The position numbers were made by a program, and so were the translations under genes. The notes beneath the pieces were generated by a model that worked only from the letters and a program-made list of their open reading frames with translations, was not told the DNA's origin and did not search any database. From contig JAHJSH010000035.1 of the NCBI GenBank assembly GCA_018830525.1, positions 5,582 to 69,581 on the forward strand: a stretch of DNA of 64,000 nt. The letters run 5' to 3'. Of the stretch, positions 1 through 64,000 are shown in pieces. Origin of the DNA: Nanobdellota archaeon. GTDB lineage: Archaea > Nanobdellota > Nanobdellia > Pacearchaeales > GW2011-AR1. Every line of letters begins with the position of its first letter. Within the stretch, counting starts at the first letter, position 1.

Positions 1-1004
1 CCATTCCCATGTTTCCTAATCTCCTCTTTTCTAAGATGCTCAACTATCTTCAGAAAATCAATTCCTGGTTGCAATCTTTTACCATCAATATCATTAGAAA
101 TAAACCCAAATGCTTTTTTTCCTTGTCTTGATTTAGGTCGCATTTCTAAATTAAATGAAAATCCATTGTTTGAAACATCATTTAGACTAGAAACAGGTTC
201 AGAAACTGATTGAGAATTACTGCAAATTCCAGGAACTAACCAAGGTGTAATAAAACCATCATCAAACCCAATATCAAAATTTCTTTTCATTCTAATACCA
301 GGATAAATTCCAGCAAACCACTTGTCTTTAATTTTATCTGTTGCTTGTCTTGCTATTTCTGCTGGCTGAACTCTTAATTCTTTAAGTTTCATAGGAATAA
401 GTTTAGTCATTTGCTTTTCAAAATCTTCTCCACTTTTCAATGCTTGTGCAGCAAGATTTGAACCAACTAAATCAGAATACAAATCTTCCCAAGAAAAAGC
501 ACTAGGTCTTTCAGAAAACATAAAAGAAGAATAACCAAGACGAGTAATTATTTCATGCCAAACAGTAGAACAATAAGCAACACGCTCCCCTAAATTAGCA
601 GAAACTATCCTTGCAATCTTTTGCTTATCATTTTTCTTCATAGATTCCCAATTAGAAGGATAGTATATATTAACAAAATAAACAGCACTATCAATTATTT
701 TAAATGAAAATTCTTTTTTATTGTCATTCATAAGATTTTCATAAATAATATCATAAGCATATTTTGTTCTATCAGTACATTCTTTTAAATGCCCTAAATC
801 AATATATCCTCCCTTGCAAGTATAAAGCATTCCTACCTTATCCCCTCTTCCTCCACCATATTTGTATACCCCAATATCTTCAATTCCAAAATGATGAAAG
901 TTACTCCCAAACCAAGGACTATATCTCCAATGCAATGCAAAACATTGAGAAGAAAAACCAGTTAGAACAACTACTAAACTCAATACAACAATTAATTTTT
1001 TCAT
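1..1004 (-). CDS. hypothetical secreted protein, C-terminus cut by window edge
   Basis: Absent from the ORF track because it runs off the window. ATG at 1004-1002 opens an unbroken minus-strand frame to nt 1. N-terminus MKKLIVVLSLVVVLTGFSSQCFA is signal-peptide-like. The 764..1006 + ORF is its antisense shadow. Confidence 0.55.
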   Translation of the reverse strand, partial: MKKLIVVLSLVVVLTGFSSQCFALHWRYSPWFGSNFHHFGIEDIGVYKYGGGRGDKVGMLYTCKGGYIDLGHLKECTDRTKYAYDIIYENLMNDNKKEFSFKIIDSAVYFVNIYYPSNWESMKKNDKQKIARIVSANLGERVAYCSTVWHEIITRLGYSSFMFSERPSAFSWEDLYSDLVGSNLAAQALKSGEDFEKQMTKLIPMKLKELRVQPAEIARQATDKIKDKWFAGIYPGIRMKRNFDIGFDDGFITPWLVPGICSNSQSVSEPVSSLNDVSNNGFSFNLEMRPKSRQGKKAFGFISNDIDGKRLQPGIDFLKIVEHLRKEEIRKHGN

Positions 1005-1195
1005 AATCTCATCTTACCTTTCTTTTTAAAAATATTAAATTATTTTTCATTAATCTCTATTTACTAAATTTATATCAAAAACTACTCATCAACTAATCAT
1101 CAAGGTAGTTTTAATTTTCAATTCAAAAAAATTAGGCTGAGTCTAAATACTCTCTAAGTATAGAAAAATATCAAGAACCCAGCTCAACAACCAGA

Positions 1196-1627
1196 TCATC
1201 TTTTAAGATCTTTTAAACTCATGGAAAAATTTTCTTTCTTTTGTCTAAGCGCTTTTTCATAACTTTCTTTAGCTGAAATTATTCTTTCATAATCAACTAA
1301 ATCCATAGTTAAAGGAATAGACCCAAGATTAAGAGAATTATATTCATTAATTAAAATTTGAACATCAATGCCTTTCTCTTTTTTCTCAGCTAATCTTCCT
1401 AAAATCATTTGTTGAGTTATGCTCAATCTAAAATAAACCGCTTTGCAAGACTCGTATTTTTCAGGATTTACTGGCTCATTAATAATAATCTCTAGATTTT
1501 TAATCTTATTTTGTAATTTCTGAACCTGAGATTTACTTATTCTAGATTTACAACCAGTAAAACTAAAAATTCCAAAAACAAGAAAACAAACAGCTAAAAC
1601 AAAACACATATTACTTAAACTAACCAT
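1196..1627 (-). CDS. small lipoprotein-like protein (lipobox FTGC)
   Basis: AAGGAG 7 nt upstream of the ATG. Hydrophobic N-terminus ends in FSFTG-C. Confidence 0.6.
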   Translation of the reverse strand: MVSLSNMCFVLAVCFLVFGIFSFTGCKSRISKSQVQKLQNKIKNLEIIINEPVNPEKYESCKAVYFRLSITQQMILGRLAEKKEKGIDVQILINEYNSLNLGSIPLTMDLVDYERIISAKESYEKALRQKKENFSMSLKDLKR

Positions 1628-1758
1628 TTTTAAAACTCCTTAAAAAATTAAACTTACTTAACCATCCTTGACCCCCAATGAATCAAAGATGAAACAATAA
1701 CCTCAATCTCCTGACAATTAAAACCTCCTTTCTATAAGGTTAATATTTAAATTAAAAT

Positions 1759-1800
1759 GGCCCAGACGTTTTATCTTTAGAGCAAGATTACATCTGGGCC
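1759..1800 (-). terminator. hairpin plus T-run downstream of the PEP-CTERM gene
   Basis: ggcccaga (1759-1766) pairs with tctgggcc (1793-1800). On the minus strand it is followed by ATTTTAATTT. Confidence 0.4.
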
Positions 1801-1822
1801 TCCATCACTTTTCTACGATTAG

Positions 1823-2611
1823 TTATTTGCGATTTTTTCTGCGGAGCAAGCTTATGGCGCCGAGAGCGAGAAGTGTAATTGTTGTGGGTTCTGGAACGAT
1901 GTTGAGTTGTGTTGCGAGATTGCTTGGAAGAACTTCTAATCCAGAGGTGTATGCACCAATCATTCCAATCGGGCCGTTGAATGTGACTTCGACTATACTT
2001 CCAGCGATTAGCTTTCGAGTTTCTTGGGTCGGATAAAGTCCGATTCTGCTGAATTCGCCATCTTCAATCCAGCCGTTATTGGTGACGATGTAGTCATTGG
2101 TTAACCAGATAGTTCCATCTTCCAAACTTATTGCGTGGTTTTTTACATAACTAGTGAAGCTGAATTTTATTCCGGGAAAGTTGACATTCATGCTTATCGC
2201 TTGTTGAGTTTGCTTGTCGGTGCGGTTTAGGTGGGATGGGTTGTAGGGCGTTGCGTAGAATGTCGTTTCGAGATAGAAATAGACTTTGCGAGGGTCGTGG
2301 GAATTTCGGTAAGCATGTTGTGTCATTTGTTCGAAGTTCCAAGTGTAGCTGAATGCTCCGTGATCTACTTCGGTTACGCCGTAGTAATTTCCGTAACTGT
2401 TGTCTCCATTCCATGTCGCGTTTCCGGTCATTGAAAATTTATCGAAGGATATTGTCTGGGAGAGATATAATTGGTCTCCAGGGATGCCAGGACCAGAACC
2501 GCAACCGCTACCAGAACTTGGTTCAGGGATGCTTGAGATGATTGTCGCGTTTGCTGTTGTGATTGTCAGTAATACTGTTACGATAATTAGGATGATTGTT
2601 TTTTTGTACAT
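1823..2611 (-). CDS. secreted protein with PEP-CTERM-type sorting tail
   Basis: AAGGAG SD and an N-terminal signal peptide. C-terminus VPEPTTITLLALGAISLLRRKNRK has a PEP motif, a TM helix and a basic cluster. Visibly more GC-rich than its neighbours. Confidence 0.7.
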   Translation of the reverse strand: MYKKTIILIIVTVLLTITTANATIISSIPEPSSGSGCGSGPGIPGDQLYLSQTISFDKFSMTGNATWNGDNSYGNYYGVTEVDHGAFSYTWNFEQMTQHAYRNSHDPRKVYFYLETTFYATPYNPSHLNRTDKQTQQAISMNVNFPGIKFSFTSYVKNHAISLEDGTIWLTNDYIVTNNGWIEDGEFSRIGLYPTQETRKLIAGSIVEVTFNGPIGMIGAYTSGLEVLPSNLATQLNIVPEPTTITLLALGAISLLRRKNRK

Positions 2612-2679
2612 TTCTGTACTCCTTTCTTTGCTCTTGTGAGCGTTTGTTAAATTGTTTGATACGCTGTTGTGTTGAGTTG

Positions 2680-3093
2680 TTAAGACTTAGTTAATTCTTC
2701 TTTGCTGTTGCAAATACATTCTATTGTAAATATCATTTGCCAGACAAAAACTCCGATGAAGGCACCTTTTGTTATTCGGCTGATTATTGTTACGTTCGTT
2801 TCTTCGTTGAGAATTCCTGTAAAGAATCCAATGAAACTTCCAATGAACATTAAGGCTGCAAGGTAGACCCATGCTTCTTGATTAAGAATAGTGTCTCGGA
2901 TTCCCCCATAGTCTTTGCTAAGCAGATTTCCTTTTTTTATCCATGAGTAGAGGAAAAAGAAAGCTGAGCAGAGGCTGTATTGGAGAATGATGAGCCATGG
3001 GACGACGACTAAGTCTTCTAATGTGAGTATTTTGTTGAATAAGTATCCCATGTCTTCTTTTATCCAGAAGAATCTTAGTGCCATGAAAGCCAC
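2680..3093 (-). CDS. polytopic membrane protein (possibly longer, see in-frame TGA finding)
   Basis: 137-aa ORF with several hydrophobic helices. The same frame stays open upstream to ATG 3222 except for one TGA at 3162-3160. Confidence 0.5.
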   Translation of the reverse strand: MAFMALRFFWIKEDMGYLFNKILTLEDLVVVPWLIILQYSLCSAFFFLYSWIKKGNLLSKDYGGIRDTILNQEAWVYLAALMFIGSFIGFFTGILNEETNVTIISRITKGAFIGVFVWQMIFTIECICNSKEELTKS

Positions 3094-3332
3094 TGCAGTG
3101 TAAGCTATGCTGAACAGGAATGTTATTAATCTTCTTGCGTCTGCTTTTGTTTTGCATCTTCAGTAAAAGAAACAGATTACTGCTATGATGATTAAGATGA
3201 GAATCGTTAGTGATGTTTTCATTTTACATCTCCTTATTTTAAGGTTACATTAAATTATTCTTTTCAAACAACCAAATCAAAAAGAGCCCCCAACTCAAGC
3301 AAAAGAGGAAGGGGCTAAAACATAATAACTAA

Positions 3333-3881
3333 TCACTTAAACTCTTCAGTCAGCCCACCAATCAGCCCACCAATCAGCCCAGCAATCAGCCCAGCAATCA
3401 GCCCACCAATCAGCCCACCAATCAGCCCAGCAATCAGCCCAGCAATCAGCCCACCAATCAGCCCAGCAATCAGCCCAACAGTCAGCCCAATAATCAGCCC
3501 AACAGTCAGCCCAATAATCAGCCCAAAAATCAGCCCAATAATCAGCCCAGCAATCAGCCCTTCTTCTTTAAAAGATTTTAAATTCTTAAAACCTTTCTTA
3601 ATCCAAGCACAAAGGCAGACAAATATCAAACCGATTAGGATGTATTCAACCACAAACCAAGGAAGGATTTGTATCTGAGTAATAGAAGTTAAACTTTCTT
3701 TGCTCAAACTTCCTAAACCATCCACTATCCAAAACATCTTAATCAAGAACACATTTCCTATCGCTAAACCTATTGCAACAAGTATCAAGAAAAACCTCAA
3801 CCAATGCGAATAGTGAGGGAATTTAATCTTGTCTTTTTGTGCCTCTTTTACTTTTACATTTTCCAGATTTTCATTTTCCAT
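3333..3881 (-). CDS. membrane protein with (GLIx)n glycine-zipper repeat tail
   Basis: AAGGAG SD and two N-terminal TM helices. C-terminal roughly 70 aa are [18 protein letters not shown] repeats. Confidence 0.65.
3351..3560. repeat. 12-nt tandem repeat (about 17.5 units) inside CDS 3333..3881
   Basis: Unit cagccc-NNN-a-R-t repeats head to tail with a 48-nt higher-order unit. It encodes the GLIx repeat. Confidence 0.9.
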
Positions 3882-3919
3882 TTTTACATCTCCTTATTTT
3901 AAGGTTACATTAATTTGTT

Positions 3920-4294
3920 TTAATTTGTGCAAAGATTTTCTACTTTCATAATAACGTAGTTATTCGGGGCGTTGATTCCGAGTCTTACTTGAGTTTTTGA
4001 AAAGACTTGTATCACATACATGACATTTCTGGCCTGTTCCCGATTATTTTTCTTCAGGATGATTATTTCTTGGCCATTGTTTCTGGAAATGTCACAGGTC
4101 CCTAAATCTTTTCCACCCTTCAGAAGAGTCGCGCTTTCTAGGTCTTTTTTGGTTCCTAGTTCTGAGAATTGCGAATGCCCAGACCATACACGAATATTTA
4201 CCCCCCCCTCGGCTTCGATTATGTGAATCAGCAAGTCATTGTTAATTTTGATGACATCATCTTTTTGAAAGGTTCCTTTTGTTTCTGTTAACAT
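3920..4294 (-). CDS. CsrA-signature protein, apparently two fused CsrA-like halves
   Basis: C-terminal half IIILKK...VIQVFSKTQVRLGINAPNNYVIMKVE matches the CsrA pattern (ML.L.R ... V.VL...G..VR[IL]GI.AP). N-terminal half MLTETKG...LIHIIEAEGGVNIRVW is a weaker copy. CAGGAGG SD. Confidence 0.5.
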   Translation of the reverse strand: MLTETKGTFQKDDVIKINNDLLIHIIEAEGGVNIRVWSGHSQFSELGTKKDLESATLLKGGKDLGTCDISRNNGQEIIILKKNNREQARNVMYVIQVFSKTQVRLGINAPNNYVIMKVENLCTN

Positions 4295-4576
4295 GTTAAC
4301 CTCCTGTGTTTATCTAAGATTATTTGGTTTGACCGGATTCCTTTGTAAACTTCTTCTCCGCATTTTATATGACATGTTTGTTCTTTTGGGCTGATGTGGA
4401 TAACGATGCCGTATTCGGTACATGCACGAGTCGTTATCCAAACCGGGCTCTTCCTCTTTTCAAATTTTTGTTATCGCCGTCTTTCATTGGTAATCTCCTT
4501 ATTATTAATAAAATGGAGTCTGAGTTACTTGACTTTTCGCTTAGACTCTTGTAAGTATTGACGCGAGCCGACGTGA

Positions 4577-5392
4577 TTAATCTTTTTTGATTTCTTCGAG
4601 GGCTTTTTCTTCTTCGGAAGGCAAGAGTGCATCTCGGTTTGAGATTATCTGTTGGTAACTCTTCGGGAGAAGGTCGAAGCAACGGGCGCCGTTAGCATTC
4701 ATTTTTCCTAAATTTGCGCCTTCTTCTTTAAGCCAGTTTAAAATCTGTTCGTGTATTCTAATGCTCGGCATTTTTGGATTAGGATTAGAATGGGCGAAAC
4801 TTAGACTCTCGGCAACAATATGTGCAGCTGTTGTCAGAGTTTCCTTTTTTGGAAGGTTTAGGAGATTCTCTTTTTTACCATCTTCTGCTTCGTAGAGCTT
4901 CAAGATAATTTTCATATTGTCGATGTTTAATCCTTTTGCTGCCTTGAACCAACCTTTTTCCAGTTCCTTAAGAGAATATTTGATATTTTCTCCGAGGAGT
5001 GAAAGAACGCTGAGGTTTTTTCCAGAAGCTTTGTGAAATGATTGTATCTTTAGGAAGCCTAATATTCTCGTATGGCACATCGAAGAATAATTGTTTCTTT
5101 CTGCTTCTTCAAGAAGATATTTTTCTGCTCGATGAAATGTTTCGATGGGACTTGATTGAAGCATGTAAATGAAAGAGTAACCAAAACATACTATGCTAAG
5201 AAGAATACAAATACAGAGATCCCATCTAAATGGTTTTTCAACCTCCGGAGTGGCTACCTCAACTTCAGGAGTTGTTGCTTCTACTTTAACAGCAGATGAT
5301 TCGGCGATATTTACTTCAATATTTCGATAGAGGACCAGCATGGTTGCGAACAATGCTAATACTACGACAAACATAAGCAATGAATTTCTCAT
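4577..5392 (-). CDS. membrane-anchored hypothetical protein
   Basis: Start moved to Met15 (ATG 5392), which has GAAAGGAGAAACGAAA upstream. N-terminal TM helix. Confidence 0.55.
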   Translation of the reverse strand: MRNSLLMFVVVLALFATMLVLYRNIEVNIAESSAVKVEATTPEVEVATPEVEKPFRWDLCICILLSIVCFGYSFIYMLQSSPIETFHRAEKYLLEEAERNNYSSMCHTRILGFLKIQSFHKASGKNLSVLSLLGENIKYSLKELEKGWFKAAKGLNIDNMKIILKLYEAEDGKKENLLNLPKKETLTTAAHIVAESLSFAHSNPNPKMPSIRIHEQILNWLKEEGANLGKMNANGARCFDLLPKSYQQIISNRDALLPSEEEKALEEIKKD

Positions 5393-5524
5393 TTTCGTTT
5401 CTCCTTTCAAGAGAATTTGCTCACTATTGAACATGAATGTTTTTTTGTTTGTTTAGAAAAAATGAGTGCCCAAGAGCAAGAAGGGGATTCTTGTGGGCAC
5501 CTGTTTTTGGGAGGGAGGAGAGAT

Positions 5525-5755
5525 TTAATCAGATTCAACTGTGATTGTAAATTGTTGGTCGTACTCCATGAGGGTTGTTTCAATCATTATCTTTGCCAGC
5601 ATTTTCGCTGTTTCGAATGCGATTGGGACATTTCCCGTATTGGTTTCGTTTTCGATAGTTGCGAGATAATTTATACCTCCCACGCGAAAAAATCTTGGCG
5701 ATTTGTCCGTTGTTCCGTGAAAACGTCTTATATTCATTACATATTTTTTCTTCAT
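5525..5755 (-). CDS. hypothetical protein
   Basis: 76-aa ORF co-directional with its neighbours. Weak SD. Confidence 0.4.
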   Translation of the reverse strand: MKKKYVMNIRRFHGTTDKSPRFFRVGGINYLATIENETNTGNVPIAFETAKMLAKIMIETTLMEYDQQFTITVESD

Positions 5756-5827
5756 GATATCATCTTTTAATTTTTTTAAACTGGTTGTTATTTAGAATTG
5801 GAAGGTGCCTGGCGCGATTCAAAATAT

Positions 5828-6325
5828 TTAATCTTTGGCACCGTTCCCGGGGGGAGGAGGACGTTTTTGTATTCTTGAAGAAGGAAGACGACTCTTTGAA
5901 AAGTCTATGGGTTCTTCGACAAATTTTCCATTGAACAGAACGAAGATATTTGTCCAAGGATTGCGGATGCGAAGGTGGTTAAATTCTCCGAAATATTCTG
6001 CCTTGGAACGGATTATACTTTTCCTTAAATAATAAATCTCATCTCCATTCTTCTCTTGTTGTTTATATTCTTCATAAGTTGTGGGATTTTTTAGGAGGTC
6101 TCTTTCCAGGGCGAGTAACTCTGTCTCCTGTAGTGGAATTTCTTTTTCAGAATATTTGATGCTCTTAAGTTCATGACCGTATGCCCAAGAAGTTAGCATC
6201 ACCATTAATAATAGAAATACTATTGAAATCCCCGTCGCAATAACAAGGGGTTCCCAATCCTCTTCCTTAATCGAGATGTAAATTCCCAAACCGATTAATA
6301 CTAATGCGATAATAATCCATAACAT
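5828..6325 (-). CDS. membrane protein
   Basis: Start moved to Met25 (ATG 6325), preceded by AAGGAG. The track start is a TTG. Two TM helices. Confidence 0.5.
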   Translation of the reverse strand: MLWIIIALVLIGLGIYISIKEEDWEPLVIATGISIVFLLLMVMLTSWAYGHELKSIKYSEKEIPLQETELLALERDLLKNPTTYEEYKQQEKNGDEIYYLRKSIIRSKAEYFGEFNHLRIRNPWTNIFVLFNGKFVEEPIDFSKSRLPSSRIQKRPPPPGNGAKD

Positions 6326-6381
6326 AATAGACTCCTTGTTTTGAGGTGATTGTTTTGATTCAGTCACAATGACTAAATCTT

Positions 6382-6645
6382 TTAACTTCCTAAACAACTT
6401 GTGAGTAAGATTTTTTTGGCGGTGGCGAATCTTTGGGATTCTATTTTTTGTTCGACTTTTGCGATTGCTTTATCGAATTCTGCGATTTCATTTACTATTT
6501 GGATTCCGAGTGCCGTTTTATACCTGGCTTTTTCCTTCAGACCTTTTATGTTGATTATTATATCTCGTGCTTTTCTCTCCGTCATCCTCTTAGAGATTAA
6601 TGTAAAGTAATCTATTGCCATTTGAGGATAATTTCTTTTGATCAT
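6382..6645 (-). CDS. hypothetical protein
   Basis: Start moved to Met20 (ATG 6645), preceded by AAAGGAGATCATT. The longer ORF would overlap the tRNA-like element. Confidence 0.5.
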   Translation of the reverse strand: MIKRNYPQMAIDYFTLISKRMTERKARDIIINIKGLKEKARYKTALGIQIVNEIAEFDKAIAKVEQKIESQRFATAKKILLTSCLGS

Positions 6646-6697
6646 AATGATCTCCTTTAAAAAATATTCCAATTTTAGTAAATTAGTTTTACGATAA

Positions 6698-6809
6698 GAC
6701 ATCAGATAGGTTTCGAACCTACAAATCTTCCGGGTTCTTTTCCGGTGGCTTTACCAAGATTGATTCTGATGGATAACCATTGAGATACCAATCTTTAAGC
6801 TACTGATAT
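6698..6809 (-). ncRNA. 111-nt tRNA-like element (acceptor stem and T-arm, no recognisable anticodon arm)
   Basis: Minus-sense 5' ATATCAG pairs with 3' CTGATGT. T-arm is GTAGG-TTCGAAA-CCTAT. Between them lie a long bulged helix (AAGATTG...CAATCTT) and a CCGG...CCGG hairpin. Confidence 0.35.
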
Positions 6810-6817
6810 TTATGTTG

Positions 6818-7621
6818 CTAACTTGTCGCTGGATTGTTCCAGTGTTTGTACAGACTGACTCCAAAAGCTATGACTGCCAGGAATGTTAGTGAACCTACAA
6901 GATACATTGCAAGTCCGGGAGTTCTTGGAACATGTTTTATCCAAGTAACTATTAAGAACGGCAGGGCAATTGAAGAGCCGAGGAACCAGTAACTGTACGA
7001 CCGCATGACCTTGAGGAAATTCCATATCATGTGGATGAGCAAGAAGAAATGTGGGAATGGCATGACACCGTTTACTTTGACAGGGTTTCCCTTGAAGATG
7101 TTGATAACGATGCCTATCATTGTGTCCATTACTCCAAATTCTTGCTGAGGTAAGTTTAACATTTGATCCGCGATATCTGCTTGGAATATTTCTATGGGGG
7201 CGTTTGCGCCGCTTAGAGCTATCCAAGTGATTGCGATGAAGAGAATTGGATCAAGGGCTAGTGTAACTAAACTGCTACTTCTTTGGCTGGCTGGATATAT
7301 CCCATGACCTATTGCGCTGATTGCTGAAAGTGCACAGATTCCTGCGAAGGTTAATGCAGCGCTTCCGCAATTTTCTATACCTTTGAGGTAATAGGCAAGG
7401 ATTCCAAAACCTACTGCCGAGACTACCCAAGCTACTCCGATTTTATGGAGGTTCTTGAAGAAGCTGGGATTGGCTAGAAGTAGAATCGAGAATACACCAG
7501 TTATTGCTCCGAGAGTATAGGCTATTCCTGAAAATCTGGGATTTCCAGTTACCTGAAGAATTACTCCCAAGGTTAAACACATTACTGCTGTTCCGAGAAA
7601 ACACATGAATGACTTACTCAT
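6818..7621 (-). CDS. polytopic integral membrane protein
   Basis: AAGGAGATTAAA before the ATG. 267 aa, hydrophobic throughout. Confidence 0.6.
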   Translation of the reverse strand: MSKSFMCFLGTAVMCLTLGVILQVTGNPRFSGIAYTLGAITGVFSILLLANPSFFKNLHKIGVAWVVSAVGFGILAYYLKGIENCGSAALTFAGICALSAISAIGHGIYPASQRSSSLVTLALDPILFIAITWIALSGANAPIEIFQADIADQMLNLPQQEFGVMDTMIGIVINIFKGNPVKVNGVMPFPHFFLLIHMIWNFLKVMRSYSYWFLGSSIALPFLIVTWIKHVPRTPGLAMYLVGSLTFLAVIAFGVSLYKHWNNPATS

Positions 7622-7723
7622 TTTAATCTCCTTATTTTAAGGAATATTTAGTTAGAAAAATTGGGACCGAATAGCCACTGTTGTTATCCGGCCCCATTAC
7701 TGAGCTAGATACCGTGAGCTATA

Positions 7724-8095
7724 CTAATTGGTAGCGTTAGGTCCATAAGCATTACTTATGAGACTCGTTGCTGTTGGAGTCTGTAAAACCAGGGTTATAT
7801 CTTCCGAGGTTTTCAGTGGAGAGTTTTTCCCACATGTAAGACGTTCAACCAACCGGGTTTTTTGTTTTGCCTGTGCGGTTTGGTTAAACTGCGCGGAAGT
7901 TTCTACAACAGTGTTATGACTTCCAGCTACGACATGGAGTCCATCTTGTTCGAGGACACCGATACTGAGGCCTTGGTCATTCATTTCCAAGAGGGAAACT
8001 TTTGTCGCCCCGAGTTGAGCATCTGCACAACCTGTTGCTATTACAGTTAATGCTACCAATACTACTACTGCTAGAATGTTTCTTGTTAACTTCAT
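7724..8095 (-). CDS. lipoprotein-like protein (lipobox ATGC)
   Basis: Signal peptide ...LTVIATG-C. AAAGGAAC upstream. A hairpin plus T-run lies at about 7660-7695. Confidence 0.6.
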   Translation of the reverse strand: MKLTRNILAVVVLVALTVIATGCADAQLGATKVSLLEMNDQGLSIGVLEQDGLHVVAGSHNTVVETSAQFNQTAQAKQKTRLVERLTCGKNSPLKTSEDITLVLQTPTATSLISNAYGPNATN

Positions 8096-8227
8096 TTTGT
8101 GTTCCTTTCAATTGAATTTGTGAATCCATTCTTTCGTTAGGAACGTACATCCGTTTACGTTCAGACAGTTCTTCCTCCGTCCAAATAAATACTTACCTGT
8201 GGAGAAGTCACCTCCTTTCTTTGAAAA

Positions 8228-8256
8228 GGAAAGGCTCCTTAACGAGCGAGCCTTTT
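8228..8256 (-). terminator. hairpin terminator, member of a repeated hairpin family
   Basis: ggaaaggctc / gagcctttt stem with loop cttaacgagc, then a T-run on the minus strand. A 28-nt near-identical copy lies at 11236-11263. Confidence 0.5.
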
Positions 8257-8272
8257 CAGTTAATTGTTATTG

Positions 8273-8608
8273 TTAAAATGGAAATCTTCCTGCTGCTCGC
8301 ATCATAGCCATCGCTTCTTTTTGAGCTTGCCACATCGTATGCGCCATTTTAGATTTAAAGATGAGGCCTGCAATATCAAGGACTATTGCGAATAACCAAA
8401 GGATAATTAATCCTCCAGAGTTACTGTCTGATGCTGCAGCGAGAAGCAAACAAATCATTATCCTTGGTGCGAAACTGAAACCGAGAATTGCCTGGACTGA
8501 TCCGGGTTGTACTGCTCCGAGCCAAAGCATCATAATCCTCGGCATAAATAGTACTCCAAGAAAGAACATGAACGAGACTTCTGGTGAATAGATACTTGTT
8601 AATAACAT
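8273..8608 (-). CDS. small membrane protein
   Basis: AAGGAGAAAAATT before the ATG. Three hydrophobic helices. Confidence 0.55.
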   Translation of the reverse strand: MLLTSIYSPEVSFMFFLGVLFMPRIMMLWLGAVQPGSVQAILGFSFAPRIMICLLLAAASDSNSGGLIILWLFAIVLDIAGLIFKSKMAHTMWQAQKEAMAMMRAAGRFPF

Positions 8609-8667
8609 AATTTTTCTCCTTGTGTAAAAATTAATATTTTATTTGTAATTCAATCACGGCGATTGAA

Positions 8668-9126
8668 TTATTCTAATTCTTTTAATCCAAATTCCTTGTT
8701 ATTGAGGTCTTCATCTTCTTCAATCTTTAGAAGGTTTTCTACGATTTCCGCCTCTGTGAGGGGGCCGTCTGGTGTGATTTTCTTCTTGTCGGAATCTGTC
8801 GTGAGTTTAACTTCTTCATTCGGGTCAAGGATTATGACTTCGAGGATGTAGTTACCGAGATGGATTATGTCGCCGTTTGAGAGTGAAGCACATTCATCTT
8901 TCGAGAGAGACTTTCCTCGGACTCTTGTTCTGTTTTTACTCCCATTGTCTCGTATGCTTACACCTTTTTCATCTTGGATGATGGTGCCATGGTGTCTTGA
9001 TACGCTTGTGAATTTTTGTGGAATTTGGATGTCACAATTTTTTTCTCTGCCGATGGGAACTTCTTTTTTCTCGGGTAATTCGTAGCGCGTGTTTGTTGCT
9101 TTGTGTACTAATATAGTGGTTTTCAT
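8668..9126 (-). CDS. FHA domain protein
   Basis: PIGREKNCDIQI...VSRHHGTII...IRDNGSKNRTRV...GDIIHLG matches the FHA pattern (G-R ... S-x-x-H ... N-G). AAGGAGATAAAAA SD. Confidence 0.7.
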   Translation of the reverse strand: MKTTILVHKATNTRYELPEKKEVPIGREKNCDIQIPQKFTSVSRHHGTIIQDEKGVSIRDNGSKNRTRVRGKSLSKDECASLSNGDIIHLGNYILEVIILDPNEEVKLTTDSDKKKITPDGPLTEAEIVENLLKIEEDEDLNNKEFGLKELE

Positions 9127-9172
9127 TTTTTATCTCCTTATTAAAATGTCAAATTGGGGAATTAATCTTTAA

Positions 9173-9247
9173 TCAGGGAGGACGGGAATCGAACCTGCGA
9201 CTTTTTAGCCCGTTGCTAAACGCTCTACCAAACTGAGCTACTCCCTG
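9173..9247 (-). tRNA. tRNA-Arg(ACG)?: aberrant tRNA, Arg(ACG)-like, possibly a pseudogene
   Basis: Acceptor CAGGGAG/CTCCCTG and a canonical D-arm TA-GCTC-AGTTTGGTA-GAGC. Anticodon loop CAACGGG has A instead of U at position 33. The T-stem has an A-C mismatch and one extra nucleotide before the acceptor 3' strand. Confidence 0.45.
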
Positions 9248-9288
9248 TGCCAACTAATCTTCAAACTCAATCAAACCATAATCAACAA

Positions 9289-10359
9289 TCACTCAATACT
9301 CTCCTTCAAATTCTTAGCTATTGGAAAAATAAACTCATTCTCTTGCTTAAAAATTGCAAGACCAAAATTAAGCATTGTCTCATTTCCCAATTTGTCTATC
9401 TCTAATGGGTCAATAAAAAGATTGGCGATGGTTCCTTTAATTTTATCTGTCCAACTTTCTTCTTTATTCTCCTTATAAACAGATGCTATCTTTATACTCA
9501 TTAAAGGAGTTCCTTCACTTTTCTTAAAACTAAGTGTATTAACCCTGGCAACAGTTTCATTAAACCTATTTTCATAATTATATTCTCCATCCTTAGGATT
9601 AACACTATAAATCCCAATACTTACTGGACTTGAGGTACCTTCCTCATTAAAATGAACATCAACAGAATTAACAACTCCCCCATCAGGATTTATTTTCCCA
9701 TTTACCTCAATACTACCGAATCCTCCATCATTAAATACAAGGTAACTAAGAATGTTTTTTATTGGTTTCTTATTTGAATTGCCAACATTTCTTCTTATTA
9801 TCTCCGAAGAATCAAAAACATTTTTGTGGAATCCTGATCCAGTTATCTTAAACTTACATTTAACATAGAATTTATCGGATGAAATTTTCTTTCCATAAGA
9901 GACGATACTTACCTTTTGGTTGTTATTAACACTAGTCTCACGATCAACAAGAGTTGGAGAAATCAGAGGAATAAAATACATAAAAGAGGAAAGTATGTTT
10001 TCCTGAATATTCACCTCATCATAACTTAACCTAATGGTGGGACCGGCAATTGATTTAATTATAACTGGCTCATCAATAACTGGTTCAGCTATAACTGGCT
10101 CATCAATAACCGGCTCACTAATAATCAACTCATCAATAATCAACTCATCAATAACCGGCTCACTAATAATCAACTCATCAACAATAAGATTATCAATAGG
10201 CTCCTTAACAGAATTATCTATACTATCAACCATCATCTTAGGAGTATTAATATTATTAGCCTCATCATAAGGGCTCTTATTACTCTGATAAATAAGAATA
10301 AGAATAAGTAAGATAATTATCAGAATAAAAGCCAGAATTATCAAAATTCTTTTTTTCAT
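9289..10359 (-). CDS. membrane-anchored protein with acidic (D/E-L/P-V/I-I) repeats
   Basis: Start at ATG 10359 (CGGAG 7 nt upstream). The track start is a TTG. N-terminal TM helix. Confidence 0.55.
   Translation of the reverse strand: MKKRILIILAFILIIILLILILIYQSNKSPYDEANNINTPKMMVDSIDNSVKEPIDNLIVDELIISEPVIDELIIDELIISEPVIDEPVIAEPVIDEPVIIKSIAGPTIRLSYDEVNIQENILSSFMYFIPLISPTLVDRETSVNNNQKVSIVSYGKKISSDKFYVKCKFKITGSGFHKNVFDSSEIIRRNVGNSNKKPIKNILSYLVFNDGGFGSIEVNGKINPDGGVVNSVDVHFNEEGTSSPVSIGIYSVNPKDGEYNYENRFNETVARVNTLSFKKSEGTPLMSIKIASVYKENKEESWTDKIKGTIANLFIDPLEIDKLGNETMLNFGLAIFKQENEFIFPIAKNLKESIE
10061..10190. repeat. imperfect tandem repeats inside CDS 9289..10359
   Basis: ataactggctcatcaataac occurs twice and cggctcactaataatcaactcatcaa twice. 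They encode DELIISEPVIDE-type repeats. Confidence 0.8.
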
Positions 10360-10495
10360 AATCAAACTCCGTCTTTTCTAAAAAATTAGATTAATATTAA
10401 TTAAACAATTCAACACAACAATTAACCTTTTCATAACAAACACTCCTTTTCTCTAAATTATTATTTTTATTTTTTATTAATACTTCGAGCGGGAA

Positions 10496-11169
10496 ATCCA
10501 CTTCTTTAAAGTTGTGGATGAGAGCGATTAGTTGAACAAGTCATTTAGTTGTCTTCGGCAAATATTTATTCTTTGATGATTATAAAAATAATGAGCTTGG
10601 TGTAGCTCACTGTATATTTCAGTTGTAGCTATGTTTCTCACAAAATAAATCTTTCGGTCGCTTGATTGCCGCCGAAAAAGGAGAAAATATGAAAAACCAA
10701 ACACAACTTAGCGAGGGCTATGAAACTAAATACGAGCACTATGCTCACAGCGTCGGAACATTGATGTTTCACCTTGAGTGGTGTACAAAATATCGTTATA
10801 AGATGGCACGAAAAGAGGAGAATGAAAGACTTCTCGATGCGTGTATAAGAAGAATAGCGTCGAAAAACGGAATAAAAATAATTGAACTTAATGTTCAACC
10901 AGAACATATTCATTGCATTGTTTTGGTAAAATTCGATATGTCAGTGTCGAAAGTATTCCAATTTCTAAAGGGAGGTTCTTCGTATTTGTTTTTCAAACAT
11001 CAAGAAAAAGCAAGGCTTCGTTATCCTCGAGGACATTTTTGGAGCAAGGGAAAGTTTGCATCTTCTGTTGGATTTGTACAATTAGATGTTGTGCAAAATT
11101 ATGTCAGAAACCAAGACGAACATCACTAGGAAACCACGCTCGCCCTCAGGCGATTCGAGTCGGGGCGAG
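10496..11169 (+). mobile_element. IS200-like element (tnpA only), approximate ends
   Basis: Subterminal hairpins flank tnpA: atccac/gtggat at 10496-10519 and ctcgccc/gggcgag at 11139-11169. It is the only plus-strand gene in block A. Confidence 0.5.
10689..11129 (+). CDS. tnpA: IS200/IS605-family Y1 (HUH) transposase TnpA
   Basis: HUH motif in PEHIHCIVL, catalytic-Tyr region VVQNYVRNQ and a typical W..KYRY N-terminal region. AAAGGAGAAAAT before ATG 10689. Confidence 0.85.
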   Translation: MKNQTQLSEGYETKYEHYAHSVGTLMFHLEWCTKYRYKMARKEENERLLDACIRRIASKNGIKIIELNVQPEHIHCIVLVKFDMSVSKVFQFLKGGSSYLFFKHQEKARLRYPRGHFWSKGKFASSVGFVQLDVVQNYVRNQDEHH

Positions 11170-11235
11170 AACCTTTAGGGTGTTGGAGGATGTCATTAAT
11201 AATTTAATCTCATTTTAACCCTTTTCGTTAGAAAT

Positions 11236-11265
11236 GGAAAGGCTCCTGAACGAGCGAGCCTTTCC
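11236..11265 (-). terminator. perfect 10-bp hairpin terminator (repeat family)
   Basis: ggaaaggctc - ctgaacgagc - gagcctttcc, downstream of the small ORF 11318..11473. Confidence 0.5.
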
Positions 11266-11317
11266 GATGACAATTTTGTTTAAATTTACATTTGATTGAA
11301 CTGTTTGTTACTTGTTT

Positions 11318-11473
11318 CTATATTGGTTGATGGCGACGTTTACTTTCTTCCGAAGAGATTCTTGCCATCCTATTTACCATCTCAATGAAGATATCTGTTC
11401 TCTCTTCTTCAGAGCTGGCTTCTTGGAGGGCTTTTCGGAACGAGTCTAAACATTCTTCCCTGTTGTTACTCAT
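11318..11473 (-). CDS. small hypothetical protein (51 aa, below the ORF-track cutoff)
   Basis: GGAGATATGAA before ATG 11473. MSNNREECLDSFRKALQEASSEEERTDIFIEMVNRMARISSEESKRRHQPI. Confidence 0.4.
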   Translation of the reverse strand: MSNNREECLDSFRKALQEASSEEERTDIFIEMVNRMARISSEESKRRHQPI

Positions 11474-11538
11474 TTCATATCTCCATATATTTGAGTTAAT
11501 GTTTGTGTTAAGGTTTATTGAATATTTTTTGTTAAAAT

Positions 11539-11618
11539 GGTAAGGGGGTCGCTGTGCCTAGGACTTGCGGAGTTCTGGCCATCAACAGAACTATTCGCCT
11601 CGAATCGAACCCCTTACC
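11539..11618. ncRNA. GC-rich structured element of unknown class
   Basis: ggtaagggg (11539-11547) pairs with ccccttacc (11610-11618). Internal 7-bp hairpin agttctg/cagaact. It sits in an otherwise AT-rich, ORF-free gap. Strand undetermined. Confidence 0.3.
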
Positions 11619-11669
11619 TCGCCAAAAACGTATCTCTTTAAATTTCTCATTAGAAACAATCTTTTTTTA

Positions 11670-11833
11670 TTAGAATTTTGTTTCTAGTCCTAACCCGATT
11701 AATGAAGTTGTCTCATCGTGTGGGCCTCCAGTTTTCTTCCGCTCGGCAATTGGTTTGGCTTTCCAACCTTCGAAGCATCCGGAGAGGGTTAGGGTTATGA
11801 TGATAAACAAATTGTGAGTAATACTTTTTTCAT
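11670..11833 (-). pseudogene. lipoprotein gene interrupted by a 1-nt frameshift in an A6 run
   Basis: AAGGAG plus ATG 11833 gives MKKVLLTICLSS-stop. One extra A in ATGAAAAAAG gives MKKSITHNLFIIITLTLSGCFEGWKAK... (lipobox LSGC), running to the stop at 11672-11670. Confidence 0.4.
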
Positions 11834-11864
11834 TTTAGTTACTCCTTATCGCTTAACATTATTG

Positions 11865-12191
11865 TTAATTATTTGCTAAAATCTTTTCGAGGCCTCCCAT
11901 TTCCACAGGTTTAGGGGGAGCGAGAATCTCTTTGAGGTCTTCTGCTTTTATTGGTTTAAAGCGAGAGATTATTTTTTTGAGGCCCCCTTCTTTTTCAGAG
12001 TCTACTTTTTTGACTTCTTGTTTGGGGTCCCAGTTTTCTTCGGCTTGAGTTATCCCCATGATTTTGTCGGTTCGGCAATCGTAGAGGACGCGGCCTTTTT
12101 CTCTTCCGAGTATCAGGTGCGTTTCATCGATTTCTCTTACATTGCACCAATTTACGCGGATAAGTTGTAATCCTACATATAATCTTTTCAT
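11865..12191 (-). CDS. hypothetical protein
   Basis: Start moved to Met57 (ATG 12191), preceded by AAGGAGAAATGAA. Confidence 0.5.
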   Translation of the reverse strand: MKRLYVGLQLIRVNWCNVREIDETHLILGREKGRVLYDCRTDKIMGITQAEENWDPKQEVKKVDSEKEGGLKKIISRFKPIKAEDLKEILAPPKPVEMGGLEKILANN

Positions 12192-12600
12192 TTCATTTCT
12201 CCTTATTTTCGATAAAAAGACCCCTAACCCCCACAAAACCCAGACGGTATGAGTTAAGCGAGAAACTAGGGGGTAATGGTTTGTTAATATTGAAGTATGG
12301 TTTGTAACTCTCTCACTAAATTTCTTTAAGGGAAGTTGGTTTCGGGCCGACGTTTTCAATATAAAGAGCTAAGATCCTGATTCCAACTTCGTCATTGAAA
12401 TTATTTTCTCTTTGAAGTCGTTTCATTACATAATATGGTTTGAGAGTACTTGGGCCCTTGGTTATATGATTCTTTTCATTTTGTTAACAAGTTTTTTCAT
12501 TTTACTTTTTTTCACTTTGAATCTCCTTATCAAAAGGACTAGCCCTCACAAATCGCTTTAGATTGGCGAGTGAGCGAGGACTGGTTGGTTAATATTTTTG

Positions 12601-12849
12601 TTATTTTTCTAACATTTTTCTCAAGTAAGCGTTTTCTCGGTTGCTTGATTCAATATCGAGAACGAGATATTTTACTAGGATTCTCAAGAGGTCAATGGAA
12701 TCCTGGAGAGTGTCCTGATTTCTTTGAATATTTCCCTTGGCCTGGATAGCCATTTGTAAAGGTTCTCTCTTCCCTTCGTCCGGGGATTGAATAGAGCCGA
12801 ATATCTTGAGAATTACCCATATTTGTTTTTTCATTTCTTCGTTTGACAT
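12601..12849 (-). CDS. hypothetical protein (82 aa)
   Basis: Internal ATG 12849 preceded by AAGGAGATTAACC. The upstream part of the 200-aa ORF overlaps a better membrane ORF in another frame. Confidence 0.45.
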   Translation of the reverse strand: MSNEEMKKQIWVILKIFGSIQSPDEGKREPLQMAIQAKGNIQRNQDTLQDSIDLLRILVKYLVLDIESSNRENAYLRKMLEK

Positions 12850-12896
12850 GGTTAATCTCCTTATCTTTGTAATTGGGGTTAGTATCTCATTACTCC

Positions 12897-13226
12897 CTAT
12901 CCGGCCAATCGGATTAGGAGCAGTAGAATTATGATTATCAAAACTATGATAATCGCCGTTGCGATAAGATGTGCCATCATGAATGTTCCTGCTAATGTGA
13001 GTAGCCATCCGATTCCAAAAACAATTCCTCCACAGAGCCATAATAGGCATTGGAGAATAATCAATGCGATTGCTAATACGAAGCAGAGGATGCAGATGAC
13101 CAAACATACTACGATGACGACTGCGCAGACCTTGACAATGAACATGACTATTTTTGTTATCCATTGAAGCGTGATTGCGATTACGGCTAGGACAAAGTCC
13201 CAAATTTTGTTGAGAAGTCTTTTCAT
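12897..13226 (-). CDS. small Cys-rich membrane protein
   Basis: AAGGAGACAAACAA before the ATG. Three to four hydrophobic helices. Confidence 0.55.
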   Translation of the reverse strand: MKRLLNKIWDFVLAVIAITLQWITKIVMFIVKVCAVVIVVCLVICILCFVLAIALIILQCLLWLCGGIVFGIGWLLTLAGTFMMAHLIATAIIIVLIIIILLLLIRLAG

Positions 13227-13258
13227 TTGTTTGTCTCCTTATTCTAAATTATTGTTTG

Positions 13259-13702
13259 TTATTTTATGCTGCCTTTTGCGACGAGTAAAACTGATAATGC
13301 TGCGAGGATGTAACCTGCGATGCAATACATGTTAGGCATTTCTTTGACCCAAAAGTTTCTGACAAGAACTGTTGCGACTGGCATTAGAATCATCAGGGAG
13401 GTAATTACAATCGCGTTGCCTCCGCTTGTCAATGATGAGTTGAACAGATAGTTTGCTGCGAATACGATTAGTCCTAAGATTAGTAGAGATATCCAGGTTG
13501 CCTTGTCTGTGGGGAATGCCAGGTTTTCAGATGCTGTAGTTGCTTGTATGACTTGGCGGACAATTAAAGCAAGGAGGAGAGTTATTGCAAACTCTATGAT
13601 TAACAAGTTTAGGGCGTGGAGTTTTACAAGTTTTTGTTCGATGACTACGCTTGCGGTTCCGTAAAATGCTACTGCGATTACTGCGAATATTATCGACTTC
13701 AT
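13259..13702 (-). CDS. EamA-like (DMT superfamily) half-size transporter
   Basis: 147 aa with 4-5 TM helices. N-terminal pattern AV.AV.FYG...V..K resembles an EamA domain. Confidence 0.55.
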   Translation of the reverse strand: MKSIIFAVIAVAFYGTASVVIEQKLVKLHALNLLIIEFAITLLLALIVRQVIQATTASENLAFPTDKATWISLLILGLIVFAANYLFNSSLTSGGNAIVITSLMILMPVATVLVRNFWVKEMPNMYCIAGYILAALSVLLVAKGSIK

Positions 13703-13712
13703 GATTATTTCC

Positions 13713-13835
13713 TTATCTGATAATTAATTTGAGAATTGATTTTAGAATGCTCCAGACTATCCAGTAGGTTATCCCGAATATTTCTAGGAGCACGATAGCA
13801 AAAAGGACTACAACTAAATATTGTAATGGTGTCAT
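13713..13835 (-). CDS. 40-aa membrane peptide (below the ORF-track cutoff)
   Basis: AAGGAGATATC before ATG 13835. MTPLQYLVVVLFAIVLLEIFGITYWIVWSILKSILKLIIR. Confidence 0.35.
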   Translation of the reverse strand: MTPLQYLVVVLFAIVLLEIFGITYWIVWSILKSILKLIIR

Positions 13836-13844
13836 GATATCTCC

Positions 13845-14024
13845 TTATTTTTTGAACCATTTTTCGTAAATTGTTTTTGTGGTTAATGTTAAAATTGTTG
13901 ACGCGAGGATTACTCTGACGAACCAGGGGATGTTGAATTCAAAATATTTTTCTGCAATGGTTAATCCGAGGGTGATGATTGCTATGACTGCGAGGATATA
14001 TATTGTTTTTCTATATTGTTGCAT
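13845..14024 (-). CDS. 59-aa membrane protein
   Basis: Start moved to ATG 14024 (AAGGAGATAACC upstream). The longer ORF would overlap tRNA-Thr. Confidence 0.45.
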   Translation of the reverse strand: MQQYRKTIYILAVIAIITLGLTIAEKYFEFNIPWFVRVILASTILTLTTKTIYEKWFKK

Positions 14025-14060
14025 GGTTATCTCCTTATTAGTTAGATTATTTTTATTTAA

Positions 14061-14133
14061 GTGAGGAGACAGGATTCGAACCTGCAACCTTCTGATTACA
14101 AATCAGGTGCTCTGCCAATTGAGCTACTCCTCA
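14061..14133 (-). tRNA. tRNA-Thr(UGU): tRNA-Thr (anticodon UGU)
   Basis: Hand-folded cloverleaf: TGAGGAG-TA-GCTC-AATTGGCA-GAGC-A-CCTGA-TTTGTAA-TCAGA-AGGTT-GCAGG-TTCGAAT-CCTGT-CTCCTCA-C. U1-A72 pair. No encoded CCA. Confidence 0.85.
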
Positions 14134-14160
14134 TGCCAACTAGATACCCATGTAGCTGGC

Positions 14161-14763
14161 TTATTTCTCCGAAGAAAAAGTTTCTTCGGTTGTTATTGTG
14201 CTGTTCGGCGATTTGATTGTAACTTTGCGGATGAGGGTAGGCCTCTTTAAACTTAACTCTTCTATCTCACGAAGGTTTTCCTTTATCAGATCAAAGCCTT
14301 CGCGATAGATTCTATTCATGCTCACTAAATCTCTAGAGAGAATCATTTGTGATTCAGTAACTTTGCACAAATCTTTTTGAAGAGCATACTGTGGTTCTGG
14401 TGCCTTTAAAGATTTGGTCGATTCTTCCGGAGGTGTAGTATCGACAAAGGTTTCGGGGGCTTGTTCGCGGAGCTCTGGATTTAGGAGAATTCGTGCAGTG
14501 AGAATCTTTACGAGTTCGTCTTGAGCTTGTTCTCGTTCTTTACGAGGATTACCTCGCCGTATTCTCATTTGAGCATCCGTGACTTTTTCATGGTATGCCG
14601 CTTCAATTTCTGCCCAATGAGCCGAATTAGAAACTCCGAGAACTTTCCGAGCTTGTGGCTTCGTCATTTTTTCGTCATTTTTCTTTGCTTCTTTCTTCAT
14701 TGGTGTTTTTTTCTTAGGTGCCTTTTTCTTTGCTTCTTTCTTCATTGCTTTTTTAGCCATCAT
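14161..14763 (-). CDS. hypothetical protein with Lys/Ala-rich N-terminus
   Basis: AAGGAGCC before the ATG. MMAKKAMKKEAKKKAPKKK... basic tail, then a helical region. Confidence 0.55.
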   Translation of the reverse strand: MMAKKAMKKEAKKKAPKKKTPMKKEAKKNDEKMTKPQARKVLGVSNSAHWAEIEAAYHEKVTDAQMRIRRGNPRKEREQAQDELVKILTARILLNPELREQAPETFVDTTPPEESTKSLKAPEPQYALQKDLCKVTESQMILSRDLVSMNRIYREGFDLIKENLREIEELSLKRPTLIRKVTIKSPNSTITTEETFSSEK

Positions 14764-14855
14764 GGCTCCTTTCTTTTGGTCGACTATTCGGTGATTAATA
14801 ATTTGTCGTTAAAGCATATTAACGATACACCCTCTCCCCTTCTTCCTCGGTGAGA

Positions 14856-15053
14856 TTAGTGACTACATTGTGCGAGTTTATCTTCCCATGTTTTCTTCAA
14901 GTCTTCGAAGAAGTCAAGGTCACTTTTGAACTGGCGAATTCTCGTGGTGTTGTCTCCGGGTTGTTTCTCCAGTCCGCCAATGCTTGCTTGAATGCGGGCC
15001 ATCCATTTGTCGATTCTTTCAATTTTATCCATACATGTTTTTTTGTCAATCAT
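14856..15053 (-). CDS. hypothetical protein
   Basis: AAGGAGAGGTATT before the ATG. 65 aa. Confidence 0.5.
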   Translation of the reverse strand: MIDKKTCMDKIERIDKWMARIQASIGGLEKQPGDNTTRIRQFKSDLDFFEDLKKTWEDKLAQCSH

Positions 15054-15079
15054 AATACCTCTCCTTATCTAAGTTAACA

Positions 15080-15235
15080 TTATTTTTTATTCCATTTTTT
15101 CTTTTTAGGATTACTTCTGATTTCCTTCCATCGTTTTTTGAATGTCCATTGCCCATTGAAATCTTTGAATATCATTGAAGCAATGAAAAGGATAAGCAGT
15201 AAGACTCCTCCAATGATTGTTAGCCATTTCCACAT
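15080..15235 (-). CDS. 51-aa membrane peptide (below the ORF-track cutoff)
   Basis: AAGGAGATTCCT before ATG 15235. MWKWLTIIGGVLLLILFIASMIF... with a basic tail. Confidence 0.4.
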   Translation of the reverse strand: MWKWLTIIGGVLLLILFIASMIFKDFNGQWTFKKRWKEIRSNPKKKKWNKK

Positions 15236-15279
15236 AGGAATCTCCTTATACTTGAACATAATTGTTTTTCATTTAACCT

Positions 15280-15353
15280 AGCGCGTGGTTGGACTCGAAC
15301 CAACAATCTCCTGATTTGCAGTCAGGTGTCTTAGCCATTTTGACCACACGCGC
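15280..15353 (-). tRNA. tRNA-Cys(GCA): tRNA-Cys (anticodon GCA)
   Basis: GCGCGTG-TG-GTCA-AAATGGCTA-AGAC-A-CCTGA-CTGCAAA-TCAGG-AGATT-GTTGG-TTCGAGT-CCAAC-CACGCGC-T. U73 discriminator is typical of tRNA-Cys. Confidence 0.9.
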
Positions 15354-15364
15354 TTACTCTGGTT

Positions 15365-15646
15365 TTAGCTATTTTTTGAATTTCTGGAGGCGGAAACTGA
15401 AGAGCTACCCCCTAGGTCAAAAAGAACTCCAACAATTAGGAGAACTATCCATCCCCCGCTAACACTTCCTTCGTTGTTGAGCATTGTAGCCATGTAAGCC
15501 AAAGTTATGAAAGGCATGAATAAGAATCCTAAAAAAGGCCAAATCCTCGTTTCAAATGTTCTACTGAACCAGTCACTCATAAGCCAAGCGAAGAACATGA
15601 AAACTCTTGGACAAAACACAGATAAGATTACATATAAATATCCCAT
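15365..15646 (-). CDS. small membrane protein
   Basis: AAAGGAGTTTATC before the ATG. Three TM helices. Confidence 0.55.
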   Translation of the reverse strand: MGYLYVILSVFCPRVFMFFAWLMSDWFSRTFETRIWPFLGFLFMPFITLAYMATMLNNEGSVSGGWIVLLIVGVLFDLGGSSSVSASRNSKNS

Positions 15647-15673
15647 GATAAACTCCTTTCAAATTAGATTAAA

Positions 15674-15892
15674 TTAATACTCTGCTTTTTTCAGTCTTTC
15701 ATTCGGGTTGCGTTGTTGTCTTCGTTCATAGGTCCTCCCGTTTTTTCGTAAACTGTTTAAATGTGTGCAAGAGGGGCAAATCCTATTTCCCCATCCCCCA
15801 GACTGAAACTGTTTTTCGCATTTTAAACATTTTCTGGAAGCTATTTTCGTTTCTTCAATTATTGTATCAATATCAATCATTTTAATCTCCAA
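15674..15892 (-). CDS. zinc-ribbon protein
   Basis: CLKC...CPSC four-Cys pattern. TGGAGATTAAA before the ATG. Confidence 0.55.
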   Translation of the reverse strand: MEIKMIDIDTIIEETKIASRKCLKCEKQFQSGGWGNRICPSCTHLNSLRKNGRTYERRQQRNPNERLKKAEY

Positions 15893-15931
15893 TCTTCTTC
15901 TTAAGTAAATGTTAATTATTTATTACGATAA

Positions 15932-15981
15932 GCAGCACAAAAGGATTCGAACCTTTTTGAACTCCATGTAAGTATGTGCTA
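15932..15981 (-). ncRNA. 50-nt mini tRNA-like fragment (acceptor stem and T-arm only)
   Basis: TAGCACA pairs with TGTGCTG. T-arm is AAAGG-TTCGAAT-CCTTT. Only 18 nt lie between, with no D-arm and no canonical anticodon arm. Confidence 0.3.
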
Positions 15982-15996
15982 CACAACAACGAAAGG

Positions 15997-16155
15997 CTAA
16001 TCGTCGTTTTCGCATGCATGATTCATTCCGAAACCAAGGGCGTACATATCTCCGATTTCTTCAGGTTCTGACCTCAGGTCGATTGTTTCGGGTCCTCTTT
16101 CGTTCTCTTGAATTTCTTGATTAATTTCTTCTGCTGTTTTTCTTTTGTTACTCAT
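15997..16155 (-). CDS. 52-aa acidic protein (below the ORF-track cutoff)
   Basis: AAGGAGATTTACT before ATG 16155. MSNKRKTAEEINQEIQENERGPETIDLRSEPEEIGDMYALGFGMNHACENDD. Confidence 0.35.
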   Translation of the reverse strand: MSNKRKTAEEINQEIQENERGPETIDLRSEPEEIGDMYALGFGMNHACENDD

Positions 16156-16272
16156 AGTAAATCTCCTTATACTTGCTCGTTTGAGCGGTTGTTAATGTAA
16201 TGTGGTCAACACACGTTAACGGCACATCAAAGCCTCCACTCGGTGAGTTGAATGGAGGTTGTTGGCGAGTCG

Positions 16273-16581
16273 TTAGAGGGTGGAGCGTTCACTTAGGTCT
16301 CTGAAGAACATTCCAATTTCTTCTGCGGTGGCTTGGGAGCTAATCATTGAGTCGAGTTCTTTTCTTAGGTAAGGACGTATAATCATTGTCGCCCATAACT
16401 CCCTGATTTCGAATCTTTCCACTTCATCGGCATGTATACTGATTCTGGCTCCGTCGAAGATTCTTCCGCAATCATTGAATCTCCCGATCTGGATGGTAAT
16501 GTTTTCCCCTTCTGTAGAGAGATAAGATGTTTCGAAATCTTTTTCAGTACATCGGATGTTGCGTTTTAGTTTCTTACTCAT
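16273..16581 (-). CDS. hypothetical protein
   Basis: AAGGAGATTACC before the ATG. 102 aa. Confidence 0.5.
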   Translation of the reverse strand: MSKKLKRNIRCTEKDFETSYLSTEGENITIQIGRFNDCGRIFDGARISIHADEVERFEIRELWATMIIRPYLRKELDSMISSQATAEEIGMFFRDLSERSTL

Positions 16582-16748
16582 GGTAATCTCCTTATCTAAA
16601 TGTTATGAATGTTTTTGAAAATGAGTCCGACTTACCAACCTTAAGAGAATAGAACAGAAAGGAAATCCAAAGTTCTATCTCGTATTAGCAGGAATTCGGT
16701 CGGACTCTCCAAGTATAGGCGCATGTGCTGTAGCGCATGGTCAGATGA

Positions 16749-16871
16749 TTATTCTTTGGTGTTTTCTTTAGCGGGTGGTTCTGGCTGTTCGTCATAAGAT
16801 TCGATTGGGTCTTTGAATTCTTCCGATTCGTGTTCCTGTTCCTCGATTGTTTCTTTTTTGTTCTTTGACAT
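16749..16871 (-). CDS. 40-aa acidic protein (below the ORF-track cutoff)
   Basis: AAGGAGATTTACA before ATG 16871. Preferred over the overlapping 16792..16983 ORF, which lacks an SD. Confidence 0.4.
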   Translation of the reverse strand: MSKNKKETIEEQEHESEEFKDPIESYDEQPEPPAKENTKE

Positions 16872-16892
16872 TGTAAATCTCCTTATCTTTTG

Positions 16893-17003
16893 TTAACATA
16901 AACTGATGTAGGCTGCGATAACGATTATCACGAAGCCTGTTGGATTGTTTGCGACTCGTTCTTCGAAGGCACATTTTAACCAATTGTAAATTAAATTCTT
17001 CAT
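16893..17003 (-). CDS. 36-aa membrane peptide
   Basis: AAGGGGGGAAAAACT before ATG 17003. MKNLIYNWLKCAFEERVANNPTGFVIIVIAAYISLC. Confidence 0.3.
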   Translation of the reverse strand: MKNLIYNWLKCAFEERVANNPTGFVIIVIAAYISLC

Positions 17004-17023
17004 AGTTTTTCCCCCCTTGTTGT

Positions 17024-17251
17024 TTAGGATTGAAGAAGTTTCTTTAGTTTGTGAACCATGTTCCAAATAGGTTCTGATTCATCACTCCTATCGCCAAGTC
17101 CATTTTCTCGGTTAGAGATGATTTGGTCCCAGAGTTTTAACAGAATGTATTTTAGTTCTCCCATGCAATAAGGCGTGCCTTTCACTAACTTTCGATTGGG
17201 AGGTAAAATCTCTTTCATCGTTTTAAGTTCTCGTTCGTTGAAAATATACAT
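17024..17251 (-). CDS. hypothetical protein (first gene of the SD-type array)
   Basis: AAGGAGATTTACC before the ATG. 75 aa. Confidence 0.5.
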   Translation of the reverse strand: MYIFNERELKTMKEILPPNRKLVKGTPYCMGELKYILLKLWDQIISNRENGLGDRSDESEPIWNMVHKLKKLLQS

Positions 17252-17270
17252 GGTAAATCTCCTTATTATA

Positions 17271-17437
17271 CGTATTCCGTTAGAAATACTGGTTAAAATT
17301 GTTTAGAATTTATGTGGAAAACCTTATATTAGGTATTCCGGTTGATTTTAGTAAATTTGACAGAAAGTTCACTTAGATAGAATTCTTTGGTCGTACCTTA
17401 TTCCGTAGCTATTTCCTAGCTTTTGGAGGTATTTCCT
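17271..17437 (+). promoter_or_regulatory. iteron cluster 1 (GTATTCCG-type motif, five copies)
   Basis: cgtattccg 17271, ggtattccg 17332, cttattccg 17397, ctatttcct 17409, ggtatttcct 17428, all in one orientation. An AT-rich stretch follows to 17587. Confidence 0.5.
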
Positions 17438-17587
17438 TGCCTAAATTTTTATTTTAGGTCTTTGTTTCCACGAGGTTTCTGGTGTGTTAATGAATTTAAT
17501 ATTTTTGAGGTATTAAATTGTTGTCTATGGATCTCTATTGAGATGATGTGTGGAAGTGTTTAAATTTTTGATATTTGTAAATGTGAT

Positions 17588-19543
17588 TTAATGATTGGAT
17601 AGTCGTATTAATTTCTTCCAACCTTTTTGATATTTAATCTCTTCGATTTTGATTAATCCTTTATCTTGCAAAGCAGTTTTTGTTTGAGTTCCTTTCCTTG
17701 CAGAAAGTCCGACTTGTTGGTATACTTCAACTGTGCTTAGCATATGATCTGGATTTGTTCGCAAGAATTCCATGAAGACTTGCTCGTTAGCGTTTAAGCT
17801 ATCATTTTCAGAGTCATTTTCCTTTTTAAATGTTACTACTAGCCGGTTCTCAAAAACTTTGTTGACTACCTTAATGATGTCGTTACTAGTGTAGTTTCCT
17901 TGAGTCTTACTTTGTTCTAGGATCTTTTCGATGTCTTCTAATTCGATTCCTTGTGCTAAGTATCCTTTAACAAACTTATAAAGAGTTCGCTGAACTTCGG
18001 TGAAGCCTTCAATCATTTCTGGTTGTTCTACAACTGGCACCCTCACAGATTTACGGTTTGTATTGGTTGGGGCAGACCCTTTGTCCTCGACAATTTTAAC
18101 TTTAGTAATAGGTGCAGGATTTTCAATAGCCTTGTTAAATTTTGAGTCTATGTTTTCAGCATATTCTTTTTCCATTATCATTGCTTGCATTCTTCCCTTG
18201 ATATCTTCATCAGTTACGTTGTAATTTCGTATTTCTGCATAAGGAACTTCGATTAAGAAAGGTGCATTAAAACGTTCTGAAAGCTTTACAATTGCGCTTC
18301 CTACAGGTAAACTTGAAAAGTAGTGTCTCTGGTCTCTTAATTGCATTATGTCGCTTACATCTTGAATATCTTGGGGTAATTGCTGTTGGAATGCGATGTG
18401 ACATGCGCTGTTTCCCTTAACCGTGTCTGAAATTTTTGAGATATGCTGGTCAAGACAGATAAGACTTGTTCCATACTCTCGCATTTCTCGGTAAATCATA
18501 TCAGTTACAGATTCGTTAGAGAAGTTTGTAGGTTTCTTTAAGAAAATATTATGTGCTTCGTCAACAATGATTGCGTGATCGAAACCATTTCTTACATGAT
18601 TTTGTTCTGCTTTCTTTAGTTTGTAGATATAGGTTAATACGAATTCACAAAAGAATTTCTTTTCGATGTTACCTAAAGAGTTAAGCTCGAAAATGACCTT
18701 TTTGTCTAGTAATTCTTCAACTGTGAAAGAGTTTTTACCTTTGTAATTTACCGTCTTTCCGAATTCTCCAAAAGTCATAACTGTTGCGATTCTAAGGGCT
18801 GATTCTAACCAACCTGCTTCTCGGCCGTTGATTTTTTCTAACTTTTCCTCTAATCGCCATTTAAGGTGGTTCCATGTGGGGTAGTTTTCGGAACCGTTAT
18901 AAATTCCCCATTCCTTGAAAGCCTCGTCGAGAGTTTCTAAAAGAACTTTATGTACACCGAATGATGTAGAGAAACTTTCTGTTAAAAGGTCGCATAAAAC
19001 GTTGATCCATTCCTTTGGCGCTACGCCTTTTGGCGGTCTGTTAATATTTGTCTTGAATAAATTGCTCACTTGATCATCACCGATTGTGAAAAGCATTACT
19101 TCTGCGTTTGATTTTATTAAAGGTCTGAATGATTTTTTCCAATCGAAGATTAAGAATTTTTTGTCTTGAGTGTTTAGAGCTTCAATTACTTTGAATGCGA
19201 AAGTTGTTTTACCTGAACCTGACATACCTGTAATACACATGTGTCGTGGCCAGTCTTGTTCTCGTAATTTGAATGGGAAAAGTTTCTTTTGTGCATAACT
19301 TACTGTTGCAAGTTCGTAATTTCCGTCAATTAATTCTTCTCTTGGAGGTTCTAAAAGTACTCCTTTGTCTAAAAGTTTATTCAAATTTTTCTGATAAAGT
19401 GCGTTAAGAATATGAACGATTTCATCTCGTTCTTCTCGACTTTCTGCAACGGTATACTGGAAGTATATTTCGTCAACTTTCTTACCGAAGACAGGTCTAA
19501 GCTTGTTACAAATGTCTTCTACAGTTAATGGTCTCTGCATCAT
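17588..19543 (-). CDS. HerA/FtsK-superfamily (DUF87-like) P-loop ATPase with C-terminal winged-helix-like domain
   Basis: Walker A GMSGSGKTT and Walker B AIIVDEAH. 651 aa. Its ATG abuts the stop of the upstream gene. Confidence 0.7.
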   Translation of the reverse strand: MMQRPLTVEDICNKLRPVFGKKVDEIYFQYTVAESREERDEIVHILNALYQKNLNKLLDKGVLLEPPREELIDGNYELATVSYAQKKLFPFKLREQDWPRHMCITGMSGSGKTTFAFKVIEALNTQDKKFLIFDWKKSFRPLIKSNAEVMLFTIGDDQVSNLFKTNINRPPKGVAPKEWINVLCDLLTESFSTSFGVHKVLLETLDEAFKEWGIYNGSENYPTWNHLKWRLEEKLEKINGREAGWLESALRIATVMTFGEFGKTVNYKGKNSFTVEELLDKKVIFELNSLGNIEKKFFCEFVLTYIYKLKKAEQNHVRNGFDHAIIVDEAHNIFLKKPTNFSNESVTDMIYREMREYGTSLICLDQHISKISDTVKGNSACHIAFQQQLPQDIQDVSDIMQLRDQRHYFSSLPVGSAIVKLSERFNAPFLIEVPYAEIRNYNVTDEDIKGRMQAMIMEKEYAENIDSKFNKAIENPAPITKVKIVEDKGSAPTNTNRKSVRVPVVEQPEMIEGFTEVQRTLYKFVKGYLAQGIELEDIEKILEQSKTQGNYTSNDIIKVVNKVFENRLVVTFKKENDSENDSLNANEQVFMEFLRTNPDHMLSTVEVYQQVGLSARKGTQTKTALQDKGLIKIEEIKYQKGWKKLIRLSNH

Positions 19544-19544
19544 T

Positions 19545-19979
19545 TTATTCTTCTAGGATTCCCTTAAGCATATCTGCTCGGGATTCCTTTTGATTTAGTT
19601 CTCTTTCTTGTTCTCGAAGTTCTTTCTTCAATAGTGCAATATCTCTCCAACAACCCACCTTCTCGTTAAGTTGGATTTCAGAAATGTCAATTTGTTTTTT
19701 TCTAAGTTCAGATCTTTCTCGTGCGAACTCAGAATCGTCTTCACCTTTTGGTGCGTTTTCCATTAAAAAATTATTAATATTAGATTTCATCTTTTCACCC
19801 TCTTTGATAAAAGTGTTACTAAGAACTGTTCTTTCTTTAATGAGGTATTCGATTTCTTCGACGGTCTCTTTCAAGGAATCTACTTTCGCTTTTCCTACAG
19901 AATTAAATCCTTCAGACGTATTCCAGGTATTTCCTGAAACGTATTCCGGAGATATTCCGCTTGTAATTGGGTTTTCCAT
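19545..19979 (-). CDS. coiled-coil protein coupled to the ATPase
   Basis: AAAGATTTATAAACC (BRE/TATA) lies about 24 nt upstream of the ATG, so likely leaderless. Heptad-rich E/K sequence. Confidence 0.55.
   Translation of the reverse strand: MENPITSGISPEYVSGNTWNTSEGFNSVGKAKVDSLKETVEEIEYLIKERTVLSNTFIKEGEKMKSNINNFLMENAPKGEDDSEFARERSELRKKQIDISEIQLNEKVGCWRDIALLKKELREQERELNQKESRADMLKGILEE
19917..19959 (+). promoter_or_regulatory. iteron cluster 2 (same motif, four copies in 43 nt) inside the 5' end of CDS 19545..19979
   Basis: cgtattcca 19917, ggtatttcc 19926, cgtattccg 19940, gatattccg 19951. The copies fall in different codon phases. Confidence 0.5.
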
Positions 19980-20149
19980 AATAAATAGACTAAAAAAGGG
20001 TTTATAAATCTTTCTATTTGTTGTATCTTTGAAGGGGTAACAATTGTCTTACGGCAAAGCCGTACGTGAAAATCAGTTGCGCTTAATTCGCAATTTGCAT
20101 TTGCAAATCGTTATTTTTGGCAAAAGCGAATTGCTCACGCTTGCTGCGA

Positions 20150-21271
20150 TTATTGGAAAACAATGATGTCTCTAGAAATAAATTGATCTTCACGTGATTC
20201 AAGAATAGGTTTCATAACGACTTCTAAGCCAGTTTTTTGAGCAATTTTGGGCGTATCTACGTGTAAATTGTTAACTACAGGGAAGGTTATAGCTATTTTT
20301 GCCTTGGACTTTTTAACGTTTTTAAGCTTTGAAAGAATGGGTATGATATATGCTTCAAAATTTTGAATGATTTGTTTGGCCTCATTATTGTTTGGTTTTT
20401 TTCTTAAAATTCTTCCAAGAGGAGTTTCGGTAGCGATTGCAACGAATTGTAGGTCTGGAGCTTTTCGTGAGTCTAGGTTTTCTATCTTAAAATTGTTTTT
20501 TATGGCATATTTTTCTTTTATCCAATCTAAATTTTTCTCAGCATCGATTGTTGCTTGTTTATCTTTATCAATTCCATATACATTTATACCTTTTATGAGT
20601 GCTTCCTGAAGTATACCTCCGATTCCGCAGAAAGGATCTAGGAGTAAATCTCGTGGTTTTGCTTCGGAAAGATTAATTAGGATTTTTGATAATCTTGGGG
20701 AAATTGCTAGTTGTTCTCGACGGACGGGTTTGTTCATATCACGTTCTTTAATCTTATGATAATCATAATCTTGTGTTGCTAGGCCGAAATAGATTTTATC
20801 TTTAACTGCGTGGAAAAATAGGTAGAAATCCGCGTTTGGAAGTTCAAGTTTTTTGCCTTCTTGCATCATCATTCTTTGTCTCCCGTGTTTTAGTATCGCT
20901 TTTTTCTTTTCTTTTCTGAATTTTTCTTTTAGGATTTCAGAGTCTAAATTTCCGAATATTCCGTATGTAAACTTATCCGCCGGAACTAGTTCATTATTTT
21001 TCATGAATTCTCTTAACTCTTTTTCTTCGCCTTCGCAGAGTATTTGTCCTAATTTTAAAACTCCTCCAAATTCCTGGATGTCGAACTTTTCTCCCTCGTT
21101 TGTTTCTAGGATGAATAGGTTTTCTTCGAATAGAATTTCTTTATGTTCTCGATTTCTCGCCCGCATATAAGCTAGAATCTCTTCTCGAGATAGTTTGGGG
21201 TTACGTCCTAGGATAAAAAATACCCTCATAGATTTAGGGTTATTATTGATTGGGGCACGTTGTGTTTTCAT
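20150..21271 (-). CDS. SAM-dependent RNA methyltransferase, Trm11/Trm-G10 (UPF0020)-like
   Basis: Motif I DPFCGIGGILQEA. The N-terminal domain resembles THUMP-like modules. The position of the usual DPPYG reads ETPLG. Confidence 0.5.
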   Translation of the reverse strand: MKTQRAPINNNPKSMRVFFILGRNPKLSREEILAYMRARNREHKEILFEENLFILETNEGEKFDIQEFGGVLKLGQILCEGEEKELREFMKNNELVPADKFTYGIFGNLDSEILKEKFRKEKKKAILKHGRQRMMMQEGKKLELPNADFYLFFHAVKDKIYFGLATQDYDYHKIKERDMNKPVRREQLAISPRLSKILINLSEAKPRDLLLDPFCGIGGILQEALIKGINVYGIDKDKQATIDAEKNLDWIKEKYAIKNNFKIENLDSRKAPDLQFVAIATETPLGRILRKKPNNNEAKQIIQNFEAYIIPILSKLKNVKKSKAKIAITFPVVNNLHVDTPKIAQKTGLEVVMKPILESREDQFISRDIIVFQ

Positions 21272-21295
21272 AAAGATAGAATGATTTTAGGGTTT

Positions 21296-21841
21296 TTAAG
21301 CCTTAACTGGGGCTTTGATTGTTTCAGTTCGGACCTTGCAAGGTAATCTTGCTTTGACTGCTCTAATTAGCTTTCGCGCTTCGACTTCGGCTTTTGGAGT
21401 TTTGATTCCTAAGATGAAAAGAACTTGATTTGGTTTTACTAATGCTGCTCGACCCATTGTCTTTCCGAAAGATCGGCTCATACCAGTCTGCATACGATCG
21501 GCTCCTGCACCAGTAAGCATTTTATTTTCTCGTTGAATGTGATGAGGATAAATTTGTACACCTAAATAGAATTCCTTTCCCATTTTTGTCTGAAGAAATC
21601 GGTTGAAATACTGTCTAACAGCTTCGATAGAATTGTCTCTAACTTGGCAGTTTTCCTTAGAAATTACATGAATCTGAATCTTATATTCTCCTTTGTCAAA
21701 TCCCTTTATGTCGCCCATTTTGAACTTGACGATTTTTGAATTTGGGACTGTTTTGATGTAAGAAGTTGCGCTCTTTTTGGACTTACGAGTGTAAGGTCTT
21801 GCATATCTCTTGCTGTATGCTGATGCTTTTCTAAGCGCCAT
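21296..21841 (-). CDS. rpl10e: 50S ribosomal protein L10e (uL16)
   Basis: MALRKASAYSKRYARPYTRKSK... and ...GADRMQTGM... are typical of archaeal/eukaryal L10e. GAGGT SD inside the operon. Confidence 0.9.
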   Translation of the reverse strand: MALRKASAYSKRYARPYTRKSKKSATSYIKTVPNSKIVKFKMGDIKGFDKGEYKIQIHVISKENCQVRDNSIEAVRQYFNRFLQTKMGKEFYLGVQIYPHHIQRENKMLTGAGADRMQTGMSRSFGKTMGRAALVKPNQVLFILGIKTPKAEVEARKLIRAVKARLPCKVRTETIKAPVKA

Positions 21842-21842
21842 T

Positions 21843-22109
21843 TTAGTTTACCTCTACCCCTGTTCCAATTGCTTGGCCTGGCAAACCTTTTTCGAAGATT
21901 GCTCGAACGACGCCGTTTCCACCGTGTGCTGAAGAAATTTTACCTGAGATGATTGTTGGTTCCTTACCTGTGGATTTCCATGCCACGTTTTTACCTACAA
22001 ACTTTGTTGCTTTTTCTCGAGAATCTACGCCCGGAATTTCTATAAGGAAGTGTCTAGCTTTTTGAGTCTTTCGTCCTTGTCTAAATTGTATAACAGTTGC
22101 AGTAACCAT
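21843..22109 (-). CDS. rpl35ae: 50S ribosomal protein L35Ae (eL33)
   Basis: 88 aa. ...SREKATKFVGKNVAWKS...GKISSAHGGNGVVRAIFEKGLPGQAIG is the characteristic L35Ae pattern, a family found in archaea and eukaryotes. Confidence 0.85.
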   Translation of the reverse strand: MVTATVIQFRQGRKTQKARHFLIEIPGVDSREKATKFVGKNVAWKSTGKEPTIISGKISSAHGGNGVVRAIFEKGLPGQAIGTGVEVN

Positions 22110-22210
22110 AGTAAGTTAAGTGAAAAATTGGTTTATAAAACTTACTGCGCAAGTTTCTAAACGTATATGATTTTGGTTTATCTAGTTCTGGTGAAGCATA
22201 AATTTATTCT

Positions 22211-24067
22211 TTAATAGATTAGTTCGAATTCGCCGAATATCTTCTTTAAAGTTTCTAGCGATTTGAAATCGATCTTTGTTTCTTTGTTTCTATTTTCTGT
22301 GAGTTGTTCTTGGATTTCATTAGGGTCTGCTTTTACAAGTTTATTTCCCGATAATTTTTGGATTTTTTGTTCTTGAACTACGAAAGTGTTTTTCAAGAAA
22401 AATATCTCGGCGTTCATGTCTTTACCCTTGAGAATAAATCGCGATCGTTCTATTGAAGCTAATTCGCATCTTTGGGTATATTCTATTAGTGCGCTTGTTA
22501 TTTCGGCTGCAATTTTTCTTGCGTTGTCAACATCCCTTGACTGTTCTTGAGTAAGATTATCTTTCTTCTTACCCTTTCCTTGTTTTACTTTTGCTACTTC
22601 TCTTTTTGTCTTAGCAATTATCTTTAAATTTTCTAAGAATCTTGGGGGGAATTTTCCTTCCTTGATTAGGGTTTCATCAAATTCTTTTATGATTGCCCCT
22701 TCAGATTTCTTCTTTAGAAGCGAGCCGAGCATTCCAAAAACATCATTGTAAATTTCTTCGATTGATTTTTCTTGGACTCGTTTCTCAATTTGTTCTCTTA
22801 ACTCTTTTAATCTTTTAATGTAGTCTACCGCATTTTTAGATAATCTATCCAGCTCTTTACCATCGACGTCCCCGGGTTTTAGTTTTCCGTGTTCGTAGGC
22901 CTTCCACACCTTAATTACAATTTCATCGAGGATGTCTGCATATTTTGATTCTACCATTTTTTCTTTTTCAACAAAGATTTCTCTGAATAATTTTACTGTT
23001 TCGTAAACGTTTGGTGGTGATTGTCCGTAAAGCATTAGTAAACCTTGCGTTGGAGTTGAAATTCCCCAGAAAAGATCTAATGTTGCAACATCAAAAATTC
23101 TTTTTTGTACCGTTTCTTTAAGTTTGTTTCCGGAAGACATGAACATATCGATAGCTTCGGGGCTTGGTTTGATTTTTCCCATTCGAAGAAGAGATTTCCA
23201 GGGGAGGAAAGTTCCTCGGTCATATAATGGAATTCCGTCTCTGATGAATGTGAAGAAAACGGGGTGTGCGTCTTTTACTCCATCCCAGAACTCAGTCATT
23301 AGCCAAATCTGGACGTTTAATGTGTTTTTGTTTACTCCAGAAATTGCTTCAGCTTCGGAGATATATGAATAGATTATTCCCCGTAATTTTTCTTTGAGCT
23401 CCATTCTCGGCATTCTTTTTACGTCGGTGTCGTCGATAATTATCGCTACATCAACATCAGAATCTTTTTTTGTCGTCCCGGTTGTAAGTGATCCACCCAT
23501 TACGTAAGAGGTTACATATTTCTCGAATTTCTTTAGGACTAATGATTTGTGGATTTGTGCAACTCGGAGATGGCTTAGAATTCCTTTGTCTATAATTGGA
23601 AACGACATAGATAATGCCTCGAAGACTTCGAATTTTGAATCAAGTCCAAGGTTCCATAAGTCTACTGGAGTCATTACATGAACCCAAAATTTTTCATTGA
23701 TCTTTCTTGCTGCACTGATTGCATCTAATCGAATTTTTCCGATGTTTTTGAATTGTGTTTCGGGGATAACTGTTAAGATATGAATCAATCCTCGCTTTGC
23801 GTCTTCCTCGGAAATTTCATATTCCTCTTCAATTCTTTTCGCTGCTTGTGCCGGAATGATTCCAATAGCCTCGATACTTTTAACCTTTTTAGAAATTTCT
23901 TCCTTAAACTTTCCAATCTCTTTCTGAGTTTTATCCATCTTTTTCTTTAGGGCTTCGTCTACCTGATTAGTCATGGGTAGATCTCCCACTTTTCCTTTTG
24001 GGACGTAGTCTTTTGCCAAATTCTGTTCTACGGATTCTTCGTCAGAAGAAGATTTGTGTTCTTCCAT
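22211..24067 (-). CDS. Pol-beta-superfamily nucleotidyltransferase domain protein
   Basis: GGSLTTGTTKKDSDVDVAIIIDD (GS ... D.D motif) in the middle of a 618-aa K/E-rich protein. TATA about 25 nt upstream. Confidence 0.5.
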   Translation of the reverse strand: MEEHKSSSDEESVEQNLAKDYVPKGKVGDLPMTNQVDEALKKKMDKTQKEIGKFKEEISKKVKSIEAIGIIPAQAAKRIEEEYEISEEDAKRGLIHILTVIPETQFKNIGKIRLDAISAARKINEKFWVHVMTPVDLWNLGLDSKFEVFEALSMSFPIIDKGILSHLRVAQIHKSLVLKKFEKYVTSYVMGGSLTTGTTKKDSDVDVAIIIDDTDVKRMPRMELKEKLRGIIYSYISEAEAISGVNKNTLNVQIWLMTEFWDGVKDAHPVFFTFIRDGIPLYDRGTFLPWKSLLRMGKIKPSPEAIDMFMSSGNKLKETVQKRIFDVATLDLFWGISTPTQGLLMLYGQSPPNVYETVKLFREIFVEKEKMVESKYADILDEIVIKVWKAYEHGKLKPGDVDGKELDRLSKNAVDYIKRLKELREQIEKRVQEKSIEEIYNDVFGMLGSLLKKKSEGAIIKEFDETLIKEGKFPPRFLENLKIIAKTKREVAKVKQGKGKKKDNLTQEQSRDVDNARKIAAEITSALIEYTQRCELASIERSRFILKGKDMNAEIFFLKNTFVVQEQKIQKLSGNKLVKADPNEIQEQLTENRNKETKIDFKSLETLKKIFGEFELIY

Positions 24068-24215
24068 AATTTAATGTTGGAAATTTCATATATAAATGTA
24101 ACTACTATTAATTAATAAGAAATATGGCCCCTATTCGCAATCATGTCTTCAGAAGATAATCAGTTGTTGAAGACCTAATTGCTCACCAAGAAAGAACTAC
24201 GTTCGATTCGGAAGT

Positions 24216-24259
24216 ATGGCCCCACCAAGAATCGAACTTGGGTCTGCTCGGTGTAAACG
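24216..24259 (-). repeat. orphan copy of the 3' 43 nt of tRNA-Val plus 1 flanking nt (att-like)
   Basis: Exact 44-bp match to 31916-31959 (atggccccaccaagaatcgaacttgggtctgctcggtgtaaacg). Sequences diverge on both sides. Confidence 0.9.
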
Positions 24260-24398
24260 TAGATTATGGATAGACTACATCGGTATTTGTCGTCGATAAA
24301 ACCAGTTCAAAGTTTAAATACCCGTCGATGAAAGTTAATAAATGTTTCGTGTGGTTGGAATTGTAATACTCTCAAAAAGTACGCCACAACTGAACGAA

Positions 24399-25007
24399 TT
24401 ATTGTTTTGCCAAGATTTTCAGTTCTTTATAAGTTATGCCCAAACTACTCAATTCTTTTCTTCTATCATTTCTATCCATCCAGCTAATCTTTTCGAGAAA
24501 AATTGGAGCAAACCTTCTTAGGAAAAAACTTTTTATTTTGGGAGTAATTTTAATCCATAAAAGTATTGGAATACCATAGACTAAGATAAGTAAGGATAAG
24601 TAAGCCCCCCAACTAAGAGGGTACATTCTCGGAGAGATTTGCTCTAACAAATATGGGAGTAATATAAGTAATATCAAAAACACTAAAAAAGATATAGTAA
24701 CTGCAATCACAAAGATTTTATTACTAAATCTCCGCTTTTCAAAGAAAATAGAATTTATAAAATTTAAAATCAATTGTGAGATTACCCATAATAACATTAA
24801 TGATACAAAAGCTACAATCAGAAAAGCGGGAGAAGCCAGGGAAGTAGAGATTCCCAAAAGGATCATCGCAACAGATATAGAAACTATCATAAGAAGAAGG
24901 GCAAGAATCGCATTATCTATTGTTCCCAGGGTAACCTCCCCCCTAATGATGTTCAATTTAAAATTAATCTTTTTCAGTTCCTTCAGTATTAAAGTTCTTT
25001 CAGCCAT
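24399..25007 (-). CDS. polytopic membrane protein
   Basis: 202 aa with 4-5 TM helices. The island promoter motif lies upstream. Confidence 0.5.
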   Translation of the reverse strand: MAERTLILKELKKINFKLNIIRGEVTLGTIDNAILALLLMIVSISVAMILLGISTSLASPAFLIVAFVSLMLLWVISQLILNFINSIFFEKRRFSNKIFVIAVTISFLVFLILLILLPYLLEQISPRMYPLSWGAYLSLLILVYGIPILLWIKITPKIKSFFLRRFAPIFLEKISWMDRNDRRKELSSLGITYKELKILAKQ

Positions 25008-25045
25008 TTTATCTTCTTATCCCTAGCAGGAAATAGAGAATCAAA

Positions 25046-25062
25046 CCTTAAAAATCTTTAGA
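25046..25062 (-). promoter_or_regulatory. island-type BRE/TATA 17-mer
   Basis: Minus strand TCTAAAGATTTTTAAGG, about 39 nt upstream of ATG 25007. Confidence 0.5.
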
Positions 25063-25067
25063 AATAA

Positions 25068-25964
25068 TCACATTATAGTCACCCTTTTTCGGTCTGGATC
25101 TTTTAGGGATGGATCCTCTTTTAACATAGTTTTCGCAAAATCAAATTTATTTTCATTGGAAAAGATAAATCTTGTTGAATATCTGACTTGCAAATCTCTC
25201 TCCCGAATAATATTACGATAATCTCTGGTATTCTTTTTACTAGATTCTTTCTTAAATAAAATAGGATCACAGATAGTTAGGCATAAATTTGGAGTCAATG
25301 GGAAATGTACCTCAATACCTGTCGATGTTAAACCTAAATTTCCATAAGGAAAATGATCTATTGAGTTATGTTTAGCTACGGGATCATCTGAACTCCAGAA
25401 CGGCGTTTTTAGTTTATTGGAAATAAGAATCCATTTCATTTCCTTTATTATTCTTTTAAACATCTCTTTATTTTCAAGTATCATTCTCTTGTGGCCTTTC
25501 CGGAGGCTTGATTTCTCCATTGACTTTTCAGCTTCTAACCTCAGTTTTTCTGATAAGTGGCCTTCAAATTTTTCTAAAAATTGTTTAGAAGTTTGTTTGA
25601 CTGATATGCGCGTTTCCTTCGTCCTTATCATCTGCACAGCAATAAATTCGGCGATAGAATCCAAGTCTTCAGAACTTATTTTGGCTAAATCCTTGCTATT
25701 GATTAAATTAGTTATGGCTCCGCCGAATCTAGATTCAATATTGCATAATGTTTTCTCTGCAATTTGTTCTTCATCAACAGTATCATAGAATTCTTCTTCA
25801 AAAGCTATGTTCTCTATGTTTGTCTGAAATATTTCTTCAGTTTCTTTGTCAAAAACCCAAATATAATATTTCTTCCCATTATAATTTGAAAAATTTCTCA
25901 AATAAACTCTTGGGACATAATGCTGTAATCTAACCTTTTGTTCTATTTTGACCATAAAATACAT
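25068..25964 (-). CDS. DUF4238-like protein
   Basis: N-terminal QHYVPRVYLRNFS matches the recalled DUF4238 hallmark (HY.P.FYL..F). The true start may be Met4. Confidence 0.6.
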   Translation of the reverse strand: MYFMVKIEQKVRLQHYVPRVYLRNFSNYNGKKYYIWVFDKETEEIFQTNIENIAFEEEFYDTVDEEQIAEKTLCNIESRFGGAITNLINSKDLAKISSEDLDSIAEFIAVQMIRTKETRISVKQTSKQFLEKFEGHLSEKLRLEAEKSMEKSSLRKGHKRMILENKEMFKRIIKEMKWILISNKLKTPFWSSDDPVAKHNSIDHFPYGNLGLTSTGIEVHFPLTPNLCLTICDPILFKKESSKKNTRDYRNIIRERDLQVRYSTRFIFSNENKFDFAKTMLKEDPSLKDPDRKRVTIM

Positions 25965-25975
25965 TAAAAATCAGA

Positions 25976-25992
25976 CATTAAAAATCTTTAGA
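25976..25992 (-). promoter_or_regulatory. island-type BRE/TATA 17-mer
   Basis: Minus strand TCTAAAGATTTTTAATG, upstream of CDS 25068..25964. Preceded by a half-copy acattaaaaatc. Confidence 0.45.
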
Positions 25993-26091
25993 CTCAATCC
26001 CATTAACCTCTGCCAACCTCTTAACAATCTCCACAAGCTCATTCCATTCCCTTAAAGACATGCAAGCCATCATCCCTTCATCCTCTTCCAT
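25978..26091 (-). CDS. 37-aa hypothetical protein (below the ORF-track cutoff)
   Basis: MEEDEGMMACMSLREWNELVEIVKRLAEVNGIESKDF. TATA-like GTATATAAAG about 25 nt upstream of ATG 26091. Confidence 0.3.
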   Translation of the reverse strand: MEEDEGMMACMSLREWNELVEIVKRLAEVNGIESKDF

Positions 26092-26204
26092 GAAAATAAA
26101 TTGCGCAGCACTTTATATACGCGCGCCATAACTTTTCAGGGGCGCAACTTTTTGAAAATTGTATTCGGAGTTAACTTTTTATATCCCATTTCTATAGTTA
26201 TTTT

Positions 26205-27404
26205 ATGAAGACTAAATCTATTATTACAACACTATTTTTATTTATGCTAATTTCTTCTACAATTGTTTCTGCAGAAAATAATGATTTTGAGATAGGGACT
26301 ATAAGTGTAAAGACTCCTGCAAGTTATCAAGATAGTTATGCAGTTATGAAGGTAAGGATAACCTCACTTAATAGCGTTTGTGATCAAAGTTGTAGTTGGT
26401 CCGCTACAGGGGGAGATGCAGGTACATTTGATTTAGTTGATGATGATTTTTATTCTTTAGAATTTAACTCAAATGCAAAATCAGGACAAGGAAGTGTTAA
26501 TGGGGTTCTAGATGTGAGTTGTTCTGAAGAGTGGTATTGTGGGGGATCGGATTCGGGTACCCAGTCTTTTTCCCATAGTTATCCATTTTTAGGAGATGGT
26601 CAATGTGAAACGACCAATAATCGGGAAGATTGTACAAATGCTAAATCTGATTGTACTTGTTCTTCTGGGAAAAGTTGCATAGATGATAAGGGAGATTCAT
26701 CAAGAAGTGATTTAGATTCAAGGAAATGTGCAACATATTGCGGGAATGGTATTAAAGAGTCTCCCATCGAAACTTGCTTAACCTGTCAATCAGATGTGGG
26801 AAAATGTGATGGAATTCCTTGTAACTCCGGGGGTGAATGTGAAGGCAGTTATTGTGTTCACGGAAAATGTTGGAATGAACCCTACAAGGTGGGGGACGGA
26901 TCATGTGATTTGAATGAAGGAGAGGATTGTAAAAACTCTGTAGCAGATTGTGCTTGTGGAAATAATGAGCGTTGTGGTTCCCAAAGGGTATGTGAGACTT
27001 GGTGTGGTAATAATGTATGTGAATCATTTGAAGCGGGGAAATGTGAAGCAGATTGTCAATGGTGTGGCGATGGTGAATGTGATTCCAGTAAGGGAGAAAA
27101 CTGTAATTCTTGTGATTCAGATTGTGGGGTTTGTGAGGATGAAGAGTATAACCAGGAACTCCAGACACAGACACAGGATGTAATAAGCGAGGGACTAAAA
27201 AGCTCATCACAAAAACAGAAGATAATCAGCTATTCTGCAATCGGATTAATTTTATTAGTAATCTTAGGATACATTGGATTCAAGTTTATTCTAAGTAAGA
27301 AGGCTCAGTCTAAGATTATCGATAAGGTCGAAAAGGACTTGAATATTAAGAAAACAAAATCAAAAAGAAAGACAAAGAAGAAAAAGTCCAAAAAGAAAAA
27401 ATGA
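26205..27404 (+). CDS. secreted Cys-rich repeat protein with C-terminal TM anchor and poly-Lys tail
   Basis: Signal peptide. Repeated CGNG/CGDG.C...C..DCG.C modules. TM helix plus KKTKSKRKTKKKKSKKKK. Confidence 0.65.
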   Translation: MKTKSIITTLFLFMLISSTIVSAENNDFEIGTISVKTPASYQDSYAVMKVRITSLNSVCDQSCSWSATGGDAGTFDLVDDDFYSLEFNSNAKSGQGSVNGVLDVSCSEEWYCGGSDSGTQSFSHSYPFLGDGQCETTNNREDCTNAKSDCTCSSGKSCIDDKGDSSRSDLDSRKCATYCGNGIKESPIETCLTCQSDVGKCDGIPCNSGGECEGSYCVHGKCWNEPYKVGDGSCDLNEGEDCKNSVADCACGNNERCGSQRVCETWCGNNVCESFEAGKCEADCQWCGDGECDSSKGENCNSCDSDCGVCEDEEYNQELQTQTQDVISEGLKSSSQKQKIISYSAIGLILLVILGYIGFKFILSKKAQSKIIDKVEKDLNIKKTKSKRKTKKKKSKKKK

Positions 27405-28747
27405 AATTCTCTGAAAAGGAAATTATTATAGGAATAATCTTAATAATTATGGTAGTTGCATTCTCTATCAATATTTTCTGGGCAGACCCCGTGAACGTTA
27501 ATTTTTGTGGCGATGGAAAATGTACTGGGTCAGAAGTAGGAGAGTGCAAAATTGACTGTGATTGGTGTGGCGATGGTTATTGTCAATCTAACGAGGACTG
27601 CTCTTCTTGTTCAAATGATTGTGGCGTATGTGGTTCTGGCTCATTTTGTGGCGATGGAGTTTGTAATCTGGGGGAATGTAATTCGGCTTGTTGGAATGAT
27701 TGTAGTTATCTTGAATGTGAGGATGGAATTTGTGATGAAGAAAAAGGAGAAAATTGCGTCAATTCTCCCAATGATTGTAGTTGCTCTGAGGGATACTGTG
27801 ATTCGGATTCTCAACAATGCGTCTATCAGAGTTGCGGAAATAATAACTGTGAAAGTCACGAATCCTATTTGAATTGTCCAAATGATTGTAGCGGAGTTGC
27901 ATATTCTGCAGAGGATAATTCTGGATCAAATTATCCAATTATTTTTGTGCATGGGCATTCTGTTGGTGGGGGAGATAGTTCTTTCAGTTTACATACCTTT
28001 ACGGATTTTCAGGATAAATTGGCAAGTGATGGGTTATATGAGGATCGTGGATATATTTTAGCAAGTGAAGAAAAAAATGATTTTACTGAAGGACAATGGT
28101 CTAATACCCTAAAACCTCTTTCCTTCAGAACAACATATTACTTGGGGGAATACAGTTCAATTACAGATTCAATTTTACAGGATGATAATCATCCAATATC
28201 TGAATATTCCACAAGACTTTCGAAGGTTGTAGCCAATGTTCTTTATGCTACTGGGAAAGATAAGGTAATTATTATTGCCCATTCTATGGGGGGATTAGTT
28301 TCTAGAGATTATATAAAAAATCGTGGTGGGGAGAACAAAGTTGATAAATTGATTACAATTGGAACTCCAAATCATGGGACTTACGGTTATTCTTCATTCG
28401 CCTGTGAAAGCCCCCTCTCAAGATCTTCTCCATCTCCTGAATGTGACGACATGAATAGTGAAAGTGAATTTATAGTAAACTTAAATTCTGGAGACGAAAC
28501 TCCAGGGAATATAGATTATTTAGCTATAATTGGAAAGGGGGAATCTGGACTAGATGATTGGGGGTTATTTTGCCCAGGGGATGAAGATAGCGATGGAGTG
28601 GTCTGCGAGTCTAGTGCTCATCTTTCCGGAGCCACAATCTATGAGTATGAGAAGAAATCTTCAGTAGATAGGAGATTACATAGCGCACTAGTACATCCCT
28701 CTGAAGTTCCAGAAGTTTACAATAAGATCGTAGAATTTTTAGGATAA
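27401..28747 (+). CDS. Cys-rich repeat protein fused to an alpha/beta-hydrolase (lipase/esterase) domain
   Basis: ATGA overlap with the upstream gene. CGDG.C modules, then IIFVHGH and nucleophile elbow AHSMGG. Confidence 0.7.
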   Translation: MKFSEKEIIIGIILIIMVVAFSINIFWADPVNVNFCGDGKCTGSEVGECKIDCDWCGDGYCQSNEDCSSCSNDCGVCGSGSFCGDGVCNLGECNSACWNDCSYLECEDGICDEEKGENCVNSPNDCSCSEGYCDSDSQQCVYQSCGNNNCESHESYLNCPNDCSGVAYSAEDNSGSNYPIIFVHGHSVGGGDSSFSLHTFTDFQDKLASDGLYEDRGYILASEEKNDFTEGQWSNTLKPLSFRTTYYLGEYSSITDSILQDDNHPISEYSTRLSKVVANVLYATGKDKVIIIAHSMGGLVSRDYIKNRGGENKVDKLITIGTPNHGTYGYSSFACESPLSRSSPSPECDDMNSESEFIVNLNSGDETPGNIDYLAIIGKGESGLDDWGLFCPGDEDSDGVVCESSAHLSGATIYEYEKKSSVDRRLHSALVHPSEVPEVYNKIVEFLG

Positions 28748-29136
28748 TTCTTCATCTTCAGATATTTCATAATCAACCTTTCAGTTCTTTTAGAAATGTT
28801 TACCTTGCTTCCCGGCTTCCAGTGAGCCACAGATTTTATCTCATGTCTCGGTCTCAATCTCCCACTTGCCTTAATTAAGAACACTTTTGCATGATTAACA
28901 ACTCTTCGGCCTTTATTGTCATGCCATTGGTATCCTTTGTAGCTAAAAAGATATTTTGTTTTCTTAGTCCAAAGACCAGTTTCTTCCCTAAGTTCTCTCA
29001 TCGCCGCCTTCTTACGAGATTCTCCCTTATCTGCTCCACCCCCGGGAAGAGCAAATACCTTTCTTCTTCCAGCAACCACCAAGATTCCTTTTTCAGATTC
29101 AACAATTGCCACGCCTTTTTTTCTTATTCTTGTCAT
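28717..29136 (-). CDS. NUDIX hydrolase
   Basis: NUDIX box GGGADKGESRKKAAMRELREETGL (G.5E.7REU.EE.GU). Confidence 0.8.
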   Translation of the reverse strand: MTRIRKKGVAIVESEKGILVVAGRRKVFALPGGGADKGESRKKAAMRELREETGLWTKKTKYLFSYKGYQWHDNKGRRVVNHAKVFLIKASGRLRPRHEIKSVAHWKPGSKVNISKRTERLIMKYLKMKNYPKNSTILL

Positions 29137-29140
29137 TTTA

Positions 29141-29860
29141 TCAATAAATTCCGATCAAATATTCTTTATCTTTATCAGAGGTTCTCGCGTCACACTCCCT
29201 AACCATTGGAGCCATCACATCCCACCTATACTCATCTAAATAGATTGTTTTATTGTTATAGTTGCACCATTTTTTACCTCCACACGCATCCCAAAAATCC
29301 TCCCCCATTGGATGTTCCAACCCCAATAAGTGTAATACCTCATGAATTAATGGCCCTGGCAATGCATTCTCACAGACAGTGGGATCATAAAGAACGACTT
29401 CTCCTGGAGCGTATATGTTAGAACCTTCATAATACGAAATAAATGCCTCCGCAATTGTTTCATAACCATCCCCCCTAAAAGGTTGCAGTTCTGTATCACA
29501 TACAAAAAATATATCTGGTGTTGAAGAACTATTCTTTTCAAAAGTTACTGCCCCCAATGTTTCGTTTGTGATAAAATCCAAAGCCTCATTTATTTTTCTA
29601 TTAAACCAATCCTGGTTACAGGGAGAGTCATACTTTCTATCTGTTGTCTCATATGCCCATGTCAATGGCATATGGTCCCAATGCATCTCGGAAGTGTCTG
29701 AGAAGGGATCTTCATCAGATATATTATTTTCATAAATTACATTTCCGGTAATTGAGCCATCAATCCTTGAAGAATTCCCTAACGTAGAAAGCCAAAAGAG
29801 ACCCCCAAAAACCAAAACTACTAACCAAACTGTATCGCTAGTTTTCCATCGATCTACCAT
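29141..29860 (-). CDS. secreted zinc metalloprotease, metzincin-type
   Basis: HEVLHLLGLEH matches HExxHxxGxxH. N-terminal TM/signal segment. Confidence 0.7.
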   Translation of the reverse strand: MVDRWKTSDTVWLVVLVFGGLFWLSTLGNSSRIDGSITGNVIYENNISDEDPFSDTSEMHWDHMPLTWAYETTDRKYDSPCNQDWFNRKINEALDFITNETLGAVTFEKNSSSTPDIFFVCDTELQPFRGDGYETIAEAFISYYEGSNIYAPGEVVLYDPTVCENALPGPLIHEVLHLLGLEHPMGEDFWDACGGKKWCNYNNKTIYLDEYRWDVMAPMVRECDARTSDKDKEYLIGIY

Positions 29861-29880
29861 AAGATTTCCACAAAAACAAT

Positions 29881-29897
29881 CCTTAAAAATCTTCCCA
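29881..29897 (-). promoter_or_regulatory. island-type BRE/TATA motif
   Basis: Minus strand TGGGAAGATTTTTAAGG, 21 nt upstream of ATG 29860. Confidence 0.5.
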
Positions 29898-29902
29898 ATA
29901 AT

Positions 29903-31090
29903 CTAATACTTTATCCTAATCTGTTTCCCGTCTTTTGAATCATAAACATAGTAGTTAGTTACGCCTTTCTCAACAGTTACTTTCTGCCCATTTTCACAAT
30001 TGAATCCATTTAAAACATAGGAATTAGTACTTTCCACACCTGCCGGCTTCCATTCAGAACTAACTGCAGTATACCAACGATAGTTGATAGTCCCCGAACT
30101 ACCAGTTTCCCAACGAGAAACTATCAGATCATCACAATAAATCCAATTTGGAAATTGATTTTTATATTTCCCAACATAACAAGACCCTACATTATTCTCT
30201 ATTGTCCAGACATCTAGGTTTATTAGGGCCTGGGTACTCAGTTGCATCCCAGATAGAGAATCAAATTTTTCTTTTGTTAAAAGGGTTTCACCAGTATAGA
30301 TCATTGTAGGACATAAAAGTTTATCCTCAGACAATCCCGAAGTATTTTGAGGAGAATCACTAATTATGTCAGTGAAGGAACCCGTGAGGGAACTAAGGTA
30401 CCCAAGATTTCCAACAACTAGTATCAAAATAAGAATAAGTGTGGCCCACGGTCGTGAACTAGATTTCAATCTTATTTTTTTAAGTATGATAATTGCACTT
30501 GCTAGAAAAAAACCAATAATCAGGGATGTGAAAAATCCTCCAGGAGAAGCTTTATTTTTAAGTATTAACTCATTTACTATCCATACAACATTTGAATAAA
30601 CCAAAAAATAAAAAATAAACCAGTCCATCCTAAAGGAGTATTTATGATCATGGCTCCGAACAAGTTCCACCACTATAGAGATAATAATTGCCGTGAGTAA
30701 AGTTATTAGAAGGTTGTTTGCGATGGACAGTTTGCCAATTGCAAAATTACTTATTAAAACCCCGATAGTACAAATAATGACCCACTTAGCTATATCTATC
30801 GCTTGGCTTACAGTCCCATTAAAGTCCATTTTATTTTTCCCCATATCTGAATTATTATTAACACTCTTGACTTCTTTAAAATCCTTTCTGTGCCTATAAT
30901 TTATTGCAGTTGTCTTTTTATGTTTAGTTTTCGATAAAGAATTCCTTTTCAGCCCAGAACAATTATGATCTTCCGGAAGGATATGCTTGTCACAATGTCT
31001 TTCCCCACAAAATTTACAAGAATGGGGCATCCCAGTTATTCTCCCACCACAATAATTACATCGGCTAGGACCTTTCTTTCTATGGGCCAT
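29903..31090 (-). CDS. AN1-type zinc-finger membrane protein
   Basis: CNYCGGRITGMPHSCKFCGERHCDKHILPEDHNC fits the AN1 C/H spacing. It is followed by several TM helices and an extracellular domain. Confidence 0.65.
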   Translation of the reverse strand: MAHRKKGPSRCNYCGGRITGMPHSCKFCGERHCDKHILPEDHNCSGLKRNSLSKTKHKKTTAINYRHRKDFKEVKSVNNNSDMGKNKMDFNGTVSQAIDIAKWVIICTIGVLISNFAIGKLSIANNLLITLLTAIIISIVVELVRSHDHKYSFRMDWFIFYFLVYSNVVWIVNELILKNKASPGGFFTSLIIGFFLASAIIILKKIRLKSSSRPWATLILILILVVGNLGYLSSLTGSFTDIISDSPQNTSGLSEDKLLCPTMIYTGETLLTKEKFDSLSGMQLSTQALINLDVWTIENNVGSCYVGKYKNQFPNWIYCDDLIVSRWETGSSGTINYRWYTAVSSEWKPAGVESTNSYVLNGFNCENGQKVTVEKGVTNYYVYDSKDGKQIRIKY

Positions 31091-31110
31091 AGAATACCCA
31101 ACAATTCCAA

Positions 31111-31127
31111 CCTTAAAAATGTTTAGA
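31111..31127 (-). promoter_or_regulatory. island-type BRE/TATA motif
   Basis: Minus strand TCTAAACATTTTTAAGG, 21 nt upstream of ATG 31090. Confidence 0.5.
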
Positions 31128-31130
31128 AAT

Positions 31131-31598
31131 TCACTTTCTCTTTGGTTTCAAAATAGAATAGCCTTTTTTTATTAAATGGTCTTCATGGGTGCGATTTGCT
31201 GTTGCCCCAATAATTATACAAAAAAGGATACTTCCAATCCATCCAAAGAATGAAGCTATCAATAAATTTCCTATAAACACCAATAACATCATCCCAATCA
31301 TTCCCTTTACTAAAAACCATAAGGGGCCGAAGAAAAATGCCCAGCCATTAAAACCAATCCCCACTTCTTCGATATAACCAGATGCTTTTTGTTTATAGAT
31401 TCTTTTCCCCAATTTATCATTTCTTTCTTCTTCTTTGAGCTTTTTTTCAATTCTCTTTTTTTCTTCCTTTTCTGTAATTTCTTTTAATTTTAAAATTGAT
31501 TTTCTCTTAGGAAAACAATTTTTACAATATTCTCCATCAGAATCAGTATACCCTTCAAAAACTCCTAGCTTTTTCTTACATCCCAAACATTCTCCCAT
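31131..31598 (-). CDS. zinc-ribbon membrane protein
   Basis: Start moved to Met52 (ATG 31598), about 25 nt downstream of the promoter motif at 31619-31635. MGECLGCKKK...CKNC, then TM helices. Confidence 0.5.
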   Translation of the reverse strand: MGECLGCKKKLGVFEGYTDSDGEYCKNCFPKRKSILKLKEITEKEEKKRIEKKLKEEERNDKLGKRIYKQKASGYIEEVGIGFNGWAFFFGPLWFLVKGMIGMMLLVFIGNLLIASFFGWIGSILFCIIIGATANRTHEDHLIKKGYSILKPKRK

Positions 31599-31618
31599 AA
31601 AACATCCACACATTCGAA

Positions 31619-31635
31619 CCTTAAAAATCTCTCCT
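31619..31635 (-). promoter_or_regulatory. island-type BRE/TATA motif
   Basis: Minus strand AGGAGAGATTTTTAAGG. Confidence 0.45.
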
Positions 31636-31915
31636 TTTTGGCGCCCCTGCCAAGTTATTGCGCTATTATATAAATTCAGGCGCAGTTTCTCCTTATGGAT
31701 GACGAATGGGAACCTGTGATATGTTTTCCTTATTCTAAATGGATTGAGCATGTCAAAATAATTGAAGAGCTCATTGCGTTTTCACAAGAAAGAAAGAAAG
31801 AAATTGCGTAAGAAACGGTCAATAACGAGTCGACCTTCGAGGGTATCTCGTTAGCGGCGTGTATAATTTTGAAGAAATTTGAATGAAGAAAAAGAAGTTT
31901 TGTCGAAGAGAAAAC

Positions 31916-31959
31916 ATGGCCCCACCAAGAATCGAACTTGGGTCTGCTCGGTGTAAACG
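31916..31959 (-). repeat. 44-bp direct repeat copy inside or abutting tRNA-Val (att-like)
   Basis: Identical to 24216-24259. Confidence 0.9.
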
Positions 31960-31987
31960 AGATGGTCTGCCATTAGCCTATGGGGCC
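31917..31987 (-). tRNA. tRNA-Val(UAC): tRNA-Val (anticodon UAC)
   Basis: GGCCCCA-TA-GGCT-AATGGCA-GACC-A-TCTCG-TTTACAC-CGAGC-AGAC-CCAAG-TTCGATT-CTTGG-TGGGGCC-A. One mismatch each in the D and anticodon stems. No encoded CCA. Confidence 0.8.
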
Positions 31988-32135
31988 GCCATAATAGAAC
32001 AATAAAAATCTCACTTTTAAATCTAACTAATTCTATCAACGAAATTTTTATAAAGGAGATGTTCTATCTGATTTGATGAAAAAGTAGCTTCGAAGAAGCT
32101 TCATGTTTCATTTTATTAAAAATGGATATTAAAAA

Positions 32136-33020
32136 ATGAAAAAGGTGTTTGTTGTTTTGATGTTTTTGATGTTGGTTGGCGGAGCCTTGGCTATGACTTC
32201 ACCGATTAGGATTCAGGTTGGGGCAGGGAATGATGTTAGGTTGAATGCTCGAGATTCTACAACAGGTGTTACAATTGGAAATTATAAGGATGTGGGAATC
32301 GCAGATGAAAATGGATTATTTGAGACTAGAATATATTCCTTATTGGATCTAAATGGCGCAGTATTTCATGTTAAGGTTTATTCTGGATTGACATTGCTTC
32401 AAGATAAACAGTTTGATGCTTCAGAGGTTAGTGAGCCTTTGTTGTTTGATTGTACTAGTGAGTGTTTTAGTTCTACTTATGAATATATTGTTGAGGGAGT
32501 TGAGCCCGTTGTGGGGGTTGAGGAAGAATTGGAGACTGTTGATGGGATAATTGAGGAGAGTACCGATGAAACGATAGAAGGGGAAATTGTTGTTGATGAC
32601 GGAGAAGTTATTGAAACAGGTTTTAGTGGGATGGCTATATTTGTTAAAGAGGATGGTTCGATTAATTGGGTTTATTCTGTTGGGGCTGGAGTTGTTGTTT
32701 TGCTATTATTGATTGTTTTAATTGCTCTTGCCGTTCGTCATTCTAAAAAAGGGGAGGGAAAAGAAGTAGCTTTAGATGATGAAGAGAAAGAGTTAGAGGA
32801 TATGGAAGAGAAGGTTAAAGAGACGGAGAACAAGATTAAGAAAGTTAAGGAGAAAAAGGATAGAAGGATAAAAATTTATAATGCTAAGATTAAGTTGGCT
32901 GAAGAAGAGAGAGAGTTAAAGGAGCTTGAAGAAGATGGAGATAAGGCTGAAGTTGAGAAACAAGAAGAAGTTGTTGAGAAAGCTGAGGACAAAGTTGACG
33001 ACGCTATTGAGCAGAATTAG
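32136..33020 (+). CDS. secreted/TM-anchored protein with K/E-rich coiled-coil tail
   Basis: Signal peptide, one TM helix, then a charged heptad region. Confidence 0.55.
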   Translation: MKKVFVVLMFLMLVGGALAMTSPIRIQVGAGNDVRLNARDSTTGVTIGNYKDVGIADENGLFETRIYSLLDLNGAVFHVKVYSGLTLLQDKQFDASEVSEPLLFDCTSECFSSTYEYIVEGVEPVVGVEEELETVDGIIEESTDETIEGEIVVDDGEVIETGFSGMAIFVKEDGSINWVYSVGAGVVVLLLLIVLIALAVRHSKKGEGKEVALDDEEKELEDMEEKVKETENKIKKVKEKKDRRIKIYNAKIKLAEEERELKELEEDGDKAEVEKQEEVVEKAEDKVDDAIEQN

Positions 33021-33138
33021 TTTCTAGATCTTTGTTGAGATTTTCTGTTGATTTATTGACATAACCGCATCGTGCGCATTTGAAGTCGCTGTCGATTTTT
33101 TCGTATCGTGTTGAGTTGCATGCCGGACATTTTTTCAT
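33004..33138 (-). CDS. 44-aa zinc-ribbon protein (below the ORF-track cutoff)
   Basis: MKKCPACNS...CARCG. GGTTTATAAG about 25 nt upstream of ATG 33138. Confidence 0.4.
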   Translation of the reverse strand: MKKCPACNSTRYEKIDSDFKCARCGYVNKSTENLNKDLETNSAQ

Positions 33139-33380
33139 TATAGTTATTGGAAGGATAAACTTATAAACCAATCTTTTGATTAATCATTGTAAAACATAGT
33201 TTGGAGCGGTTAAAACCGTTCGTTTAAGCTCTTGGACTCCGGTCGCAAAGGGCTGAAGAGTTCAAGATTAATTCTTGACAAATTACAAATACGAAAATGA
33301 TACTCAAAGGGCATAACCTTTTAGGTTACAAGAATCTGCAAGCAGGCGAGAACCCTTGTCGTATCGATAAAAATAATACA

Positions 33381-34826
33381 ATGGAACAATTTGAAAAATT
33401 GGGTCTATGTGAACATGTACTGAAAGTAATTTCAGCTAAGAAGTTTACTGAGCCCTCAGAGATTCAGAAGAAAACGATACCGTTAATTCTTGAAGGAAAG
33501 GATGTTATAGCTGGCTCAGCGACGGGTTCTGGAAAGACTTTGGCTTTTGGTTCTGGGATGATTAAGAATATTGTGAAAGGAAAAGGTGTTCAGGGTTTGA
33601 TTTTGACTCCGACTCGAGAATTGGCTGAACAAGTTTCTTGTGCCTTAGGAGAGTTTGCTTATCATAGGGGATTGGAGATTACAGCAGTATATGGTGGGGT
33701 TGCTATGGGGAACCAAGTTAAGAAATTGACTTATGCCGATATTGTTGTTGCGACTCCTGGTCGTTTGCTTGATCATATGCAACATAATTCTATTGATTTG
33801 TCTAAGGTTGATTATTTGGTTTTGGATGAGGCTGATCGAATGTGGGATATGGGATTCAAAGAAGATGTAGGGAAAATTGTTCAGGCATGTCCGAAAAATC
33901 GACAGACACTTTTATTCTCGGCTACAATTACCAGAGATTTGGCAGATTTTGCTGGGAAATATATGAAGTCTCCTGTGGAAGTTCAAGTAGAGAATTATGT
34001 TGATGCGTCTAAGTTGAAACAAATTTATTATGATGTTCGGGACGATGGGAAATTTTCTTTGCTCGTTCATTTGTTGAAATATGAGGATGCGCATTTGGTT
34101 ATGATTTTTTGTAATACTCGAAGGAATGTAGACTTTGTTGTGAAGAATTTGGAACTTAATGGTGTTAATGCTCAGGCGATTCATGGGGGGATGGAGCAGA
34201 ATAAACGGACTCGAGTTTTGAAGGGTTTTGATACCTTTTCAGGGCACAAGAACCTCTCACGAGGTAATGCGAAGGTTAATACCCTCGCAGATAAAAGTAA
34301 ATTGGCTGGGGCATGCTATGTTTTGGTTTGTACAGATGTTGCGGCGCGAGGTTTGGATATTCAGGGTGTTTCTCATGTTTACAATTATGATTTGCCTAAA
34401 GACCATAAGGATTATATCCATAGAATTGGGCGGACTGCTAGGGCGGGTGCTGAAGGGATTGCGGTGAATATTTTGGCGAGTCGGGATTATGATGCTTTTG
34501 GTAATATTCAGAGGCATAATACTTCATTAGTTATTAGGCGAATTGATACTCCGCGATTTGAAAATATTTTTGTTAAGTTTGATTCTCCAAGGGGTGGAGG
34601 ATTTCATGGCCGTGCTGCACGAGGTGGAAGGGATAGTCGAGGTCCAAGAAGGGATGATTTTAGAGGTCCTAGAAGAAGCTTAGGTAGTTCTGGTCCTAGG
34701 AGAAGTTCTCCAGATGGTCGGGGAAGAGAGCAAGGGGGCGATAGAAATAAGCGTTCAAGTTCAAGTTCTAGAAGTGGGTTTAGGGGTGGTGGTCGTGGGA
34801 TCAGACAGAGAAGGGACAGACATTAG
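33381..34826 (+). CDS. DEAD-box ATP-dependent RNA helicase with RGG/RS-rich tail
   Basis: Q-motif region, AGSATGSGKT, PTRELA, DEAD, SAT, HRIGRTARAG. Start set at Met29 (ATG 33381). Confidence 0.9.
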   Translation: MEQFEKLGLCEHVLKVISAKKFTEPSEIQKKTIPLILEGKDVIAGSATGSGKTLAFGSGMIKNIVKGKGVQGLILTPTRELAEQVSCALGEFAYHRGLEITAVYGGVAMGNQVKKLTYADIVVATPGRLLDHMQHNSIDLSKVDYLVLDEADRMWDMGFKEDVGKIVQACPKNRQTLLFSATITRDLADFAGKYMKSPVEVQVENYVDASKLKQIYYDVRDDGKFSLLVHLLKYEDAHLVMIFCNTRRNVDFVVKNLELNGVNAQAIHGGMEQNKRTRVLKGFDTFSGHKNLSRGNAKVNTLADKSKLAGACYVLVCTDVAARGLDIQGVSHVYNYDLPKDHKDYIHRIGRTARAGAEGIAVNILASRDYDAFGNIQRHNTSLVIRRIDTPRFENIFVKFDSPRGGGFHGRAARGGRDSRGPRRDDFRGPRRSLGSSGPRRSSPDGRGREQGGDRNKRSSSSSRSGFRGGGRGIRQRRDRH

Positions 34827-35242
34827 ATTTTTTCTTCAAGTTTTGTGATTAGCTTGGAGTAGTTGATTCCGGACAATACACCATAATAATTGAAGAATTC
34901 TTTACCATCATCTGTGACTCCATTAAGTCGGATAGTGTAATTTTGAATGTTTGGGAGTTTTTCTAGTTCTTTTAATGCATAATGTAGAAATGAACTTCCG
35001 AAATCTTTTCTTTGTTCTAATACTTTGTCATTAACTTCGATCTCATGAATCCAAAGGGCTTTTGCAGATTCTACAACTTGGATTGCGATGAATCCGGCTT
35101 CTCCGGAGGGTATTGAGAAGTGATAAGTTTCGTAATGTTCGTGAGGATGTTGTTTGTTGAATTTGGTCATGTCACGTCCGAGAAAGGGGATAGTTGCATC
35201 TTGGGTCACCTCGAATTCGAGTCCATTGTGGGTGCATCCCAT
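34823..35242 (-). CDS. possible GNAT-family acetyltransferase
   Basis: 139 aa. ...IHEIEVNDKVLEQRKDFGSSFLHYAL... resembles GNAT motif A. Weak call. Confidence 0.4.
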   Translation of the reverse strand: MGCTHNGLEFEVTQDATIPFLGRDMTKFNKQHPHEHYETYHFSIPSGEAGFIAIQVVESAKALWIHEIEVNDKVLEQRKDFGSSFLHYALKELEKLPNIQNYTIRLNGVTDDGKEFFNYYGVLSGINYSKLITKLEEKI

Positions 35243-35284
35243 GAGAATTTATTCTTACTCGGAGTTATAAGGTTTTCTGTAGAA

Positions 35285-35560
35285 TTAATTTATTAATCTG
35301 TTGTACAATAATGCGAAGACCCAAGTTAGAATGAAGATGTCGATGAAGATGTAGATTGCGCCGAGAGCGGATCCGAGATATGTTGTTGTGTAACCCATTC
35401 TTCCATAGATCTCTGAGATTAAGGAAACTAAAATTGGGAATCCGCCGAAGATGTTTGTGATTGTAGCGAGGCTTGCTAAAAGAACAATCGCTGCAAAAAT
35501 TGTCGCCGCGGCTAGCGCGAACTTAACTGCATTGATTCTAGAATATCCCTCTTTTACCAT
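35285..35560 (-). CDS. small membrane protein
   Basis: 91 aa with three TM helices. Confidence 0.5.
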   Translation of the reverse strand: MVKEGYSRINAVKFALAAATIFAAIVLLASLATITNIFGGFPILVSLISEIYGRMGYTTTYLGSALGAIYIFIDIFILTWVFALLYNRLIN

Positions 35561-35620
35561 GACTTAGTAAGGTGAGGAGGGTTTTTATAAGTTTTTAAAG
35601 TGTTTTTGCTTAATTGTTTT

Positions 35621-36124
35621 ATGGAATTTAATATTGATTGGAAAGGTCAGAAGTATTTGATGGAATGGTTAGATGATGTTGATTTTGAGAGCTTAGAGAA
35701 TGTTGTTCAAGCATATGGATTCATTTTTGACAAAAATGGAAAGCTATGTATAATTAATTGTACGGGAAATTGGTGTTTACCTGGGGGAACTATTGAGGAT
35801 TATGACAATAATTTTGAAGATACCTTAATTCGAGAGGTTAATGAGGAAGCAGATTTAGATATTGAGAATATTAAGCGAGTTGGTTGTTTCAAATGCACAT
35901 CGTTGAGTGATAATTGTGAGAGAAAGGGTGTTCACCATATTCTTAGGTATGTTGCGGATGTGGATAATATAAAAGAACAAACTGAAGATCCCGCTATTGG
36001 GAAGATCCCAGAGAGGAAATTTATTGATACTGAAGATTTTTTGAAATTTGTTCCTTGGGGAGATAGTGGGGCGTTTCAATTGAAGAAAGCTTTGGAGGTT
36101 TTGAATGGGAAAGAAAGAATTTGA
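35621..36124 (+). CDS. NUDIX hydrolase
   Basis: NUDIX box LPGGTIEDYDNNFEDTLIREVNEEADL. ATG 35621 lies about 28 nt downstream of TTTTTATAAG. The track start is a GTG. Confidence 0.75.
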   Translation: MEFNIDWKGQKYLMEWLDDVDFESLENVVQAYGFIFDKNGKLCIINCTGNWCLPGGTIEDYDNNFEDTLIREVNEEADLDIENIKRVGCFKCTSLSDNCERKGVHHILRYVADVDNIKEQTEDPAIGKIPERKFIDTEDFLKFVPWGDSGAFQLKKALEVLNGKERI

Positions 36125-36569
36125 TTATTATATCTTTATTGATTATTCTGATAACTTGATTGGATATATTATCTTAAGTAGGGAGCAGATTAAAGACTGC
36201 GTTCTTAAGACTTCTAAACTAAAGCACTATAAAGAATTAAAGCAGAAAAAATTGTATCTTAAGTCAATGAAAAATTTATTTAAAAGGAACAAGGTTTTAG
36301 AATGTCTTTGTAAACATAAGATTACTGAATTAAGACAAAATATAGAATTGTGTTCTGAAGTTTTTGAGTTCTGTAAGGATAAATCTGAGTCAAATATATT
36401 TATCTCTGTTGATGATAGGCAATATAAGGGATTTATAAAATTAATTGAGATTCTTGATGGAAAAAGATTTACAATTGTTAAAGAGGGTAAGTTAAAGAAG
36501 AATTCAGTAGAGCACAGGTTAAGCTTGATAGTTGATACCTTATTAAATCTAAAAAGGACAAGAAAATGA
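36105..36569 (+). CDS. hypothetical protein
   Basis: 154 aa, overlaps the NUDIX gene by 20 nt. Acidic motifs IFIDYS and ISVDD. No family recognised. Confidence 0.45.
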   Translation: MGKKEFDYYIFIDYSDNLIGYIILSREQIKDCVLKTSKLKHYKELKQKKLYLKSMKNLFKRNKVLECLCKHKITELRQNIELCSEVFEFCKDKSESNIFISVDDRQYKGFIKLIEILDGKRFTIVKEGKLKKNSVEHRLSLIVDTLLNLKRTRK

Positions 36570-36692
36570 ATAGGGTAAGTGCATCCGTCAAACCTACTAA
36601 CCACGTCAAGCGTGGGATTCGTCAGGTTGCGTTTCCCTATGATAATTATACCCAAACGCACAATTTAAATGTTTCGGTTACATGGGAGAGTT

Positions 36693-37730
36693 ATGGTAAG
36701 AGTTAGATATTCATTCGGGTCACGGCATACTGGGCACATTACTAATATTAAGAAGCAGCGGGGAAAGTATCCTGATGTTATGAAAGATGTTGTTCGTATT
36801 TCGGATATCATTCTTGAGATTTTAGATGCGAGGTATATTGAGGAAACGCGGAACATGGAAGTGGAGGAAGATATTTTGTCCTCAAAGGATGACCTTGGTA
36901 GGCCTAAAAAGGTATTAATATATGTTTTTAATAAGGTCGATTTGGTTGATAGGAAAGAGTTGGAGAAGCAGATTCCGAGTTGGATGAAGCCTTATGTTTT
37001 TATTTCGGCGACTGAGAAGATTGGATTGAGGGACATTACGGCTAGAATTAAGATGGAGGCTAAGAGGATTCTAAAACAAAGGCTAGGTGGTGAGATTGAG
37101 ATTAAGGAAGATAAGGGTAGATTCAATAAGATTGAGGATAAGAAGGCGCGGGATGCTAAGGCAAAGGCGACTTATGGGGATGTTGTTAAGGATATGGAAT
37201 CTAAGAAGCGGATTCATGTGGGGGTTATTGGTTATCCGAATGCGGGAAAGTCGTCGGTGATTAATTTTATTACGCATCGGGCTGCGGCTAAGACGGCGAA
37301 GCAGGCGGGTTTTACTAAAGGGATGCAGAAGATTCGGATGTCTGATGATATTTTGATTCTTGATACGCCAGGGGTTATTCCGGCGAGTAAGTATTCGACT
37401 GAGAGCAAGAGTTTTGCGCAGGATGTTAAGGTTGGTGGGCGGACTTATAGTAATGTTAAGGATCCTGAGGACGTTGTTTATTATTTGATGGTTGCGCCTG
37501 ATCCGAAGGACGCGGATAATGTTACTGATAAAGAGAAGAATGCGATTAAGGATGCAGAGGTTAATGCTAAGAAGATTGAGGATTTCTATGGGTTTGAAGG
37601 TTTGAATGTTGAGGAGTTTATTGAATCGTTGGGGAAGAAGAAAGGATTTTTGGGGAAGGGGGGCAAGGTTGATGTTGATAGGAGTGCTAGGGTGGTGTTG
37701 AGGGATTGGCAAGAAGGACGGATAAAATGA
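36693..37730 (+). CDS. circularly permuted GTPase (YlqF/YawG-type)
   Basis: G4 FNKVDL precedes G1 GYPNAGKSS and G3 DTPG. Start set at ATG 36693, about 25 nt after ATTTAAAT. Start uncertain. Confidence 0.7.
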   Translation: MVRVRYSFGSRHTGHITNIKKQRGKYPDVMKDVVRISDIILEILDARYIEETRNMEVEEDILSSKDDLGRPKKVLIYVFNKVDLVDRKELEKQIPSWMKPYVFISATEKIGLRDITARIKMEAKRILKQRLGGEIEIKEDKGRFNKIEDKKARDAKAKATYGDVVKDMESKKRIHVGVIGYPNAGKSSVINFITHRAAAKTAKQAGFTKGMQKIRMSDDILILDTPGVIPASKYSTESKSFAQDVKVGGRTYSNVKDPEDVVYYLMVAPDPKDADNVTDKEKNAIKDAEVNAKKIEDFYGFEGLNVEEFIESLGKKKGFLGKGGKVDVDRSARVVLRDWQEGRIK

Positions 37731-37764
37731 GAATATTTAAAAACCTATTACCCTTAAAGTAATT

Positions 37765-37941
37765 ATGAGTATTAATTCTTTGGATGATGGATTAGAAGGA
37801 AAGTGGGTTATACTTCTTAATGAACATATTATAGATTCAGGAGAGAATATAAAAGAATTAGTTGAGAGAGCAAAAAAATTGTATCCTGATAAAAAATTAA
37901 CTCTTGCAAAAGTTCCTACCAAAGAATCTATGATTTATTAA
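37765..37941 (+). CDS. DUF5678-like small protein (58 aa, below the ORF-track cutoff)
   Basis: MSINSLDDGLEGKWVILLNEHIIDSGENIKELVERAKKLYPDKKLTLAKVP... Stop TAA lies 1 nt before the next ATG. Paralog of 38876..39115. Confidence 0.5.
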   Translation: MSINSLDDGLEGKWVILLNEHIIDSGENIKELVERAKKLYPDKKLTLAKVPTKESMIY

Positions 37942-37942
37942 A

Positions 37943-38371
37943 ATGGTTCTCTCTTTTAGATATCATGTTATCCCCGATGTAACAAATGGGGAGAAAAAAC
38001 CCACAATTCCTGTTGAGTTTAAATTAGAATCGGGAGGATATATTGAAGTAATGTGCTTAGTCGATTCAGGATCTGATGTAGTAGTATTGCCAAAAGGAAT
38101 TGCAGAATTACTCAATCTTAATTTGGGAGAAGAATCAAATTCATTGGGGATTGGTGGAGAAGTTCCAGTAAGACTTAGCAGGGCATCTTTTAGGATAAAA
38201 AAAGAGCATGGATACCATACTCTAACAGTTCCTGTTGAAGTTTTTAATACAGATAACATTCCAGTCTTATTGGGCAGACAGGGTTTTTTTGATAAGTTTA
38301 AGGTTACTATTGATGAACGGGATAAAAAGGTAATACTAAAAGAACATAGTTCTCGAATTTCTAGCAGATAA
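37943..38371 (+). CDS. retropepsin-like aspartic protease
   Basis: Active-site context VMCLVDSGSDVVVLP and a later ILGR-type flap region (VLLGRQGFF). Confidence 0.65.
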   Translation: MVLSFRYHVIPDVTNGEKKPTIPVEFKLESGGYIEVMCLVDSGSDVVVLPKGIAELLNLNLGEESNSLGIGGEVPVRLSRASFRIKKEHGYHTLTVPVEVFNTDNIPVLLGRQGFFDKFKVTIDERDKKVILKEHSSRISSR

Positions 38372-38439
38372 AAGAATTAATTCTAAGTTACACGAGTGAA
38401 GCGATGATGGGGTGGGAAAAGGGTTATAGGGGGGAAGAA

Positions 38440-38873
38440 TTAGTCTTCTTTTTCAAGATATGCTTCTTTTTTGTCTGGGTCAAAAACAAATTTTAGTTTA
38501 TTATTGATTAAGAAGTCAACACCCAGAATACTGGGGCTTGGAGAACTACAGGTGCCACCTATTGGATCAGAGCAAATTATTACCTCTGTGTTTATTACGA
38601 GTCCACTAATTCTAATTTTTGCGTCTTTTAATATTTTGGCATTCATTTGTGAGCCTCCTATATGTAGCGGTTCTCTTGAGGGAAAGTCTGCTAACCTTAG
38701 CCTAGATATCCTCTTTGTAGCTATGTCGTCATAGCCGATTATAGTTGTAGGACTTCCACTGTCTACTATCGCTTTAACTATTCCATTAAGATTAATTTCA
38801 TCAGCCCTTATAAAAAATTAGCAACTGGCCTTAGTCCTTCCGCAAAATCGTGAACTTTAAGTGGAATCCTCAT
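38440..38873 (-). pseudogene. retropepsin-like aspartic protease interrupted by a -1 frameshift (or programmed frameshift)
   Basis: ATG 38873 gives MRIPLKVHDFAEGLRPVANFL-stop. The -1 frame continues IRADEINLNGIVKAIVDSGSPTTIIG... to the stop at 38440. The junction is AAT TTT TTA TAA (A-run 38812-38817 on the plus strand). Confidence 0.55.
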
Positions 38874-38875
38874 TG

Positions 38876-39115
38876 TCAGAATAATATTGTGGTTCCTTCA
38901 GGATAAACGAATTCTATAAACATGAATTGTGAATCTTCCCCCTTGCTTTCCAGTATCTCTACAACTTTATTGATATCTTTATCAAAAGCTATAGGCCTTT
39001 CATCCTTTATAGCAACGAATTTCCCAGTTAAACTTTCTTCCCTTAATTTATTAATATTACCATAGAACCATTCGCTATTTTTTTCAAATTCATCAAAAGC
39101 TTGAGAACTATCCAT
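38876..39115 (-). CDS. DUF5678-like small protein
   Basis: ...LTGKFVAIKDERPIAFDKDINKVVEILESKG... Stop TGA lies 2 nt before the protease ATG. Confidence 0.55.
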   Translation of the reverse strand: MDSSQAFDEFEKNSEWFYGNINKLREESLTGKFVAIKDERPIAFDKDINKVVEILESKGEDSQFMFIEFVYPEGTTILF

Positions 39116-39229
39116 GGTTTCTTTATACTAATATTATTTATAAATGTTTACTCTCACAAGTTACACAAGAACCCCCCCGGCAAGTCAACCCAAGAAACAT
39201 TTTATAAAGTTACAAAACTTATTAATTAT

Positions 39230-39700
39230 ATGAAGGTGAATTGGCTTTTGCTGATTGGTTTTATTGTTGCGTGTAACTTGATTGGTGCTCTTGGTGCCAT
39301 ATGGACTTCTTCTGACAGTTCTTGGTATAAGGGAATTAATAAGCCGAGTTTTAATCCGCCGAGTTGGATTTTTGGGCCGGTTTGGACTTTGTTATTTACG
39401 TTGATGGGGATTGCGTTGTATCTTGTTTGGGTTGCACCTTCGTCTAAGATAAGAACTATTGCATTGGTTATATTCGGAATTCATTTTGTCTTGAATGTTC
39501 TATGGAGTTATTTATTTTTTGGTGCGAATAATCCTTTAGCCTCACTTATAGAAATATTTGTTTTGTTGGTGTTTATCGTTGCTACTGGAATTTATTTTTA
39601 CATGATTAATCGTTTTGCAGGATATTTATTCATTCCTTATTTTCTCTGGGTTGCTTTTGCTAGTTTTTTGAATTATTCTATTTGGAATTTGAATAAGTAG
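39230..39700 (+). CDS. tspO: TspO/MBR tryptophan-rich sensory protein
   Basis: WY..L.KPSFNPPSWIFGPVWT.LY..MG signature and 5 TM helices. ATG 39230 lies about 25 nt after TTTTATAAAG. Confidence 0.85.
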   Translation: MKVNWLLLIGFIVACNLIGALGAIWTSSDSSWYKGINKPSFNPPSWIFGPVWTLLFTLMGIALYLVWVAPSSKIRTIALVIFGIHFVLNVLWSYLFFGANNPLASLIEIFVLLVFIVATGIYFYMINRFAGYLFIPYFLWVAFASFLNYSIWNLNK

Positions 39701-39701
39701 G

Positions 39702-40727
39702 TTATAATGATGGTTGGGGGCCAAATTCTCTCCATTCAACCTTGAAATCCATGAAGTCTATTTCTGCAAATCGGTTGTAATTTCTTTTTCCTTTATCTAT
39801 TAAATGTTTGAAAATTTCCATTACTTGAATATTCGCGACTGCTCCTGCAATTGGCCCAAGACTCCCAGTTTGTTCTATGTCTTTAATCATTTCAAATCCC
39901 TTTAGAGGATCGTTTTCTTTTTGGAATCTTAGGAAATCTTCAAACTTTGCAGTTTTCCCTGGCATGATTATTGGACCCACCATCCCAAGATGCATATTGT
40001 ATCCCCCAGCAACACAATAAGGAACATTATATTTTGTCGCAAAAGTATCTATGATTTTAGTGGTTTCATGAATTGAAGGGTTATCTGCACAATTCACTAA
40101 GAAATCCACTCCTTTTACTAAGGGAGTTAAATCTTGGCTTTCTGAGACCCAATTCTTATAAGAGTTTATATTTGCATTAGGAAGTTTTTCTTTCATGACA
40201 TCCACCTTATATTTTCCAATATCTCCTTCGTTAAAGAAAAGTTGTCTATTCAAATTGGATTCTTGGACTACATCTAGATCAGCTATATTTATTGTTCCAA
40301 TACCTATTTGATAAAGGCCGTTAACCATCCAAGTTCCAATTCCCCCAACCCCGAAAACACTGACTTTTGATGTTTGTAATTTTTTCTGAAGTTTTAGGGT
40401 TTCATCCCAGCTATCAGTTAATTCATCTATAAATGATATTTGTCTTGCAAATCTTTGATTGGTATATTCGTTGTAAGTTCTCACAATTCCTTCTTTTTCT
40501 AGGGCACTGAGACAAACCGAAATATTTTTTGAGTCAAACTTTGATTCGAGATTTTTAATAACTTGGCTTCTATTCGATTCATCTTTTAATTCGTCAATTA
40601 ATCCTTTTACTAAACCATCCACATTATATGTTTTAATCTTACGAGTGTTCGTAAAAACCACATGGTATTTATCTTCAGTTTCTTTTAGAATATATGCAGA
40701 TTCTCTTAGCCTTAATTTTTCTTGCAT
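39702..40727 (-). CDS. ThiF/MoeB/E1-like adenylyltransferase with about 100-aa N-terminal extension
   Basis: VFGVGGIGTWMV (GxGxxG), DLDVVQESNLNRQ, NCADN. No CxxC zinc motifs. Overlaps the upstream gene by 16 nt. Confidence 0.8.
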   Translation of the reverse strand: MQEKLRLRESAYILKETEDKYHVVFTNTRKIKTYNVDGLVKGLIDELKDESNRSQVIKNLESKFDSKNISVCLSALEKEGIVRTYNEYTNQRFARQISFIDELTDSWDETLKLQKKLQTSKVSVFGVGGIGTWMVNGLYQIGIGTINIADLDVVQESNLNRQLFFNEGDIGKYKVDVMKEKLPNANINSYKNWVSESQDLTPLVKGVDFLVNCADNPSIHETTKIIDTFATKYNVPYCVAGGYNMHLGMVGPIIMPGKTAKFEDFLRFQKENDPLKGFEMIKDIEQTGSLGPIAGAVANIQVMEIFKHLIDKGKRNYNRFAEIDFMDFKVEWREFGPQPSL

Positions 40728-41308
40728 ACAGAAACCTCGGAAAATTTAATGAATCCGTCTTCTGGAGGGCCCAGAATAAGATCACCACTTTTATCCGTAG
40801 GAATTATAAGTAAATATTCTGGAAAATCTCTCAAAGGGCTTTCTTTTCTCAAGTGCCATGAACCAGTAATTACTAAAATAGGTTTTTTGGAAATATTAAA
40901 ATATTTTTGAATTTTATTTTTTTGAGTTTGTTCTCTTTTTTCTTGGAGAGATGCTATTTCTTGAATTTCTTTTTCAGAAGGTTCTTTTTCACCCTTAACA
41001 ATTTTTTGAAGATCTTCCCCTAGTCCAAAATTTTTTAAGTCTATTCCAATAAGTTTGATATTCTTTGATTTACATAAATGAATAATATTTTCTACTTCTT
41101 CAAAAGAGGTCATATTAGAAACTAATTTAGAATTTAATAGTGATTCAAAATCTTCTTTATCTAATAGTTCTAGGTCGTTTAATTGTTCATATAAAACATA
41201 CTCTGGACTAAATCTTTCTATTAGTTCTTTCTGTTTTTCAAAGTCGTTTATGAAGCCGTGGGTGTCACCTAAGAAAATTAGCTTCAATTCATTAGAATTT
41301 GTTGCCAT
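40712..41308 (-). CDS. Tiki/TraB/ChaN-superfamily-like protein (putative metalloprotease)
   Basis: LIFLGDTHG ... EYVLYEQL ... VITGSWHL fits the GxxH...E...GxxH pattern recalled for this superfamily. The gene call is solid; the function is tentative. Confidence 0.45.
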   Translation of the reverse strand: MATNSNELKLIFLGDTHGFINDFEKQKELIERFSPEYVLYEQLNDLELLDKEDFESLLNSKLVSNMTSFEEVENIIHLCKSKNIKLIGIDLKNFGLGEDLQKIVKGEKEPSEKEIQEIASLQEKREQTQKNKIQKYFNISKKPILVITGSWHLRKESPLRDFPEYLLIIPTDKSGDLILGPPEDGFIKFSEVSVCKKN

Positions 41309-41443
41309 TTACATCCAATACATTATACTTGTTCCGCCTTGATAGTCTTGGGAAGAAACGAGTTGTAAACCTTCATAAGAAGATTCTTGCGTTCCAACCT
41401 TAGATATCTTGCTTTCGCCTACGGAGGATTCTAAAGATTCCAT
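41309..41443 (-). CDS. 44-aa Gly-Gly peptide, candidate precursor/substrate (below the ORF-track cutoff)
   Basis: MESLESSVGESKISKVGTQESSYEGLQLVSSQDYQGGTSIMYWM. Its TAA directly abuts the next ATG (TAAATG). CTTATATAT lies about 25 nt upstream of ATG 41443. Confidence 0.45.
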   Translation of the reverse strand: MESLESSVGESKISKVGTQESSYEGLQLVSSQDYQGGTSIMYWM

Positions 41444-41583
41444 GATTTTTAAGGGAATCTTAGATATATAAGGATTTCGTAGATAGTATAGATAATTTAT
41501 CTTAATCCAACACCTAAATATATCATTACTATCAAGTAGTGCAAAACACGAAGTCTTATATAGGCACTTTTCGAATTTTTATT

Positions 41584-43008
41584 ATGGGATTTAAATCACT
41601 GAAGATTATTGAGCCGATTTTGCGTTCTCTTGAGAAAGAAGGATATACGAAACCGACGCCAATACAAGAGAAAACTATACCTTTATTGTTAGATAATAGG
41701 GATGTAATTGGGATTGCGCAGACTGGAACTGGGAAGACTGCGGCATTTGTTGTGCCTATTTTACAGAAATTGCAAGAGAGGACGAAGGGTTTGAAAAGTA
41801 AAGACCCACGAGTTTTAGTTTTAGCACCGACGAGAGAATTGGTGGCGCAGATATCTGAGAGTTTTGAGAATTATGGAAGATTTCTTAATTTTAGACATTT
41901 AGCAGTTTATGGTGGGGTTGGAATTGTCCCCCAGATTAGAACCTTACAACGAGGAGTTGATATTTTGATTGCTACTCCCGGTCGTTTGATGGATTTGATG
42001 AATCAGGGGAAGGTAAGTTTGAGAAATGTTGAATTTTTTGTTTTAGATGAGGCAGATAGAATGCTTGATATGGGATTTTTGCGGGATGTTAAGAAAATTG
42101 CTTCGGCATTGAAAGTTGAGAAACAATCTTTGTTTTTTTCGGCTACTATGTCTAATGAGATTGCGGACTTGACTAGAGATTTTTTGAGGAATCCTGTTCG
42201 TGTCGATATTACTCCCGAATCTAAGGTGGTAGATAAAATTGAGCAATGTGTTTTCTTTATTGACCAGAATGATAAGAATGAGTTGTTGTTGGATTTGATT
42301 AAGCAACAGAATATGAATCGTGTTTTGGTTTTTGTTGGAATGAAATATCGAGCTGACAAGGTTGTTAGAGTTTTGGAGCAAAATGGTGTGAGTGCTGATG
42401 CTATTCATGGGAACAAGTCTCAGATTCAGAGGACACGAGCATTGAATAATTTTAAGGATGGGAAGGTTAGGGTTTTGGTTGCGACAGATATTGCGGCTCG
42501 AGGAATTGATATTAAAAATATTGGGCATGTGATTAACTATGATTTGCCGAATGAACCTGAAAATTATATTCATAGAATTGGGCGGACTGCTAGGGCGGGG
42601 AAGGATGGGACTGCATATTCTTTTTGTGAAGCTCAGGATAGAAATTTTTTGAATCAGATTGAGAGAATTACTAAACGGAAAATTGAACATGCAGATCATA
42701 AGTATCATTCTATTGCAGCAAAAAATGCTGAAGGTGATGACGCTAAACCGGCTCCACGAAATGGTCGGGGCGGAAGAAGTTTTGGTAAAAGACAAAGAGG
42801 TCGGGGCGGAAGTGATGGCACCTTCACAAATAGAAGAAGAAAATTGGTTGGGGCAGGCCCTCGGGGAAATGTTCGAAGCAGGGGACGGGGAAATGCTCGG
42901 GGAAATGGCGGTCATGGAAGGTCTTCAAGAAGTGGTGGTAGTTCATCTAGAAGTATGAGAAGTGGAAGAAGTAGGTCTGGAAATAGTTCTGGGCGAAGCA
43001 GACGATAA
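41584..43008 (+). CDS. DEAD-box ATP-dependent RNA helicase with RG-rich tail
   Basis: AQTGTGKT, PTRELV, DEAD, SAT, HRIGRTARAG. Start set at Met16. Confidence 0.9.
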   Translation: MGFKSLKIIEPILRSLEKEGYTKPTPIQEKTIPLLLDNRDVIGIAQTGTGKTAAFVVPILQKLQERTKGLKSKDPRVLVLAPTRELVAQISESFENYGRFLNFRHLAVYGGVGIVPQIRTLQRGVDILIATPGRLMDLMNQGKVSLRNVEFFVLDEADRMLDMGFLRDVKKIASALKVEKQSLFFSATMSNEIADLTRDFLRNPVRVDITPESKVVDKIEQCVFFIDQNDKNELLLDLIKQQNMNRVLVFVGMKYRADKVVRVLEQNGVSADAIHGNKSQIQRTRALNNFKDGKVRVLVATDIAARGIDIKNIGHVINYDLPNEPENYIHRIGRTARAGKDGTAYSFCEAQDRNFLNQIERITKRKIEHADHKYHSIAAKNAEGDDAKPAPRNGRGGRSFGKRQRGRGGSDGTFTNRRRKLVGAGPRGNVRSRGRGNARGNGGHGRSSRSGGSSSRSMRSGRSRSGNSSGRSRR

Positions 43009-43059
43009 TTAATTCTATTATAAATTTTACAGGGTAGTGGTTTGGGAAACTAAATAGAA

Positions 43060-43296
43060 TTATTTTCTTTTCTTTTTTATTCTCTCGAATGCGTTTCTCG
43101 TAACTAGATAGGTTATGAAAATAATTGCGAAGAGGATAAGGATGGTGCTTTGTATGAATACGATATTGGCAATAGGGTTATCTACGTTAATGACATATTT
43201 TCCAGAGAGAAGTAAAAAATGCGTAACGATTGCAATACCCGCAAGGGCTATGATACAGATATGATGTTTTATAAAAAACTTTTTTGCGTCACCCAT
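43060..43296 (-). CDS. small membrane protein
   Basis: 78 aa with two TM helices. TATA upstream. Confidence 0.45.
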   Translation of the reverse strand: MGDAKKFFIKHHICIIALAGIAIVTHFLLLSGKYVINVDNPIANIVFIQSTILILFAIIFITYLVTRNAFERIKKKRK

Positions 43297-43330
43297 GTTT
43301 TCTTTTAATGTTTTAAGTATTTAAATATAT

Positions 43331-43873
43331 TTAATTTATTGATTCGGGGATATCGTAAGGTCCGTAAAGTTTTGTGTTGTAGTCATTGATGTCTTGGATT
43401 AGGTATCCGTCACCACAGACTATTGCTCTTCGTTCATCTCCACAACCGCCGAGTCCGTTGGATCTTCCACAAAACTCGGTAAAGTACTCTACAACTTCAG
43501 GTTTTTCTTCAGTTGATTTGCATCTGTAACTTGAAATGTCCCAAGGATTAATGTAGGGTTCTACGGTTTTTGGAAGTACTATACGTTCGGGATATTCGGG
43601 ATTATATTCTCCACGAGTTTCATAAAGGTTATATGCATAATCGTCTATGTTTCCGGTAAATTCGTGGACTCCCTTCATAGATTCGTCGGTTCTTGAATAC
43701 ATCATTCCCGTGGGAACGCCATCGAAGATACAATATTTTTCTTCTCGTTTACATTCTTGTTCAGATAAACGTGAATCATATGTCCTTGTATTCCAACCGA
43801 TTATTGAAACGATTATTGAAATTAGAATGATTGAGATGATTGTTGTAGTTACAAGTTTTGTTGAGTTTTCCAT
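43331..43873 (-). CDS. membrane-anchored Cys-containing extracellular protein
   Basis: N-terminal TM helix, 180 aa. Confidence 0.5.
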   Translation of the reverse strand: MENSTKLVTTTIISIILISIIVSIIGWNTRTYDSRLSEQECKREEKYCIFDGVPTGMMYSRTDESMKGVHEFTGNIDDYAYNLYETRGEYNPEYPERIVLPKTVEPYINPWDISSYRCKSTEEKPEVVEYFTEFCGRSNGLGGCGDERRAIVCGDGYLIQDINDYNTKLYGPYDIPESIN

Positions 43874-43878
43874 TGTAT

Positions 43879-44199
43879 TTATTTTTTCTTCTTCTTACCT
43901 CGTTTATTGAAGTTTCTGAAGAATTTGAATTCTTCTAGAAGCTCTGGAATTGTCCAGAGGACTGCGACGAATCCGATTATGAAAATGTAGATGTTGTAAT
44001 TGTCTGCGGATGAACCTGGGAATGGTTTTCCGGTTAGGGCAAAGTATATTAGGGAAACTCCTGCGAAGAGAAGGATTACTGAAAGGAATTTTCCGATAAT
44101 TTCTTGAGGGTCTCGTACTACTCTCTTTTCGAAGATTAGGATTGCGAGATAGTAGACTATGAAGATTGAGATGATGACTAGATATTCGGAGGTTATCAT
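43879..44199 (-). CDS. small membrane protein
   Basis: Three TM helices and a poly-Lys tail. CTTATATAC about 24 nt upstream. Confidence 0.5.
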   Translation of the reverse strand: MITSEYLVIISIFIVYYLAILIFEKRVVRDPQEIIGKFLSVILLFAGVSLIYFALTGKPFPGSSADNYNIYIFIIGFVAVLWTIPELLEEFKFFRNFNKRGKKKKK

Positions 44200-44316
44200 T
44201 GAATATCTAAATCCTGAAAGTATATAAGTTTAATTAAAATAAATTGTTTTGATTTGCGTTCTAAAAGCGTTGTCCGCAAGCATAGACAGATAATGAGTTC
44301 TCATGGTGTTGGGCGA

Positions 44317-44460
44317 TTATCTTCTAGCTATCCAACCGTTGCCACTGGCTTCCCATGTGGCTCCATTCATCGCTCTATCGATCGCACGAATCACTTCGTC
44401 ACGGCTTCGTCCGCCGTGAATGTTCATGTCGTCGTATAAAACTTCGAGTTTAACTATCAC
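44317..44460 (-). CDS. 47-aa protein with bacterial-style SD and GTG start (below the ORF-track cutoff)
   Basis: AAAGGAGGATAAA-GTG. IVKLEVLYDDMNIHGGRSRDEVIRAIDRAMNGATWEASGNGWIARR. Locally GC-rich. Confidence 0.35.
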   Translation of the reverse strand: MIVKLEVLYDDMNIHGGRSRDEVIRAIDRAMNGATWEASGNGWIARR

Positions 44461-44593
44461 TTTATCCTCCTTTTTTAATTAGCTTTCTTATGATCTAAGC
44501 TGATTGTTTATCGCGATTTTTCTTTATATAGAATTATGGGTTCCGATGTATATTTTGTGGGATGATTTGATTTATAAGCTGTTTGACTTAGGA

Positions 44594-44624
44594 GTGGTGG
44601 TAGTTGATTTGAGAGTAGTAGTGG
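44594..44624. repeat. 31-bp direct repeat, copy 1
   Basis: gtggtggtagttgatttgagagtagtagtgg, identical to 44683-44713. Confidence 0.9.
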
Positions 44625-44682
44625 ACCAGATTCGATTAAAATCTCATATACTTTCGGTCGCCTTTCAGTTGCTACGAAAGTG

Positions 44683-44713
44683 GTGGTGGTAGTTGATTTG
44701 AGAGTAGTAGTGG
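44683..44713. repeat. 31-bp direct repeat, copy 2
   Basis: Identical to 44594-44624. The 58-bp spacer contains the hairpin ctttcg...cgaaag. Confidence 0.9.
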
Positions 44714-44766
44714 GGGGTTTTGGTGTTTATGAGAATGTTTATTAATCTAAATTATATTGTATAATT

Positions 44767-46683
44767 ATGAAAAAGAGAGGTATATCTGCGGTTGTTGCGA
44801 CGATTTTGATAATTTTGATTGTCGTCGTGGGGGTTGGAATTGTTTGGAAGATTATTTTGCCACTTTTTGCGGAGTTGGAATTATTGAGTTACTCGGATGT
44901 TCGGATGAATATTGTTATGCAGGGTTATACGATTTATGATAAGGATGGGCATTTTGCTTTTGTTCAGATTGGGCGGGGCGCTGATGAGGTTAATGTGACC
45001 GGGCTTGAGATTGGATTTCGTTTTGATGGGACGACGAAGACTTATCAGACGAAAGTGGTTCCTGCTCCGGGCGGAAAACATGTTTACAAATTTAATTTTA
45101 CAAATGATTCTGATATGGGGATTCCTCAAGATGTGGCTCCTGATAAGGTGACTGTTGCGCCTGTTTTTATTTTTAATAATAAGGTTAGATTGGGACAGAT
45201 TTTAGATGAGAAGCCTTTGCCCTCGGGGAAGATTTATTTGTCTGCGGGAGATTGGATTAATGCTAATCTCGAGGCTGCGGAGAATATTGTTGTGATTCAC
45301 CTTGGTCCGAGTAATGTGCCTGGGGTTCCGGTGAATGATACTGGGGATGGAGAAGGATGTATTGTTTCTGGGGAAGAGATTTGTGGAAATGATGTCGATG
45401 AAGATTGTGAAAATGGCGTCGATGATGGTTGTGATGTTTTGGGTTATTTCTTTGAAGGAACGGGGGTTGAAGGAGATGCTTATGTTATTGAGAATTGTTA
45501 TCAGTTGCAAAATATGAGTTATAATCTGGATGGATATTATGAGCTTAAGGGAAATATTGATTGTTCTATGACTAATTTATGGGGTGAGGGGAAGGGGTTT
45601 AAGCCTGTTGGAGACCTTTCATCTAAGTTTACTGGAAGGTTTGATGGAAATGACTTTGAGATTAGTGAATTGTTTATTAATCGTGGTGATGAGAATTATG
45701 TTGGGTTGTTTGGTTATATTCGGAGTGGTGAGATAAAGAATGTTGGGATGGTTGATTCTGAAATTTACGGTAACAGTTATGTTGGGGGCATCACCGGCTC
45801 TTCTTCTCCTGATTCTACAATTACCAACTCCTACAACACTGGCTCTGTTAATGGTCGTTCTGGTGTGGGAGGGATAGTCGGAATTTCTTATTCTTCAATC
45901 ACAGATTCCTACAACACTGGCTCAGTCCAAGGTTATTCAAATTATATCGGGGGAATAGCCGGAGATTCTTATTCTCCGATCACCAATTCCTACAACACTG
46001 GCTCCATTTCAAGTTCTTCAGGAAATGCTGGAGGCATAGCAGGTAGTTCTCATGATTCCACAGTCACTAACTCCTACAACACCGGCTCCGTCGTAAGTTA
46101 TTTAAGAACTGCCGGGGGGATAATTGGTTTTTCTCTTTCATCTCCAGTCACTAACTCCTACAACACCGGCTCCATTTCAGGGTTAGAATATGTTGGGGGG
46201 GTAATCGGTGTTTCTTTTGATTCTTCTCCAGTCACTAACTCCTACAACACCGGCTCAGTCACAGGTTCTTTACGTGTCGGAGGTATAATTGGTGCTTCTC
46301 ATTATGATTCCACAGTCACTAACTCCTACAACACCGGCTCAGTCACAGGTTCTTCTCATATTGGAGGGATAATTGGTGCTTCTCATTATGATTCCACAGT
46401 CACTAACTCCTACAACACCGGCTCAGTCACAGGTTCTTCTCATATTGGAGGGATAATCGGTTCTATTGAGGCTGGGGGTTATTCTCCAGTTATGAACTCC
46501 TATTATCTTGATTCGAGTTGTGGGGAGTTTTGTGGTTATTGGGGGAAGAGTTTAACTAGTCTGCAGATGAAGGCGGGTAAGGGTTACAATGGTTGGGATT
46601 TTGATACTATATGGGATATTGATGAAGGAACGAGTTATCCTTGGTTGGGGGAAATTGAACAAGTGCCTCATCCCGGATTGTAA
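44767..46683 (+). CDS. surface protein with archaeal class-III (type IV pilin-like) signal peptide and GLUG-motif repeats
   Basis: MKKRGISAVVATILIILIVVVGVGIVW matches the archaeal prepilin/flagellin-type N-terminus. The C-terminal half is VGGI.G.....I.NSYNTGSV repeats. Confidence 0.7.
   Translation: MKKRGISAVVATILIILIVVVGVGIVWKIILPLFAELELLSYSDVRMNIVMQGYTIYDKDGHFAFVQIGRGADEVNVTGLEIGFRFDGTTKTYQTKVVPAPGGKHVYKFNFTNDSDMGIPQDVAPDKVTVAPVFIFNNKVRLGQILDEKPLPSGKIYLSAGDWINANLEAAENIVVIHLGPSNVPGVPVNDTGDGEGCIVSGEEICGNDVDEDCENGVDDGCDVLGYFFEGTGVEGDAYVIENCYQLQNMSYNLDGYYELKGNIDCSMTNLWGEGKGFKPVGDLSSKFTGRFDGNDFEISELFINRGDENYVGLFGYIRSGEIKNVGMVDSEIYGNSYVGGITGSSSPDSTITNSYNTGSVNGRSGVGGIVGISYSSITDSYNTGSVQGYSNYIGGIAGDSYSPITNSYNTGSISSSSGNAGGIAGSSHDSTVTNSYNTGSVVSYLRTAGGIIGFSLSSPVTNSYNTGSISGLEYVGGVIGVSFDSSPVTNSYNTGSVTGSLRVGGIIGASHYDSTVTNSYNTGSVTGSSHIGGIIGASHYDSTVTNSYNTGSVTGSSHIGGIIGSIEAGGYSPVMNSYYLDSSCGEFCGYWGKSLTSLQMKAGKGYNGWDFDTIWDIDEGTSYPWLGEIEQVPHPGL
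46291..46458. repeat. near-perfect 2 x 84-bp tandem duplication inside the GLUG repeats
   Basis: ggtgcttctcattatgattccacag...ggagggataat occurs at 46291 and 46375, with 1 mismatch. Confidence 0.85.
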
Positions 46684-46896
46684 GATTTTTAGATGATAAT
46701 TATAGAGATTATTTTCTTTTTTTTTGTTATGCCATTTGATGTGATTGTTAGGGTTTAGATAGGTAAATATAATCTCCCTAATAATCAAATACTTCTAATG
46801 TGATTTGTGTGGTAGAAGGACGTCTTTAATCTGTTTAACTCCAATCTGAATTGAAGTTATCGCGCGGTTTAAATAGTATTTTTTAGTGTATATTTT

Positions 46897-46992
46897 ATGG
46901 AGACAATTAGAACGAGATTATGCAATGACAACCCAGTAGGTAATCTGGTGATTGAAGTCCTTGCGGATCAAAAATCTATAGATTTTTGCTAA
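46897..46992 (+). CDS. 31-aa upstream ORF coupled to the HTH gene
   Basis: GGTTTAAATAG about 25 nt upstream. METIRTRLCNDNPVGNLVIEVLADQKSIDFC. TAATG overlap with the next start. Confidence 0.3.
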   Translation: METIRTRLCNDNPVGNLVIEVLADQKSIDFC

Positions 46993-47606
46993 TGGCAAAA
47001 GACGAGACCAGCATTATGATTAATCTCGGGGATGAGAAAGCGAAGCAGATTTCGGAAGTTATTGGGAGCAAGTCTTGTAATAGGATTTTGAATTTGCTTG
47101 CTGAAAAAGATTTGACAGTTAGTGAGATTTCTCGGGAGTTGAAGATGCCGATTAATACGGTTGATTATAATGTTAAGAAATTGGTTCGGGCGGGTTTGAT
47201 TGAGAAAGCGTCGCATTGGTGGAGTGTTAAGGGGAAAAAGATGCTAACTTACAAAGTTTCTAATAAGAAGATAATTATTTCTCCAAGAAAATCTGTTGCG
47301 AAGGTTTTTGCTTGGACACTTGGATTGACTGGACTTACTGCTTTGACAATTAGGGAATTACTTGGACGGGCACAATATGCTGCGGCTCCAGTTATGGATA
47401 TGGCTAAGGGTAATGCTTTGATGGCTGAAGCAACTACAAGTTCTGCACCGATAATCTTGGAGGGAGCCGAGAGCGGTGGTGCAGGATTTTTGTCTTTCCT
47501 TGCAGGGATAAGTCCGTGGTCGTGGTTCTTAATCGGGGCATGGTTTGCAGTTTTTTTGTTCTTCGCGATAACATTAATAAATGATGGGAGACATAAATTA
47601 TTATGA
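46992..47606 (+). CDS. ArsR-like winged-helix protein with C-terminal TM segments
   Basis: CNRILNLLAEKDLTVSEISRELKMPINTVDYNVKKLVRAGLIE. The track start is a TTG two codons upstream. Confidence 0.65.
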   Translation: MAKDETSIMINLGDEKAKQISEVIGSKSCNRILNLLAEKDLTVSEISRELKMPINTVDYNVKKLVRAGLIEKASHWWSVKGKKMLTYKVSNKKIIISPRKSVAKVFAWTLGLTGLTALTIRELLGRAQYAAAPVMDMAKGNALMAEATTSSAPIILEGAESGGAGFLSFLAGISPWSWFLIGAWFAVFLFFAITLINDGRHKLL

Positions 47607-49744
47607 AACAGGTGATGGGTGTGACTCTTATGATTCTTGCACTTGCAGCGATAACTAGTTTAGTTGTGTTTTCAGTTCAGCAAAATATGCCTAATGGGAC
47701 TACTGAAATTGATTTGAAGAAGTTTGCATCGGATGAAGAATTTAGAACGTTTGTGAATGAAAGTTCAGAGGGAAATTATAATTATATGTTTGGTGGTGAT
47801 ATGATGATGGCTGAAACGATGGCCATAGATTCTGGCGCGGTTCTAACGGCTGATTCTAATCAAAAATCTTCCGCAGATGATTACTCTACGACAAATATCC
47901 AAGTTGAAGGTGTTGATGAAGCAGATATTGTAAAGAATGATGGGAAATATATTTATGTTGCTACTGGAAAGAAAGTTGTGATTTTGGATGCTTATCCTGC
48001 AGATGAAATGAAAGTATTGGCAGAAATTAATTTTAGTGCTAGTGTTAGTGAGATTTTTATTAATGATGATAAGTTAGTTGTATTTGGTCGGGGGATTGTA
48101 GATAGTCCTCAAGAGGAAGAGAGGGAAGAAGTAGGAGATTTGGAAATTTTGGACAATTATTATTATTATTATCCTAGAAATTATGACCCTGCGGTTTTGA
48201 CTTATGATATTAGTGATAGAGAAAATCCAGTTCTTGAGAACACTGTTATTCTTGAAGGAAATTACATTGATTCTAGAATGATTGGAGATTATGTTTATGT
48301 TGTGAGCTATAAGTATGTTTATACTGGTGTTGAGTCGCCGATTTATTATATTAACGGTGTTGAGCGAGCTGTTGATGTAGAAGATATTTATTACCCGACA
48401 TTTAGAGATAATAGTTATCAATTTACTTCTATCTCTTCGATAAACCTTAAGTCGGGAGATTTTGAAACGGAGACTTACCTTCTTGGGACTTCGTATACGA
48501 TGTATGTTTCGGAGAATAATATTTATCTTACCCAGTTTAAGAGTACAAGTTATGAGGATTATATAGATATTATTATTGAAGATGTATATTTAGAGATTCT
48601 TCCGAAAGAGTACAAGGAACGAGTTGAAGAAATTCTAGGTATGGATGAATATTATGATAAGAGCAAGGCTATGGGAGATTTGATGGAGGAATGGGGAGAT
48701 AGTATGGAAGGACAAGAAGTTAGTGAGCTTGAGGAACAGATGGAAGAGTTGATGACTGCAGCTTCTATAAAAATTTCTAAGATGCAAGGAACTGCGATTT
48801 ACAAGATTGGGTTAGATAAGATGGATATTGATTATATCGCGAGTGGGTTTGTTCCAGGGAGATTGTTGGATCAGTTTTCTATGGATGAGCATGAAGGGAA
48901 TTTGAGAGTTGCTACGACTAGTGGGAGTACTTGGTGGGGTGCGGGCTCTGATAGTTTGAGTCATATGTTTGTTTTAGATGAAGATTTGGAGATTGTTGGA
49001 AGTGTTGAAAATTTGGCTGAAGGCGAGAGAATTTACTCTTCGAGATTCATGGGAGACCGAGCTTACATGGTAACGTTTAGACAAGTTGATCCGTTGTTTG
49101 TTATTGATTTATCTGACCCGGAGAATCCTAAAGTTATGGGGGAGTTGAAGATTACTGGTGTTTCAGAATATTTGCATCCTTATGATGAGGACCATATTAT
49201 TGGAATTGGTAAGGCAGCGACGGAGGAAGGGCTCTTTCAGGGATTGAAGGTTTCATTGTTCGATGTCAGTGATGTTGAGAATCCAATTGAAGTTGCAAAG
49301 ATTGAGATTGGAGATAGGGGTACGAATAGCGATGCGTTTAATGACCACAAGGCGGTTTTATTTGACAAGGAAAAGAACTTGTTAGTTCTTCCAGTTGATT
49401 TGTATGAGATTACTCAAAGTTCGAGTAGAACTTATGGAGAATTTGTATGGCAAGGGGCTATGGTTTTAGATATTAGCCCGCAAGGGATTAGTGAGCGGGG
49501 GAGGATAACTCATCGAACTTATGAAACAGAAGATGATGGATATTATTGGAAGCAGTACCAAAGTTCGATTAAGAGAAGTTTGTATATGGATGATGTGCTT
49601 TACACGATATCGCAGACTAAGGTAAAAGCTAATTACTTGGAGAGTCTTGATGAGATTAAGGAAGTTGTAATTTCTGAAGGTTCGGATTATAATTATTATC
49701 CGATGACTGGTGGCGGTCTTCTTGAAGAAACGATTGCATTTTAA
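47603..49744 (+). CDS. secreted beta-propeller domain protein (COG4880-like)
   Basis: Signal/TM N-terminus. TNIQVEGVDEADIVKNDGKYIYV is the hallmark recalled for this family. ATGA overlap with the HTH gene. Confidence 0.6.
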   Translation: MKQVMGVTLMILALAAITSLVVFSVQQNMPNGTTEIDLKKFASDEEFRTFVNESSEGNYNYMFGGDMMMAETMAIDSGAVLTADSNQKSSADDYSTTNIQVEGVDEADIVKNDGKYIYVATGKKVVILDAYPADEMKVLAEINFSASVSEIFINDDKLVVFGRGIVDSPQEEEREEVGDLEILDNYYYYYPRNYDPAVLTYDISDRENPVLENTVILEGNYIDSRMIGDYVYVVSYKYVYTGVESPIYYINGVERAVDVEDIYYPTFRDNSYQFTSISSINLKSGDFETETYLLGTSYTMYVSENNIYLTQFKSTSYEDYIDIIIEDVYLEILPKEYKERVEEILGMDEYYDKSKAMGDLMEEWGDSMEGQEVSELEEQMEELMTAASIKISKMQGTAIYKIGLDKMDIDYIASGFVPGRLLDQFSMDEHEGNLRVATTSGSTWWGAGSDSLSHMFVLDEDLEIVGSVENLAEGERIYSSRFMGDRAYMVTFRQVDPLFVIDLSDPENPKVMGELKITGVSEYLHPYDEDHIIGIGKAATEEGLFQGLKVSLFDVSDVENPIEVAKIEIGDRGTNSDAFNDHKAVLFDKEKNLLVLPVDLYEITQSSSRTYGEFVWQGAMVLDISPQGISERGRITHRTYETEDDGYYWKQYQSSIKRSLYMDDVLYTISQTKVKANYLESLDEIKEVVISEGSDYNYYPMTGGGLLEETIAF

Positions 49745-49778
49745 TTAGTTTTATAAGTCTTCTAAGCTATATTTAAAC

Positions 49779-50528
49779 ATGGGATTTTGGCCGGTCGTTA
49801 TGAATGTTCTCCGGAACTCGGATGTTGTGCTTTTGTTAGTGGATGCGCGAATGCCAGAGATTACGAAGAATTCTGAAATTGTTTCGAAGGTTGAGAATAT
49901 GAAGGGCAAGCGTCTTGTGATTGTTTTTAATAAGTCGGATTTGATTGGTCGGAAGGATATTGAAAAATTAAAGAAAGAATATCCTAATGCATTTTTTATT
50001 TCAGCGACGAAGAAAATTGGAATTGGTAAATTGAAATCCACATTAGAAAATATGGCGGAGCATTGGAATCGACCGAGTTTAAGGGTTGGGCTTGTCGGTT
50101 ATCCTAATATTGGGAAATCGACTTTGATTAATTTGCTTGCTCCTGCGGCCCATGCTAAAGTGTCTCCAGTTTCTGGGACGACTAGGAAGACTTTATGGGT
50201 TCGAAATGGTCGATTGAGAATTATGGATTCTCCAGGAATTATTCCGTATGGGGATAAAAAAGTTCAGGTTGGAATGACAGCTTCTAAGGATCCGCATAAG
50301 ATAAAAAATCCGGAGAAGGTTGCGATTAGTATAATTGAGCTTTTGATGGGGAAGGATCCGAAGTTGTTAGAGAAGTATTACAAGGCTTCTGGGGCAACAG
50401 CTTATGAGATTTTTGAGGATATTGGGCATAAGATGGGGTATTTGGTTAAGGGTGGAGAGGTTGATGAGAATAGGATTGCGATTAAAGTAATTGACGATTG
50501 GCAGAGGGGTAGGATAATGTTGAAGTGA
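49779..50528 (+). CDS. circularly permuted GTPase (YlqF/RbgA-like)
   Basis: G4 FNKSDL precedes G1 GYPNIGKST and G3 DSPG. Confidence 0.8.
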   Translation: MGFWPVVMNVLRNSDVVLLLVDARMPEITKNSEIVSKVENMKGKRLVIVFNKSDLIGRKDIEKLKKEYPNAFFISATKKIGIGKLKSTLENMAEHWNRPSLRVGLVGYPNIGKSTLINLLAPAAHAKVSPVSGTTRKTLWVRNGRLRIMDSPGIIPYGDKKVQVGMTASKDPHKIKNPEKVAISIIELLMGKDPKLLEKYYKASGATAYEIFEDIGHKMGYLVKGGEVDENRIAIKVIDDWQRGRIMLK

Positions 50529-50542
50529 TTAATTTTTAAAGA

Positions 50543-52363
50543 TTATTTTTTCTTCGCGTAGATGATTCCAACAATTACTAATATAATAATAACTATTCCG
50601 CCGATATACCACCAAACATTTGATTCTTCTGTAGTTACTGCTTCGTCTTCTCCCGTAGCAGCTTCACCAGCATCTTGTAATTCTCCTTCGCCTGCAACAG
50701 TGTCTTCTGTGATTAATTCATGAATAGATTTAACCGTAATGTTTGCCCTGTTATTCTCAATTGAGTTTAACTTTACTAAGATATCATAATAGTCATCATC
50801 TGAAACTTCAAATCTTCTTTCATCGCCGACTATTAATGTTGCTTGTTGGGGGTCTGAGGACACGTTTATCGTTGCTGTTGTAGCAGTTAATCCGACAACT
50901 CCGATATAATGATTTAAAGTTTCTACTTTTACTTTAACTCTTTGCCTTACCTGAAGTTCTTTTGTATAAGATTCTGCAAATTGTTCATCAGTAACTGTCT
51001 GTGTTCCTTTGGTCCAAAAGTTTGTGGTTGTTGTGCTTCCAGAGGATCCGCTACTACCACCACTTACATCATAAGATGCGGTACTGCTTGCCGTGTTGCT
51101 TGCGTAGTCTGTAACGCTACAAGTATAATAATAGGTTCCGGTAGAGGATGTTGAGGGTGTTGTTGTGGCAGAAGAGGATGCTACTCCAGAAGTTGCGTCT
51201 GCGGCAGTACAAGTACAGGTTACTACATCATTTAAATTTGCTGATGCAGGTGTACATGCGGCTGTAGCGGTAGGTGCAGTCGTATCTAGGGTAATCATCA
51301 TTGACTGAGTATAATTTTCATTTGTTGCACTATCGTTTACTGTAACATTGAAAGTATAATCTCCGTTTATTAATCCAGTCCAAGTAATGTTTCTTGATCC
51401 ATCAGTATATTGGGTGCTGTTAACTGATCCAGAACCATTATATAAGTTAAAGACAATCGTATCGTTGTATAATTCTGTAACTGATACATTTACGAAGATT
51501 GATGTAGCTGAAATATTTGAATTATTGACATACATTCCTCCGAGATAACTTATTGCTGGTGCAGTCGTATCTAATGTGATTGTCCTAGTTCCAGTTCCAG
51601 TTGTATTTACATTCCCTGCTGTATCATTTACAGTTGCGTTGATGTAATAGATACCGTCGACCAACCCAGTAAAGTTAATTTCAGCTAAATTTGTACTAAC
51701 CGTACTATTCAAAGGGCCTGATGAATTAAATAAGGAATATGTAACATTAGCTAAGGCTCCCCCGTAAGCCCCATCGGTGTCGTTTGCGGTAACATTAACA
51801 ATGATGTAATTTTGTGAAAGGTTTGCATATGCCCCTGAAGTATCTCCAGTGAACGAAATGTTGAAAGGTGCGGTTGTATCATTTATTTCTACTGAAATAT
51901 ATTGTGTTGTTACCGTCGTATTTGCCATTGTGACGTTAACTGTAAGATTATAAGTTCCGGGTGTTGTTGCTGAAGCGTTGAACCAAAATTGGGTTCCATC
52001 CCCGCCAATAGCTGTTTCGGTTCCGTTGATAAGGAACCAACCTGCTGTTTCATTTGCCCAACTTAATGTGGTCGTTGTATTTGTAAAGACTGCTACAGTT
52101 TCATTTTCTCCGACGCCTTGGGTTAAATCAATATATGTAAATGTTTCAGGGAGGGTGATGTTAACCATTGTGATGTTTGCGATTGCTCCTAGTTGAGTAT
52201 TGTTTACTGTGATGTTATATGTATTATTTATTGTTGTTTCGTTGAATGAAAATCCTAATCCATTTTCGTATGTTGATGGTGTTAGAACCTGAGCGAGGAC
52301 AAAAGATAGAGTTAAAACCAAAACTAATACTAATGATGACGAGATTACTTTTTTGTTTTCCAT
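50543..52363 (-). CDS. surface (S-layer-like) protein rich in N-x-S/T sequons with C-terminal TM anchor
   Basis: Signal peptide, dozens of N-x-T/S sites, Thr/Ser-rich linker. C-terminus WWYIGGIVIIILVIVGIIYAKKK. Confidence 0.6.
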   Translation of the reverse strand: MENKKVISSSLVLVLVLTLSFVLAQVLTPSTYENGLGFSFNETTINNTYNITVNNTQLGAIANITMVNITLPETFTYIDLTQGVGENETVAVFTNTTTTLSWANETAGWFLINGTETAIGGDGTQFWFNASATTPGTYNLTVNVTMANTTVTTQYISVEINDTTAPFNISFTGDTSGAYANLSQNYIIVNVTANDTDGAYGGALANVTYSLFNSSGPLNSTVSTNLAEINFTGLVDGIYYINATVNDTAGNVNTTGTGTRTITLDTTAPAISYLGGMYVNNSNISATSIFVNVSVTELYNDTIVFNLYNGSGSVNSTQYTDGSRNITWTGLINGDYTFNVTVNDSATNENYTQSMMITLDTTAPTATAACTPASANLNDVVTCTCTAADATSGVASSSATTTPSTSSTGTYYYTCSVTDYASNTASSTASYDVSGGSSGSSGSTTTTNFWTKGTQTVTDEQFAESYTKELQVRQRVKVKVETLNHYIGVVGLTATTATINVSSDPQQATLIVGDERRFEVSDDDYYDILVKLNSIENNRANITVKSIHELITEDTVAGEGELQDAGEAATGEDEAVTTEESNVWWYIGGIVIIILVIVGIIYAKKK

Positions 52364-52522
52364 ATCACTTCTTTGTTTTATGAGGAAGTTTTAGTTTATA
52401 AATGTTTATTTTTTGAATAGAAATCCCTCTAGCCAGTTTTTCACTTTATTTTATTTTTAAGAATTGTGTGGCGAAGTTAGGTTTATAATAAACTTTTTAT
52501 ACCTAGTTATCTATAAATTTAA

Positions 52523-54070
52523 ATGAAGGATAGAGGTTTTAGTAAAGTTTCGATTATTTTTCTAATAATAATCATTTCAATTGTTAGTGTTTCTGCAACA
52601 CAACAAGGGGCAAAGGTGGGAGATGCCTGTAGAGCCACTTTAGGAAAATTTGAGGGAGAAATAGGTGTTGTCGATAATATGTGGAATGGTGGTTTTAGAT
52701 GCATTAATTTAGGGGAGTGGAGCATATATGGTGGAACTGATGTATGGGTATTAGTGAATCCAGAAAGTATATGTTATGAAGGATATTACTTAAAAGATGA
52801 TTTGTGTTATTTAATAGATAATGAAGAAGACGATTGTGAAAATAATAAACTAGATTCGGGTGAAGAAGATGTAGATTGTGGAGGGGGTTGTCTTCCTTGT
52901 GATGATACCTGCTTTAATAAAAAACAAGATGATGACGAAGAAGGAATAGATTGTGGCGGGCCTTGCATGCAAAAATGTTCTTTTGATACCTCAATTAATC
53001 CCAGCTCTTCAATGTTAATTGCCAACGGAATAGACTCCCAAGAATTTATTTTAACTGCTAAAAGTGGTGGTTCTCCATTAAAAAATGAAAAATTTACAGT
53101 TTCTTTTTGGTTTCCGTTTAATAGTAAATTAATGGAAGATTACGGGAAAATTTCTCCCACAACTATTACAACTGATGAATCTGGGAAAGCACAATTTACT
53201 TATTATTCGCCAAGGGCTCCAGACGGAACATATTTGAAAAATCTCAATTTTGAACTTAGAGCTACCGGGAAGTCTGGAACAAAAACAACAATTAAGTTAT
53301 TGGATCCTAAACCCCAAATAAAAATAACCTTGAGTCAAGGAAGTATGCTTGAAGGTAATGAAATGAATTATGCCGATGTAGAAATAATTGATGAAGACAG
53401 TAGTGAATGGAGCATTAAAGTTACCACCAGTATAGGAACACTTATTCGTGGAGGGGGTGGAGAACACAAGACACTCCTTGATAAAACTAACACAAAAGCG
53501 TATAAGTTTAATTGGAATCCGCCAGCAAGTGCCGTTGAATTAATCGATGGAAATATGGAATATATAAAAGACCATAAAAATGATTGGAGTAGCTACACCT
53601 CTGGGTTGAAAAGTGATGCAGTCAATACGCTATCTGGGGAACTAACCGGTGATAAAATTGGTGGAGAAATAGAAAGTTATAAATCCCAATACAATACTTG
53701 GAATGGAAATGTTGAACAAATGCAAAGAGACGTAAATAGAATACGAACCTCTACATCTTCATATGAAACATTTCTAAGGAGTATAAGTTTTGGATTAGAA
53801 GGATTACAAGCATATTATGGGACAAAGGGATTCATGGATGACAAATTGGGGGGAGAGGATAGTTCATATCTTGAAAGCGTAAGAGACAAAACGATTGATT
53901 ACGGTGTCGATTCACTTCAGGCAGGATTAAGATATTGGGCTAATTTAGTGAGGGAAGGAAGCTTAGATACTGTTAGAATTCCAGTTCAAATAATTGTCGA
54001 AGTTACTGATGATGACGGGTTTACAACAAAAAGGAGCAAGGTGTTTCAATACACTTACCACATAGAATGA
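52523..54070 (+). CDS. secreted protein with two D.DCGG.C Cys modules
   Basis: Signal peptide. EEDVDCGGGCLPC and EEGIDCGGPCMQKC modules. Confidence 0.55.
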   Translation: MKDRGFSKVSIIFLIIIISIVSVSATQQGAKVGDACRATLGKFEGEIGVVDNMWNGGFRCINLGEWSIYGGTDVWVLVNPESICYEGYYLKDDLCYLIDNEEDDCENNKLDSGEEDVDCGGGCLPCDDTCFNKKQDDDEEGIDCGGPCMQKCSFDTSINPSSSMLIANGIDSQEFILTAKSGGSPLKNEKFTVSFWFPFNSKLMEDYGKISPTTITTDESGKAQFTYYSPRAPDGTYLKNLNFELRATGKSGTKTTIKLLDPKPQIKITLSQGSMLEGNEMNYADVEIIDEDSSEWSIKVTTSIGTLIRGGGGEHKTLLDKTNTKAYKFNWNPPASAVELIDGNMEYIKDHKNDWSSYTSGLKSDAVNTLSGELTGDKIGGEIESYKSQYNTWNGNVEQMQRDVNRIRTSTSSYETFLRSISFGLEGLQAYYGTKGFMDDKLGGEDSSYLESVRDKTIDYGVDSLQAGLRYWANLVREGSLDTVRIPVQIIVEVTDDDGFTTKRSKVFQYTYHIE

Positions 54071-54792
54071 AAAAAATAATACTTGGGCTAATAGTTGCAT
54101 TGTTTGTAATTAATTTCGTAGCTGCAACACCAACCGAGTCACTGCAACAATATTATGAGGCAGATAAAAACGAAAATATAGAAGGAATGCTCGCACTAAC
54201 TGATTTTTCCAATGTTGATTTAGATTTTAAAGAAGAAACAAGAAAAAGTTTAGTTGCATTAGCTGAAATTTTTGATACTAAATATTATGAAATAACTGAT
54301 GAACAAGAATATATCAGCGGAACTGATGCCCTGGTTTATTACCACTTAGAAACAGAGCTTGAAGACAACTCCGGGAAAAGTGCAGTTATCGAAGAAGATT
54401 TTGTTGCAGTCATGGTAAATAATGGTGGTTGGAAACTTGTATATATGCAACTTAAAAATGCGTTTGAACAAAATATGATGTTAAGACAAGCTACAATCTC
54501 TATGGGTGATGATTATATCCCTGAAATTGATTTTTCTGGAACCGATGAAGGAACATCCGAAGGAAGTAGTAGTGATGAATCTCAAACACAAGATATGATT
54601 TTTGGATTAATAGCAATAGCATTTATGTTACTTTTTGTGTTTGCTATTTGGATGTTCTTTGATTGTATATTTAGAAAAAATATCAGCAAAAAATTTCTTT
54701 GGTTATTAGGTCTATTGATTTTTTGGGTTATTGTGCCAATAATATATTTCTTCACCGCAAGGAAAAATTCTAAAAACATGAATAAAAAATAA
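54067..54792 (+). CDS. secreted protein with C-terminal PLDc_N-like membrane domain
   Basis: ATGA overlap. The C-terminal two-helix segment FAIWMFFDCIFRK...WVIVPIIYFFTARK resembles the PLD-nuclease N-terminal domain. Confidence 0.5.
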   Translation: MKKIILGLIVALFVINFVAATPTESLQQYYEADKNENIEGMLALTDFSNVDLDFKEETRKSLVALAEIFDTKYYEITDEQEYISGTDALVYYHLETELEDNSGKSAVIEEDFVAVMVNNGGWKLVYMQLKNAFEQNMMLRQATISMGDDYIPEIDFSGTDEGTSEGSSSDESQTQDMIFGLIAIAFMLLFVFAIWMFFDCIFRKNISKKFLWLLGLLIFWVIVPIIYFFTARKNSKNMNKK

Positions 54793-54807
54793 ATCTTTAG
54801 AATAAAA

Positions 54808-54820
54808 ATCCCCCCACCCG
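54808..54820 (-). repeat. copy of the tRNA-Tyr 3' end (att-like 13-mer)
   Basis: atccccccacccg. The first 12 nt are identical to 56589-56600 at the tRNA-Tyr 3' end. Confidence 0.6.
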
Positions 54821-55141
54821 CTAATGGGCCAGTGTGGTCCTTTCAATGAGTATCTTTTTTAATTGAGCCAGTTTATTTTATCGTTGCTGTTCTAAGACTG
54901 CCAGACTTTTTAAGTATTGTCGAGGTTGAGTATATCCTTTCTTCTTTTCCTCTTGCGGGTACACCTTCAGGTGCCGTTCTTCCAAAAATCATTTCATAAG
55001 TAAAATTAGCTCGTTTCTCCTTTAGTTGTTGAAACTTATTCGCTCCACGGGAGTACCCCGAAAAATATTTTTTGAAATATTTTTACTAGGGGCAAGAATT
55101 CGGTTTTTAACTTAATAAGATTCCATACCTGATTGCCTTCG

Positions 55142-55687
55142 CTATAACTTCACATCTTCTATAAACTTTTCATCTATCTTTAATGTTTTGGAGGCTACTT
55201 TCTTGAGATGATAAGAAATAGATTTCTCATTTCCAATCGCTACGTAAATAACCGTTTTATTAAATCTTTCAATTGAAGCCGTTACTGCTCCAGAGAAATC
55301 TCCATCATTTGAAATCAGATAAGCTTTATCATAAATATCTGCTTGAGCATCTAAAACTATATCTAGGGCCAAATTAACATCTGTGGCTTTTTCTACATAA
55401 TACGTTTCTCCATCTCTTTTCCTTTTTTCTAATCTTCCAAAGATAATATTTAAATTCTTAATCTCTCTCAATTTATCAAAGAAACTTTGTTGTTGTGCAT
55501 ACATTTCTGGGTTGCTAAACTGTTCGACAGGAGCAATATAATAATTTATTTTTATCAGATTGTCTTTATTAACCATCTTTTTACAAAACTTTTCGATGTC
55601 TATTTTACAGTTGAATCGATTTTTAATTGAGAAATAAAAGTTACTTCCATCAATATAAACGGCAATTTTTCTCTTTTCAGAATTCAT
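55142..55687 (-). CDS. NYN (LabA/DUF88-like) domain protein
   Basis: IAVYIDGSNFY ... KATDVNLALDIV ... LISNDGDFSGAV matches the NYN acidic motifs. Confidence 0.8.
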   Translation of the reverse strand: MNSEKRKIAVYIDGSNFYFSIKNRFNCKIDIEKFCKKMVNKDNLIKINYYIAPVEQFSNPEMYAQQQSFFDKLREIKNLNIIFGRLEKRKRDGETYYVEKATDVNLALDIVLDAQADIYDKAYLISNDGDFSGAVTASIERFNKTVIYVAIGNEKSISYHLKKVASKTLKIDEKFIEDVKL

Positions 55688-55701
55688 GTTAAAATAAAAA
55701 T

Positions 55702-55725
55702 CATAGGATCCTTGCAGATCCTATG
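55702..55725. promoter_or_regulatory. perfect 9-bp palindrome in the NYN gene leader
   Basis: cataggatc-cttgca-gatcctatg, between the TATA (about 55760) and ATG 55687. Confidence 0.4.
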
Positions 55726-55827
55726 GACTTAATTAATAGTAATAGCAATTAAAGGTTTATAAGTTTTGTCATCAAATAGTTCAATCCCGGGATTTTAGAA
55801 AAAGTAGTTTTATCGACCGTAAAATTT

Positions 55828-55840
55828 ATCCCCCCACCCG
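55828..55840 (-). repeat. copy of the tRNA-Tyr 3' end (att-like 13-mer)
   Basis: atccccccacccg, identical to 54808-54820. Confidence 0.6.
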
Positions 55841-55971
55841 TAATATAGTAAAAGTATTACCTTTTAGAAAATTTCCTATTTTTACACTAATTTAGAACTA
55901 CGAGACATTTATTTATAAGATAAAATTTTGTGCGACCAAACTCTTAAATAATCTCTTAACAAAAAAGTTAT

Positions 55972-56283
55972 ATGGTTTACGCTGTTTATGGAACAGAAAC
56001 ATTTGAAAAAGAGTTTGAGAAACTGGGAAAAGACTATCAAGACTCTATCAAAAAAATATTTTTGCAATTAAAAGAAAATTCTTATGTGGGGGACCCTATA
56101 AGATATAAATTCTTTAGAGAAAAGCGAGTAAAAGAAAAACGAATTTATTATATTGTTTATGAAGAATTTTCTTCTATTCTTGTTGTTGCAGTTGAAGGTA
56201 AAAAAGCACAACAAGATACAATCAATGAAATAATAAAACTGCTTCCCGAATTTAAAATCTATATGAAAGAATTATTAAGCTAA
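55972..56283 (+). CDS. RelE/ParE-like toxin
   Basis: 103 aa. ...FEKEFEKL.KDYQDSIKKIFLQLKENSYVGDPI...KRIYYIVYEE..ILVVAV fits the RelE-fold pattern. Confidence 0.55.
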   Translation: MVYAVYGTETFEKEFEKLGKDYQDSIKKIFLQLKENSYVGDPIRYKFFREKRVKEKRIYYIVYEEFSSILVVAVEGKKAQQDTINEIIKLLPEFKIYMKELLS

Positions 56284-56481
56284 TCTTCTTACTTTTTTGG
56301 ATTTTAAGTCAAGTAAACTTTTTTTAAATTGTCCAATTAAATCTGTATCTATTTTCTTTATTACAATCATTCCGTTTAAACTTTCCATTCCAACAATCGA
56401 ACCTTCATTTAAATCTAGTTCTTGTCTAATTGCCTGAGGTATTACAAGCTGTCCTCTTGAACTTATTTTTGACATTTCCAT
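56275..56481 (-). CDS. AbrB/SpoVT(MazE)-type antitoxin-like DNA-binding protein
   Basis: SSRGQLVIPQAIRQELDLNEGSIV is the swapped-hairpin signature. Confidence 0.7.
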   Translation of the reverse strand: MEMSKISSRGQLVIPQAIRQELDLNEGSIVGMESLNGMIVIKKIDTDLIGQFKKSLLDLKSKKVRRLA

Positions 56482-56589
56482 GTAAGAAAGTAAGATTATC
56501 TTATTTATAAGGTTTTTGGTTTTCTTAGATAAATCTTTCTACTGTATTCAATACAAATAATACTCATTAGATATGCCAAGAAGGGGTCA

Positions 56590-56660
56590 TCCCCCCACCC
56601 AGAATCGAACTGGGCCACAGCGGGCTACAACCGCCTGCTCTACCAATGAGCTATGGGAGG
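56590..56660 (-). tRNA. tRNA-Tyr(GUA): tRNA-Tyr (anticodon GUA), archaeal type
   Basis: CCTCCCA-TA-GCTC-ATTGGTA-GAGC-A-GGCGG-TTGTAGC-CCGCT-GTGG-CCCAG-TTCGATT-CTGGG-TGGGGGG-A. C1-G72 pair and short variable loop are archaeal/eukaryal Tyr features. Confidence 0.9.
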
Positions 56661-56707
56661 ACAAAATATCAGAGAGAAATTTGTTTATAAAGTTTTAGAT
56701 GGGGATT

Positions 56708-57229
56708 TTATTCTAACTCTTTCCCAGCGATATCTTGGTGGCCTTTTTCTGCGTGGATTAATGCAGTGTAGAAATTTTTGAGGTTTTTGCTTATGGCGTT
56801 CTTGAGAAATCCTTGATACTTTTTGATTGCTTCAGTTTCTAATTCCTTTGTTCTTTCGAGGTCTTTTTCGAATGAGCCTTTAGATGTTTCTCCCTTAAAT
56901 TCAGGTAATTCTATTCCGAGGAATTTCACAGCCATTTCTGCATGTTCTTGTTCAACTCTCGCTAGTTGTTTGAATAATCTGTTTGGCTTGGAATATTTTT
57001 CGTTTGTTTTGACTACATCGAGATAATATGCTGTGGCGTTAATTTCTAAATCTAGCGTTTCTTGCATGTCGCTTTTTTCTTGTTCGCTAAGTTCGGTTTT
57101 CCATAATTCGGTGAATTCTTCTACAGATTTGATGTAATTTTTTGGTGCTCCACAGAAAGGGCAATCGTCTGGAGCTTTGCCACCCAGATAAGGTTCTCCG
57201 CATATTTTACAAACAAATAATTCTACCAT
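56708..57229 (-). CDS. rubrerythrin-family protein (N-terminal rubredoxin-like CxxC pairs plus ferritin-like domain)
   Basis: CKICG...CPFCG, then the E..H diiron motifs EQEHAEMA and HAEKGH. Start moved to Met26. Confidence 0.8.
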   Translation of the reverse strand: MVELFVCKICGEPYLGGKAPDDCPFCGAPKNYIKSVEEFTELWKTELSEQEKSDMQETLDLEINATAYYLDVVKTNEKYSKPNRLFKQLARVEQEHAEMAVKFLGIELPEFKGETSKGSFEKDLERTKELETEAIKKYQGFLKNAISKNLKNFYTALIHAEKGHQDIAGKELE

Positions 57230-57302
57230 GATATTGATTGGAAAACGGGCTTTAATAATTTTTGGATAGATATTTATAATTGTTCTATCTGGGAATTGTG
57301 TC

Positions 57303-57626
57303 ATGGGACGATTAAGGGATAAGGTGTTTATCGCGTTGGGTTTGGGTTCTGTTTATCTGGGGGTGGATGGTTTGGTCTATGCTTGTGGAAATAATCTGGA
57401 TTTAAGGGGGGCGTGCGGTATAGTTAAGACGGCTTTTGATGGGTATATAGATATATTGACCAACCCACATAATGGGGACATCTTAAATTCTGTCAGGGAT
57501 AACATTACCTCTATTCCGGAATTATGGTCTTCGATAAATTATCTGACCGCGGTTCCGAACATCGTGACAGGTCTTGGGCTTGTGACATTGGGGGGCTATC
57601 ATATATATAAGAGTAGGAAAGGTTAA
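57303..57626 (+). CDS. hypothetical membrane protein
   Basis: 107 aa. TATTTATAAT about 28 nt upstream. Confidence 0.4.
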   Translation: MGRLRDKVFIALGLGSVYLGVDGLVYACGNNLDLRGACGIVKTAFDGYIDILTNPHNGDILNSVRDNITSIPELWSSINYLTAVPNIVTGLGLVTLGGYHIYKSRKG

Positions 57627-57661
57627 GAAAGATATTTATAACGATTTTATTTTGGTTGTTT

Positions 57662-58396
57662 ATGAGAGTTGCAATTTATAATCAAATGTTTGCCTTGAAT
57701 GGGAATAGTTTTTGGGCTACGGTGATGGGACATTGGGCGGTTCATTATCAGGCGAATCCAAAAGAGGTTTGGGCGAGGACGGATATATCTAAGACTGCAG
57801 AGACTATTGCGGAATCGAAAGCAGATATTATCGGAGTTATTGAAGTTTTGGAAGGTCAGGAAAAAGAGTTGATAAAAAAGTTGAGAAAAATAGGATATAA
57901 ATATTTTTATTTTGGGAAGGGCCATAAAACAAAATACAATAAACTTTATGTTCAGGAATTGGTGGCTTCGAAGATTAAGGGGGAGCAAAAAGAAACGGGG
58001 GAATGGCCGGTTGAGCATAGGTTGGGAGGTGGCGGAGGTTTTGTCCATATTTATTATCCTGAAAAGAAATTTCATTTGACACTAGTTCATTTAGGTTTAG
58101 CTTCTAGGAAATATCATTCAGATCAGATCAAATTTTTAAAAGATTATTTAAGCAAATTAAAGGGTAAGAAAATTATCTTGGGCGACTTTAATATTTCTTA
58201 TAAGAAGTTGGAACCATTTCTTCCAGATTTTAATCTTGTTCCCCAAGAAATCAAAAGTTGTAGTACTACACCGATTATGAAATGGTTTTACAATAGGGAT
58301 GTCGATCATATTTTGGTTCGAGGCTTTGATTCTGTAGGGTGTGAAAGTTTATATGGAGTTTCTGATCATAAGTTAATTTATGCTGATTTGAAATAA
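57662..58396 (+). CDS. endonuclease/exonuclease/phosphatase (EEP) family protein
   Basis: ADIIGVIEV, LGDFNIS and SDHKLIYADL motifs. ATG 57662 lies about 25 nt after ATTTATAA. Confidence 0.7.
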   Translation: MRVAIYNQMFALNGNSFWATVMGHWAVHYQANPKEVWARTDISKTAETIAESKADIIGVIEVLEGQEKELIKKLRKIGYKYFYFGKGHKTKYNKLYVQELVASKIKGEQKETGEWPVEHRLGGGGGFVHIYYPEKKFHLTLVHLGLASRKYHSDQIKFLKDYLSKLKGKKIILGDFNISYKKLEPFLPDFNLVPQEIKSCSTTPIMKWFYNRDVDHILVRGFDSVGCESLYGVSDHKLIYADLK

Positions 58397-58438
58397 GGAT
58401 AGGCTTAAAAAGTCATTTTGATAAGTTATTTTATCAGG

Positions 58439-58458
58439 CCCTCAACTTCGGTTGAGGG
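58439..58458 (+). terminator. 8-bp hairpin with UUCG tetraloop downstream of the EEP gene
   Basis: ccctcaac-ttcg-gttgaggg. Confidence 0.4.
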
Positions 58459-58721
58459 TTCGATCCCTATTTATAAAAAGAAGAGATAAAGCATATCTTG
58501 GAAAATTTGCTGAATCTGTTGTCAAAAGCTTTAGCCGAAAACTTATTGTCACGCCCCATATTATTCAGAGGGGAATGGGCATTACAAGCTCCCAAACTGC
58601 AAGAGAGGTTTTGACAGGATTATACGATAAAAAGATTTTGTTGAAGACCGGAAGAGGAACTGTTTATTATATTAATCCTAATCCACCGAGTGCGTTGTCG
58701 CCTTATTTTTCGCAATTTTAG
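58452..58721 (+). CDS. possible winged-helix protein, start unresolved
   Basis: The ORF-track start is a TTG inside the hairpin. A TATA at 58469 suggests a later start, but the first in-frame ATG is at 58575. Confidence 0.3.
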   Translation: MRVRSLFIKRRDKAYLGKFAESVVKSFSRKLIVTPHIIQRGMGITSSQTAREVLTGLYDKKILLKTGRGTVYYINPNPPSALSPYFSQF

Positions 58722-58849
58722 AATATCCAAATCCATCCGGCGACTACTGCTATGATTATCGCTAAGCTCCACAAAACCCATTTTGCTATTTTTAAGCCTA
58801 CGATGAAAAGAATTACTGCGAGGATTATTGCCCAAATGCTCCATTCCAT
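58718..58849 (-). CDS. 43-aa membrane peptide (below the ORF-track cutoff)
   Basis: MEWSIWAIILAVILFIVGLKIAKWVLWSLAIIIAVVAGWIWIF. Preferred over the overlapping 58620..58844 frame. Confidence 0.3.
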   Translation of the reverse strand: MEWSIWAIILAVILFIVGLKIAKWVLWSLAIIIAVVAGWIWIF

Positions 58850-58864
58850 TATTTTTTAAAATTT

Positions 58865-59125
58865 CTACTTCAAAACTTTTTTTGTTATGTTTTGTGCAGA
58901 ACTTACAACTATTTTATTAGTATTGCTAACTCCTTTGACAACTGCTTTTTCAAAATTTGTTGCAGAAATTACTCCAGCTTTTGTAAGTTTTTTTGCCTCT
59001 TTTAAAACATTTGAAGTTCCTTTTACTAATGTTTTACCAGTAAATCCAACAGTCTTAAGAATAGACTTAACCTTTGAAGCAGAATACTCCACCATCTTAC
59101 CACTTTTTTTCTTAACTTTTACCAT
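58865..59125 (-). CDS. small basic protein, weak ATP-cone-like N-terminus
   Basis: GGGAGGTTAAAA before the ATG. MVKVKKKSGKMVEYSASKVKSIL... Confidence 0.4.
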   Translation of the reverse strand: MVKVKKKSGKMVEYSASKVKSILKTVGFTGKTLVKGTSNVLKEAKKLTKAGVISATNFEKAVVKGVSNTNKIVVSSAQNITKKVLK

Positions 59126-59242
59126 TTTTAACCTCCCTTGTAAATTTATCTCTAAATATTTCCTTCCCGATTGTAGATTACTTGGGATTGGGTTCCCCTT
59201 TCATTAAGATTTAATGGTAATTAAGGTTTAAGTAATTTTCTG

Positions 59243-59719
59243 TTAGATGAAATTGGTTGCAATGAATCTTCCGACGAAATACGTTATCACGATTACGACT
59301 ACGGCGATTAGGAGATGTTCTCCGATGACTAGCCAAGGATTTTCTTTCTTTGATTTTGCCAGATAATAATTAAAAATTATTAGCAAGAAGAATCCCCAAA
59401 TGATATTTATTGTTACTGCTAGAGATAAATTGAAAATTATCAATGGTATTAGGAACGACGATGCGATTATTAATTTTGTAAAGAATGTCGCGAGGGTTGC
59501 TTCCCAAACTGCCTTATGTCCGTTTCGATGGCTTGTTTCTTCGGAGATGTGGATTCCTAAAGCGTCGGAGAAAGCGTCGGCGATTGCGATTGTTAGAATT
59601 CCCCCGATAACCACAAGTTTTATCCCGGTCCCAGTATTTAATCCGACCATCAAACCTAAGGTTGTAATTATTCCAGAGGTTAATCCAAATGATATCCCTG
59701 TTTTTATCGATTCTCTCAT
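59243..59719 (-). CDS. VIT1/CCC1-family membrane domain protein
   Basis: GISFGLTSGIITTLGLMVGL ... AIADAFSDALG pattern and 5 TM helices. Confidence 0.6.
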   Translation of the reverse strand: MRESIKTGISFGLTSGIITTLGLMVGLNTGTGIKLVVIGGILTIAIADAFSDALGIHISEETSHRNGHKAVWEATLATFFTKLIIASSFLIPLIIFNLSLAVTINIIWGFFLLIIFNYYLAKSKKENPWLVIGEHLLIAVVVIVITYFVGRFIATNFI

Positions 59720-59749
59720 AGGGGTTTTAGGTTTATGATATTTATAAGT

Positions 59750-60868
59750 TTAATTAAAAACGAAGAAATTTTCTAGGAAAGTTGTTGCGTAAACTCCGCT
59801 TGGAAGTGTAAATTCTAGGATTATCTTTTTCGAACCTTCGAACTCTTCATCATCTTCAACTTCTATTTGTAAATCTTTTATTTCGGTGATTGCTTTTCGG
59901 AACGAGCCCTTGATTCTTAGGTAAGGAATTTCTTTTATATCAAAATCTTCTAAGGTTAAATTGTGGCTTGCTAAAACTTGTTGTTCTATTTCTCCGAGTC
60001 TCCCGTTGAAGAATCTTGTTTTGTATCCGATGAGAAGACATGAAGTTTGTCCTTGTTTTGTAAATGTAAGTCCTTCTTCAAGTGCTTCTTCTAAAATCTC
60101 ATTGAATATTTTTGATTGAACTGCATTGACATACATCAACATACTTTTTCTTTCAGCCCTTCTGAGAGTTCCTATGAAATCTTCTGGGTTCTTCGATAAA
60201 TAATATTGAAATATTTCTTTTTGTCTTAGATTGTCGTCGGAAATTTCTTGAATAGCTTCTTCGAATTTTCTTTTGAGAATTAGCTTTCCAATTTTTACAT
60301 TGTTTCCATTTATGCCAAATCTTTGTGGTCCGAAATAATTTGGAAACCAATCTTTGCTTCGGATATGTTTTGTGATTTTCATCGCGCCTTTTTTATCAAT
60401 ATCTCTTAGGGTTATTTTGAAATGATTGCCTTCGAGATATCCCATTTTTATTTTTCGTTTATTCCAGTTAAAATTTTTTAAAATGATATTTGGATGTTGG
60501 AAATTTTTTATCTTTTCTAAATCTGGTTGGAAGATTGAGATTCGTTGGGATGTCCAAGCTCGCTTATCTTTTGATCCGGCATAGCCTATGTCAAATGGTT
60601 TTTTGTTTAGACGAATTGATAATTCTTTGATTGCGCTGAAGTGATCTATGTCTTGTTTTTCCATTTCGCACCAGAGAAATTCTTTTGAATTCTCTGAGTC
60701 TAGGACTAGCTCTGGTTGTTTGTCCCAAAGGGATGACTCCCAAAGGGATGACTCTGGTGAGCCTAATTCTTCAGAAACTTTAGCACTCCATCCGTCCCCG
60801 ATTTCTTCTACGATAAAATCTTCGACCTTGTGTTTCAATTTTGCCTGTACGATTTCTGTTTCTTTCAT
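59750..60868 (-). CDS. truD: tRNA pseudouridine synthase TruD/Pus7 family
   Basis: GYAGSKDKRAWTSQRISI (catalytic Asp motif G.KD..A.T.Q) and NYFGPQRFG. Confidence 0.85.
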   Translation of the reverse strand: MKETEIVQAKLKHKVEDFIVEEIGDGWSAKVSEELGSPESSLWESSLWDKQPELVLDSENSKEFLWCEMEKQDIDHFSAIKELSIRLNKKPFDIGYAGSKDKRAWTSQRISIFQPDLEKIKNFQHPNIILKNFNWNKRKIKMGYLEGNHFKITLRDIDKKGAMKITKHIRSKDWFPNYFGPQRFGINGNNVKIGKLILKRKFEEAIQEISDDNLRQKEIFQYYLSKNPEDFIGTLRRAERKSMLMYVNAVQSKIFNEILEEALEEGLTFTKQGQTSCLLIGYKTRFFNGRLGEIEQQVLASHNLTLEDFDIKEIPYLRIKGSFRKAITEIKDLQIEVEDDEEFEGSKKIILEFTLPSGVYATTFLENFFVFN

Positions 60869-60897
60869 GAATTGTTGAGAGAATTAGGGTATAAAAA

Positions 60898-62259
60898 CTA
60901 GTTGCCTTTGATTTGGTCGCTCATAAAGAAAACTTTATTAGATTCCACTTCGAATATTTTTTCATTTTTTTCAAAAACTGTGAGAGCTTCGGGGAGTGAG
61001 AACTTTCCTACAACTCCTACCTTGGAATAAACCACATAATTGAAAACTCTTTCTTCTCCGGCCTGCAGATCTCCAATATTCCAATGGATTCTTCGACTTG
61101 TAGCATCTATTTTGTCTGGCTTGATTAATCCGAATTTTTTGTAAATTTTTACGATTGCCGGAACCCGGTCTATAAGAGTTACATTTTCAACACTTTTTTT
61201 CGCTTTTAGGGTTAGAGTTATTTTTAATGCAAATTCTCCATTCTTTGTTTTAACGTGATGTACGGATTTTTTAACTTCGATTTTTGTTTGAGTAAATCTT
61301 TTGAAACCTAGAAGTGCGATGATTGCGAATAAAATCGTAAAAAATGGAAAGACATAATTTGTTTTTGATTTCACAATATAGGCTTCTGTAGGGTTTAACC
61401 TTTCCTTTATCCAAGTGTATTCTATCATCAAACCTTTCCTTTCAGTAATTGTAGGTTCAATATTAAAACTTGTAAACAGCCTCGAGAAAATATTCCTTTT
61501 TAATTTAACCTCGACCCCTTCAACAATATTCCCGACATTTATTTTTGTAACTATTTGTGTCCGGATGAGTAATCCAGAACTATCTTCTGTTGAAGTGATT
61601 CCTTTTTTTTCTCCAAGATACAAATTTCCTTCAATCTTTTCTATCCCCTTATCTGTTTGAAAATTTGCTTCGATGATATAAACTCCAGCTTTTGTTCTTT
61701 TGAGTTTTCCGACATCGACTACAACTGGAATTTCTACTTTTTCGTGGGGGCCAATATCGAATGTTTTTTCAAAGTCAAATAAAATTGAAGAGAATTGTGC
61801 AAAGAGATTTTCTAATCGTACGTTTTCTTTATTTTCTACATAAAAACTTACTTTCCCTGATTCTGGATCTATTGAGTCCGAGCTTACTTCTAAAATATCT
61901 CCCAAGCTTAATATTTGGATTGTGAATTTGTTGTTGATTTTTTCTACATCTCGGTGGTTTAGGGTATAGGTGAAAGTATAATATCCCTCTACATCCAGAT
62001 TTTCATTTGCAGATATTACAAAATCTTTTTCGATAGACCCTTCAGGGATGATGAACATTGCGGAAGGATTCATTGTCAACTCTGCTAGAGTATAAACATT
62101 ATATGTCCCGCCCGAAGCATTTGTGATAGAAAGAGTTAAAGTTATAGAACTATCTACACCGCTTACGAGGATGTCTGTGTCGTGTTGTTCGGAAACTTCA
62201 AGGGCGGAAACTAGACTTAGGCATAAAATTCCGATTAAAAAGAAGGCTAATTTTCCCAT
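60898..62259 (-). CDS. secreted/TM protein of unknown function
   Basis: Start moved to Met24 (signal peptide MGKLAFFLIGILCLSLVSA), about 25 nt after ATTTATAAG. One internal TM helix. Confidence 0.5.
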   Translation of the reverse strand: MGKLAFFLIGILCLSLVSALEVSEQHDTDILVSGVDSSITLTLSITNASGGTYNVYTLAELTMNPSAMFIIPEGSIEKDFVISANENLDVEGYYTFTYTLNHRDVEKINNKFTIQILSLGDILEVSSDSIDPESGKVSFYVENKENVRLENLFAQFSSILFDFEKTFDIGPHEKVEIPVVVDVGKLKRTKAGVYIIEANFQTDKGIEKIEGNLYLGEKKGITSTEDSSGLLIRTQIVTKINVGNIVEGVEVKLKRNIFSRLFTSFNIEPTITERKGLMIEYTWIKERLNPTEAYIVKSKTNYVFPFFTILFAIIALLGFKRFTQTKIEVKKSVHHVKTKNGEFALKITLTLKAKKSVENVTLIDRVPAIVKIYKKFGLIKPDKIDATSRRIHWNIGDLQAGEERVFNYVVYSKVGVVGKFSLPEALTVFEKNEKIFEVESNKVFFMSDQIKGN

Positions 62260-62317
62260 ATAAAAAATAGTCTTAATTATCTTATAAATATTGTTGTGAT
62301 TAAATGGTGGTGTTAGA

Positions 62318-62815
62318 TTAACGGCCACCGAGGTTCAGAAATGCCTTGATTTCCTTAAGGTATTCTTTTGCCTTATCCTCCAGATTGTTTTCATATTCTT
62401 CCCTTGTTGTACGTATGATATACTTTTCATAAATACCCCTTAAAAATTTGTAGAAAGGTCGGTCTTCCCACCTTTCTTCGTAATCCCGCACTAATATTGC
62501 TTTGAGAGTAATCCCTACTTCACCTTTATTCGTGCTGACCTTTTTTCCATCCCGTTCGACTTCGGCATCTTTCATTCCAAGAATATGCCATTCTACTTCG
62601 ATTACTTGTTTAAAGTAGTCAGTTATTTTTTTGGAGGCCTCCCACTTTAATATTATCTCTTTTCCAAAGCTAGAAATTTTTTCTACATATTCTTTTTCTT
62701 TTAACTTATAGCCTTCGTCTTTCAACCAGTTGAAACAAAAATTGTAGAGCTCTTTGTAATCCCAGTACCCGGTTTGCTTAATTTTTTGCTTGTACACTTC
62801 TTTCTTTTCTGCCAT
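62318..62815 (-). CDS. hypothetical protein
   Basis: 165 aa, charged. TATA-like ATATTTAAAT upstream. Confidence 0.5.
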   Translation of the reverse strand: MAEKKEVYKQKIKQTGYWDYKELYNFCFNWLKDEGYKLKEKEYVEKISSFGKEIILKWEASKKITDYFKQVIEVEWHILGMKDAEVERDGKKVSTNKGEVGITLKAILVRDYEERWEDRPFYKFLRGIYEKYIIRTTREEYENNLEDKAKEYLKEIKAFLNLGGR

Positions 62816-62855
62816 CTTAATGTAAGAGTATAGAAGGATATTTAAATGTTTTTGG

Positions 62856-64000
62856 TTAGGTGCTGTGTTGCATGATTAGGTGATTCTTAGAGTTCTTAAG
62901 TTCATGATATTGCTTTTCCCATTTATCGGTTACCTTTTTTATAGAATATTCCTTGACCTCTCTTAATGAGGCTTTTTCAAATTTTTCTCTTAATTTTTTG
63001 TTGTTTAATAGTCGGATTATTTTTCTTGCAATATCTCGGATATCATCGGGTTTTGCAATTAGTCCGTTTTTATTATGTTGGATCAATTCTGGAACCCCCC
63101 TTGAATCCACACCCACAAGGCTCTTTTTGCAACTCATTACCTCGAGTATGGACATTGGTTGATTTTCGCTTTTTGAAGCGGTTACGAAAACATCTCCCGC
63201 GTAAATATAATCAATTAAATCTTGCCCCCTCTTTATTCCAGTGAATATAGGCTCTATTTTTAATTTCCTAGAAAGTCGTTTTAGTTTTTTTAAATCAGGT
63301 CCTTCTCCCACGATAAGTAATTTAGCTTCTGGTATTTTTTCTTGGACTTTTTTCATAGATTTTAAAACGACGTCTATGCTTTTTTCATAGGAAACCCGTC
63401 CCATATATAAAACCGTTTTTTTTAGACCATATTTACGTTTGATATCGGTCTTCATTTTTATTTTTCCAATATTGACCCCATTTGGAATTTTTATGATTCT
63501 TGTTTTGACCCCTATTTTTCTTAATTCTTCTAGAAGAGATTTTGAAGGGCTGGTTACCAAATCACATTTGTTGAAAAATGCTTTGATATATTTGTCAGAA
63601 AATTTTCTTGCTATTTTAAGGTCAATTAGGAATAAATGCTTGGTGTAATCTGAGAAGAATGTATGATGAGTACCCACAAGAGGGATTCCCATTTTTTTTG
63701 AATTTATTACCGCATCCCATCCCATCGTAAAAGGGGTCTGTACGTGAATCACGTCGGGTTTAAATTTTATCAGTTCTTTGTGCGTTTGTTGGTATTTTGG
63801 AATTCTGACTTGATAATCCTTGTATGTTGGAATTGTGACGCCCCGATATTTGACTACTCGAATATTTTTATCTAGATTATACCTTTCATTACTTTTTCCG
63901 AGAGTTAGTAAAAGTACTTTATGTCCTCTGCGAGATAATTCTTTTATATGATTCAAGATTGAGGTTACTACCCCATTTGTATTCGGTAGAAATGTGTCTG
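62856..64000 (-). CDS. GT4-family glycosyltransferase, N-terminus runs off the window
   Basis: Frame stays open to nt 64000 (..DTFLPNTNGVVTSILNHIKELSRRGHKVLLLT). The ORF-track start is only a TTG. C-terminal SKSENQPMSILEVMSC resembles the GT4 E..G...lEAM motif. Confidence 0.75.
   Translation of the reverse strand, partial: DTFLPNTNGVVTSILNHIKELSRRGHKVLLLTLGKSNERYNLDKNIRVVKYRGVTIPTYKDYQVRIPKYQQTHKELIKFKPDVIHVQTPFTMGWDAVINSKKMGIPLVGTHHTFFSDYTKHLFLIDLKIARKFSDKYIKAFFNKCDLVTSPSKSLLEELRKIGVKTRIIKIPNGVNIGKIKMKTDIKRKYGLKKTVLYMGRVSYEKSIDVVLKSMKKVQEKIPEAKLLIVGEGPDLKKLKRLSRKLKIEPIFTGIKRGQDLIDYIYAGDVFVTASKSENQPMSILEVMSCKKSLVGVDSRGVPELIQHNKNGLIAKPDDIRDIARKIIRLLNNKKLREKFEKASLREVKEYSIKKVTDKWEKQYHELKNSKNHLIMQHST

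Follow-up and report, generated by a model that had tools for sequence, protein, structure and literature searches.

Related systems

Flexible ('replacement') genomic islands and integration hotspots of streamlined prokaryotes hold variable content between conserved flanks. In the Type VIIb secretion loci of Firmicutes, variable modules for toxins, immunity and small proteins come after the FtsK/SpoIIIE-type ATPase EssC, and the accessory ('moron') regions of large phages contain scattered tRNAs. FtsK/HerA ATPases are characteristic of conjugative and viral elements, and in leaderless-rich archaea genes inside operons are known to use Shine-Dalgarno (SD) sites. Integrons and CALINs have been described in archaea, Nanoarchaeota included (Ghaly et al. 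2022, PMC9668308), and DNA import in Saccharolobus requires CedD, a HerA/VirB4-like ATPase (PMC11868833, PMC9905601).

In this study, a stretch of 64,000 nucleotides (the window) was found to carry part of a bacterial-style island of about 23 kb, made of short one-directional genes, within the chromosome of a DPANN archaeon. The host is a member of the Nanoarchaeota and is Woese-/Pacearchaeota-like. On balance, we lean towards reading the island as a lineage-conserved, ATPase-linked hotspot for captured, largely bacterial genes, and the present array is one instance of a recurrent, ATPase-tied array type.

Like flexible islands, the locus has a fixed position between conserved flanks, unrelated content in close relatives, an envelope/surface bias, a mostly atypical composition, and tRNA and IS genes inside. 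Unlike them, the array is strictly co-oriented, is always headed by one ATPase operon and a structured leader, and keeps its association with the ATPase when the chromosomal context changes; moreover, its apparent translation and termination signals are foreign to host genes and its content is cross-domain. Type VIIb loci share the conserved FtsK/HerA-superfamily ATPase followed by hypervariable, co-oriented genes for small secreted, membrane or lipoprotein products. However, no WXG100, LXG or other T7SS component was recognised, the ATPase is distantly related, the host is archaeal, and the arrays hold tRNAs and foreign housekeeping-type genes (FliS, CsrA, sigma-70).

The island and its junction

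The features of the locus are collected in Table 1. The array reaches about 6 kb past the left edge of the window in a longer public contig (ENA k141_592417, 74 kb, MEGAHIT), on which it extends in window numbering from 17251 to about -6050, or about 23.3 kb in total. Its two flanks are archaeal, with the HerA-like ATPase on one side and ppdK on the other, and in related Nanoarchaeota genomes these two genes lie close together. The order p618, L35Ae, L10e, MTase, p144, ATPase, gap and ppdK is kept in relatives, where the gap between ATPase and ppdK is 1.5-4.9 kb, compared with 24.8 kb here; in two relatives the MTase directly adjoins ppdK. The present array is the largest example of the module among those compared. 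The L10e, L35Ae and tRNA-Tyr genes that the earlier note had placed to the right of the block were all confirmed.

Table 1. Coordinates of features at the locus (window numbering)
Feature	Position	Strand	Remarks
Variable array, window part	1..17251	-	About 30 short SD-led genes in one direction, with mini-ORFs
DUF4056 protein	1..1004	-	Last 10 codons and stop past the window's left end
PEP-CTERM protein (VPEP + TM + RRKNRK tail)	1823..2611	-	27.1 bits, GA 20.7
CsrA-like C-terminal domain protein	3920..4294	-	20.7 bits, below Pfam GA 27
FHA-domain protein	8668..9126	-	61.6 bits
tRNA-Arg(ACG)-like	9173..9247	-	Weak, 37.6 bits; A33 and T-stem mismatch
p358, membrane-anchored	9289..10365	-	Family in Sedimentisphaerales/Phycisphaerales bacteria and Nanoarchaeota
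IS200/IS605 Y1 transposase	10662..11129	+	Only mobility gene
Repeated hairpin terminator (GGAAAGGCTCGCTCGTTCAGGAGCCTTTCC + T-run)	11233..11262	-	Further copies at 8227-8252 and about -4020
tRNA-Thr(UGU)	14061..14133	-	U1-A72 pair
tRNA-Cys(GCA)	15279..15354	-	Confirmed
tRNA-like acceptor/T-arm minihelix (GGTTCGAATCC)	15931..15981	-	Undetected by Rfam
Conserved non-coding leader, ATPase stop to first array gene	17252..17587	-	Alignment of 12 loci
HerA/FtsK-superfamily P-loop ATPase, 651 aa	17588..19543	-	66-77% identity in relatives; always heads the array
p144, small ATPase partner	19545..19979	-	Immediately precedes the ATPase
Direct repeat of about 53 nt	20046..20151	-	Copy split by a 53-nt insert

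The gene style changes sharply at 17.25-17.59 kb, as had been described. Such a change would fit a chimeric assembly, with bacterial or phage DNA joined to an archaeal contig, which had been among the explanations offered. A related contig (L008) sits in a bacterial bin ('Desulfobulbaceae'), so binning errors do occur in this group. However, the junction at 17.2-17.6 kb is carried by three assemblies (the window's source, ENA k141_592417 and Logan SRR6514730_237567), the archaeal genes on both sides of the block have a conserved order, GC and codon usage are uniform, and the same architecture recurs, across many studies, in 11 genomes and 48 metagenome loci. A chimera is scarcely credible, and the block is a genuine chromosomal island rather than an assembly artefact. 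Leftward extension, which had been proposed as a route to virus genes or an att site, yielded further array sequence and then ppdK, with no structural or integrase features. Just upstream of ppdK, at -7015 to -7068, lies a second copy of the direct repeat of about 53 nt, and the two copies bracket p144, the ATPase and the array.

The conserved ATPase module

No characterised protein is more than weakly similar to the ATPase, whose predicted model (pLDDT 37) is too poor to use. Its Pfam matches (DUF87, ResIII, Zot) and its PADLOC matches (mad8, HerA) are all weak, its scores against NCBIfam VirB4_plasma and HerA are far below cut-off, and it weakly resembles PDB 8yho DUF87. A point in common with Ced/Ted DNA-import systems and VirB4-type ATPases of archaea is its best NCBIfam match, CedD. 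However, this match scores 59 bits where the cut-off is 600, it covers the ATPase core alone, and no conserved CedA-, VirB6- or pilin-like partner was found in the neighbourhood. No transmembrane segment was seen by eye at the N-terminus. The ATPase could function in DNA handling, or in the export and assembly of array products. A more distant clade has 52-57% identity, and the domain of some of its contigs is unproven, for example L138, which carries two secretins.

No Pfam family was found for p144, which precedes the ATPase in 43 of 43 metagenome loci and contains four GGAATAY motifs in its 5' coding region. The leader contains hairpins at 17491-17520, 17393-17437 and 17316-17340, with repeated CGGAATA motifs; a hairpin predicted by RNAalifold has 2 compensatory pairs. 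Moreover, the palindrome AATAYC-N6-16-GRTATTYC occurs at the leader position in 9 of 92 loci and elsewhere once. A structured leader of about 250 nt is conserved among closer relatives, which also share an AT-rich element, about 45 nt long, between the distal end of the array and ppdK.

The pair of p144 and the HerA-like ATPase, followed by co-oriented SD-led arrays, recurs in the 11 genomes and 48 metagenome loci, and the whole unit was found in two different chromosomal contexts. The arrays of the 11 GTDB genomes have unrelated content and mostly higher GC; at the relatives' loci (n=80), no homologue of the present array genes was found, bar one weak exception. In the 48 metagenome loci, 442 downstream ORFs have the orientation of the ATPase and 30 the opposite one, SD sites precede 335 by a lenient and 218 by a strict match, and 322 of 472 array proteins are singletons. 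The array GC exceeds that of the flank by more than 0.03 in 27 of these loci and is lower in 1. Sister arrays in the L10e/MTase context carry FliS, CsrA, sigma-70 and PEP-CTERM. Since different arrays occupy the same spot, always after the same ATPase gene, the locus looks like a recurrent site of foreign-gene accumulation, largely from bacteria.

An integron-type cassette array (CALIN), in which IntI places promoterless cassettes in one orientation at attI/attC, would also give short, co-directional, SD-led ORFs of mostly unassigned function behind a conserved region, with the strong orientation bias noted above. DPANN arrays of same-orientation short ORFs, proposed as a platform for gene flow from bacteria to archaea, are known from archaeal integrons, whose published role matches the cross-domain content here (PMC9668308). 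Unlike those, the present array is headed by an ATPase and not by a recombinase; neither 72 kb of this sequence nor the arrays that were scanned yielded a tyrosine recombinase, IntI included, and a search of both strands for R''(RYYYAAC)...R'(GTTRRRY) gave 3 raw matches, 0 with paired arms. Furthermore, the hairpins are short, varied, trailed by T-runs and terminator-like. The integron reading is disfavoured by these sequence comparisons and appears very improbable.

Expression signals and composition

Of the 44 AAGGAG sites on the minus strand of the window, 34 lie within 1-17.3 kb, nearly all 5-9 nt ahead of an ATG, and AGGAG or GGAGG is present at -4 to -16 in 22 of 29 confidently called minus-strand genes (1-17.25 kb). 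The consensus is (A)TAAGGAGAT, and the genes are preceded by (A/T)AAGGAG(A). Right of 17.6 kb, such sites precede almost no real gene and are rare at operon-internal host genes; the host genes are leaderless, with TTTATAA-like boxes about 26-33 nt upstream. Both signals had been reported by the earlier note and hold. Its count of about 45 short co-directional genes was correct in style and too high in number, as the window part contains about 30 genes and some 6 SD-led mini-ORFs. The terminators that it described were recovered by a scan permitting longer loops, in which a hairpin and T-run followed 15 of 39 island genes (shuffles 4%) versus 5 of 47 host genes (shuffles 8%); a strict scan (loops <=8 nt) gave no enrichment. 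The intergenic hairpins of the array are short, differ in sequence and have T-runs behind them, and therefore resemble terminators. These putative terminators and SD starts contrast with the host's own leaderless genes. Sigma-70-like sites were not enriched in the array, where no promoter motif was found and an archaeal TATA pattern could not be made out.

A comparison of composition across the junction had been proposed, and a contrast appeared in tetranucleotides alone, as a moderate shift (r to the host mean of 0.63-0.81 for the array and 0.81-0.90 for host windows). GC is unchanged, and the codon-usage RMSD between array and host is 0.062, within a host-against-host null of 0.068 +/- 0.022. 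It is therefore by its gene families and signals that the array is recognised as foreign. The nearest bacterial homologues of array proteins have 44-56% identity, genes common to the array and another Nanoarchaeota contig have a dN/dS of 0.25-0.36, and one other array (L095) shares 4 genes with this one in conserved order (29-73% identity). The codon match, dN/dS and conserved order suggest long residence and selection on array genes, and the massive recent inter-domain transfer that had been proposed is rejected.

The same host-like GC and codon usage would be expected of an ordinary, vertically inherited archaeal operon region, whose SD sites would mark internal cistrons of long operons, as at the operon-internal genes of leaderless-rich archaea; some array families do occur elsewhere in Nanoarchaeota chromosomes (L091). 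However, close relatives have unrelated content at the same locus, operon-internal host genes rarely have SD sites here, many array genes end in hairpin terminators, GC is raised in most sister arrays, and the families are bacterial (PEP-CTERM and DUF4056 here; FliS, CsrA and sigma-70 in sister arrays). By synteny comparison this reading seems largely refuted, and it is given little probability.

Array proteins and mobility

The majority of array proteins have no known family. Their median length is 109 aa against 198 aa in the host, and 58% of them have a transmembrane or signal-like segment versus 39% of host proteins; an EamA half is present among the families. Judged from predicted features, small membrane, secreted and lipoprotein-like products are over-represented in the arrays. 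The left block combines families and signals typical of bacteria within an archaeal (DPANN/Nanoarchaeota) chromosome, as had been claimed. The PEP-CTERM tail, the FHA protein and the lipobox-like N-termini reported previously were all recovered; the CsrA-signature protein, which has a homologue in L095, retains a CsrA-like domain below the Pfam threshold. The DUF4056 gene forms a tandem pair with a second copy at -1934 to -954, and such pairs are likewise found in bacterial chromosomes (L089 and L090, with bS16 and bL19). The IS200/IS605 transposase is the sole mobility gene and lies on the strand opposite to the array.

A virus origin had been suggested, and the array does resemble phage 'moron' regions in its many tiny one-strand ORFs, strong SD sites, hairpin terminators and codon-matched tRNAs. 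Unlike them, it has a fixed chromosomal location with conserved flanks, and its phage protein families are limited to MORN, IS200 and a zinc ribbon. No phage hallmark genes, structural or integrase genes among them, were found in PHROGs or Pfam searches of the block, tblastn of 2,636 aa of the array against 50,697 phage genomes gave no match, and no relative of the ATPase was found in 2.9 million IMG/VR contigs. By these searches the block is not a recognisable phage.

A broader alternative is an integrated, possibly decayed archaeal mobile element (provirus, plasmid or ICE), with p144 and the ATPase as its core and the SD-led array as its cargo. The entire unit is missing from two relatives (L037 and L030) and occupies two contexts, the direct repeat brackets it here, the ATPase has its weak VirB4, CedD and Zot matches, and the arrays are foreign in composition; the present one contains an IS200 and carries tRNAs fitted to its own codon use, a phage-like trait. 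Against this, the phage-genome and IMG/VR searches were negative, no integrase, replication, relaxase, capsid, portal or terminase gene was found here or in 150 representative array proteins, the repeat of about 53 nt is absent from relatives, the ATPase has diverged like neighbouring host genes (66-77% identity), and the leader and distal element are kept while the content differs. A mobile element is considered unlikely, though worth serious attention.

Origin and maintenance of the arrays

Read along the coding strand, the module runs from p144 through the ATPase and the leader to a hypervariable array of short genes in the ATPase orientation, ending in closer relatives at the AT-rich element and ppdK. 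Under the preferred reading as a capture hotspot, we infer that small foreign gene modules of ultimately bacterial origin were taken up time and again, with a bias in orientation, and turned over, and that the arrays were built in this way; no recombinase, att-type site or other capture machinery was identified. For this window, PVC-type bacteria such as Sedimentisphaerales are the likely donors. Transcripts would begin in the conserved leader and end in part at the hairpins, and translation would use SD pairing. The genes may have been retained because they remodel the envelope or change the interaction with a host.

The tRNAs of the array, tRNA-Arg(ACG) among them, would supply codons that the host avoids, such as CGC, with a use of 23/227 in the array and 0/443 in the host. 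Odd tRNAs and tRNA-like fragments had been noted earlier, and three tRNAs, one with the unusual first pair (Table 1), and two acceptor/T-arm pieces were confirmed, the second piece at about 6701-6771; the minihelix at 15931..15981 was undetected by Rfam. Additionally, tRNAs with A34 anticodons occur among the array contents of the 11 genomes and 48 metagenome loci, and the share of TGC among Cys codons is 37% in the array and 23% in the host.

Insertion of the array in an archaeal chromosome

The array of short genes downstream of the HerA/FtsK-superfamily ATPase gene is a real chromosomal island. The window was placed by exact-protein look-up on ENA contig ERZ27247117:k141_592417 (74,371 bp), which runs 38 kb further left and of which 8.2 kb beyond the window was read. 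The junction between the ATPase gene and the array is also spanned by an independent Logan contig, SRR6514730_237567 (8,984 bp). Over positions 7,024-31,841, the window matches these contigs at 100% identity; its only differences from them lie in the tandem repeat of one array gene and in a 90-nt patch, and it is thus a separate assembly.

In relatives, the genes lie on one strand in the order p618, L35Ae, L10e, MTase, p144 (the small partner gene directly upstream of the ATPase gene), HerA-like ATPase, a gap of 1.5-4.9 kb and ppdK, an archaeal gene; in the compared loci L037 and L030, the MTase gene directly adjoins ppdK. In the present genome, 24.8 kb separate the end of the ATPase gene (17588) from the start of ppdK (window position -7211). 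The array proper occupies 17251 to about -6050 of this stretch, and beyond it come a gene on the opposite strand, a repeat and the promoter of ppdK. By this conserved synteny and the intervening 24.8 kb, the block is an insertion inside an archaeal chromosome and not a join at a contig end. At a cut-off of E < 1e-5, the 80 loci of relatives contained no homologue of any array protein, apart from a single weak case. The closest relatives of L10e (71-86% identity) belong to Woesearchaeota, Pacearchaeota and Nanoarchaeota MAGs, and the NCBI annotation of one array protein reads 'MAG: hypothetical protein KKF50_05415 [Nanoarchaeota archaeon]'. The chimeric assembly that the earlier note had offered as one explanation is rejected by three assemblies that agree across the junction and by archaeal neighbours in conserved order on both sides.

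One further contig (L008, JAOTSI010000042.1), which carries the ATPase gene and an array together with archaeal L10e and L35Ae, was submitted as part of a 'Desulfobulbaceae bacterium' MAG. A mistake in binning is the probable cause, and the bacterial look of the array may have led to it. In practice, the island shows that such 'mosaic' contigs deserve to be kept in DPANN bins and not thrown out as chimeras.

Gene style and expression signals

The GC content is 0.31-0.41 throughout the window, without a step at 17 kb. The sharp change of gene style claimed near 17.25-17.6 kb was confirmed in strand, Shine-Dalgarno (SD) sequences and host starts. Left of 17.25 kb, the ORFs lie nearly all on the minus strand, and this part holds approximately 30 genes and 6 mini-ORFs, fewer than the 45 or so counted before. 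The SD sequences described 5-9 nt upstream of the starts were recovered: 34 of the 44 minus-strand AAGGAG sites of the window fall within 1-17.3 kb, nearly all at that spacing from a start codon, and AGGAG or GGAGG occurs at -4 to -16 in 22 of 29 confidently called left-block genes, with the consensus (A)TAAGGAGAT. Right of 17.6 kb, AAGGAG-type sites are rare and mostly away from starts. There, the genes start approximately 26-33 nt downstream of TTTATAA-like boxes and are thus leaderless, as had been proposed.

A simple terminator and sigma-70 promoter scan gave no enrichment in the island; such a scan misses the island hairpins because their loops exceed 8 nt. The intergenic regions, when read directly, contain long-loop hairpins followed by T-runs. 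A replacement terminator scan, which allowed loops of up to 45 nt and used shuffled controls, found a hairpin plus T-run 3' of 15/39 island genes (shuffles, 4%) versus 5/47 host genes (shuffles, 8%), so that the terminators reported after many left-block genes hold up.

Protein families, tRNAs and codon use

Family searches of the array with Pfam and NCBIfam gave the matches listed in the table. The PEP-CTERM and FHA proteins of the earlier note were verified, and its CsrA-signature protein scored under the gathering threshold. The C-terminus of the PEP-CTERM protein has the PEP motif, TM helix and basic tail of that family; no exosortase or archaeosortase was seen within approximately 72 kb of genome. 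A TM or signal-like segment is present in 58% of the island proteins versus 39% of the host proteins.

Positions of the features discussed (window coordinates unless a locus is named; negative values lie left of the window on the longer ENA contig)
Feature	Position	Strand	Remarks
~53-nt GC-rich direct repeat	20046-20151 and -7015 to -7068 on ENA contig (L003)		brackets p144, ATPase and array
AT-rich element, ~45 nt	-6100 to -6051		array far end
MORN and Ppnp-like proteins	just left of window		Pfam/NCBIfam
DUF4056 proteins (two)			Pfam/NCBIfam
DUF4056 gene with mismatch patch	1-1004 (patch 645-734)		
PEP-CTERM protein	1823-2611		PF07589 27.1 bits (GA 20.7); TIGR02595 18.4 bits (cut-off 16)
Gene with tandem repeat	3333-3881 (repeat region 3394-3539)		
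CsrA-like domain	3920-4294		20.7 bits vs GA 27, sub-threshold
FHA protein	8668-9126		Pfam/NCBIfam
tRNA-Arg(ACG)	9173-9247		weak score; A34
p358, membrane-anchored	9289-10365	-	
IS200 transposase	10662-11129	+	Pfam/NCBIfam
EamA half-transporter	array		Pfam/NCBIfam
tRNA-Thr(UGU)	array		U1-A72 pair
tRNA-Cys(GCA)	array		
Leader	17252-17587	-	
ATPase	17588-19543	-	
p144	19545-19979	-	
tRNA-Val(TAC) 3' half, 44 nt	24216-24259	-	adjoins p618
tRNA-Val(TAC), full gene	31917-31987	-	7.7 kb from the 3' half
Intergenic region, 560 nt	44200-44766		
47-aa ORF	44317-44460	-	
Other array tRNA loci with A34	L009:18449-18525; arrays of L094, L095, L121		
151-aa sigma-like protein	L012:3930-4385	-	
Two secretins (GspD/PilQ)	L138:6547-7893 and 16602-20204		flank p144 and ATPase

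The odd tRNAs, the U1-A72 pair and the tRNA-like fragments noticed earlier are all present, in that the array carries tRNA-Arg(ACG), tRNA-Thr(UGU), tRNA-Cys(GCA) and two acceptor/T-arm pieces; Rfam at E <= 5 returned the three tRNAs and no other known RNA family. The Arg codon CGC accounts for 23 of 227 Arg codons in the island versus 0 of 443 in the host (10.6k host codons, 17588-64000), which uses CGT 35 times though never CGC. The island also encodes tRNA-Arg(ACG); TGC is likewise commoner there than in the host, and the island encodes a tRNA-Cys. Furthermore, tRNAs with A34 anticodons recur in ATPase-linked arrays (Arg-ACG, Thr-AGT and, twice, Ile-AAT). No A34 anticodons are known from archaeal tRNA sets, and in bacteria Arg-ACG is normally the only one.

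Origin and age of the array genes

The best non-self matches of the DUF4056 proteins are 44-46% identical, and the better-scoring contexts examined were bacterial-type chromosomes with a tandem DUF4056 pair, one of them with bS16, TrmD and bL19. The family of the membrane-anchored protein p358 comprises > 238 proteins at 47-58% identity; its named members come from Nanoarchaeota, Sedimentisphaerales, Phycisphaerales and Syntrophales, and they are chromosomal in both domains. Four island genes recur, differently ordered and at 46-74% identity, on a contig from Hainich groundwater that was binned as Nanoarchaeota (L087); dN/dS between the two sets is 0.25-0.36. The bacterial loci examined have 42-62% GC, and the island has 36%. 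Of the compositional profiles proposed for comparing the two sides of the junction, GC and codon usage were uniform (GC3 0.325 in the island vs 0.311 in the host; codon-usage RMSD 0.062, within the host-against-host null of 0.068 +/- 0.022), and tetranucleotides were moderately shifted (correlation to the host mean 0.63-0.81 vs 0.81-0.90). Distant bacterial homologues together with host-like codon usage and GC suggest that these genes are of bacterial ancestry and are not recent arrivals. The massive recent inter-domain transfer considered earlier is contradicted by the same host-like codon usage and GC.

Recurrence of the ATPase-headed array

The GTDB relatives also have co-directional runs of SD-led small genes downstream of the ATPase gene, with unrelated content and with GC mostly above that of the flanks (e.g., 0.46 vs 0.34 in L023). 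Several of these arrays carry odd tRNAs, including Thr-AGT, extra Val-TAC copies and a putative suppressor, tRNA(TTA), the last in L023. Canonical CsrA (79 bits, Pfam) is encoded in the array of L029 and FliS (E = 1e-29, Pfam) in that of L023. At this locus, related genomes share the flanks and differ in content, a trait of flexible genomic islands and integration hotspots.

A metagenome scan with the ATPase profile yielded 80 further loci, of which 48 had 1.5 kb or more of downstream sequence and were analysed. p144 lies upstream of the ATPase gene in 43/43 metagenome loci. In the 48 loci, 442 downstream ORFs lie on the ATPase strand versus 30 on the opposite strand, with SD matches for 335 (lenient) or 218 (strict). 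Array GC exceeds upstream GC by > 0.03 in 27 of the 48 and is lower in one, 322 of 472 array proteins are singletons, and 11 tRNAs were found, including Ile-AAT (twice) and Thr-AGT. By chromosomal context, the loci form two clades. Those with ATPase identity of at least 65% retain L10e and the MTase gene as neighbours; those at 52-57% identity lie in another place, where several of the arrays end at an archaeal S13-S4-S11-RpoD operon. The link of p144, ATPase and array thus survives a change of context, and that of ATPase and array is invariant over > 45% ATPase divergence. In the array of one compared locus (L095), four window genes occur in the same order, namely FHA (35%), a 267-aa membrane protein (73%), CsrA-like (36%) and PEP-CTERM (29%), which shows that the arrays retain some vertical continuity while diverging quickly.

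In loci of proven archaeal context, a Pfam search of 69 large array proteins matched sigma-70 (regions 2 and 4), PEP-CTERM (two proteins), FHA, Band_7, dockerin and DUF2491, and no recombinase, transposase or virion protein. Secretin, TonB_C, T9SS-tail and BACON matches came from distant-clade arrays. None of these matches was counted for archaeal arrays, because in this clade one contig or more (L138) cannot be assigned to a domain with certainty.

On that 76-kb metagenome contig, two bacterial-type secretins flank p144 and an ATPase 55% identical to that of the window, and no archaeal marker was present among the genes tested. There are two options: bacteria may have the ATPase module as well, or L138 may come from an archaeon with secretins. 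In a related archaeal MAG (L012), a small-gene cluster upstream of tRNA-Val, outside the ATPase-linked array, encodes a 151-aa protein whose C-terminus (ISDVIGVAPSRVSQVHTDLMRRLK) resembles sigma-70 region 4 by eye.

Taken together, the locus is a recurrent, ATPase-headed, co-oriented and SD-led array with fast turnover, which carries bacterial-type families and signals and, in this instance, host-like codon usage. The reading ranked first, which we regard as somewhat probable, is an ATPase-linked hotspot or island for captured foreign genes. Small foreign modules would be captured repeatedly in one orientation, transcribed from the conserved leader and translated in an SD-dependent manner; their products may act in the envelope or in partner interaction, and the array tRNAs may supplement the host's set.

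Leader, repeats and the mobile-element alternative

A leader of approximately 250 nt, which separates the stop codon of the ATPase gene from the array's first gene, is common to 12/12 aligned loci and contains several hairpins and repeated CGGAATA motifs. In the window, these motifs are clustered in the leader and over the first 60 nt of p144 and nowhere else. Two pairs of its last hairpin, GAAATACC...GGTATTTC, show compensatory changes; the pattern of this hairpin occurs at the leader place in 9/92 loci and once elsewhere. The AT-rich element at the far end of the array also occurs in the compared loci L014, L016 (twice), L023 and L029.

An integrated mobile element with p144 and the ATPase as its core, ranked second, is considered unlikely: the GC-rich direct repeat that brackets p144, the ATPase and the array speaks for it, whereas the absence of this repeat from all relatives examined and the lack of an integrase in the island and flanks speak against it. 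The repeat contains the hairpin ACGGCTTTGCCGT, and an insert of 53 nt splits its MTase-side copy. Its use as a general att site was rejected, since the relatives examined lack it.

Phage, integron, conjugation and defence

The phage identity suggested for the left block was not upheld. PHROGs matched only MORN, IS200 and zinc ribbon proteins, no capsid, portal, terminase or other virus hallmark was found in the island (PHROGs, Pfam), tblastn of 2,636 aa of island proteins against 50,697 phage genomes (INPHARED) gave no match, and the ATPase family is absent from IMG/VR, both with the ATPase alone and with a 12-sequence profile. These scans speak against a phage, whether a tailed phage or a known archaeal virus.

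Short ORFs in one orientation are an integron-like trait, and CALINs lack IntI by definition. The island intergenic hairpins look like terminators, and a search of both strands for attC (R''-L''...L'-R', RYYYAAC / GTTRRRY) by regular expression and arm complementarity gave 3 raw matches, 0 with pairing. Neither the island and its flanks (Pfam, NCBIfam, PHROGs) nor the arrays at other loci gave an IntI or any other recombinase. attC sites are the defining feature of the published archaeal integrons (PMC9668308), and with neither attC-like sites nor IntI found, an integron or CALIN is very improbable.

By sequence, the ATPase is a divergent P-loop member of the FtsK/HerA superfamily. Among named families it is closest to CedD, the HerA/VirB4-like DNA-import ATPase of Saccharolobus (PMC11868833), at 59 bits versus a cut-off of 600; VirB4_plasma reached 26 bits versus 590, so that no threshold of the VirB4/CedB/CedD family was attained. 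Pfam families of a VirB6/CedA-like channel, a pilin partner or a relaxase are absent from the island and sister arrays, and ATPase neighbours besides p144 are not conserved among relatives. A known defence system was rejected, PADLOC giving only weak mad8 and HerA matches for the ATPase. The C-terminal ~60 residues are highly conserved and look like a winged helix by eye, with nothing significant among Pfam and PDB profiles; a single-sequence structure model (pLDDT 37) was set aside.

The readings other than the hotspot and the mobile element rank below both and have low probability. According to one, which we hold to be quite improbable, p144, the ATPase, the leader with its GGAATAC motifs and the array would form a dedicated DNA-handling system, either an attC-less, orientation-specific locus that captures and expresses bacterial genes or a cargo with bacterial-style signals and tRNAs that the episymbiotic archaeon moves into a bacterial partner. 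Streptomyces TraB with clt repeats and Agrobacterium T-DNA are analogues for the latter form. The invariant ATPase-array link, its two contexts and the orientation of 442 versus 30 ORFs are consistent with such a system, as are the bacterial-type cargo (sigma-70, FliS, CsrA, PEP-CTERM) and the A34 tRNAs. The constant association of the array with a divergent FtsK/HerA ATPase and a structured leader points to an undescribed mechanism; should this prove to be DNA capture or delivery, a new kind of inter-domain interaction would be at hand.

DPANN archaea are regarded as dependent on other cells, and their acquisition and use of foreign genes are little understood. A conserved site that gathers bacterial-type genes with bacterial signals in a host with leaderless mRNAs would be a concrete and testable route of gene flow from bacteria to archaea. 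Moreover, the array would be a natural experiment with two modes of translation initiation within one cell.

Putative second element and local variation

In relatives, tRNA-Val lies directly beside p618; here, a copy of its 3' half adjoins p618 and the full gene lies apart. From this arrangement, the stretch of 24.26-31.9 kb has the appearance of another element, distinct from the array, that putatively entered at tRNA-Val and duplicated an att site. The genes within it, including p202, DUF4238, a 399-aa protein, lipase-like, NUDIX and zf-AN1, are leaderless and archaeal in style, with no homologues in relatives' loci and no recognisable integrase.

An isolated 47-aa ORF (VIVKLEVLYDDMNIHGGRSRDEVIRAIDRAMNGATWEASGNGWIARR) with a strong AAAAAGGAGGATAAAGTG start lies in an intergenic region that also contains two copies of the direct repeat CCACTACTACTCTCAAATCAACTACCACCAC.

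The array gene that differs between assemblies encodes (GLIxGLIGGL)n, its ENA copy is 96 bp longer, and all 21 mismatches are confined to the repeat, which indicates length variation between strains or assemblies. In the DUF4056 gene, 15 mismatches to the ENA contig are clustered in 90 nt, and this cluster looks like a local recombination patch between strains.

What the first reader, a model, noticed from the sequence alone, without database searches (positions are those of the whole stretch)
24216..31959. 7.7-kb island bounded by an exact 44-bp direct repeat of the 3' half of tRNA-Val, with no integrase
**Seen in the sequence**
- atggccccaccaagaatcgaacttgggtctgctcggtgtaaacg occurs at 31916-31959 and again at 24216-24259. 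The two copies have the same orientation.
- The first copy is the 3' end of an intact minus-strand tRNA-Val(UAC), running from the discriminator into the anticodon loop. The second is an orphan fragment.
- Flanking sequence diverges immediately on both sides of each copy.

**Established knowledge**
- An intact tRNA, then cargo, then a displaced 3' tRNA fragment is the classic attL/attR footprint of site-specific integration into a tRNA gene.

**Unusual**
- None of the nine or more ORFs inside resembles a tyrosine or serine recombinase.
- I found no split SSV-type int fragments reading across either repeat.
- The element may therefore be a decayed remnant, be mobilised in trans, or use an unrecognised recombinase.
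Basis: partly seen in the sequence, partly recalled or inferred. Interest (0 to 1): 0.7.

Follow-up and report, generated by a model that had tools for sequence, protein, structure and literature searches.

The report
Integrase-less cargo island in tRNA-Val
A 7.7-kb block of accessory genes was inserted by site-specific recombination into the tRNA-Val gene of a Woesearchaeota-like (DPANN) archaeon; it has lost its own integrase, belongs to a small family of similar integrase-less islands, and is a fairly ordinary kind of mobile-element relic.

Summary
There is an exact 44-bp direct repeat at 24216-24259 and 31916-31959. It equals nucleotides 29-71 (+1) of an intact minus-strand tRNA-Val(UAC).

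The segment is a real insertion. Related metagenomic genomes (L009, L014) join the two flanks through a single tRNA-Val.

No recombinase is present. This holds for the nine ORFs, for all 97 six-frame segments of the island, and for the whole 64-kb window searched with an integrase-family HMM.

The island is not an orphan. Three other integrase-less islands (L029, L030, L013-E1) share several features:
- the same att;
- a ~90-nt arm next to the orphan att;
- a 33-44-aa ORF with its promoter.
All three others also share a ~150-nt arm next to the tRNA. Their cargo differs.

The orphan-side arm has the same layout (core, 11 nt, 16-nt motif, TATA) as sites immediately upstream of a tyrosine integrase gene with the pNOB8-type YxxR signature. 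That gene sits beside tRNA-Val genes, and in L013 beside the identical 44-mer.

Best reading: a CIME-like derivative that lost its integrase gene and was moved by an integrase supplied in trans. The window copy is partly decayed on the tRNA side. This is a known kind of element in an under-studied archaeal lineage, of moderate interest.

The parts
24124..24215 (-). Older, degenerate tRNA-Val 3' fragment ('scar') in the host flank. It reads ATGGCCCC...CACCAAGAAAGAAC...GTTCGATTC.
   Evidence: Read directly. The same scar follows the tRNA or the orphan att in L009, L011 and L030.
24216..24259 (-). Orphan att copy: a displaced 3' part of tRNA-Val (nt 29-71 plus 1). It is inferred to be the host's original copy if strand exchange occurs in the anticodon loop.
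24260..24346 (+). X-arm. It consists of an 11-nt spacer, a 16-nt motif TAGACTACATCGGTAT (24271-24286), a conserved block TCGTCGATAAAACCAGTTCAAAGTTTAA (24290-24317), a TATA-like AAAGTTTAAATA (24309-24320) and an ATG at 24342. It is read as a remnant of the attP arm, promoter and start codon of a lost integrase gene.
   Evidence: - 90.8% identical to L030, 75.9% to L029 and 77.5% to L013-E1.
- Same core, 11 nt, motif layout as the integrase-bearing sites L013-E2 and L027.
- 17/28 identity at the fixed offset, p about 1.3e-4.
- TATA/leader similarity is only suggestive (p 0.016-0.04).
24399..25007 (-). Cargo: 202-aa multi-pass membrane protein.
   Evidence: only sub-threshold Pfam hits.
25068..25964 (-). 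Cargo: 298-aa DUF4238 protein, a candidate anti-phage defence gene.
   Evidence: Pfam PF14022 at 2.1e-41. PADLOC DUF4238-Pers at 2.2e-8.
25978..26145 (-). Conserved small ORF (37 aa, 25978-26091) with its TATA promoter. It is the only protein shared by all four integrase-less islands.
   Evidence: - In-frame indels against L013.
- Family P0094-P0100.
- Present in L029, L030 and L013.
- No Pfam, PHROG or PADLOC hit.
26205..27404 (+). Cargo: 399-aa Cys-rich secreted or membrane-anchored protein.
   Evidence: Shares Cys-rich repeats with the next gene (D1).
27401..28747 (+). Cargo: 448-aa protein with a Cys-rich N-terminal part and a lipase / alpha-beta hydrolase domain.
   Evidence: Lipase_2 at 1.3e-9 and PGAP1 at 2.9e-8.
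28717..29136 (-). Cargo: 139-aa NUDIX hydrolase, shared with the L029 island.
   Evidence: PF00293 at 2.7e-13. 96% amino-acid identity to the L029 NUDIX.
29141..29860 (-). Cargo: 239-aa secreted protein resembling a matrixin-type Zn-metalloprotease (HEVLHLLGLEH).
   Evidence: Peptidase_M10 at 0.0013, below the curated cut-off. Motif read.
29903..31090 (-). Cargo: 395-aa membrane protein with a zf-AN1 domain. Its N-terminal domain is shared with L029.
   Evidence: zf-AN1 at 3.8e-7. 62% identity over 72 aa to L029.
31131..31751 (-). Cargo: Zn-ribbon plus DUF2628 membrane protein. The ORF is 206 aa, but gene callers give 155 aa starting near 31598.
31752..31915 (+). Degenerate Y-arm. Only a trace remains of the ~150-nt arm conserved in L029, L030 and L013-E1. 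The terminal motif TAGACCGGAACGGT next to att is missing.
   Evidence: Alignment A8..
31916..31959 (-). att copy that forms the 3' part of the functional tRNA. It is inferred to have been supplied by the element.
31917..31987 (-). Intact tRNA-Val(UAC), the integration target.

Best explanation
The region 24216-31959 is an integrated genetic element. It entered the chromosome of a Woesearchaeota-like DPANN archaeon by tyrosine-recombinase-type site-specific recombination in the anticodon-loop-to-3'-end segment of tRNA-Val(UAC).

**What is shown**
- It is an insertion relative to sister lineages.
- It carries no recombinase.
- It belongs to a family of at least four integrase-less islands with the same att, the same ~90-nt arm at the orphan-att end, and a conserved 33-44-aa ORF with its promoter. 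Cargo is variable.
- In this copy the cargo is a DUF4238 candidate defence gene, two Cys-rich secreted proteins (one with a lipase domain), a NUDIX hydrolase, a metalloprotease-like protein, and zf-AN1, DUF2628 and other membrane proteins.

**What is inferred**
- The arm is the remnant of the attP arm, promoter and start codon of an integrase gene. That gene belongs to a tyrosine-recombinase family with the pNOB8-type YxxR signature and sits beside tRNA-Val genes in related elements.
- The integrase gene was deleted once, in the ancestor of these islands.
- Since then the islands have been integrated or excised by an integrase supplied in trans by an integrase-bearing relative, or in cis after tandem accretion. 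This is how bacterial cis-mobilizable elements (CIMEs) behave.
- The window copy has also lost the conserved motif of the tRNA-proximal arm, so it may now be poorly mobilisable or fixed.
For: **Insertion**
- L009 and L014 have the left flank, a single tRNA-Val and the right flank contiguous at 75-82% nt identity.
- L010 and L011 have the tRNA followed directly by the homologue of window 24182-24215.

**No recombinase**
-.

**Family of integrase-less islands**
- L029: same host synteny, island of about 4.1 kb.
- L030: island of about 2.1 kb with an exact orphan att. Its X-arm is 90.8% identical to the window's, against 73% for host intergenic DNA and 86% for the adjacent helicase gene.
- L013-E1.
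- All four share the small ORF.
- L029, L030 and L013-E1 share a ~150-nt Y-arm at 84-85%.

**Link to an integrase**
- In L013 the identical 44-mer is followed by an 11-nt spacer, the motif TAGACCAGAACGGTAG, a TATA box and a tyrosine recombinase (PF00589 6.9e-15, phrog_1 integrase 5.5e-21).
- Its box II reads YVLR.
- The window has the same layout at the same offset (17/28, p about 1.3e-4).
- Homologues of this integrase lie beside tRNA-Val(TAC) genes in L018-L021, L026 and L027/L028.

**Recombination after integrase loss**
- The integrase-less junction block TCGTCGAYAAAAYCAGTTCAAAGTTTAA is shared by the window, L030 and L013-E1. L029 has a diverged version (GCGTCGATAAAATCAGTTCAAGATATAA). It is absent from the integrase-bearing arm.
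- Four about equally distant host lineages (NTase 81-84% nt) show all four combinations of tRNA orientation and island presence or absence, with clean empty sites.
- L013-E1 sits in a different context, in tandem with an integrase-bearing element. Two assemblies of what appears to be the same sample agree on this.
- The orphan att is 44/44 in the window and in L030, although neighbouring non-coding DNA has diverged by 10-30%.
Against: - No helper integrase is present in the 64-kb window. Its presence in this genome is unknown.
- The window's Y-arm is degenerate and lacks the att-adjacent motif. This fits decay better than an active element.
- Three of the four islands sit in the same chromosomal locus of related species. 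Vertical inheritance with cargo turnover, plus precise loss elsewhere, cannot be excluded.
- The NUDIX, small-ORF and (for L029) X-arm identities are similar to host divergence.
- The L013 tandem could be a mis-join across the 44-bp repeat in short-read assemblies.
- The closest homologues of the L013 integrase are named as Planctomycetota MAG proteins, so its host is uncertain.
- Similarity of the TATA and leader region is only suggestive (p 0.016-0.04).
Confidence: 0.6

Rival explanations
1. Immobile fossil. One ancient integration by an integrase-bearing element occurred in the common ancestor of these Woesearchaeota, followed by loss of the integrase. The island has been inherited vertically since. 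Differences between lineages come from ordinary deletions, insertions and an inversion of the whole tRNA-island unit. No trans-mobilisation ever took place.
For: - The window, L029 and L030 islands occupy the same locus.
- Shared genes and the L029 X-arm differ about as much as host genes do.
- The window's Y-arm is decayed.
- No integrase is present in 64 kb.
Against: - Empty sites in L009, L014 and L012 are clean. They hold a single intact tRNA with no orphan att and no arm remnants. That would require precise excision after integrase loss.
- The orphan att is still 44/44 in the window and L030, while adjacent non-coding DNA diverged.
- The window-L030 X-arm (90.8%) is closer than host intergenic DNA (about 73%).
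- L013-E1 lies in an unrelated context.
Confidence: 0.3
2. Self-mobile element with an unrecognised recombinase among its ORFs. Candidates would be the conserved small ORF, DUF4238 or one of the Zn-ribbon membrane proteins.
For: Several ORFs have no assigned function. The small ORF is conserved in all four islands.
Against: - The only protein common to all four islands has 33-44 residues and is acidic. That is too small for a recombinase.
- DUF4238, the 202-aa, 206-aa and other cargo proteins are not shared between islands.
- The arms match those of a conventional tyrosine integrase.
Confidence: 0.05
3. Artefact: an assembly mis-join, or a local duplication of a tRNA fragment with no insertion.
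For: A 44-bp repeat can confuse short-k assemblers. The Logan k=31 graph is ambiguous at the repeat.
Against: - A k=141 assembly spans both junctions.
- The same architecture recurs in independent samples and species, L029 and L030.
- Relatives have the two flanks adjacent.
Confidence: 0.02

Closest known systems
CIMEs (cis-mobilizable elements) derived from ICEs/IMEs, e.g. ICESt1/ICESt3-related islands of Streptococcus thermophilus (defined in PMC5704250)
   Same: - Flanked by attL and attR at the 3' end of a target gene.
- Has lost its integration genes but kept the att sites and an arm.
- A related integrase-bearing element can sit in tandem (the L013 arrangement).
- Related copies carry different cargo.
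   Different: - Archaeal (DPANN) host, with no conjugation module anywhere.
- The putative helper has a pNOB8-type YxxR signature.
- Mobilisation has not been demonstrated.
- In the window copy one arm is degenerate.
Archaeal integrated elements 'captured' at tRNA genes, and SSV-type 'suicidal' integrases (PMC8371274, PMC7253208)
   Same: - Integration in an archaeal tRNA gene.
- The att reaches from the anticodon loop to the 3' end.
- The element remains in the chromosome without a working integrase.
   Different: - In SSV-type elements the int gene contains att and is split into int(N) and int(C) at the two ends.
- Here no int fragment exists at either end beyond a promoter and start-codon remnant.
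- The related integrases start downstream of att.
pNOB8-type archaeal integrase elements (R...YxxR...Y; PMC8371274)
   Same: - The integrase family linked to this att (L013, L026, L027) has YVLR/YLLR in box II.
- att lies outside the gene, immediately upstream of its promoter.
   Different: - The window island has no such gene.
- The family is at most about 31% identical to integrases of annotated archaeal viruses and plasmids.
- It carries a C-terminal Zn-ribbon.
tRNA-linked genomic islands built by tycheposons in Prochlorococcus (bioRxiv 10.1101/2020.12.28.424599)
   Same: - A tRNA gene acts as a recurrent hotspot.
- Partial tRNAs and degenerated elements accumulate.
- Cargo is enriched in defence and niche functions.
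- An older degenerate att scar is also present here (24124-24215).
   Different: - Tycheposons are defined by their own integrase and replication modules.
- Here a set of integrase-less units keeps conserved arms.

Membership tests
Site-specifically integrated element in a tRNA gene (attL/attR island) | Direct repeat identical to the 3' part of the target tRNA, with an intact tRNA at one end and an orphan fragment at the other | tested here: met
Site-specifically integrated element in a tRNA gene (attL/attR island) | Empty site (flanks joined through one tRNA) in related genomes | tested here: met
   L009 and L014. L012 is also empty, with an inverted tRNA.
Site-specifically integrated element in a tRNA gene (attL/attR island) | Element-encoded integrase next to an att site | tested here: not met
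   Only a promoter and arm remnant is present at 24260-24346.
CIME (cis-mobilizable element) | [quoted passage not shown] | tested here: met
   Definition taken from PMC5704250.
CIME (cis-mobilizable element) | Derived by deletion from an integrase-bearing element with the same att specificity | tested here: inconclusive
   - The arm layout matches the integrase-bearing sites L013-E2 and L027.
- Promoter and leader similarity is only suggestive.
- No integrase-bearing island with the same cargo was found.
CIME (cis-mobilizable element) | Excision or transfer driven by the integrase of a related element, in tandem accretion or in trans | not testable with these tools
   The evidence is indirect only: the L013 tandem, the pattern of occupied and empty sites across four lineages, and exact orphan att copies.
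SSV-type (suicidal) integrase element | att lies inside the int ORF, so int(N) and int(C) fragments read across the two att copies after integration | tested here: not met
   - The ORF from 24216 has 27 codons, and the one from 31916 has 29 codons within the tRNA.
- Homologues start at MKKxYG, about 60 nt downstream of att.
- The HMM found no int fragment.
pNOB8-type integrase element | Tyrosine recombinase with R...YxxR...Y that stays intact on integration | tested here: not met
   The feature is present in the related element L013 (YVLR) but absent from the window island.
Provirus | Capsid, packaging or other virion genes | tested here: not met
   PHROGs gave only NUDIX and families of unknown function. 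There were no matches in viral contigs.
Transposon / IS / casposon | Transposase or Cas1, with terminal inverted repeats and a short target duplication | tested here: not met
   No such Pfam family was found in any frame. The ends are a tRNA direct repeat, and no terminal inverted repeats were found.

The most novel reading that the evidence does not exclude
The conserved arms and the small-ORF promoter may form a fixed platform at tRNA-Val. On this platform, integrase-less cassettes carrying defence and cell-surface cargo would be actively exchanged among DPANN archaea.

The exchange would be serviced in trans by a tyrosine integrase with the pNOB8-type signature. That integrase is carried on a separate element, which brings its own second tRNA-Val gene next to a palindromic attP-like site. 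The arrangement would resemble a helper and satellite (CIME-like) system in archaea.

Close homologues of the same integrase occur in contigs binned as Planctomycetota. This would hint at element traffic between DPANN archaea and bacteria, or at systematic mis-binning.
Probability: 0.2. Interest if true: 0.6.

Novelty: new member of a known kind. Interest (0 to 1): 0.36.

Why it matters
Mobile elements and routes of gene exchange in DPANN archaea are poorly charted. This locus shows that tRNA-Val is a recurrent recombination hotspot in a Woesearchaeota-like group. At this site, surface, secreted and candidate defence genes are swapped on islands that have no integrase of their own.

If trans-mobilisation is confirmed, it would extend the CIME/satellite concept to archaea. 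It would also name a concrete integrase family, att core and arm motif to test.

For annotation, the lesson is practical: 'no integrase' does not mean 'no mobile element'. The arm next to the orphan tRNA fragment still identifies the family.

Tried and rejected
- **Viral collection.** Three scans found nothing: the 44-mer, the integrase, and the X-arm block.
- **SSV-type split integrase.**
  - In L013 the att 44-mer extends the int ORF by 35 codons (MAPPRIELGSARCKR...), which looked like an att-in-gene arrangement.
  - About 70 homologues start at the downstream Met, and a TATA box lies between att and that Met.
  - I therefore treat the extension as spurious.
- **DUF87 module in the window.**
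  - The window's DUF87 ATPase plus 144-aa gene (17588-19979) could have been part of an integrase-type element.
  - It is only 26-28% identical to the DUF87 of the integrase elements, the 144-aa protein is unrelated, and the pair is conserved in relatives.
  - It is not part of this island.
- **Logan k=31 contigs.** These cannot separate the integrated form from an empty site plus circle, because the graph is identical in both cases.
- **Weak internal similarity.** The N-terminus of the 206-aa ORF matches 26044-26148 only weakly (E 5e-4). This is probably promoter-like sequence. The direct-repeat families D2, D4 and D5 are ordinary promoter motifs.
- **Failed or limited searches.**
  - The JGI contig carrying the identical 37-aa ORF (P0095) could not be retrieved.
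- **15-nt arm motif.** Taken alone it is not significant window-wide (expected 0.68 matches). Only its fixed offset from att is informative.

Full report
**Observation.** The 44-mer ATGGCCCCACCAAGAATCGAACTTGGGTCTGCTCGGTGTAAACG occurs exactly twice in the window, at 24216-24259 and 31916-31959, in the same orientation. It never appeared in shuffled sequence. ARAGORN and Rfam both call an intact tRNA-Val(TAC) at 31917-31987 on the minus strand. The repeat is tRNA nucleotides 29-71 plus one base. This runs from the 5' edge of the anticodon loop to the discriminator. That is the identity block expected when strand exchange takes place in the anticodon loop (established knowledge, reviewed in PMC8371274). 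The copy at 24216 is an orphan. The flanks differ immediately outside both copies. None of the other four tRNAs has a second copy.

**Source and reality of the structure.** The window is part of a 74-kb MEGAHIT k141 contig (ena:ERZ27247117). A separate Logan assembly (SRR6514730, k=31) yields three contigs that each stop 30 nt inside the repeat. One of them is 7716 bp, which equals the island interior plus 30+30 nt. The repeat is therefore real in a second assembly, and k=141 spans both junctions. The gene content includes ribosomal proteins L35Ae and L10e and has about 36% GC. The same tRNA occurs in GTDB genomes titled 'Candidatus Woesearchaeota archaeon'. Together these place the host among Woesearchaeota-like DPANN archaea.

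**It is an insertion.** Scanning public contigs for the 44-mer gave ten loci.
- In L009 and L014, the NTase-side flank (window 21990-24215), a single tRNA-Val and the 294-aa-gene flank (31960-33141) are contiguous at 75-82% identity.
- In L010, L011, L016 and L017, the tRNA is followed directly by the homologue of window 24182-24215 and then by housekeeping genes.
- In L012 the same flanks hold one tRNA in the opposite orientation and no island.

It is not met in the way that would indicate a duplication. Relatives lack the whole 7.7 kb.

**No recombinase.** Pfam assigns the large ORFs as follows:
- a 202-aa membrane protein;
- a DUF4238 protein;
- two Cys-rich secreted proteins, one with a lipase / alpha-beta hydrolase domain;
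- a NUDIX hydrolase;
- a matrixin-like protein (below the curated cut-off);
- a zf-AN1 membrane protein;
- a DUF2628 Zn-ribbon membrane protein.

All 97 stop-to-stop segments of 35 aa or more between 23981 and 32198 gave no integrase, transposase, resolvase or Cas1 family. An HMM built from 74 members of the integrase family described below found nothing in the six-frame translation of the whole 64-kb window (best E 0.017, on a Zn-ribbon). PHROGs gave no virion genes. PADLOC matched DUF4238 to a candidate defence model.

**The ends are informative.** One 44-mer locus, L013 (SDBV01031626.1), carries the exact 44-mer outside any tRNA.
- It is followed by an 11-nt spacer, a 16-nt motif (TAGACCAGAACGGTAG), a TATA box and a tyrosine recombinase gene (PF00589 6.9e-15; phrog_1).
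- The ORF can be extended back through att, giving MAPPRIELGSARCKR. About 70 homologues start at the downstream MKKxYG, so att lies just upstream of the gene and not inside it.
- Box II of the protein reads YVLR, the pNOB8-type R...YxxR...Y signature (definition in PMC8371274).
- Its best matches among annotated viruses and plasmids are archaeal, at 23-31% identity.
- The window has the same layout at the same offset after its orphan att: an 11-nt spacer, TAGACTACATCGGTAT, a TATA-like box and an ATG at 24342.
- Identity to the L013 arm at that fixed offset is 17/28. Only 16 of 127,946 window positions reach this level.
- Similarity of the TATA and leader part is only suggestive (p 0.016-0.04).
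- Homologues of the integrase lie next to tRNA-Val(TAC) genes in every other locus examined except one. These are L018-L021, L026 (whose integrase belongs to a protein cluster with a member named Pacearchaeota) and L027/L028, where the tRNA has an intron. The exception is L023.

**Sister islands without integrase.** L013 also holds, next to the integrase unit, a 1.7-kb module (E1). It is bounded by a 14-nt partial att and the 44-mer. Its orphan-side arm is 77.5% identical to the window's and includes a block (TCGTCGAYAAAAYCAGTTCAAAGTTTAA) that the integrase-bearing arm lacks. E1 and the window also share a small ORF (43 and 37 aa) with its promoter and in-frame indels. Searching with that ORF led to two more islands.
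- **L029.**
  - The host synteny matches the window: DUF87, 144 aa, MTase, L16, L35Ae and NTase on one side, and the DEAD helicase on the other.
  - The tRNA-Val faces the other way.
  - The island is about 4.1 kb. It carries zf-AN1, CAP and NUDIX genes (NUDIX 96% amino-acid identity to the window's), the small ORF, three small genes, the X-arm and an orphan att with one mismatch.
- **L030.**
  - It has a tRNA-Val, an island of about 2.1 kb (an HTH protein, a ParB-like protein and the small ORF), an X-arm 90.8% identical to the window's, and an exact orphan att.

Neither island has an integrase. L029, L030 and L013-E1 also share a ~150-nt arm next to the tRNA-side att (84-85%), ending in TAGACCGGAACGGT. 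In the window only a degenerate trace remains and that motif is gone.

**Interpretation.**
- *Shown.* This is a genuine site-specific insertion. There is no recombinase in cis. The island is one of a family of four integrase-less islands with common ends and variable cargo. An integrase family is tied to tRNA-Val and, once, to this exact att.
- *Inferred.*
  - The X-arm is what remains of the integrase end of an ancestral element.
  - The integrase-less junction is shared, so the integrase was lost once. The islands were recombined afterwards by an integrase acting in trans, or in cis after accretion.
- *Support for later recombination.*
  - Four roughly equidistant host lineages (NTase 81-84%) show all four combinations of tRNA orientation and occupancy, with clean empty sites.
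  - The orphan att is still 44/44 in the window and in L030, while neighbouring non-coding DNA has diverged.
  - The window-L030 arm is closer than host intergenic DNA.
  - E1 lies in an unrelated context beside an integrase unit, in two assemblies of what appears to be the same sample.
- *Against.*
  - No helper is present in 64 kb.
  - The window's Y-arm is decayed.
  - Three islands share one locus, so vertical descent is possible.
  - L013 could be a mis-join across the repeat.
  - The nearest integrase homologues are labelled Planctomycetota.

**Comparison with known systems.** Functionally this is closest to bacterial CIMEs, which are att-flanked and have lost their integration genes but can be mobilised by a related element (PMC5704250). 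It also resembles archaeal elements 'captured' at tRNA genes. It is not an SSV-type element, a provirus, a transposon or a casposon (see the membership table). The tRNA hotspot with an older scar (24124-24215) recalls tycheposon-built islands.

**Verdict.** The added value is the discovery of the arm remnant, the sister islands and a candidate integrase family. It is a new member of a known kind. Interest is moderate (0.36), mainly because it lies in DPANN archaea and offers a testable helper and satellite hypothesis.

Noticed in passing
window 24124-24215: An older, degenerate second copy of the tRNA-Val 3' end lies in the host flank. It reads ATGGCCCC, then about 55 nt, then CACCAAGAAAGAAC..GTTCGATTC. 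The same scar follows the tRNA or the orphan att in L009, L011 and L030. This suggests an earlier integration event at the same site.
   Followed up: partly
L012 6959-7080; L015 227-305; L029 6886-7078; L030 1-146 (compared with window 31912-32033): In four related lineages the tRNA-Val gene and its promoter, together with the island when one is present, are inverted between the same flanking genes. The inversion may have been integrase-mediated.
   Followed up: partly
window 25978-26091 (-), promoter to about 26145: A conserved acidic 33-44-aa ORF (MEEDE..MACMSL..WNE.VEIV..LAEVNG) with its own TATA box. It is present in all four integrase-less islands and has seven database relatives. It matches no known family. 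Variable cargo genes tend to follow it.
   Followed up: partly
window 25068-25964 (-): The DUF4238 protein matches the PADLOC candidate defence model DUF4238-Pers (2.2e-8). The island therefore carries a possible anti-virus gene.
   Followed up: no
L013 4826-4898; L018 3362-3434; L019 4597-4669; L026 5060-5130: The integrase-bearing elements have a complete tRNA-Val(TAC) gene that differs in sequence from the att. It lies 70-190 nt from a palindromic attP-like site (inverted motif, anticodon-arm core, direct motif) just upstream of int. In L018 and L019 the core-plus-motif segment is flipped relative to L013. This is unexplained; the gene might serve as a replacement tRNA.
   Followed up: partly
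P0023, P0024, P0030, P0076 versus P0086: Integrases 70-87% identical to the L013 integrase are named as Phycisphaerae, Anaerohalosphaeraceae or Planctomycetes MAG proteins. Some lie on contigs of 131-535 kb. A cluster at 57% identity includes a Pacearchaeota protein. This points either to mis-binning or to an element family that spans domains.
   Followed up: no
window 13000-19979: A DUF87 (HerA/FtsK-like) 651-aa ATPase and a 144-aa gene are followed by a run of about ten very small ORFs, near tRNA-Thr and tRNA-Cys. The region looks like a mobile element but is conserved in L012 and L029. No tRNA repeat was found.
   Followed up: partly
window 25039-25075, 25969-26005, 29853-29892, 31083-31122, 31591-31630, 31990-32018: A recurrent motif (minus strand AGATTTTTAAGGTT) lies about 25-30 nt upstream of start codons of island genes and of the tRNA. 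It is presumably the host-type BRE/TATA promoter of leaderless genes. The island therefore uses host-like promoters.
   Followed up: no
window 31131-31751 (-): The 206-aa ORF is probably over-extended. Gene callers give 155 aa, and a promoter motif sits at 31591-31630 inside the longer ORF.
   Followed up: no
L027 6239-6342: A tRNA-Val with a 33-nt intron was missed by ARAGORN but found by Rfam (49.7 bits). It lies 238 nt upstream of an integrase of the same family, in a 30%-GC contig that looks DPANN-like.
   Followed up: yes
window 26205-28747: Two adjacent secreted proteins share repeated Cys-rich modules (CGDG.C...). The repeats also appear at the DNA level as direct-repeat family D1.
   Followed up: no

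Follow-up and report, generated by a model that had tools for sequence, protein, structure and literature searches.

Background

The heptamer U UUU UUA is the slippery sequence of the retroviral gag-pol junction, and -1 frameshifting also exists in archaea, where it is known from the fucA1 gene of Saccharolobus solfataricus with the heptamer A AAA AAT. Transcriptional slippage usually needs homopolymer runs of about 8-9 nt or longer to become appreciable. Slippage at poly(A) tracts reportedly rescues endosymbiont genes, as Tamas et al. are said to have described in 2008.

Small retropepsin-domain proteins have been reported near type III CRISPR loci of Sulfolobales, which is a different context from the one described here. 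Our literature searches found DUF5678 in unrelated plant work only, and returned no paper joining retropepsin-like proteins with toxin-antitoxin systems and none on PDC-M52, a candidate phage defence system of PADLOC-DB v2.

The DNA analyzed here is a 64,000-nt stretch from a Nanobdellota archaeon (GenBank assembly GCA_018830525.1, contig JAHJSH010000035.1, positions 5,582 to 69,581), referred to below as the window, with positions counted from its first letter. A preliminary description of the window pointed to two modules, each a small DUF5678-like gene followed by a retropepsin-like protease gene, the second protease being interrupted at an in-phase slippery heptamer. We conclude that a one-base deletion has probably turned this second protease gene into a young pseudogene, within an uncharacterised two-gene cassette of which the other copy in the window, module 1, is intact.

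Two convergent cassettes in the window

All coordinates given for the two modules in the preliminary description were confirmed, as was their convergent orientation. Module 1, on the plus strand, begins with a 58-aa DUF5678 protein (positions 37765-37941, ending in ...KVPTKESMIY) that scores 50.5 bits against the Pfam model PF18929, for which the gathering cut-off is 23.2. A spacer of 1 nt separates its stop codon from the start of an intact 142-aa retropepsin-like aspartic protease (37943-38371, plus strand), which carries the motifs LVDSGSD and LLGRQGFFDKF and scores 27.3 bits against Asp_protease_2 (PF13650), above the gathering cut-off of 24.3. An A/T-rich TATA-like box, atatttaaaaa (37733-37743, plus strand), which was read from the sequence and precedes the start codon of module 1 by about 27 nt, is a putative promoter, from which the leader would be short or absent.

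Module 2, on the minus strand, has the same layout. Its partner gene (38876-39115) encodes an intact type B DUF5678 protein of 79 aa, ending in ...FIEFVYPEGTTILF, which scores 35.7 bits against the same cut-off of 23.2 and keeps 17 of the 17 positions that are invariant in an alignment of 36 homologues; the assignment of both small ORFs to DUF5678 thus stands. A TATA-like box (TTTATAAATA; 39134-39143, minus strand), likewise read from the sequence and lying about 25 nt upstream of the start codon, is the putative module 2 promoter. The protease gene follows after 2 nt with an ATG at 38873, and as described beforehand its zero frame runs for 21 codons (MRIPLKVHDFAEGLRPVANFL) and ends ...GTT GCT AAT TTT TTA TAA (38808-38873, stop codon at 38810-38808). 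The -1 frame has a TAA just upstream of the T run, beyond which it stays open for 125 codons (38440-38817, minus strand; FFIRADE...IVDSGSP...SILGVDFL) up to a stop at 38442-38440. The first ATG, GTG or TTG of this frame is at 38646 (Met77 of the read-through product), past the catalytic Asp. The two frames meet at T TTT TTA (38811-38817, minus strand), composed of six T at 38812-38817 and an A, which is one base shorter than the corresponding sequence of relatives. The heptamer, read from 38817 to 38811, has the X XXY YYZ phase with respect to the zero frame and directly precedes the zero-frame stop, and this part of the preliminary description was also correct.

The two modules had further been called a head-to-head duplication, which they are not. 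They lie tail to tail, with 68 nt between the convergent stop codons (38372-38439), and a BLASTP comparison found no similarity between the two DUF5678 proteins of the window and an E value of 0.19 between the two proteases. A recent duplication was rejected for this lack of BLASTP similarity, and the modules are independent representatives, of distantly related subfamilies, of one widespread cassette type. A third DUF5678 and protease pair, with genes overlapping by 8 nt, is present on another contig of this genome (C18); its DUF5678 protein scores 26.8 bits against the cut-off of 23.2, and its protease is 35% identical to that of module 1. The genome therefore holds three cassettes, with proteases that are 35% identical or without detectable similarity to each other.

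Predicted structures of the protease and its partner

Both proteases carry the VDSGS motif. The product of the module 2 gene read through the frame break scores 17.2 bits against PF13650, below the cut-off of 24.3, and its predicted structure (pLDDT 87.7) has a retropepsin fold that Foldseek matches with a probability of 1.00 to HIV-2/SIV protease, DDI1 and APRc. The best match in the PDB is HIV-2 protease (TM 0.73, target-normalised), and the TM score to Rickettsia APRc is 0.61 (query-normalised). The module 2 sequence profile also matches FIV protease (E 0.002) and DDI1. Together with the Pfam score of module 1, these results uphold the description of both downstream genes as retropepsin-like. 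Having a single catalytic Asp per chain, the cassette proteases would, by analogy with retropepsins, have to homodimerise.

All invariant residues of the family are present in the read-through product, and 15 intact homologues of about 143 aa align with it over the full length with no gap at the junction. The residues encoded in the zero frame of the module 2 protease gene align with the starts of intact homologues (MRIPLQVRDFAGGLRxMAxFLI...) and form the first beta-hairpin of the model, with strands at residues 2-10 and 13-24.

For the module 2 DUF5678 protein, the predicted structure (pLDDT 89) has helices that lead into a small alpha/beta unit, and its last ten or so residues are of lower confidence (mean pLDDT 66). 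Searches of the PDB gave no significant match to it (best Foldseek E 1.3; best profile E 0.037), and a family search detected no DNA-binding family in either DUF5678 protein of the window.

The frame break compared with relatives

The closest relative, locus L016, has a partner protein 73% identical to the module 2 DUF5678 and reads GCC AAT TTT CTT ATA AAA in frame where the window reads GCT AAT TTT TT- ATA AGG. At the same codons, L012 has an in-frame run of seven T (ACT TTT TTT GTA), and L009 (CAC TTT CTA ATT) and L013 (ACA ATT ATA TTA) are both in frame as well. About 30 other type-B protease genes, read as DNA, are in frame at this position and none is shifted, contrary to the idea that orthologues would keep the heptamer together with the shift; most relatives have no slippery motif of any kind there. 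A DNA survey that located genes by motifs beyond the lesion found 14 of 18 type-B loci intact, and the combination of heptamer and shift in none of the 18.

Other lineages have broken the protease gene in ways unrelated to a heptamer. A TAA nonsense codon interrupts the gene of L090 at codon 23, L093 has a 1-nt deletion near codon 55, and a survey anchored on DUF5678 added an 8-nt tandem duplication (L053), an insertion of about 110 nt (L055) and a frameshift near codon 93 (L072). Disruptions of this random kind had been put forward beforehand as a sign of a pseudogene, and they were found. Including the window there are six independent protease lesions, with DUF5678 intact in five cases and lying beyond the contig end in the sixth (L090), though in an unbiased survey the difference between protease lesions (2/15) and DUF5678 lesions (0/14) is not statistically significant.

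The divergence of the module 2 protease relative to that of its partner (ratio 1.06-1.19) falls within the range of intact pairs (0.99-1.51), and the lesion is therefore recent. Long-standing neutral decay of the module 2 protease was rejected, its divergence relative to the partner not being raised.

Origin of the in-phase heptamer

Taken together, these comparisons suggest that the module 2 protease gene lost one base within Asn-Phe-Leu/Phe-Ile codons, of which the ancestral form would have been AAT TTT CTT ATA or AAT TTT TTT ATA. The loss would cut the protein off after 21 residues and leave the in-phase T TTT TTA followed by TAA as a by-product, because the removal of one base from AAT TTT (C/T)TT ATA produces the heptamer in this phase automatically. 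Any restart would be from Met77 and would give a product without the catalytic Asp, and the gene is therefore probably a young pseudogene. Any full-length protease would then come only from incidental, unprogrammed slippage. The open frame of 125 codons fits a very young pseudogene, and it fits equally a gene whose expression continues through slippage.

The preliminary description had proposed programmed -1 frameshifting at the junction. We regard such frameshifting at U UUU UUA-UAA, or slippage during transcription there, as very improbable; it would deliberately set a low ratio of protease to partner, as at gag-pol. The proposal draws on a heptamer in the canonical phase with a zero-frame stop right after it and a -1-frame stop before it, on U UUU UUA with an immediate stop being a truly shift-prone context, on a downstream frame that is intact and keeps every conserved residue, and on the known occurrence of -1 frameshifting in archaea (fucA1 of Saccharolobus solfataricus). 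The product of a tandem slip, VANFL-IRADE, would also fit the VANFLIKADE of L016; the trans-frame peptide had previously been written ..VANFFIRADE.., but ..VANFLIRADE.. is what a canonical tandem slip would give, because the A-site UUA is read as Leu before the slip. Against all this, relatives do not share the arrangement (those with sequence at this place are all in frame), and the phase is an automatic product of a 1-nt loss in a gene that other lineages break by unrelated lesions. The heptamer is also common in ordinary genes of this genome, where TTTTTTA occurs in phase 107 times in 707 long ORFs and is not above chance. Nor is there a hairpin signal downstream: pseudoknot-free folds of a 67-nt and a 126-nt segment, with z-scores of 0.09 and -0.60 relative to shuffled controls, revealed no stable hairpin after the heptamer that could act as a stimulatory structure, in agreement with the earlier remark that no convincing stimulatory hairpin was visible. 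The T6 run is moreover below the 8-9 nt that slippage usually requires, and transcriptional slippage as a designed mechanism was rejected, the run being short and unconserved.

A sequencing or assembly error, by which the real gene would be intact with one more base (T7 or TTT CTT) and under-called in every assembly, is somewhat less remote than programmed recoding, and we still consider it improbable. It would account for a lesion that lies inside a 6-nt homopolymer with the downstream frame perfectly kept, and two other genes of this genome seem to need the same correction of one base, being short in runs of 7-8 nt: at C3:3325-3352 a Nuc_deoxyrib_tr-like domain spans the junction, and at C26:5482 radical SAM and SPASM domains are split at a run of seven G. 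However, the identical T6 is found in two further assemblies, L015 (ERZ27247117, contig k141_120150), whose contig break points differ from those of the window's own contig, and L096 (ERZ928008, run ERR2191545, contig k127_97328). The names k141_ and k127_ indicate MEGAHIT, a short-read assembler, and thus presumably short-read data, in which a consensus rarely miscalls runs of 6 nt. An assembly error is unlikely because these two MEGAHIT assemblies have the same T6. The three assemblies could go back to common reads or a common sample, so that a T6/T7 polymorphism or a systematic error at the run may conceivably be involved. A pattern scan of metagenome contigs for the site with 5-8 variable bases gave no match. 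Across the genome, a change of frame accompanies no more than a handful of the roughly 1,600 in-frame coding runs that are 6 nt or longer, which also speaks against an error. Error and true pseudogene had been rated equally likely in the preliminary description; the shared T6 lowers the former, and the random lesions of relatives raise the latter. Scanning the genome for frameshifts by coding potential gave noisy results that were mostly gene junctions. Of the homopolymer cases, only the two at C3 and C26 had the support of a domain that spans the junction or is split there, and the candidates C22:28960 (HepT), C28:80684 (L32e/L19e) and C20:21977 (proteasome/CPSF) were discarded as normal ends of genes.

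In AT-rich genomes, then, in-phase slippery heptamers arise automatically when a base is lost from codons rich in Phe, Leu or Lys, and such heptamers will go on yielding false recoding candidates. Setting aside the claim of a frameshift matters here because base loss in such genomes mimics slippery sites.

Distribution and possible role of the cassette

The tight coupling of the two genes in an uncharacterised module, as first described from the window, extends to relatives. DUF5678 lies directly upstream of the protease gene in 14 of 14 evaluable type-B loci, with a gap of -1 to 17 nt, and in a survey of the phylum about 23 of 28 DUF5678 loci have a protease gene next on the same strand. The distribution is patchy: of 301 genomes in the phylum, 39 (13%) carry DUF5678, and among 61 relatives three have the type-B protease. 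The subtype of the partner varies together with that of the protease, and orphan DUF5678 genes exist (L051, L063, L065 and L071). The neighboring genes vary between loci, one of which adjoins an AbiEii gene. The GTPase gene that flanks the cassettes in the window is kept in 35 of 38 genomes of the genus, and TspO, ThiF and either cassette are absent beside it in six of six relatives; a search for an empty site with an insertion boundary found none.

A search with PADLOC models gave weak matches for the type A proteases, to PDC-M52B (E 1.4e-5 to 5e-6; 1.4e-5 for the module 1 protease) and PDC-M08B (about 1e-3 to 1e-4). No PADLOC model matched any DUF5678 partner or the module 2 protease.

No toxin of a toxin-antitoxin system is known to us to be an aspartic protease. 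It is nevertheless possible, and we propose it tentatively, that the cassette belongs to a new toxin-antitoxin or abortive-infection class in which a dimeric aspartic protease toxin is held by DUF5678, and in which module 2 would be a toxin-dead relic with its DUF5678 left as an orphan antitoxin. In such a toxin-antitoxin or defence pair the protease would be harmful and DUF5678 its inhibitor, which would explain why proteases decay and DUF5678 stays intact. Inhibition might involve the conserved hydrophobic C-terminal tail of DUF5678, which belongs to the lower-confidence part of the model and would perhaps occupy the substrate cleft or the dimer interface. The toxin-antitoxin-like character of the pair is read from its genomic behavior. 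That residual slippage at U UUU UUA-UAA additionally supplies trace protease is far less likely, and we give this addition hardly any weight.

The pair may instead have nothing of a toxin-antitoxin system, with DUF5678 serving a housekeeping or maturation protease as its substrate, chaperone or adaptor and the loss in module 2 being the neutral decay of a redundant paralogue, the proteases of module 1 and C18 being intact. We find this unlikely, if less so than recoding or assembly error at the frame break. Three cassettes in one genome make redundancy plausible, yet the three proteases are too divergent for it to be obvious (35% identity or no detectable similarity), and each co-varies with its own partner subtype. 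Neither DUF5678 protein has a detected DNA-binding domain of the kind typical of antitoxins, DUF5678 has no PADLOC match, the proteases match only weakly, and the orphan DUF5678 genes fit a role outside a toxin-antitoxin pair; the presence in just 13% of the genomes of the phylum argues against housekeeping, and the variable neighbors, with AbiEii beside one locus, speak against this alternative as well. Under the toxin-antitoxin reading, the repeated loss of the protease by unrelated lesions with the partner kept would be cheap genomic evidence for the protease as the costly, toxin-like half, and if that is true, aspartic proteases would join the known toxin chemistries.

Comparison with known systems

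The module 2 heptamer is identical to that of the HIV-1 site, shares its X XXY YYZ phase and lies exactly at the frame junction. It differs from canonical -1 sites in having neither a downstream stimulatory structure nor conservation in orthologues, in following an upstream product of 21 aa that has no plausible function of its own, and in being accounted for by a 1-nt deletion. The closer likeness of the lesion is to leaky homopolymer pseudogenes, in which an AT-rich, reduced genome has lost 1 nt at a T/A run and the ORF is otherwise intact, and by the same analogy low-level slippage could still give some full-length module 2 protease. Unlike rescued poly(A) tracts, however, the module 2 run is 6 nt long, shorter than the tracts with appreciable rescue.

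Among candidate defence systems, the B components of PDC-M52 and PDC-M08 resemble the type A proteases at low scores, and membership is not established by these matches; for PDC-M52 both components are needed, whereas here the B component alone was matched, and weakly. With type II toxin-antitoxin systems such as VapBC and RelBE, the cassette has in common a small upstream gene that is tightly coupled to an enzyme gene and apparently has its own promoter, a patchy occurrence in several copies per genome with variable neighbors, and an enzyme half that is repeatedly inactivated with its DUF5678 partner persisting, orphan partners being found as well. The window DUF5678 proteins depart from that pattern in that no DNA-binding domain was detected in them.

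As a protease, the cassette enzyme resembles the retropepsins of clan AA (PF13650; Rickettsia conorii APRc, PDB 5c9f; the RVP domain of DDI1; the retroviral enzymes) in that each chain, of about 140 aa, has a single D-S/T-G-S/A motif and, as its second motif, one of the ILG.D type. APRc carries a membrane anchor, in contrast to the cassette protease, which is soluble and stand-alone. Two features set the cassette protease apart from known retropepsins, namely an additional N-terminal beta-hairpin and a gene that is always encoded right after that of a DUF5678 partner. The interest that remains lies in the pair as such, which is patchy in distribution and present in multiple copies, and in which the gene of an HIV-protease-like enzyme always comes directly downstream of DUF5678.

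Anatomy of the two modules

Re-reading the ORFs in sequence confirmed the coordinates that the preliminary description had assigned to both gene pairs. Module 1, on the plus strand, comprises a 58-aa DUF5678 ORF (37765-37941; DUF5678 at 50.5 bits, cut-off 23.2), which we call the partner, and, after a 1-base gap, a 142-aa retropepsin-like protease ORF with the motif LVDSGSD (37943-38371; Asp_protease_2 at 27.3 bits, cut-off 24.3). In module 2, on the minus strand, a 79-aa DUF5678 ORF (39115-38876; 35.7 bits, cut-off 23.2) is followed by a protease whose ATG lies at 38873, two bases past the partner ORF, and whose zero frame reads MRIPLKVHDFAEGLRPVANFL and then stops (...GTT GCT AAT TTT TTA TAA; stop codon 38810-38808). 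The T6 run at 38817-38812 forms a T TTT TTA heptamer phased X XXY YYZ; in the -1 frame a TAA directly precedes the run, after which 125 codons (FFIRADEINLNGIVKAIVDSGSP...) stay open as far as 38440. A restart cannot yield an active enzyme, because the earliest ATG, GTG or TTG in that frame, Met77, lies downstream of the catalytic Asp. The modules had been described as duplicated and head to head; they are in fact convergent, with stop codons 68 nt apart, and they are no duplicates: BLASTP found no match between the two DUF5678 proteins and one of only E 0.19 between the proteases. Ordinary genes flank the modules, namely those for an MMR_HSR1 GTPase, TspO, a NUDIX protein and a DEAD-box helicase. 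The last 16 nt of one short ENA contig (L096:570-585, window about 38305-38320) are wholly divergent after 569 nt identical to the window; this point falls in the module 1 protease gene, within its 3' end, and represents contig-end noise or a strain-level junction.

Programmed frameshifting, assembly error or gene decay

The preliminary description proposed a programmed -1 frameshift at the in-phase U UUU UUA, with assembly error or a pseudogene as alternatives. The module 2 read-through product can be aligned over its whole length, without a gap at the junction, to fifteen homologues that are each about 143 aa long. Since the protein database is biased to intact genes, relatives were also read as DNA. 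The closest relative (L016; partner 73% identical, protease N-terminus matching at 26 of 33 residues) reads GTA GCC AAT TTT CTT ATA AAA GCT GAT GAA where the window reads GTT GCT AAT TTT TT- ATA AGG GCT GAT GAA, so that the window at this point is the relative's sequence less one base, a lineage-specific loss. Another relative, L012, has T7, in frame, at the same codons, and the slippery motif is absent at this position from four more (L009, L013, L017 and L006). A scan of genome contigs that took motifs downstream of the lesion as anchors yielded 18 loci, 14 of them intact full-length ORFs, and none with the window's shift. Folding of the RNA downstream of the module 2 junction gave no structure signal (z-scores -0.60 and 0.09). 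In-phase TTTTTTA occurs 107 times in the 707 long ORFs of the genome, at a frequency as in phase 0, and is therefore neither avoided nor special. Loss of one base from AAT TTT (C/T)TT ATA AGG necessarily gives AAT TTT TTA TAA; judged from the sequence, the heptamer, its phase and the adjacent stop are a single event and no set of independent coincidences. With relatives in frame without a shift, no RNA structure signal and a heptamer ordinary in this genome, we consider programmed recoding at this site very improbable. Incidental slippage at U6-A beside the stop codon may still produce traces of full-length enzyme, with no sign of selection; the trans-frame peptide would then not be VANFFIRADE, as had been predicted, as tandem slippage would give VANFL-IRADE instead.

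An assembly error would require the missing base to be an artefact. ENA contig ERZ27247117 k141_120150 (97.9 kb) encodes the exact 79-aa partner protein and matches the window at 100% identity over 5,240 nt, T6 included; it begins and ends at other points than the window's contig, which marks it as a separate assembly. Four contigs have a gene call for the 68-aa 3' fragment of the module 2 protease; among them, ERZ928008 k127_97328 (run ERR2191545) likewise reads GCTAATTTTTTATAAGG. The MEGAHIT-type contig names point to short reads, and 6-nt runs are seldom miscalled in short-read data. A coding-potential scan of the whole genome covered about 1,600 in-frame runs of at least 6 nt, and only a few of them coincided with a frame change; at two of these few a domain spans the junction or is split there. 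Because further assemblies agree, the data appear to be of short-read type and homopolymer frame changes are few, T6 is very probably the real consensus, with the proviso that assemblies may share reads. At the two domain-linked sites, a Nuc_deoxyrib_tr-like gene seems one base short, broken where A8, G7 and T7 runs cluster (C3:3325-3352), and a radical SAM gene, parted from its own SPASM domain at a G7 run (C26:5482-5488), seems one base short as well.

The preliminary description had named random disruptions among relatives beforehand as the mark of a pseudogene, and five other loci carry independent, unlike lesions: a nonsense AAA-to-TAA change at codon 23 of a protease of type B, the module 2 subfamily (L090); a 1-nt deletion at about codon 55, with ATG-GGG in place of ATG AGG G (L093); an 8-nt tandem duplication (CTATTAAG twice) at about codon 10 (L053); an insertion of about 110 nt containing an inverted repeat and stop codons (L055); and a frameshift at about codon 93 (L072). 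Broken protease genes thus number about 6 of roughly 39, every lesion different. The partner is intact wherever upstream sequence is visible beside a broken protease (the window, L053, L055, L072 and L093), and a protease-anchored survey found an intact DUF5678 gene directly upstream at all 14 evaluable loci, L078 having an assembly gap. One of the three proteases in the window's genome is broken, against a mere handful of broken genes genome-wide. The excess of lesions in the protease over the partner is suggestive, though statistically not secure. The module 2 deletion is recent, given that its protease/partner divergence ratio of 1.06-1.19 against five intact relatives lies within the range of intact pairs (0.99-1.51) and that all invariant family residues are retained.

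Some of these loci have features of their own. The L090 stop (L090:1-60, Woesearchaeota MAG contig CAYIVX010000044.1) lies one codon from the window's protease stop, which may be coincidence or may reflect early truncation as a favoured silencing route. The L055 insertion (L055:1930-2041, genome G342), which splits a DSGC-type protease gene and bears the inverted repeat AGGGCGGGAAAGCATCTC...GATGCTTTCTTAACCCCGCCCT, looks like a small MITE-like element. At L075 (G202), a type-B-like protease frame stays open upstream of the protease (reverse complement 1665-1730), running into a plausible N-terminal hairpin without an ATG, GTG or TTG there; the ATA at the expected start could be a lost start codon or a non-canonical one.

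The DUF5678-retropepsin cassette

The window's genome, a DPANN archaeal MAG of 0.96 Mb in 35 contigs (its relatives carry the labels Woese-, Pace- or Nanoarchaeota), holds a third cassette, a 69-aa DUF5678 and a 141-aa retropepsin (LVDSGSD) overlapping by 8 nt on the minus strand (C18:61145-61772); its protease shares 35% identity with the module 1 enzyme. This cassette sits at the extreme end of its contig. DUF5678 is present in 39 of 301 phylum genomes (37 of 224 genera), and the type-B protease in 3 of 61 close relatives. At about 23 of 28 DUF5678 loci a co-directional retropepsin-like gene comes directly afterwards; four loci are orphans and two have a convergent protease. Partner and protease subtypes co-vary, tails in ...ETMIF pairing with LLDSGAD / GRxGFFDKF proteases, ...LSIL with IDSGCD and ...PEGxTLIL with DTGSPTT / ILGVDF. 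The flanking genes change from one locus to the next, from AbiEii and RadC to a DNA methyltransferase or ribosomal protein genes. At the two convergent loci, L068 (G227) and L074 (G261), which represent one DUF5678 subtype with tails ...GEIAMY and ...GSIAMY, the protease gene is on the opposite strand and the two genes overlap at their 3' ends by 4-10 nt, in contrast to the usual co-directional coupling. The DUF5678 model (pLDDT 89) predicts two helices and a small alpha/beta unit, with a C-terminal tail that is conserved, yet less confidently modelled (mean pLDDT 66).

Our best reading is that the module 2 protease is a young pseudogene inside an uncharacterised, toxin-antitoxin-like DUF5678-retropepsin cassette. 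The protease would be the costly, toxin-like half of the pair, presumably acting as a homodimer by analogy with retropepsins, and DUF5678 would hold it in check, possibly via its tail; the toxin half of module 2 would have been inactivated, with its partner surviving. The interest rests with the cassette and the pattern of toxin-side decay rather than with the frameshift.

A literature search found no paper on the DUF5678-retropepsin pair, and neither the DUF5678 model nor its sequence has a similar entry among PDB structures. Weak matches to the untested PADLOC candidates PDC-M52B and PDC-M08B come from cassette proteases only, those of the type A subfamily. The module 2 read-through product scores 17.2 bits for Asp_protease_2, under the 24.3 cut-off, and its AlphaFold model (pLDDT 87.7) predicts a retropepsin fold in which residues 1-24 form a beta-hairpin, with the lesion within the second strand. 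The top PDB matches of this model are HIV-2/SIV protease, the DDI1 RVP domain and Rickettsia APRc, and the family profile matches FIV protease and DDI1.
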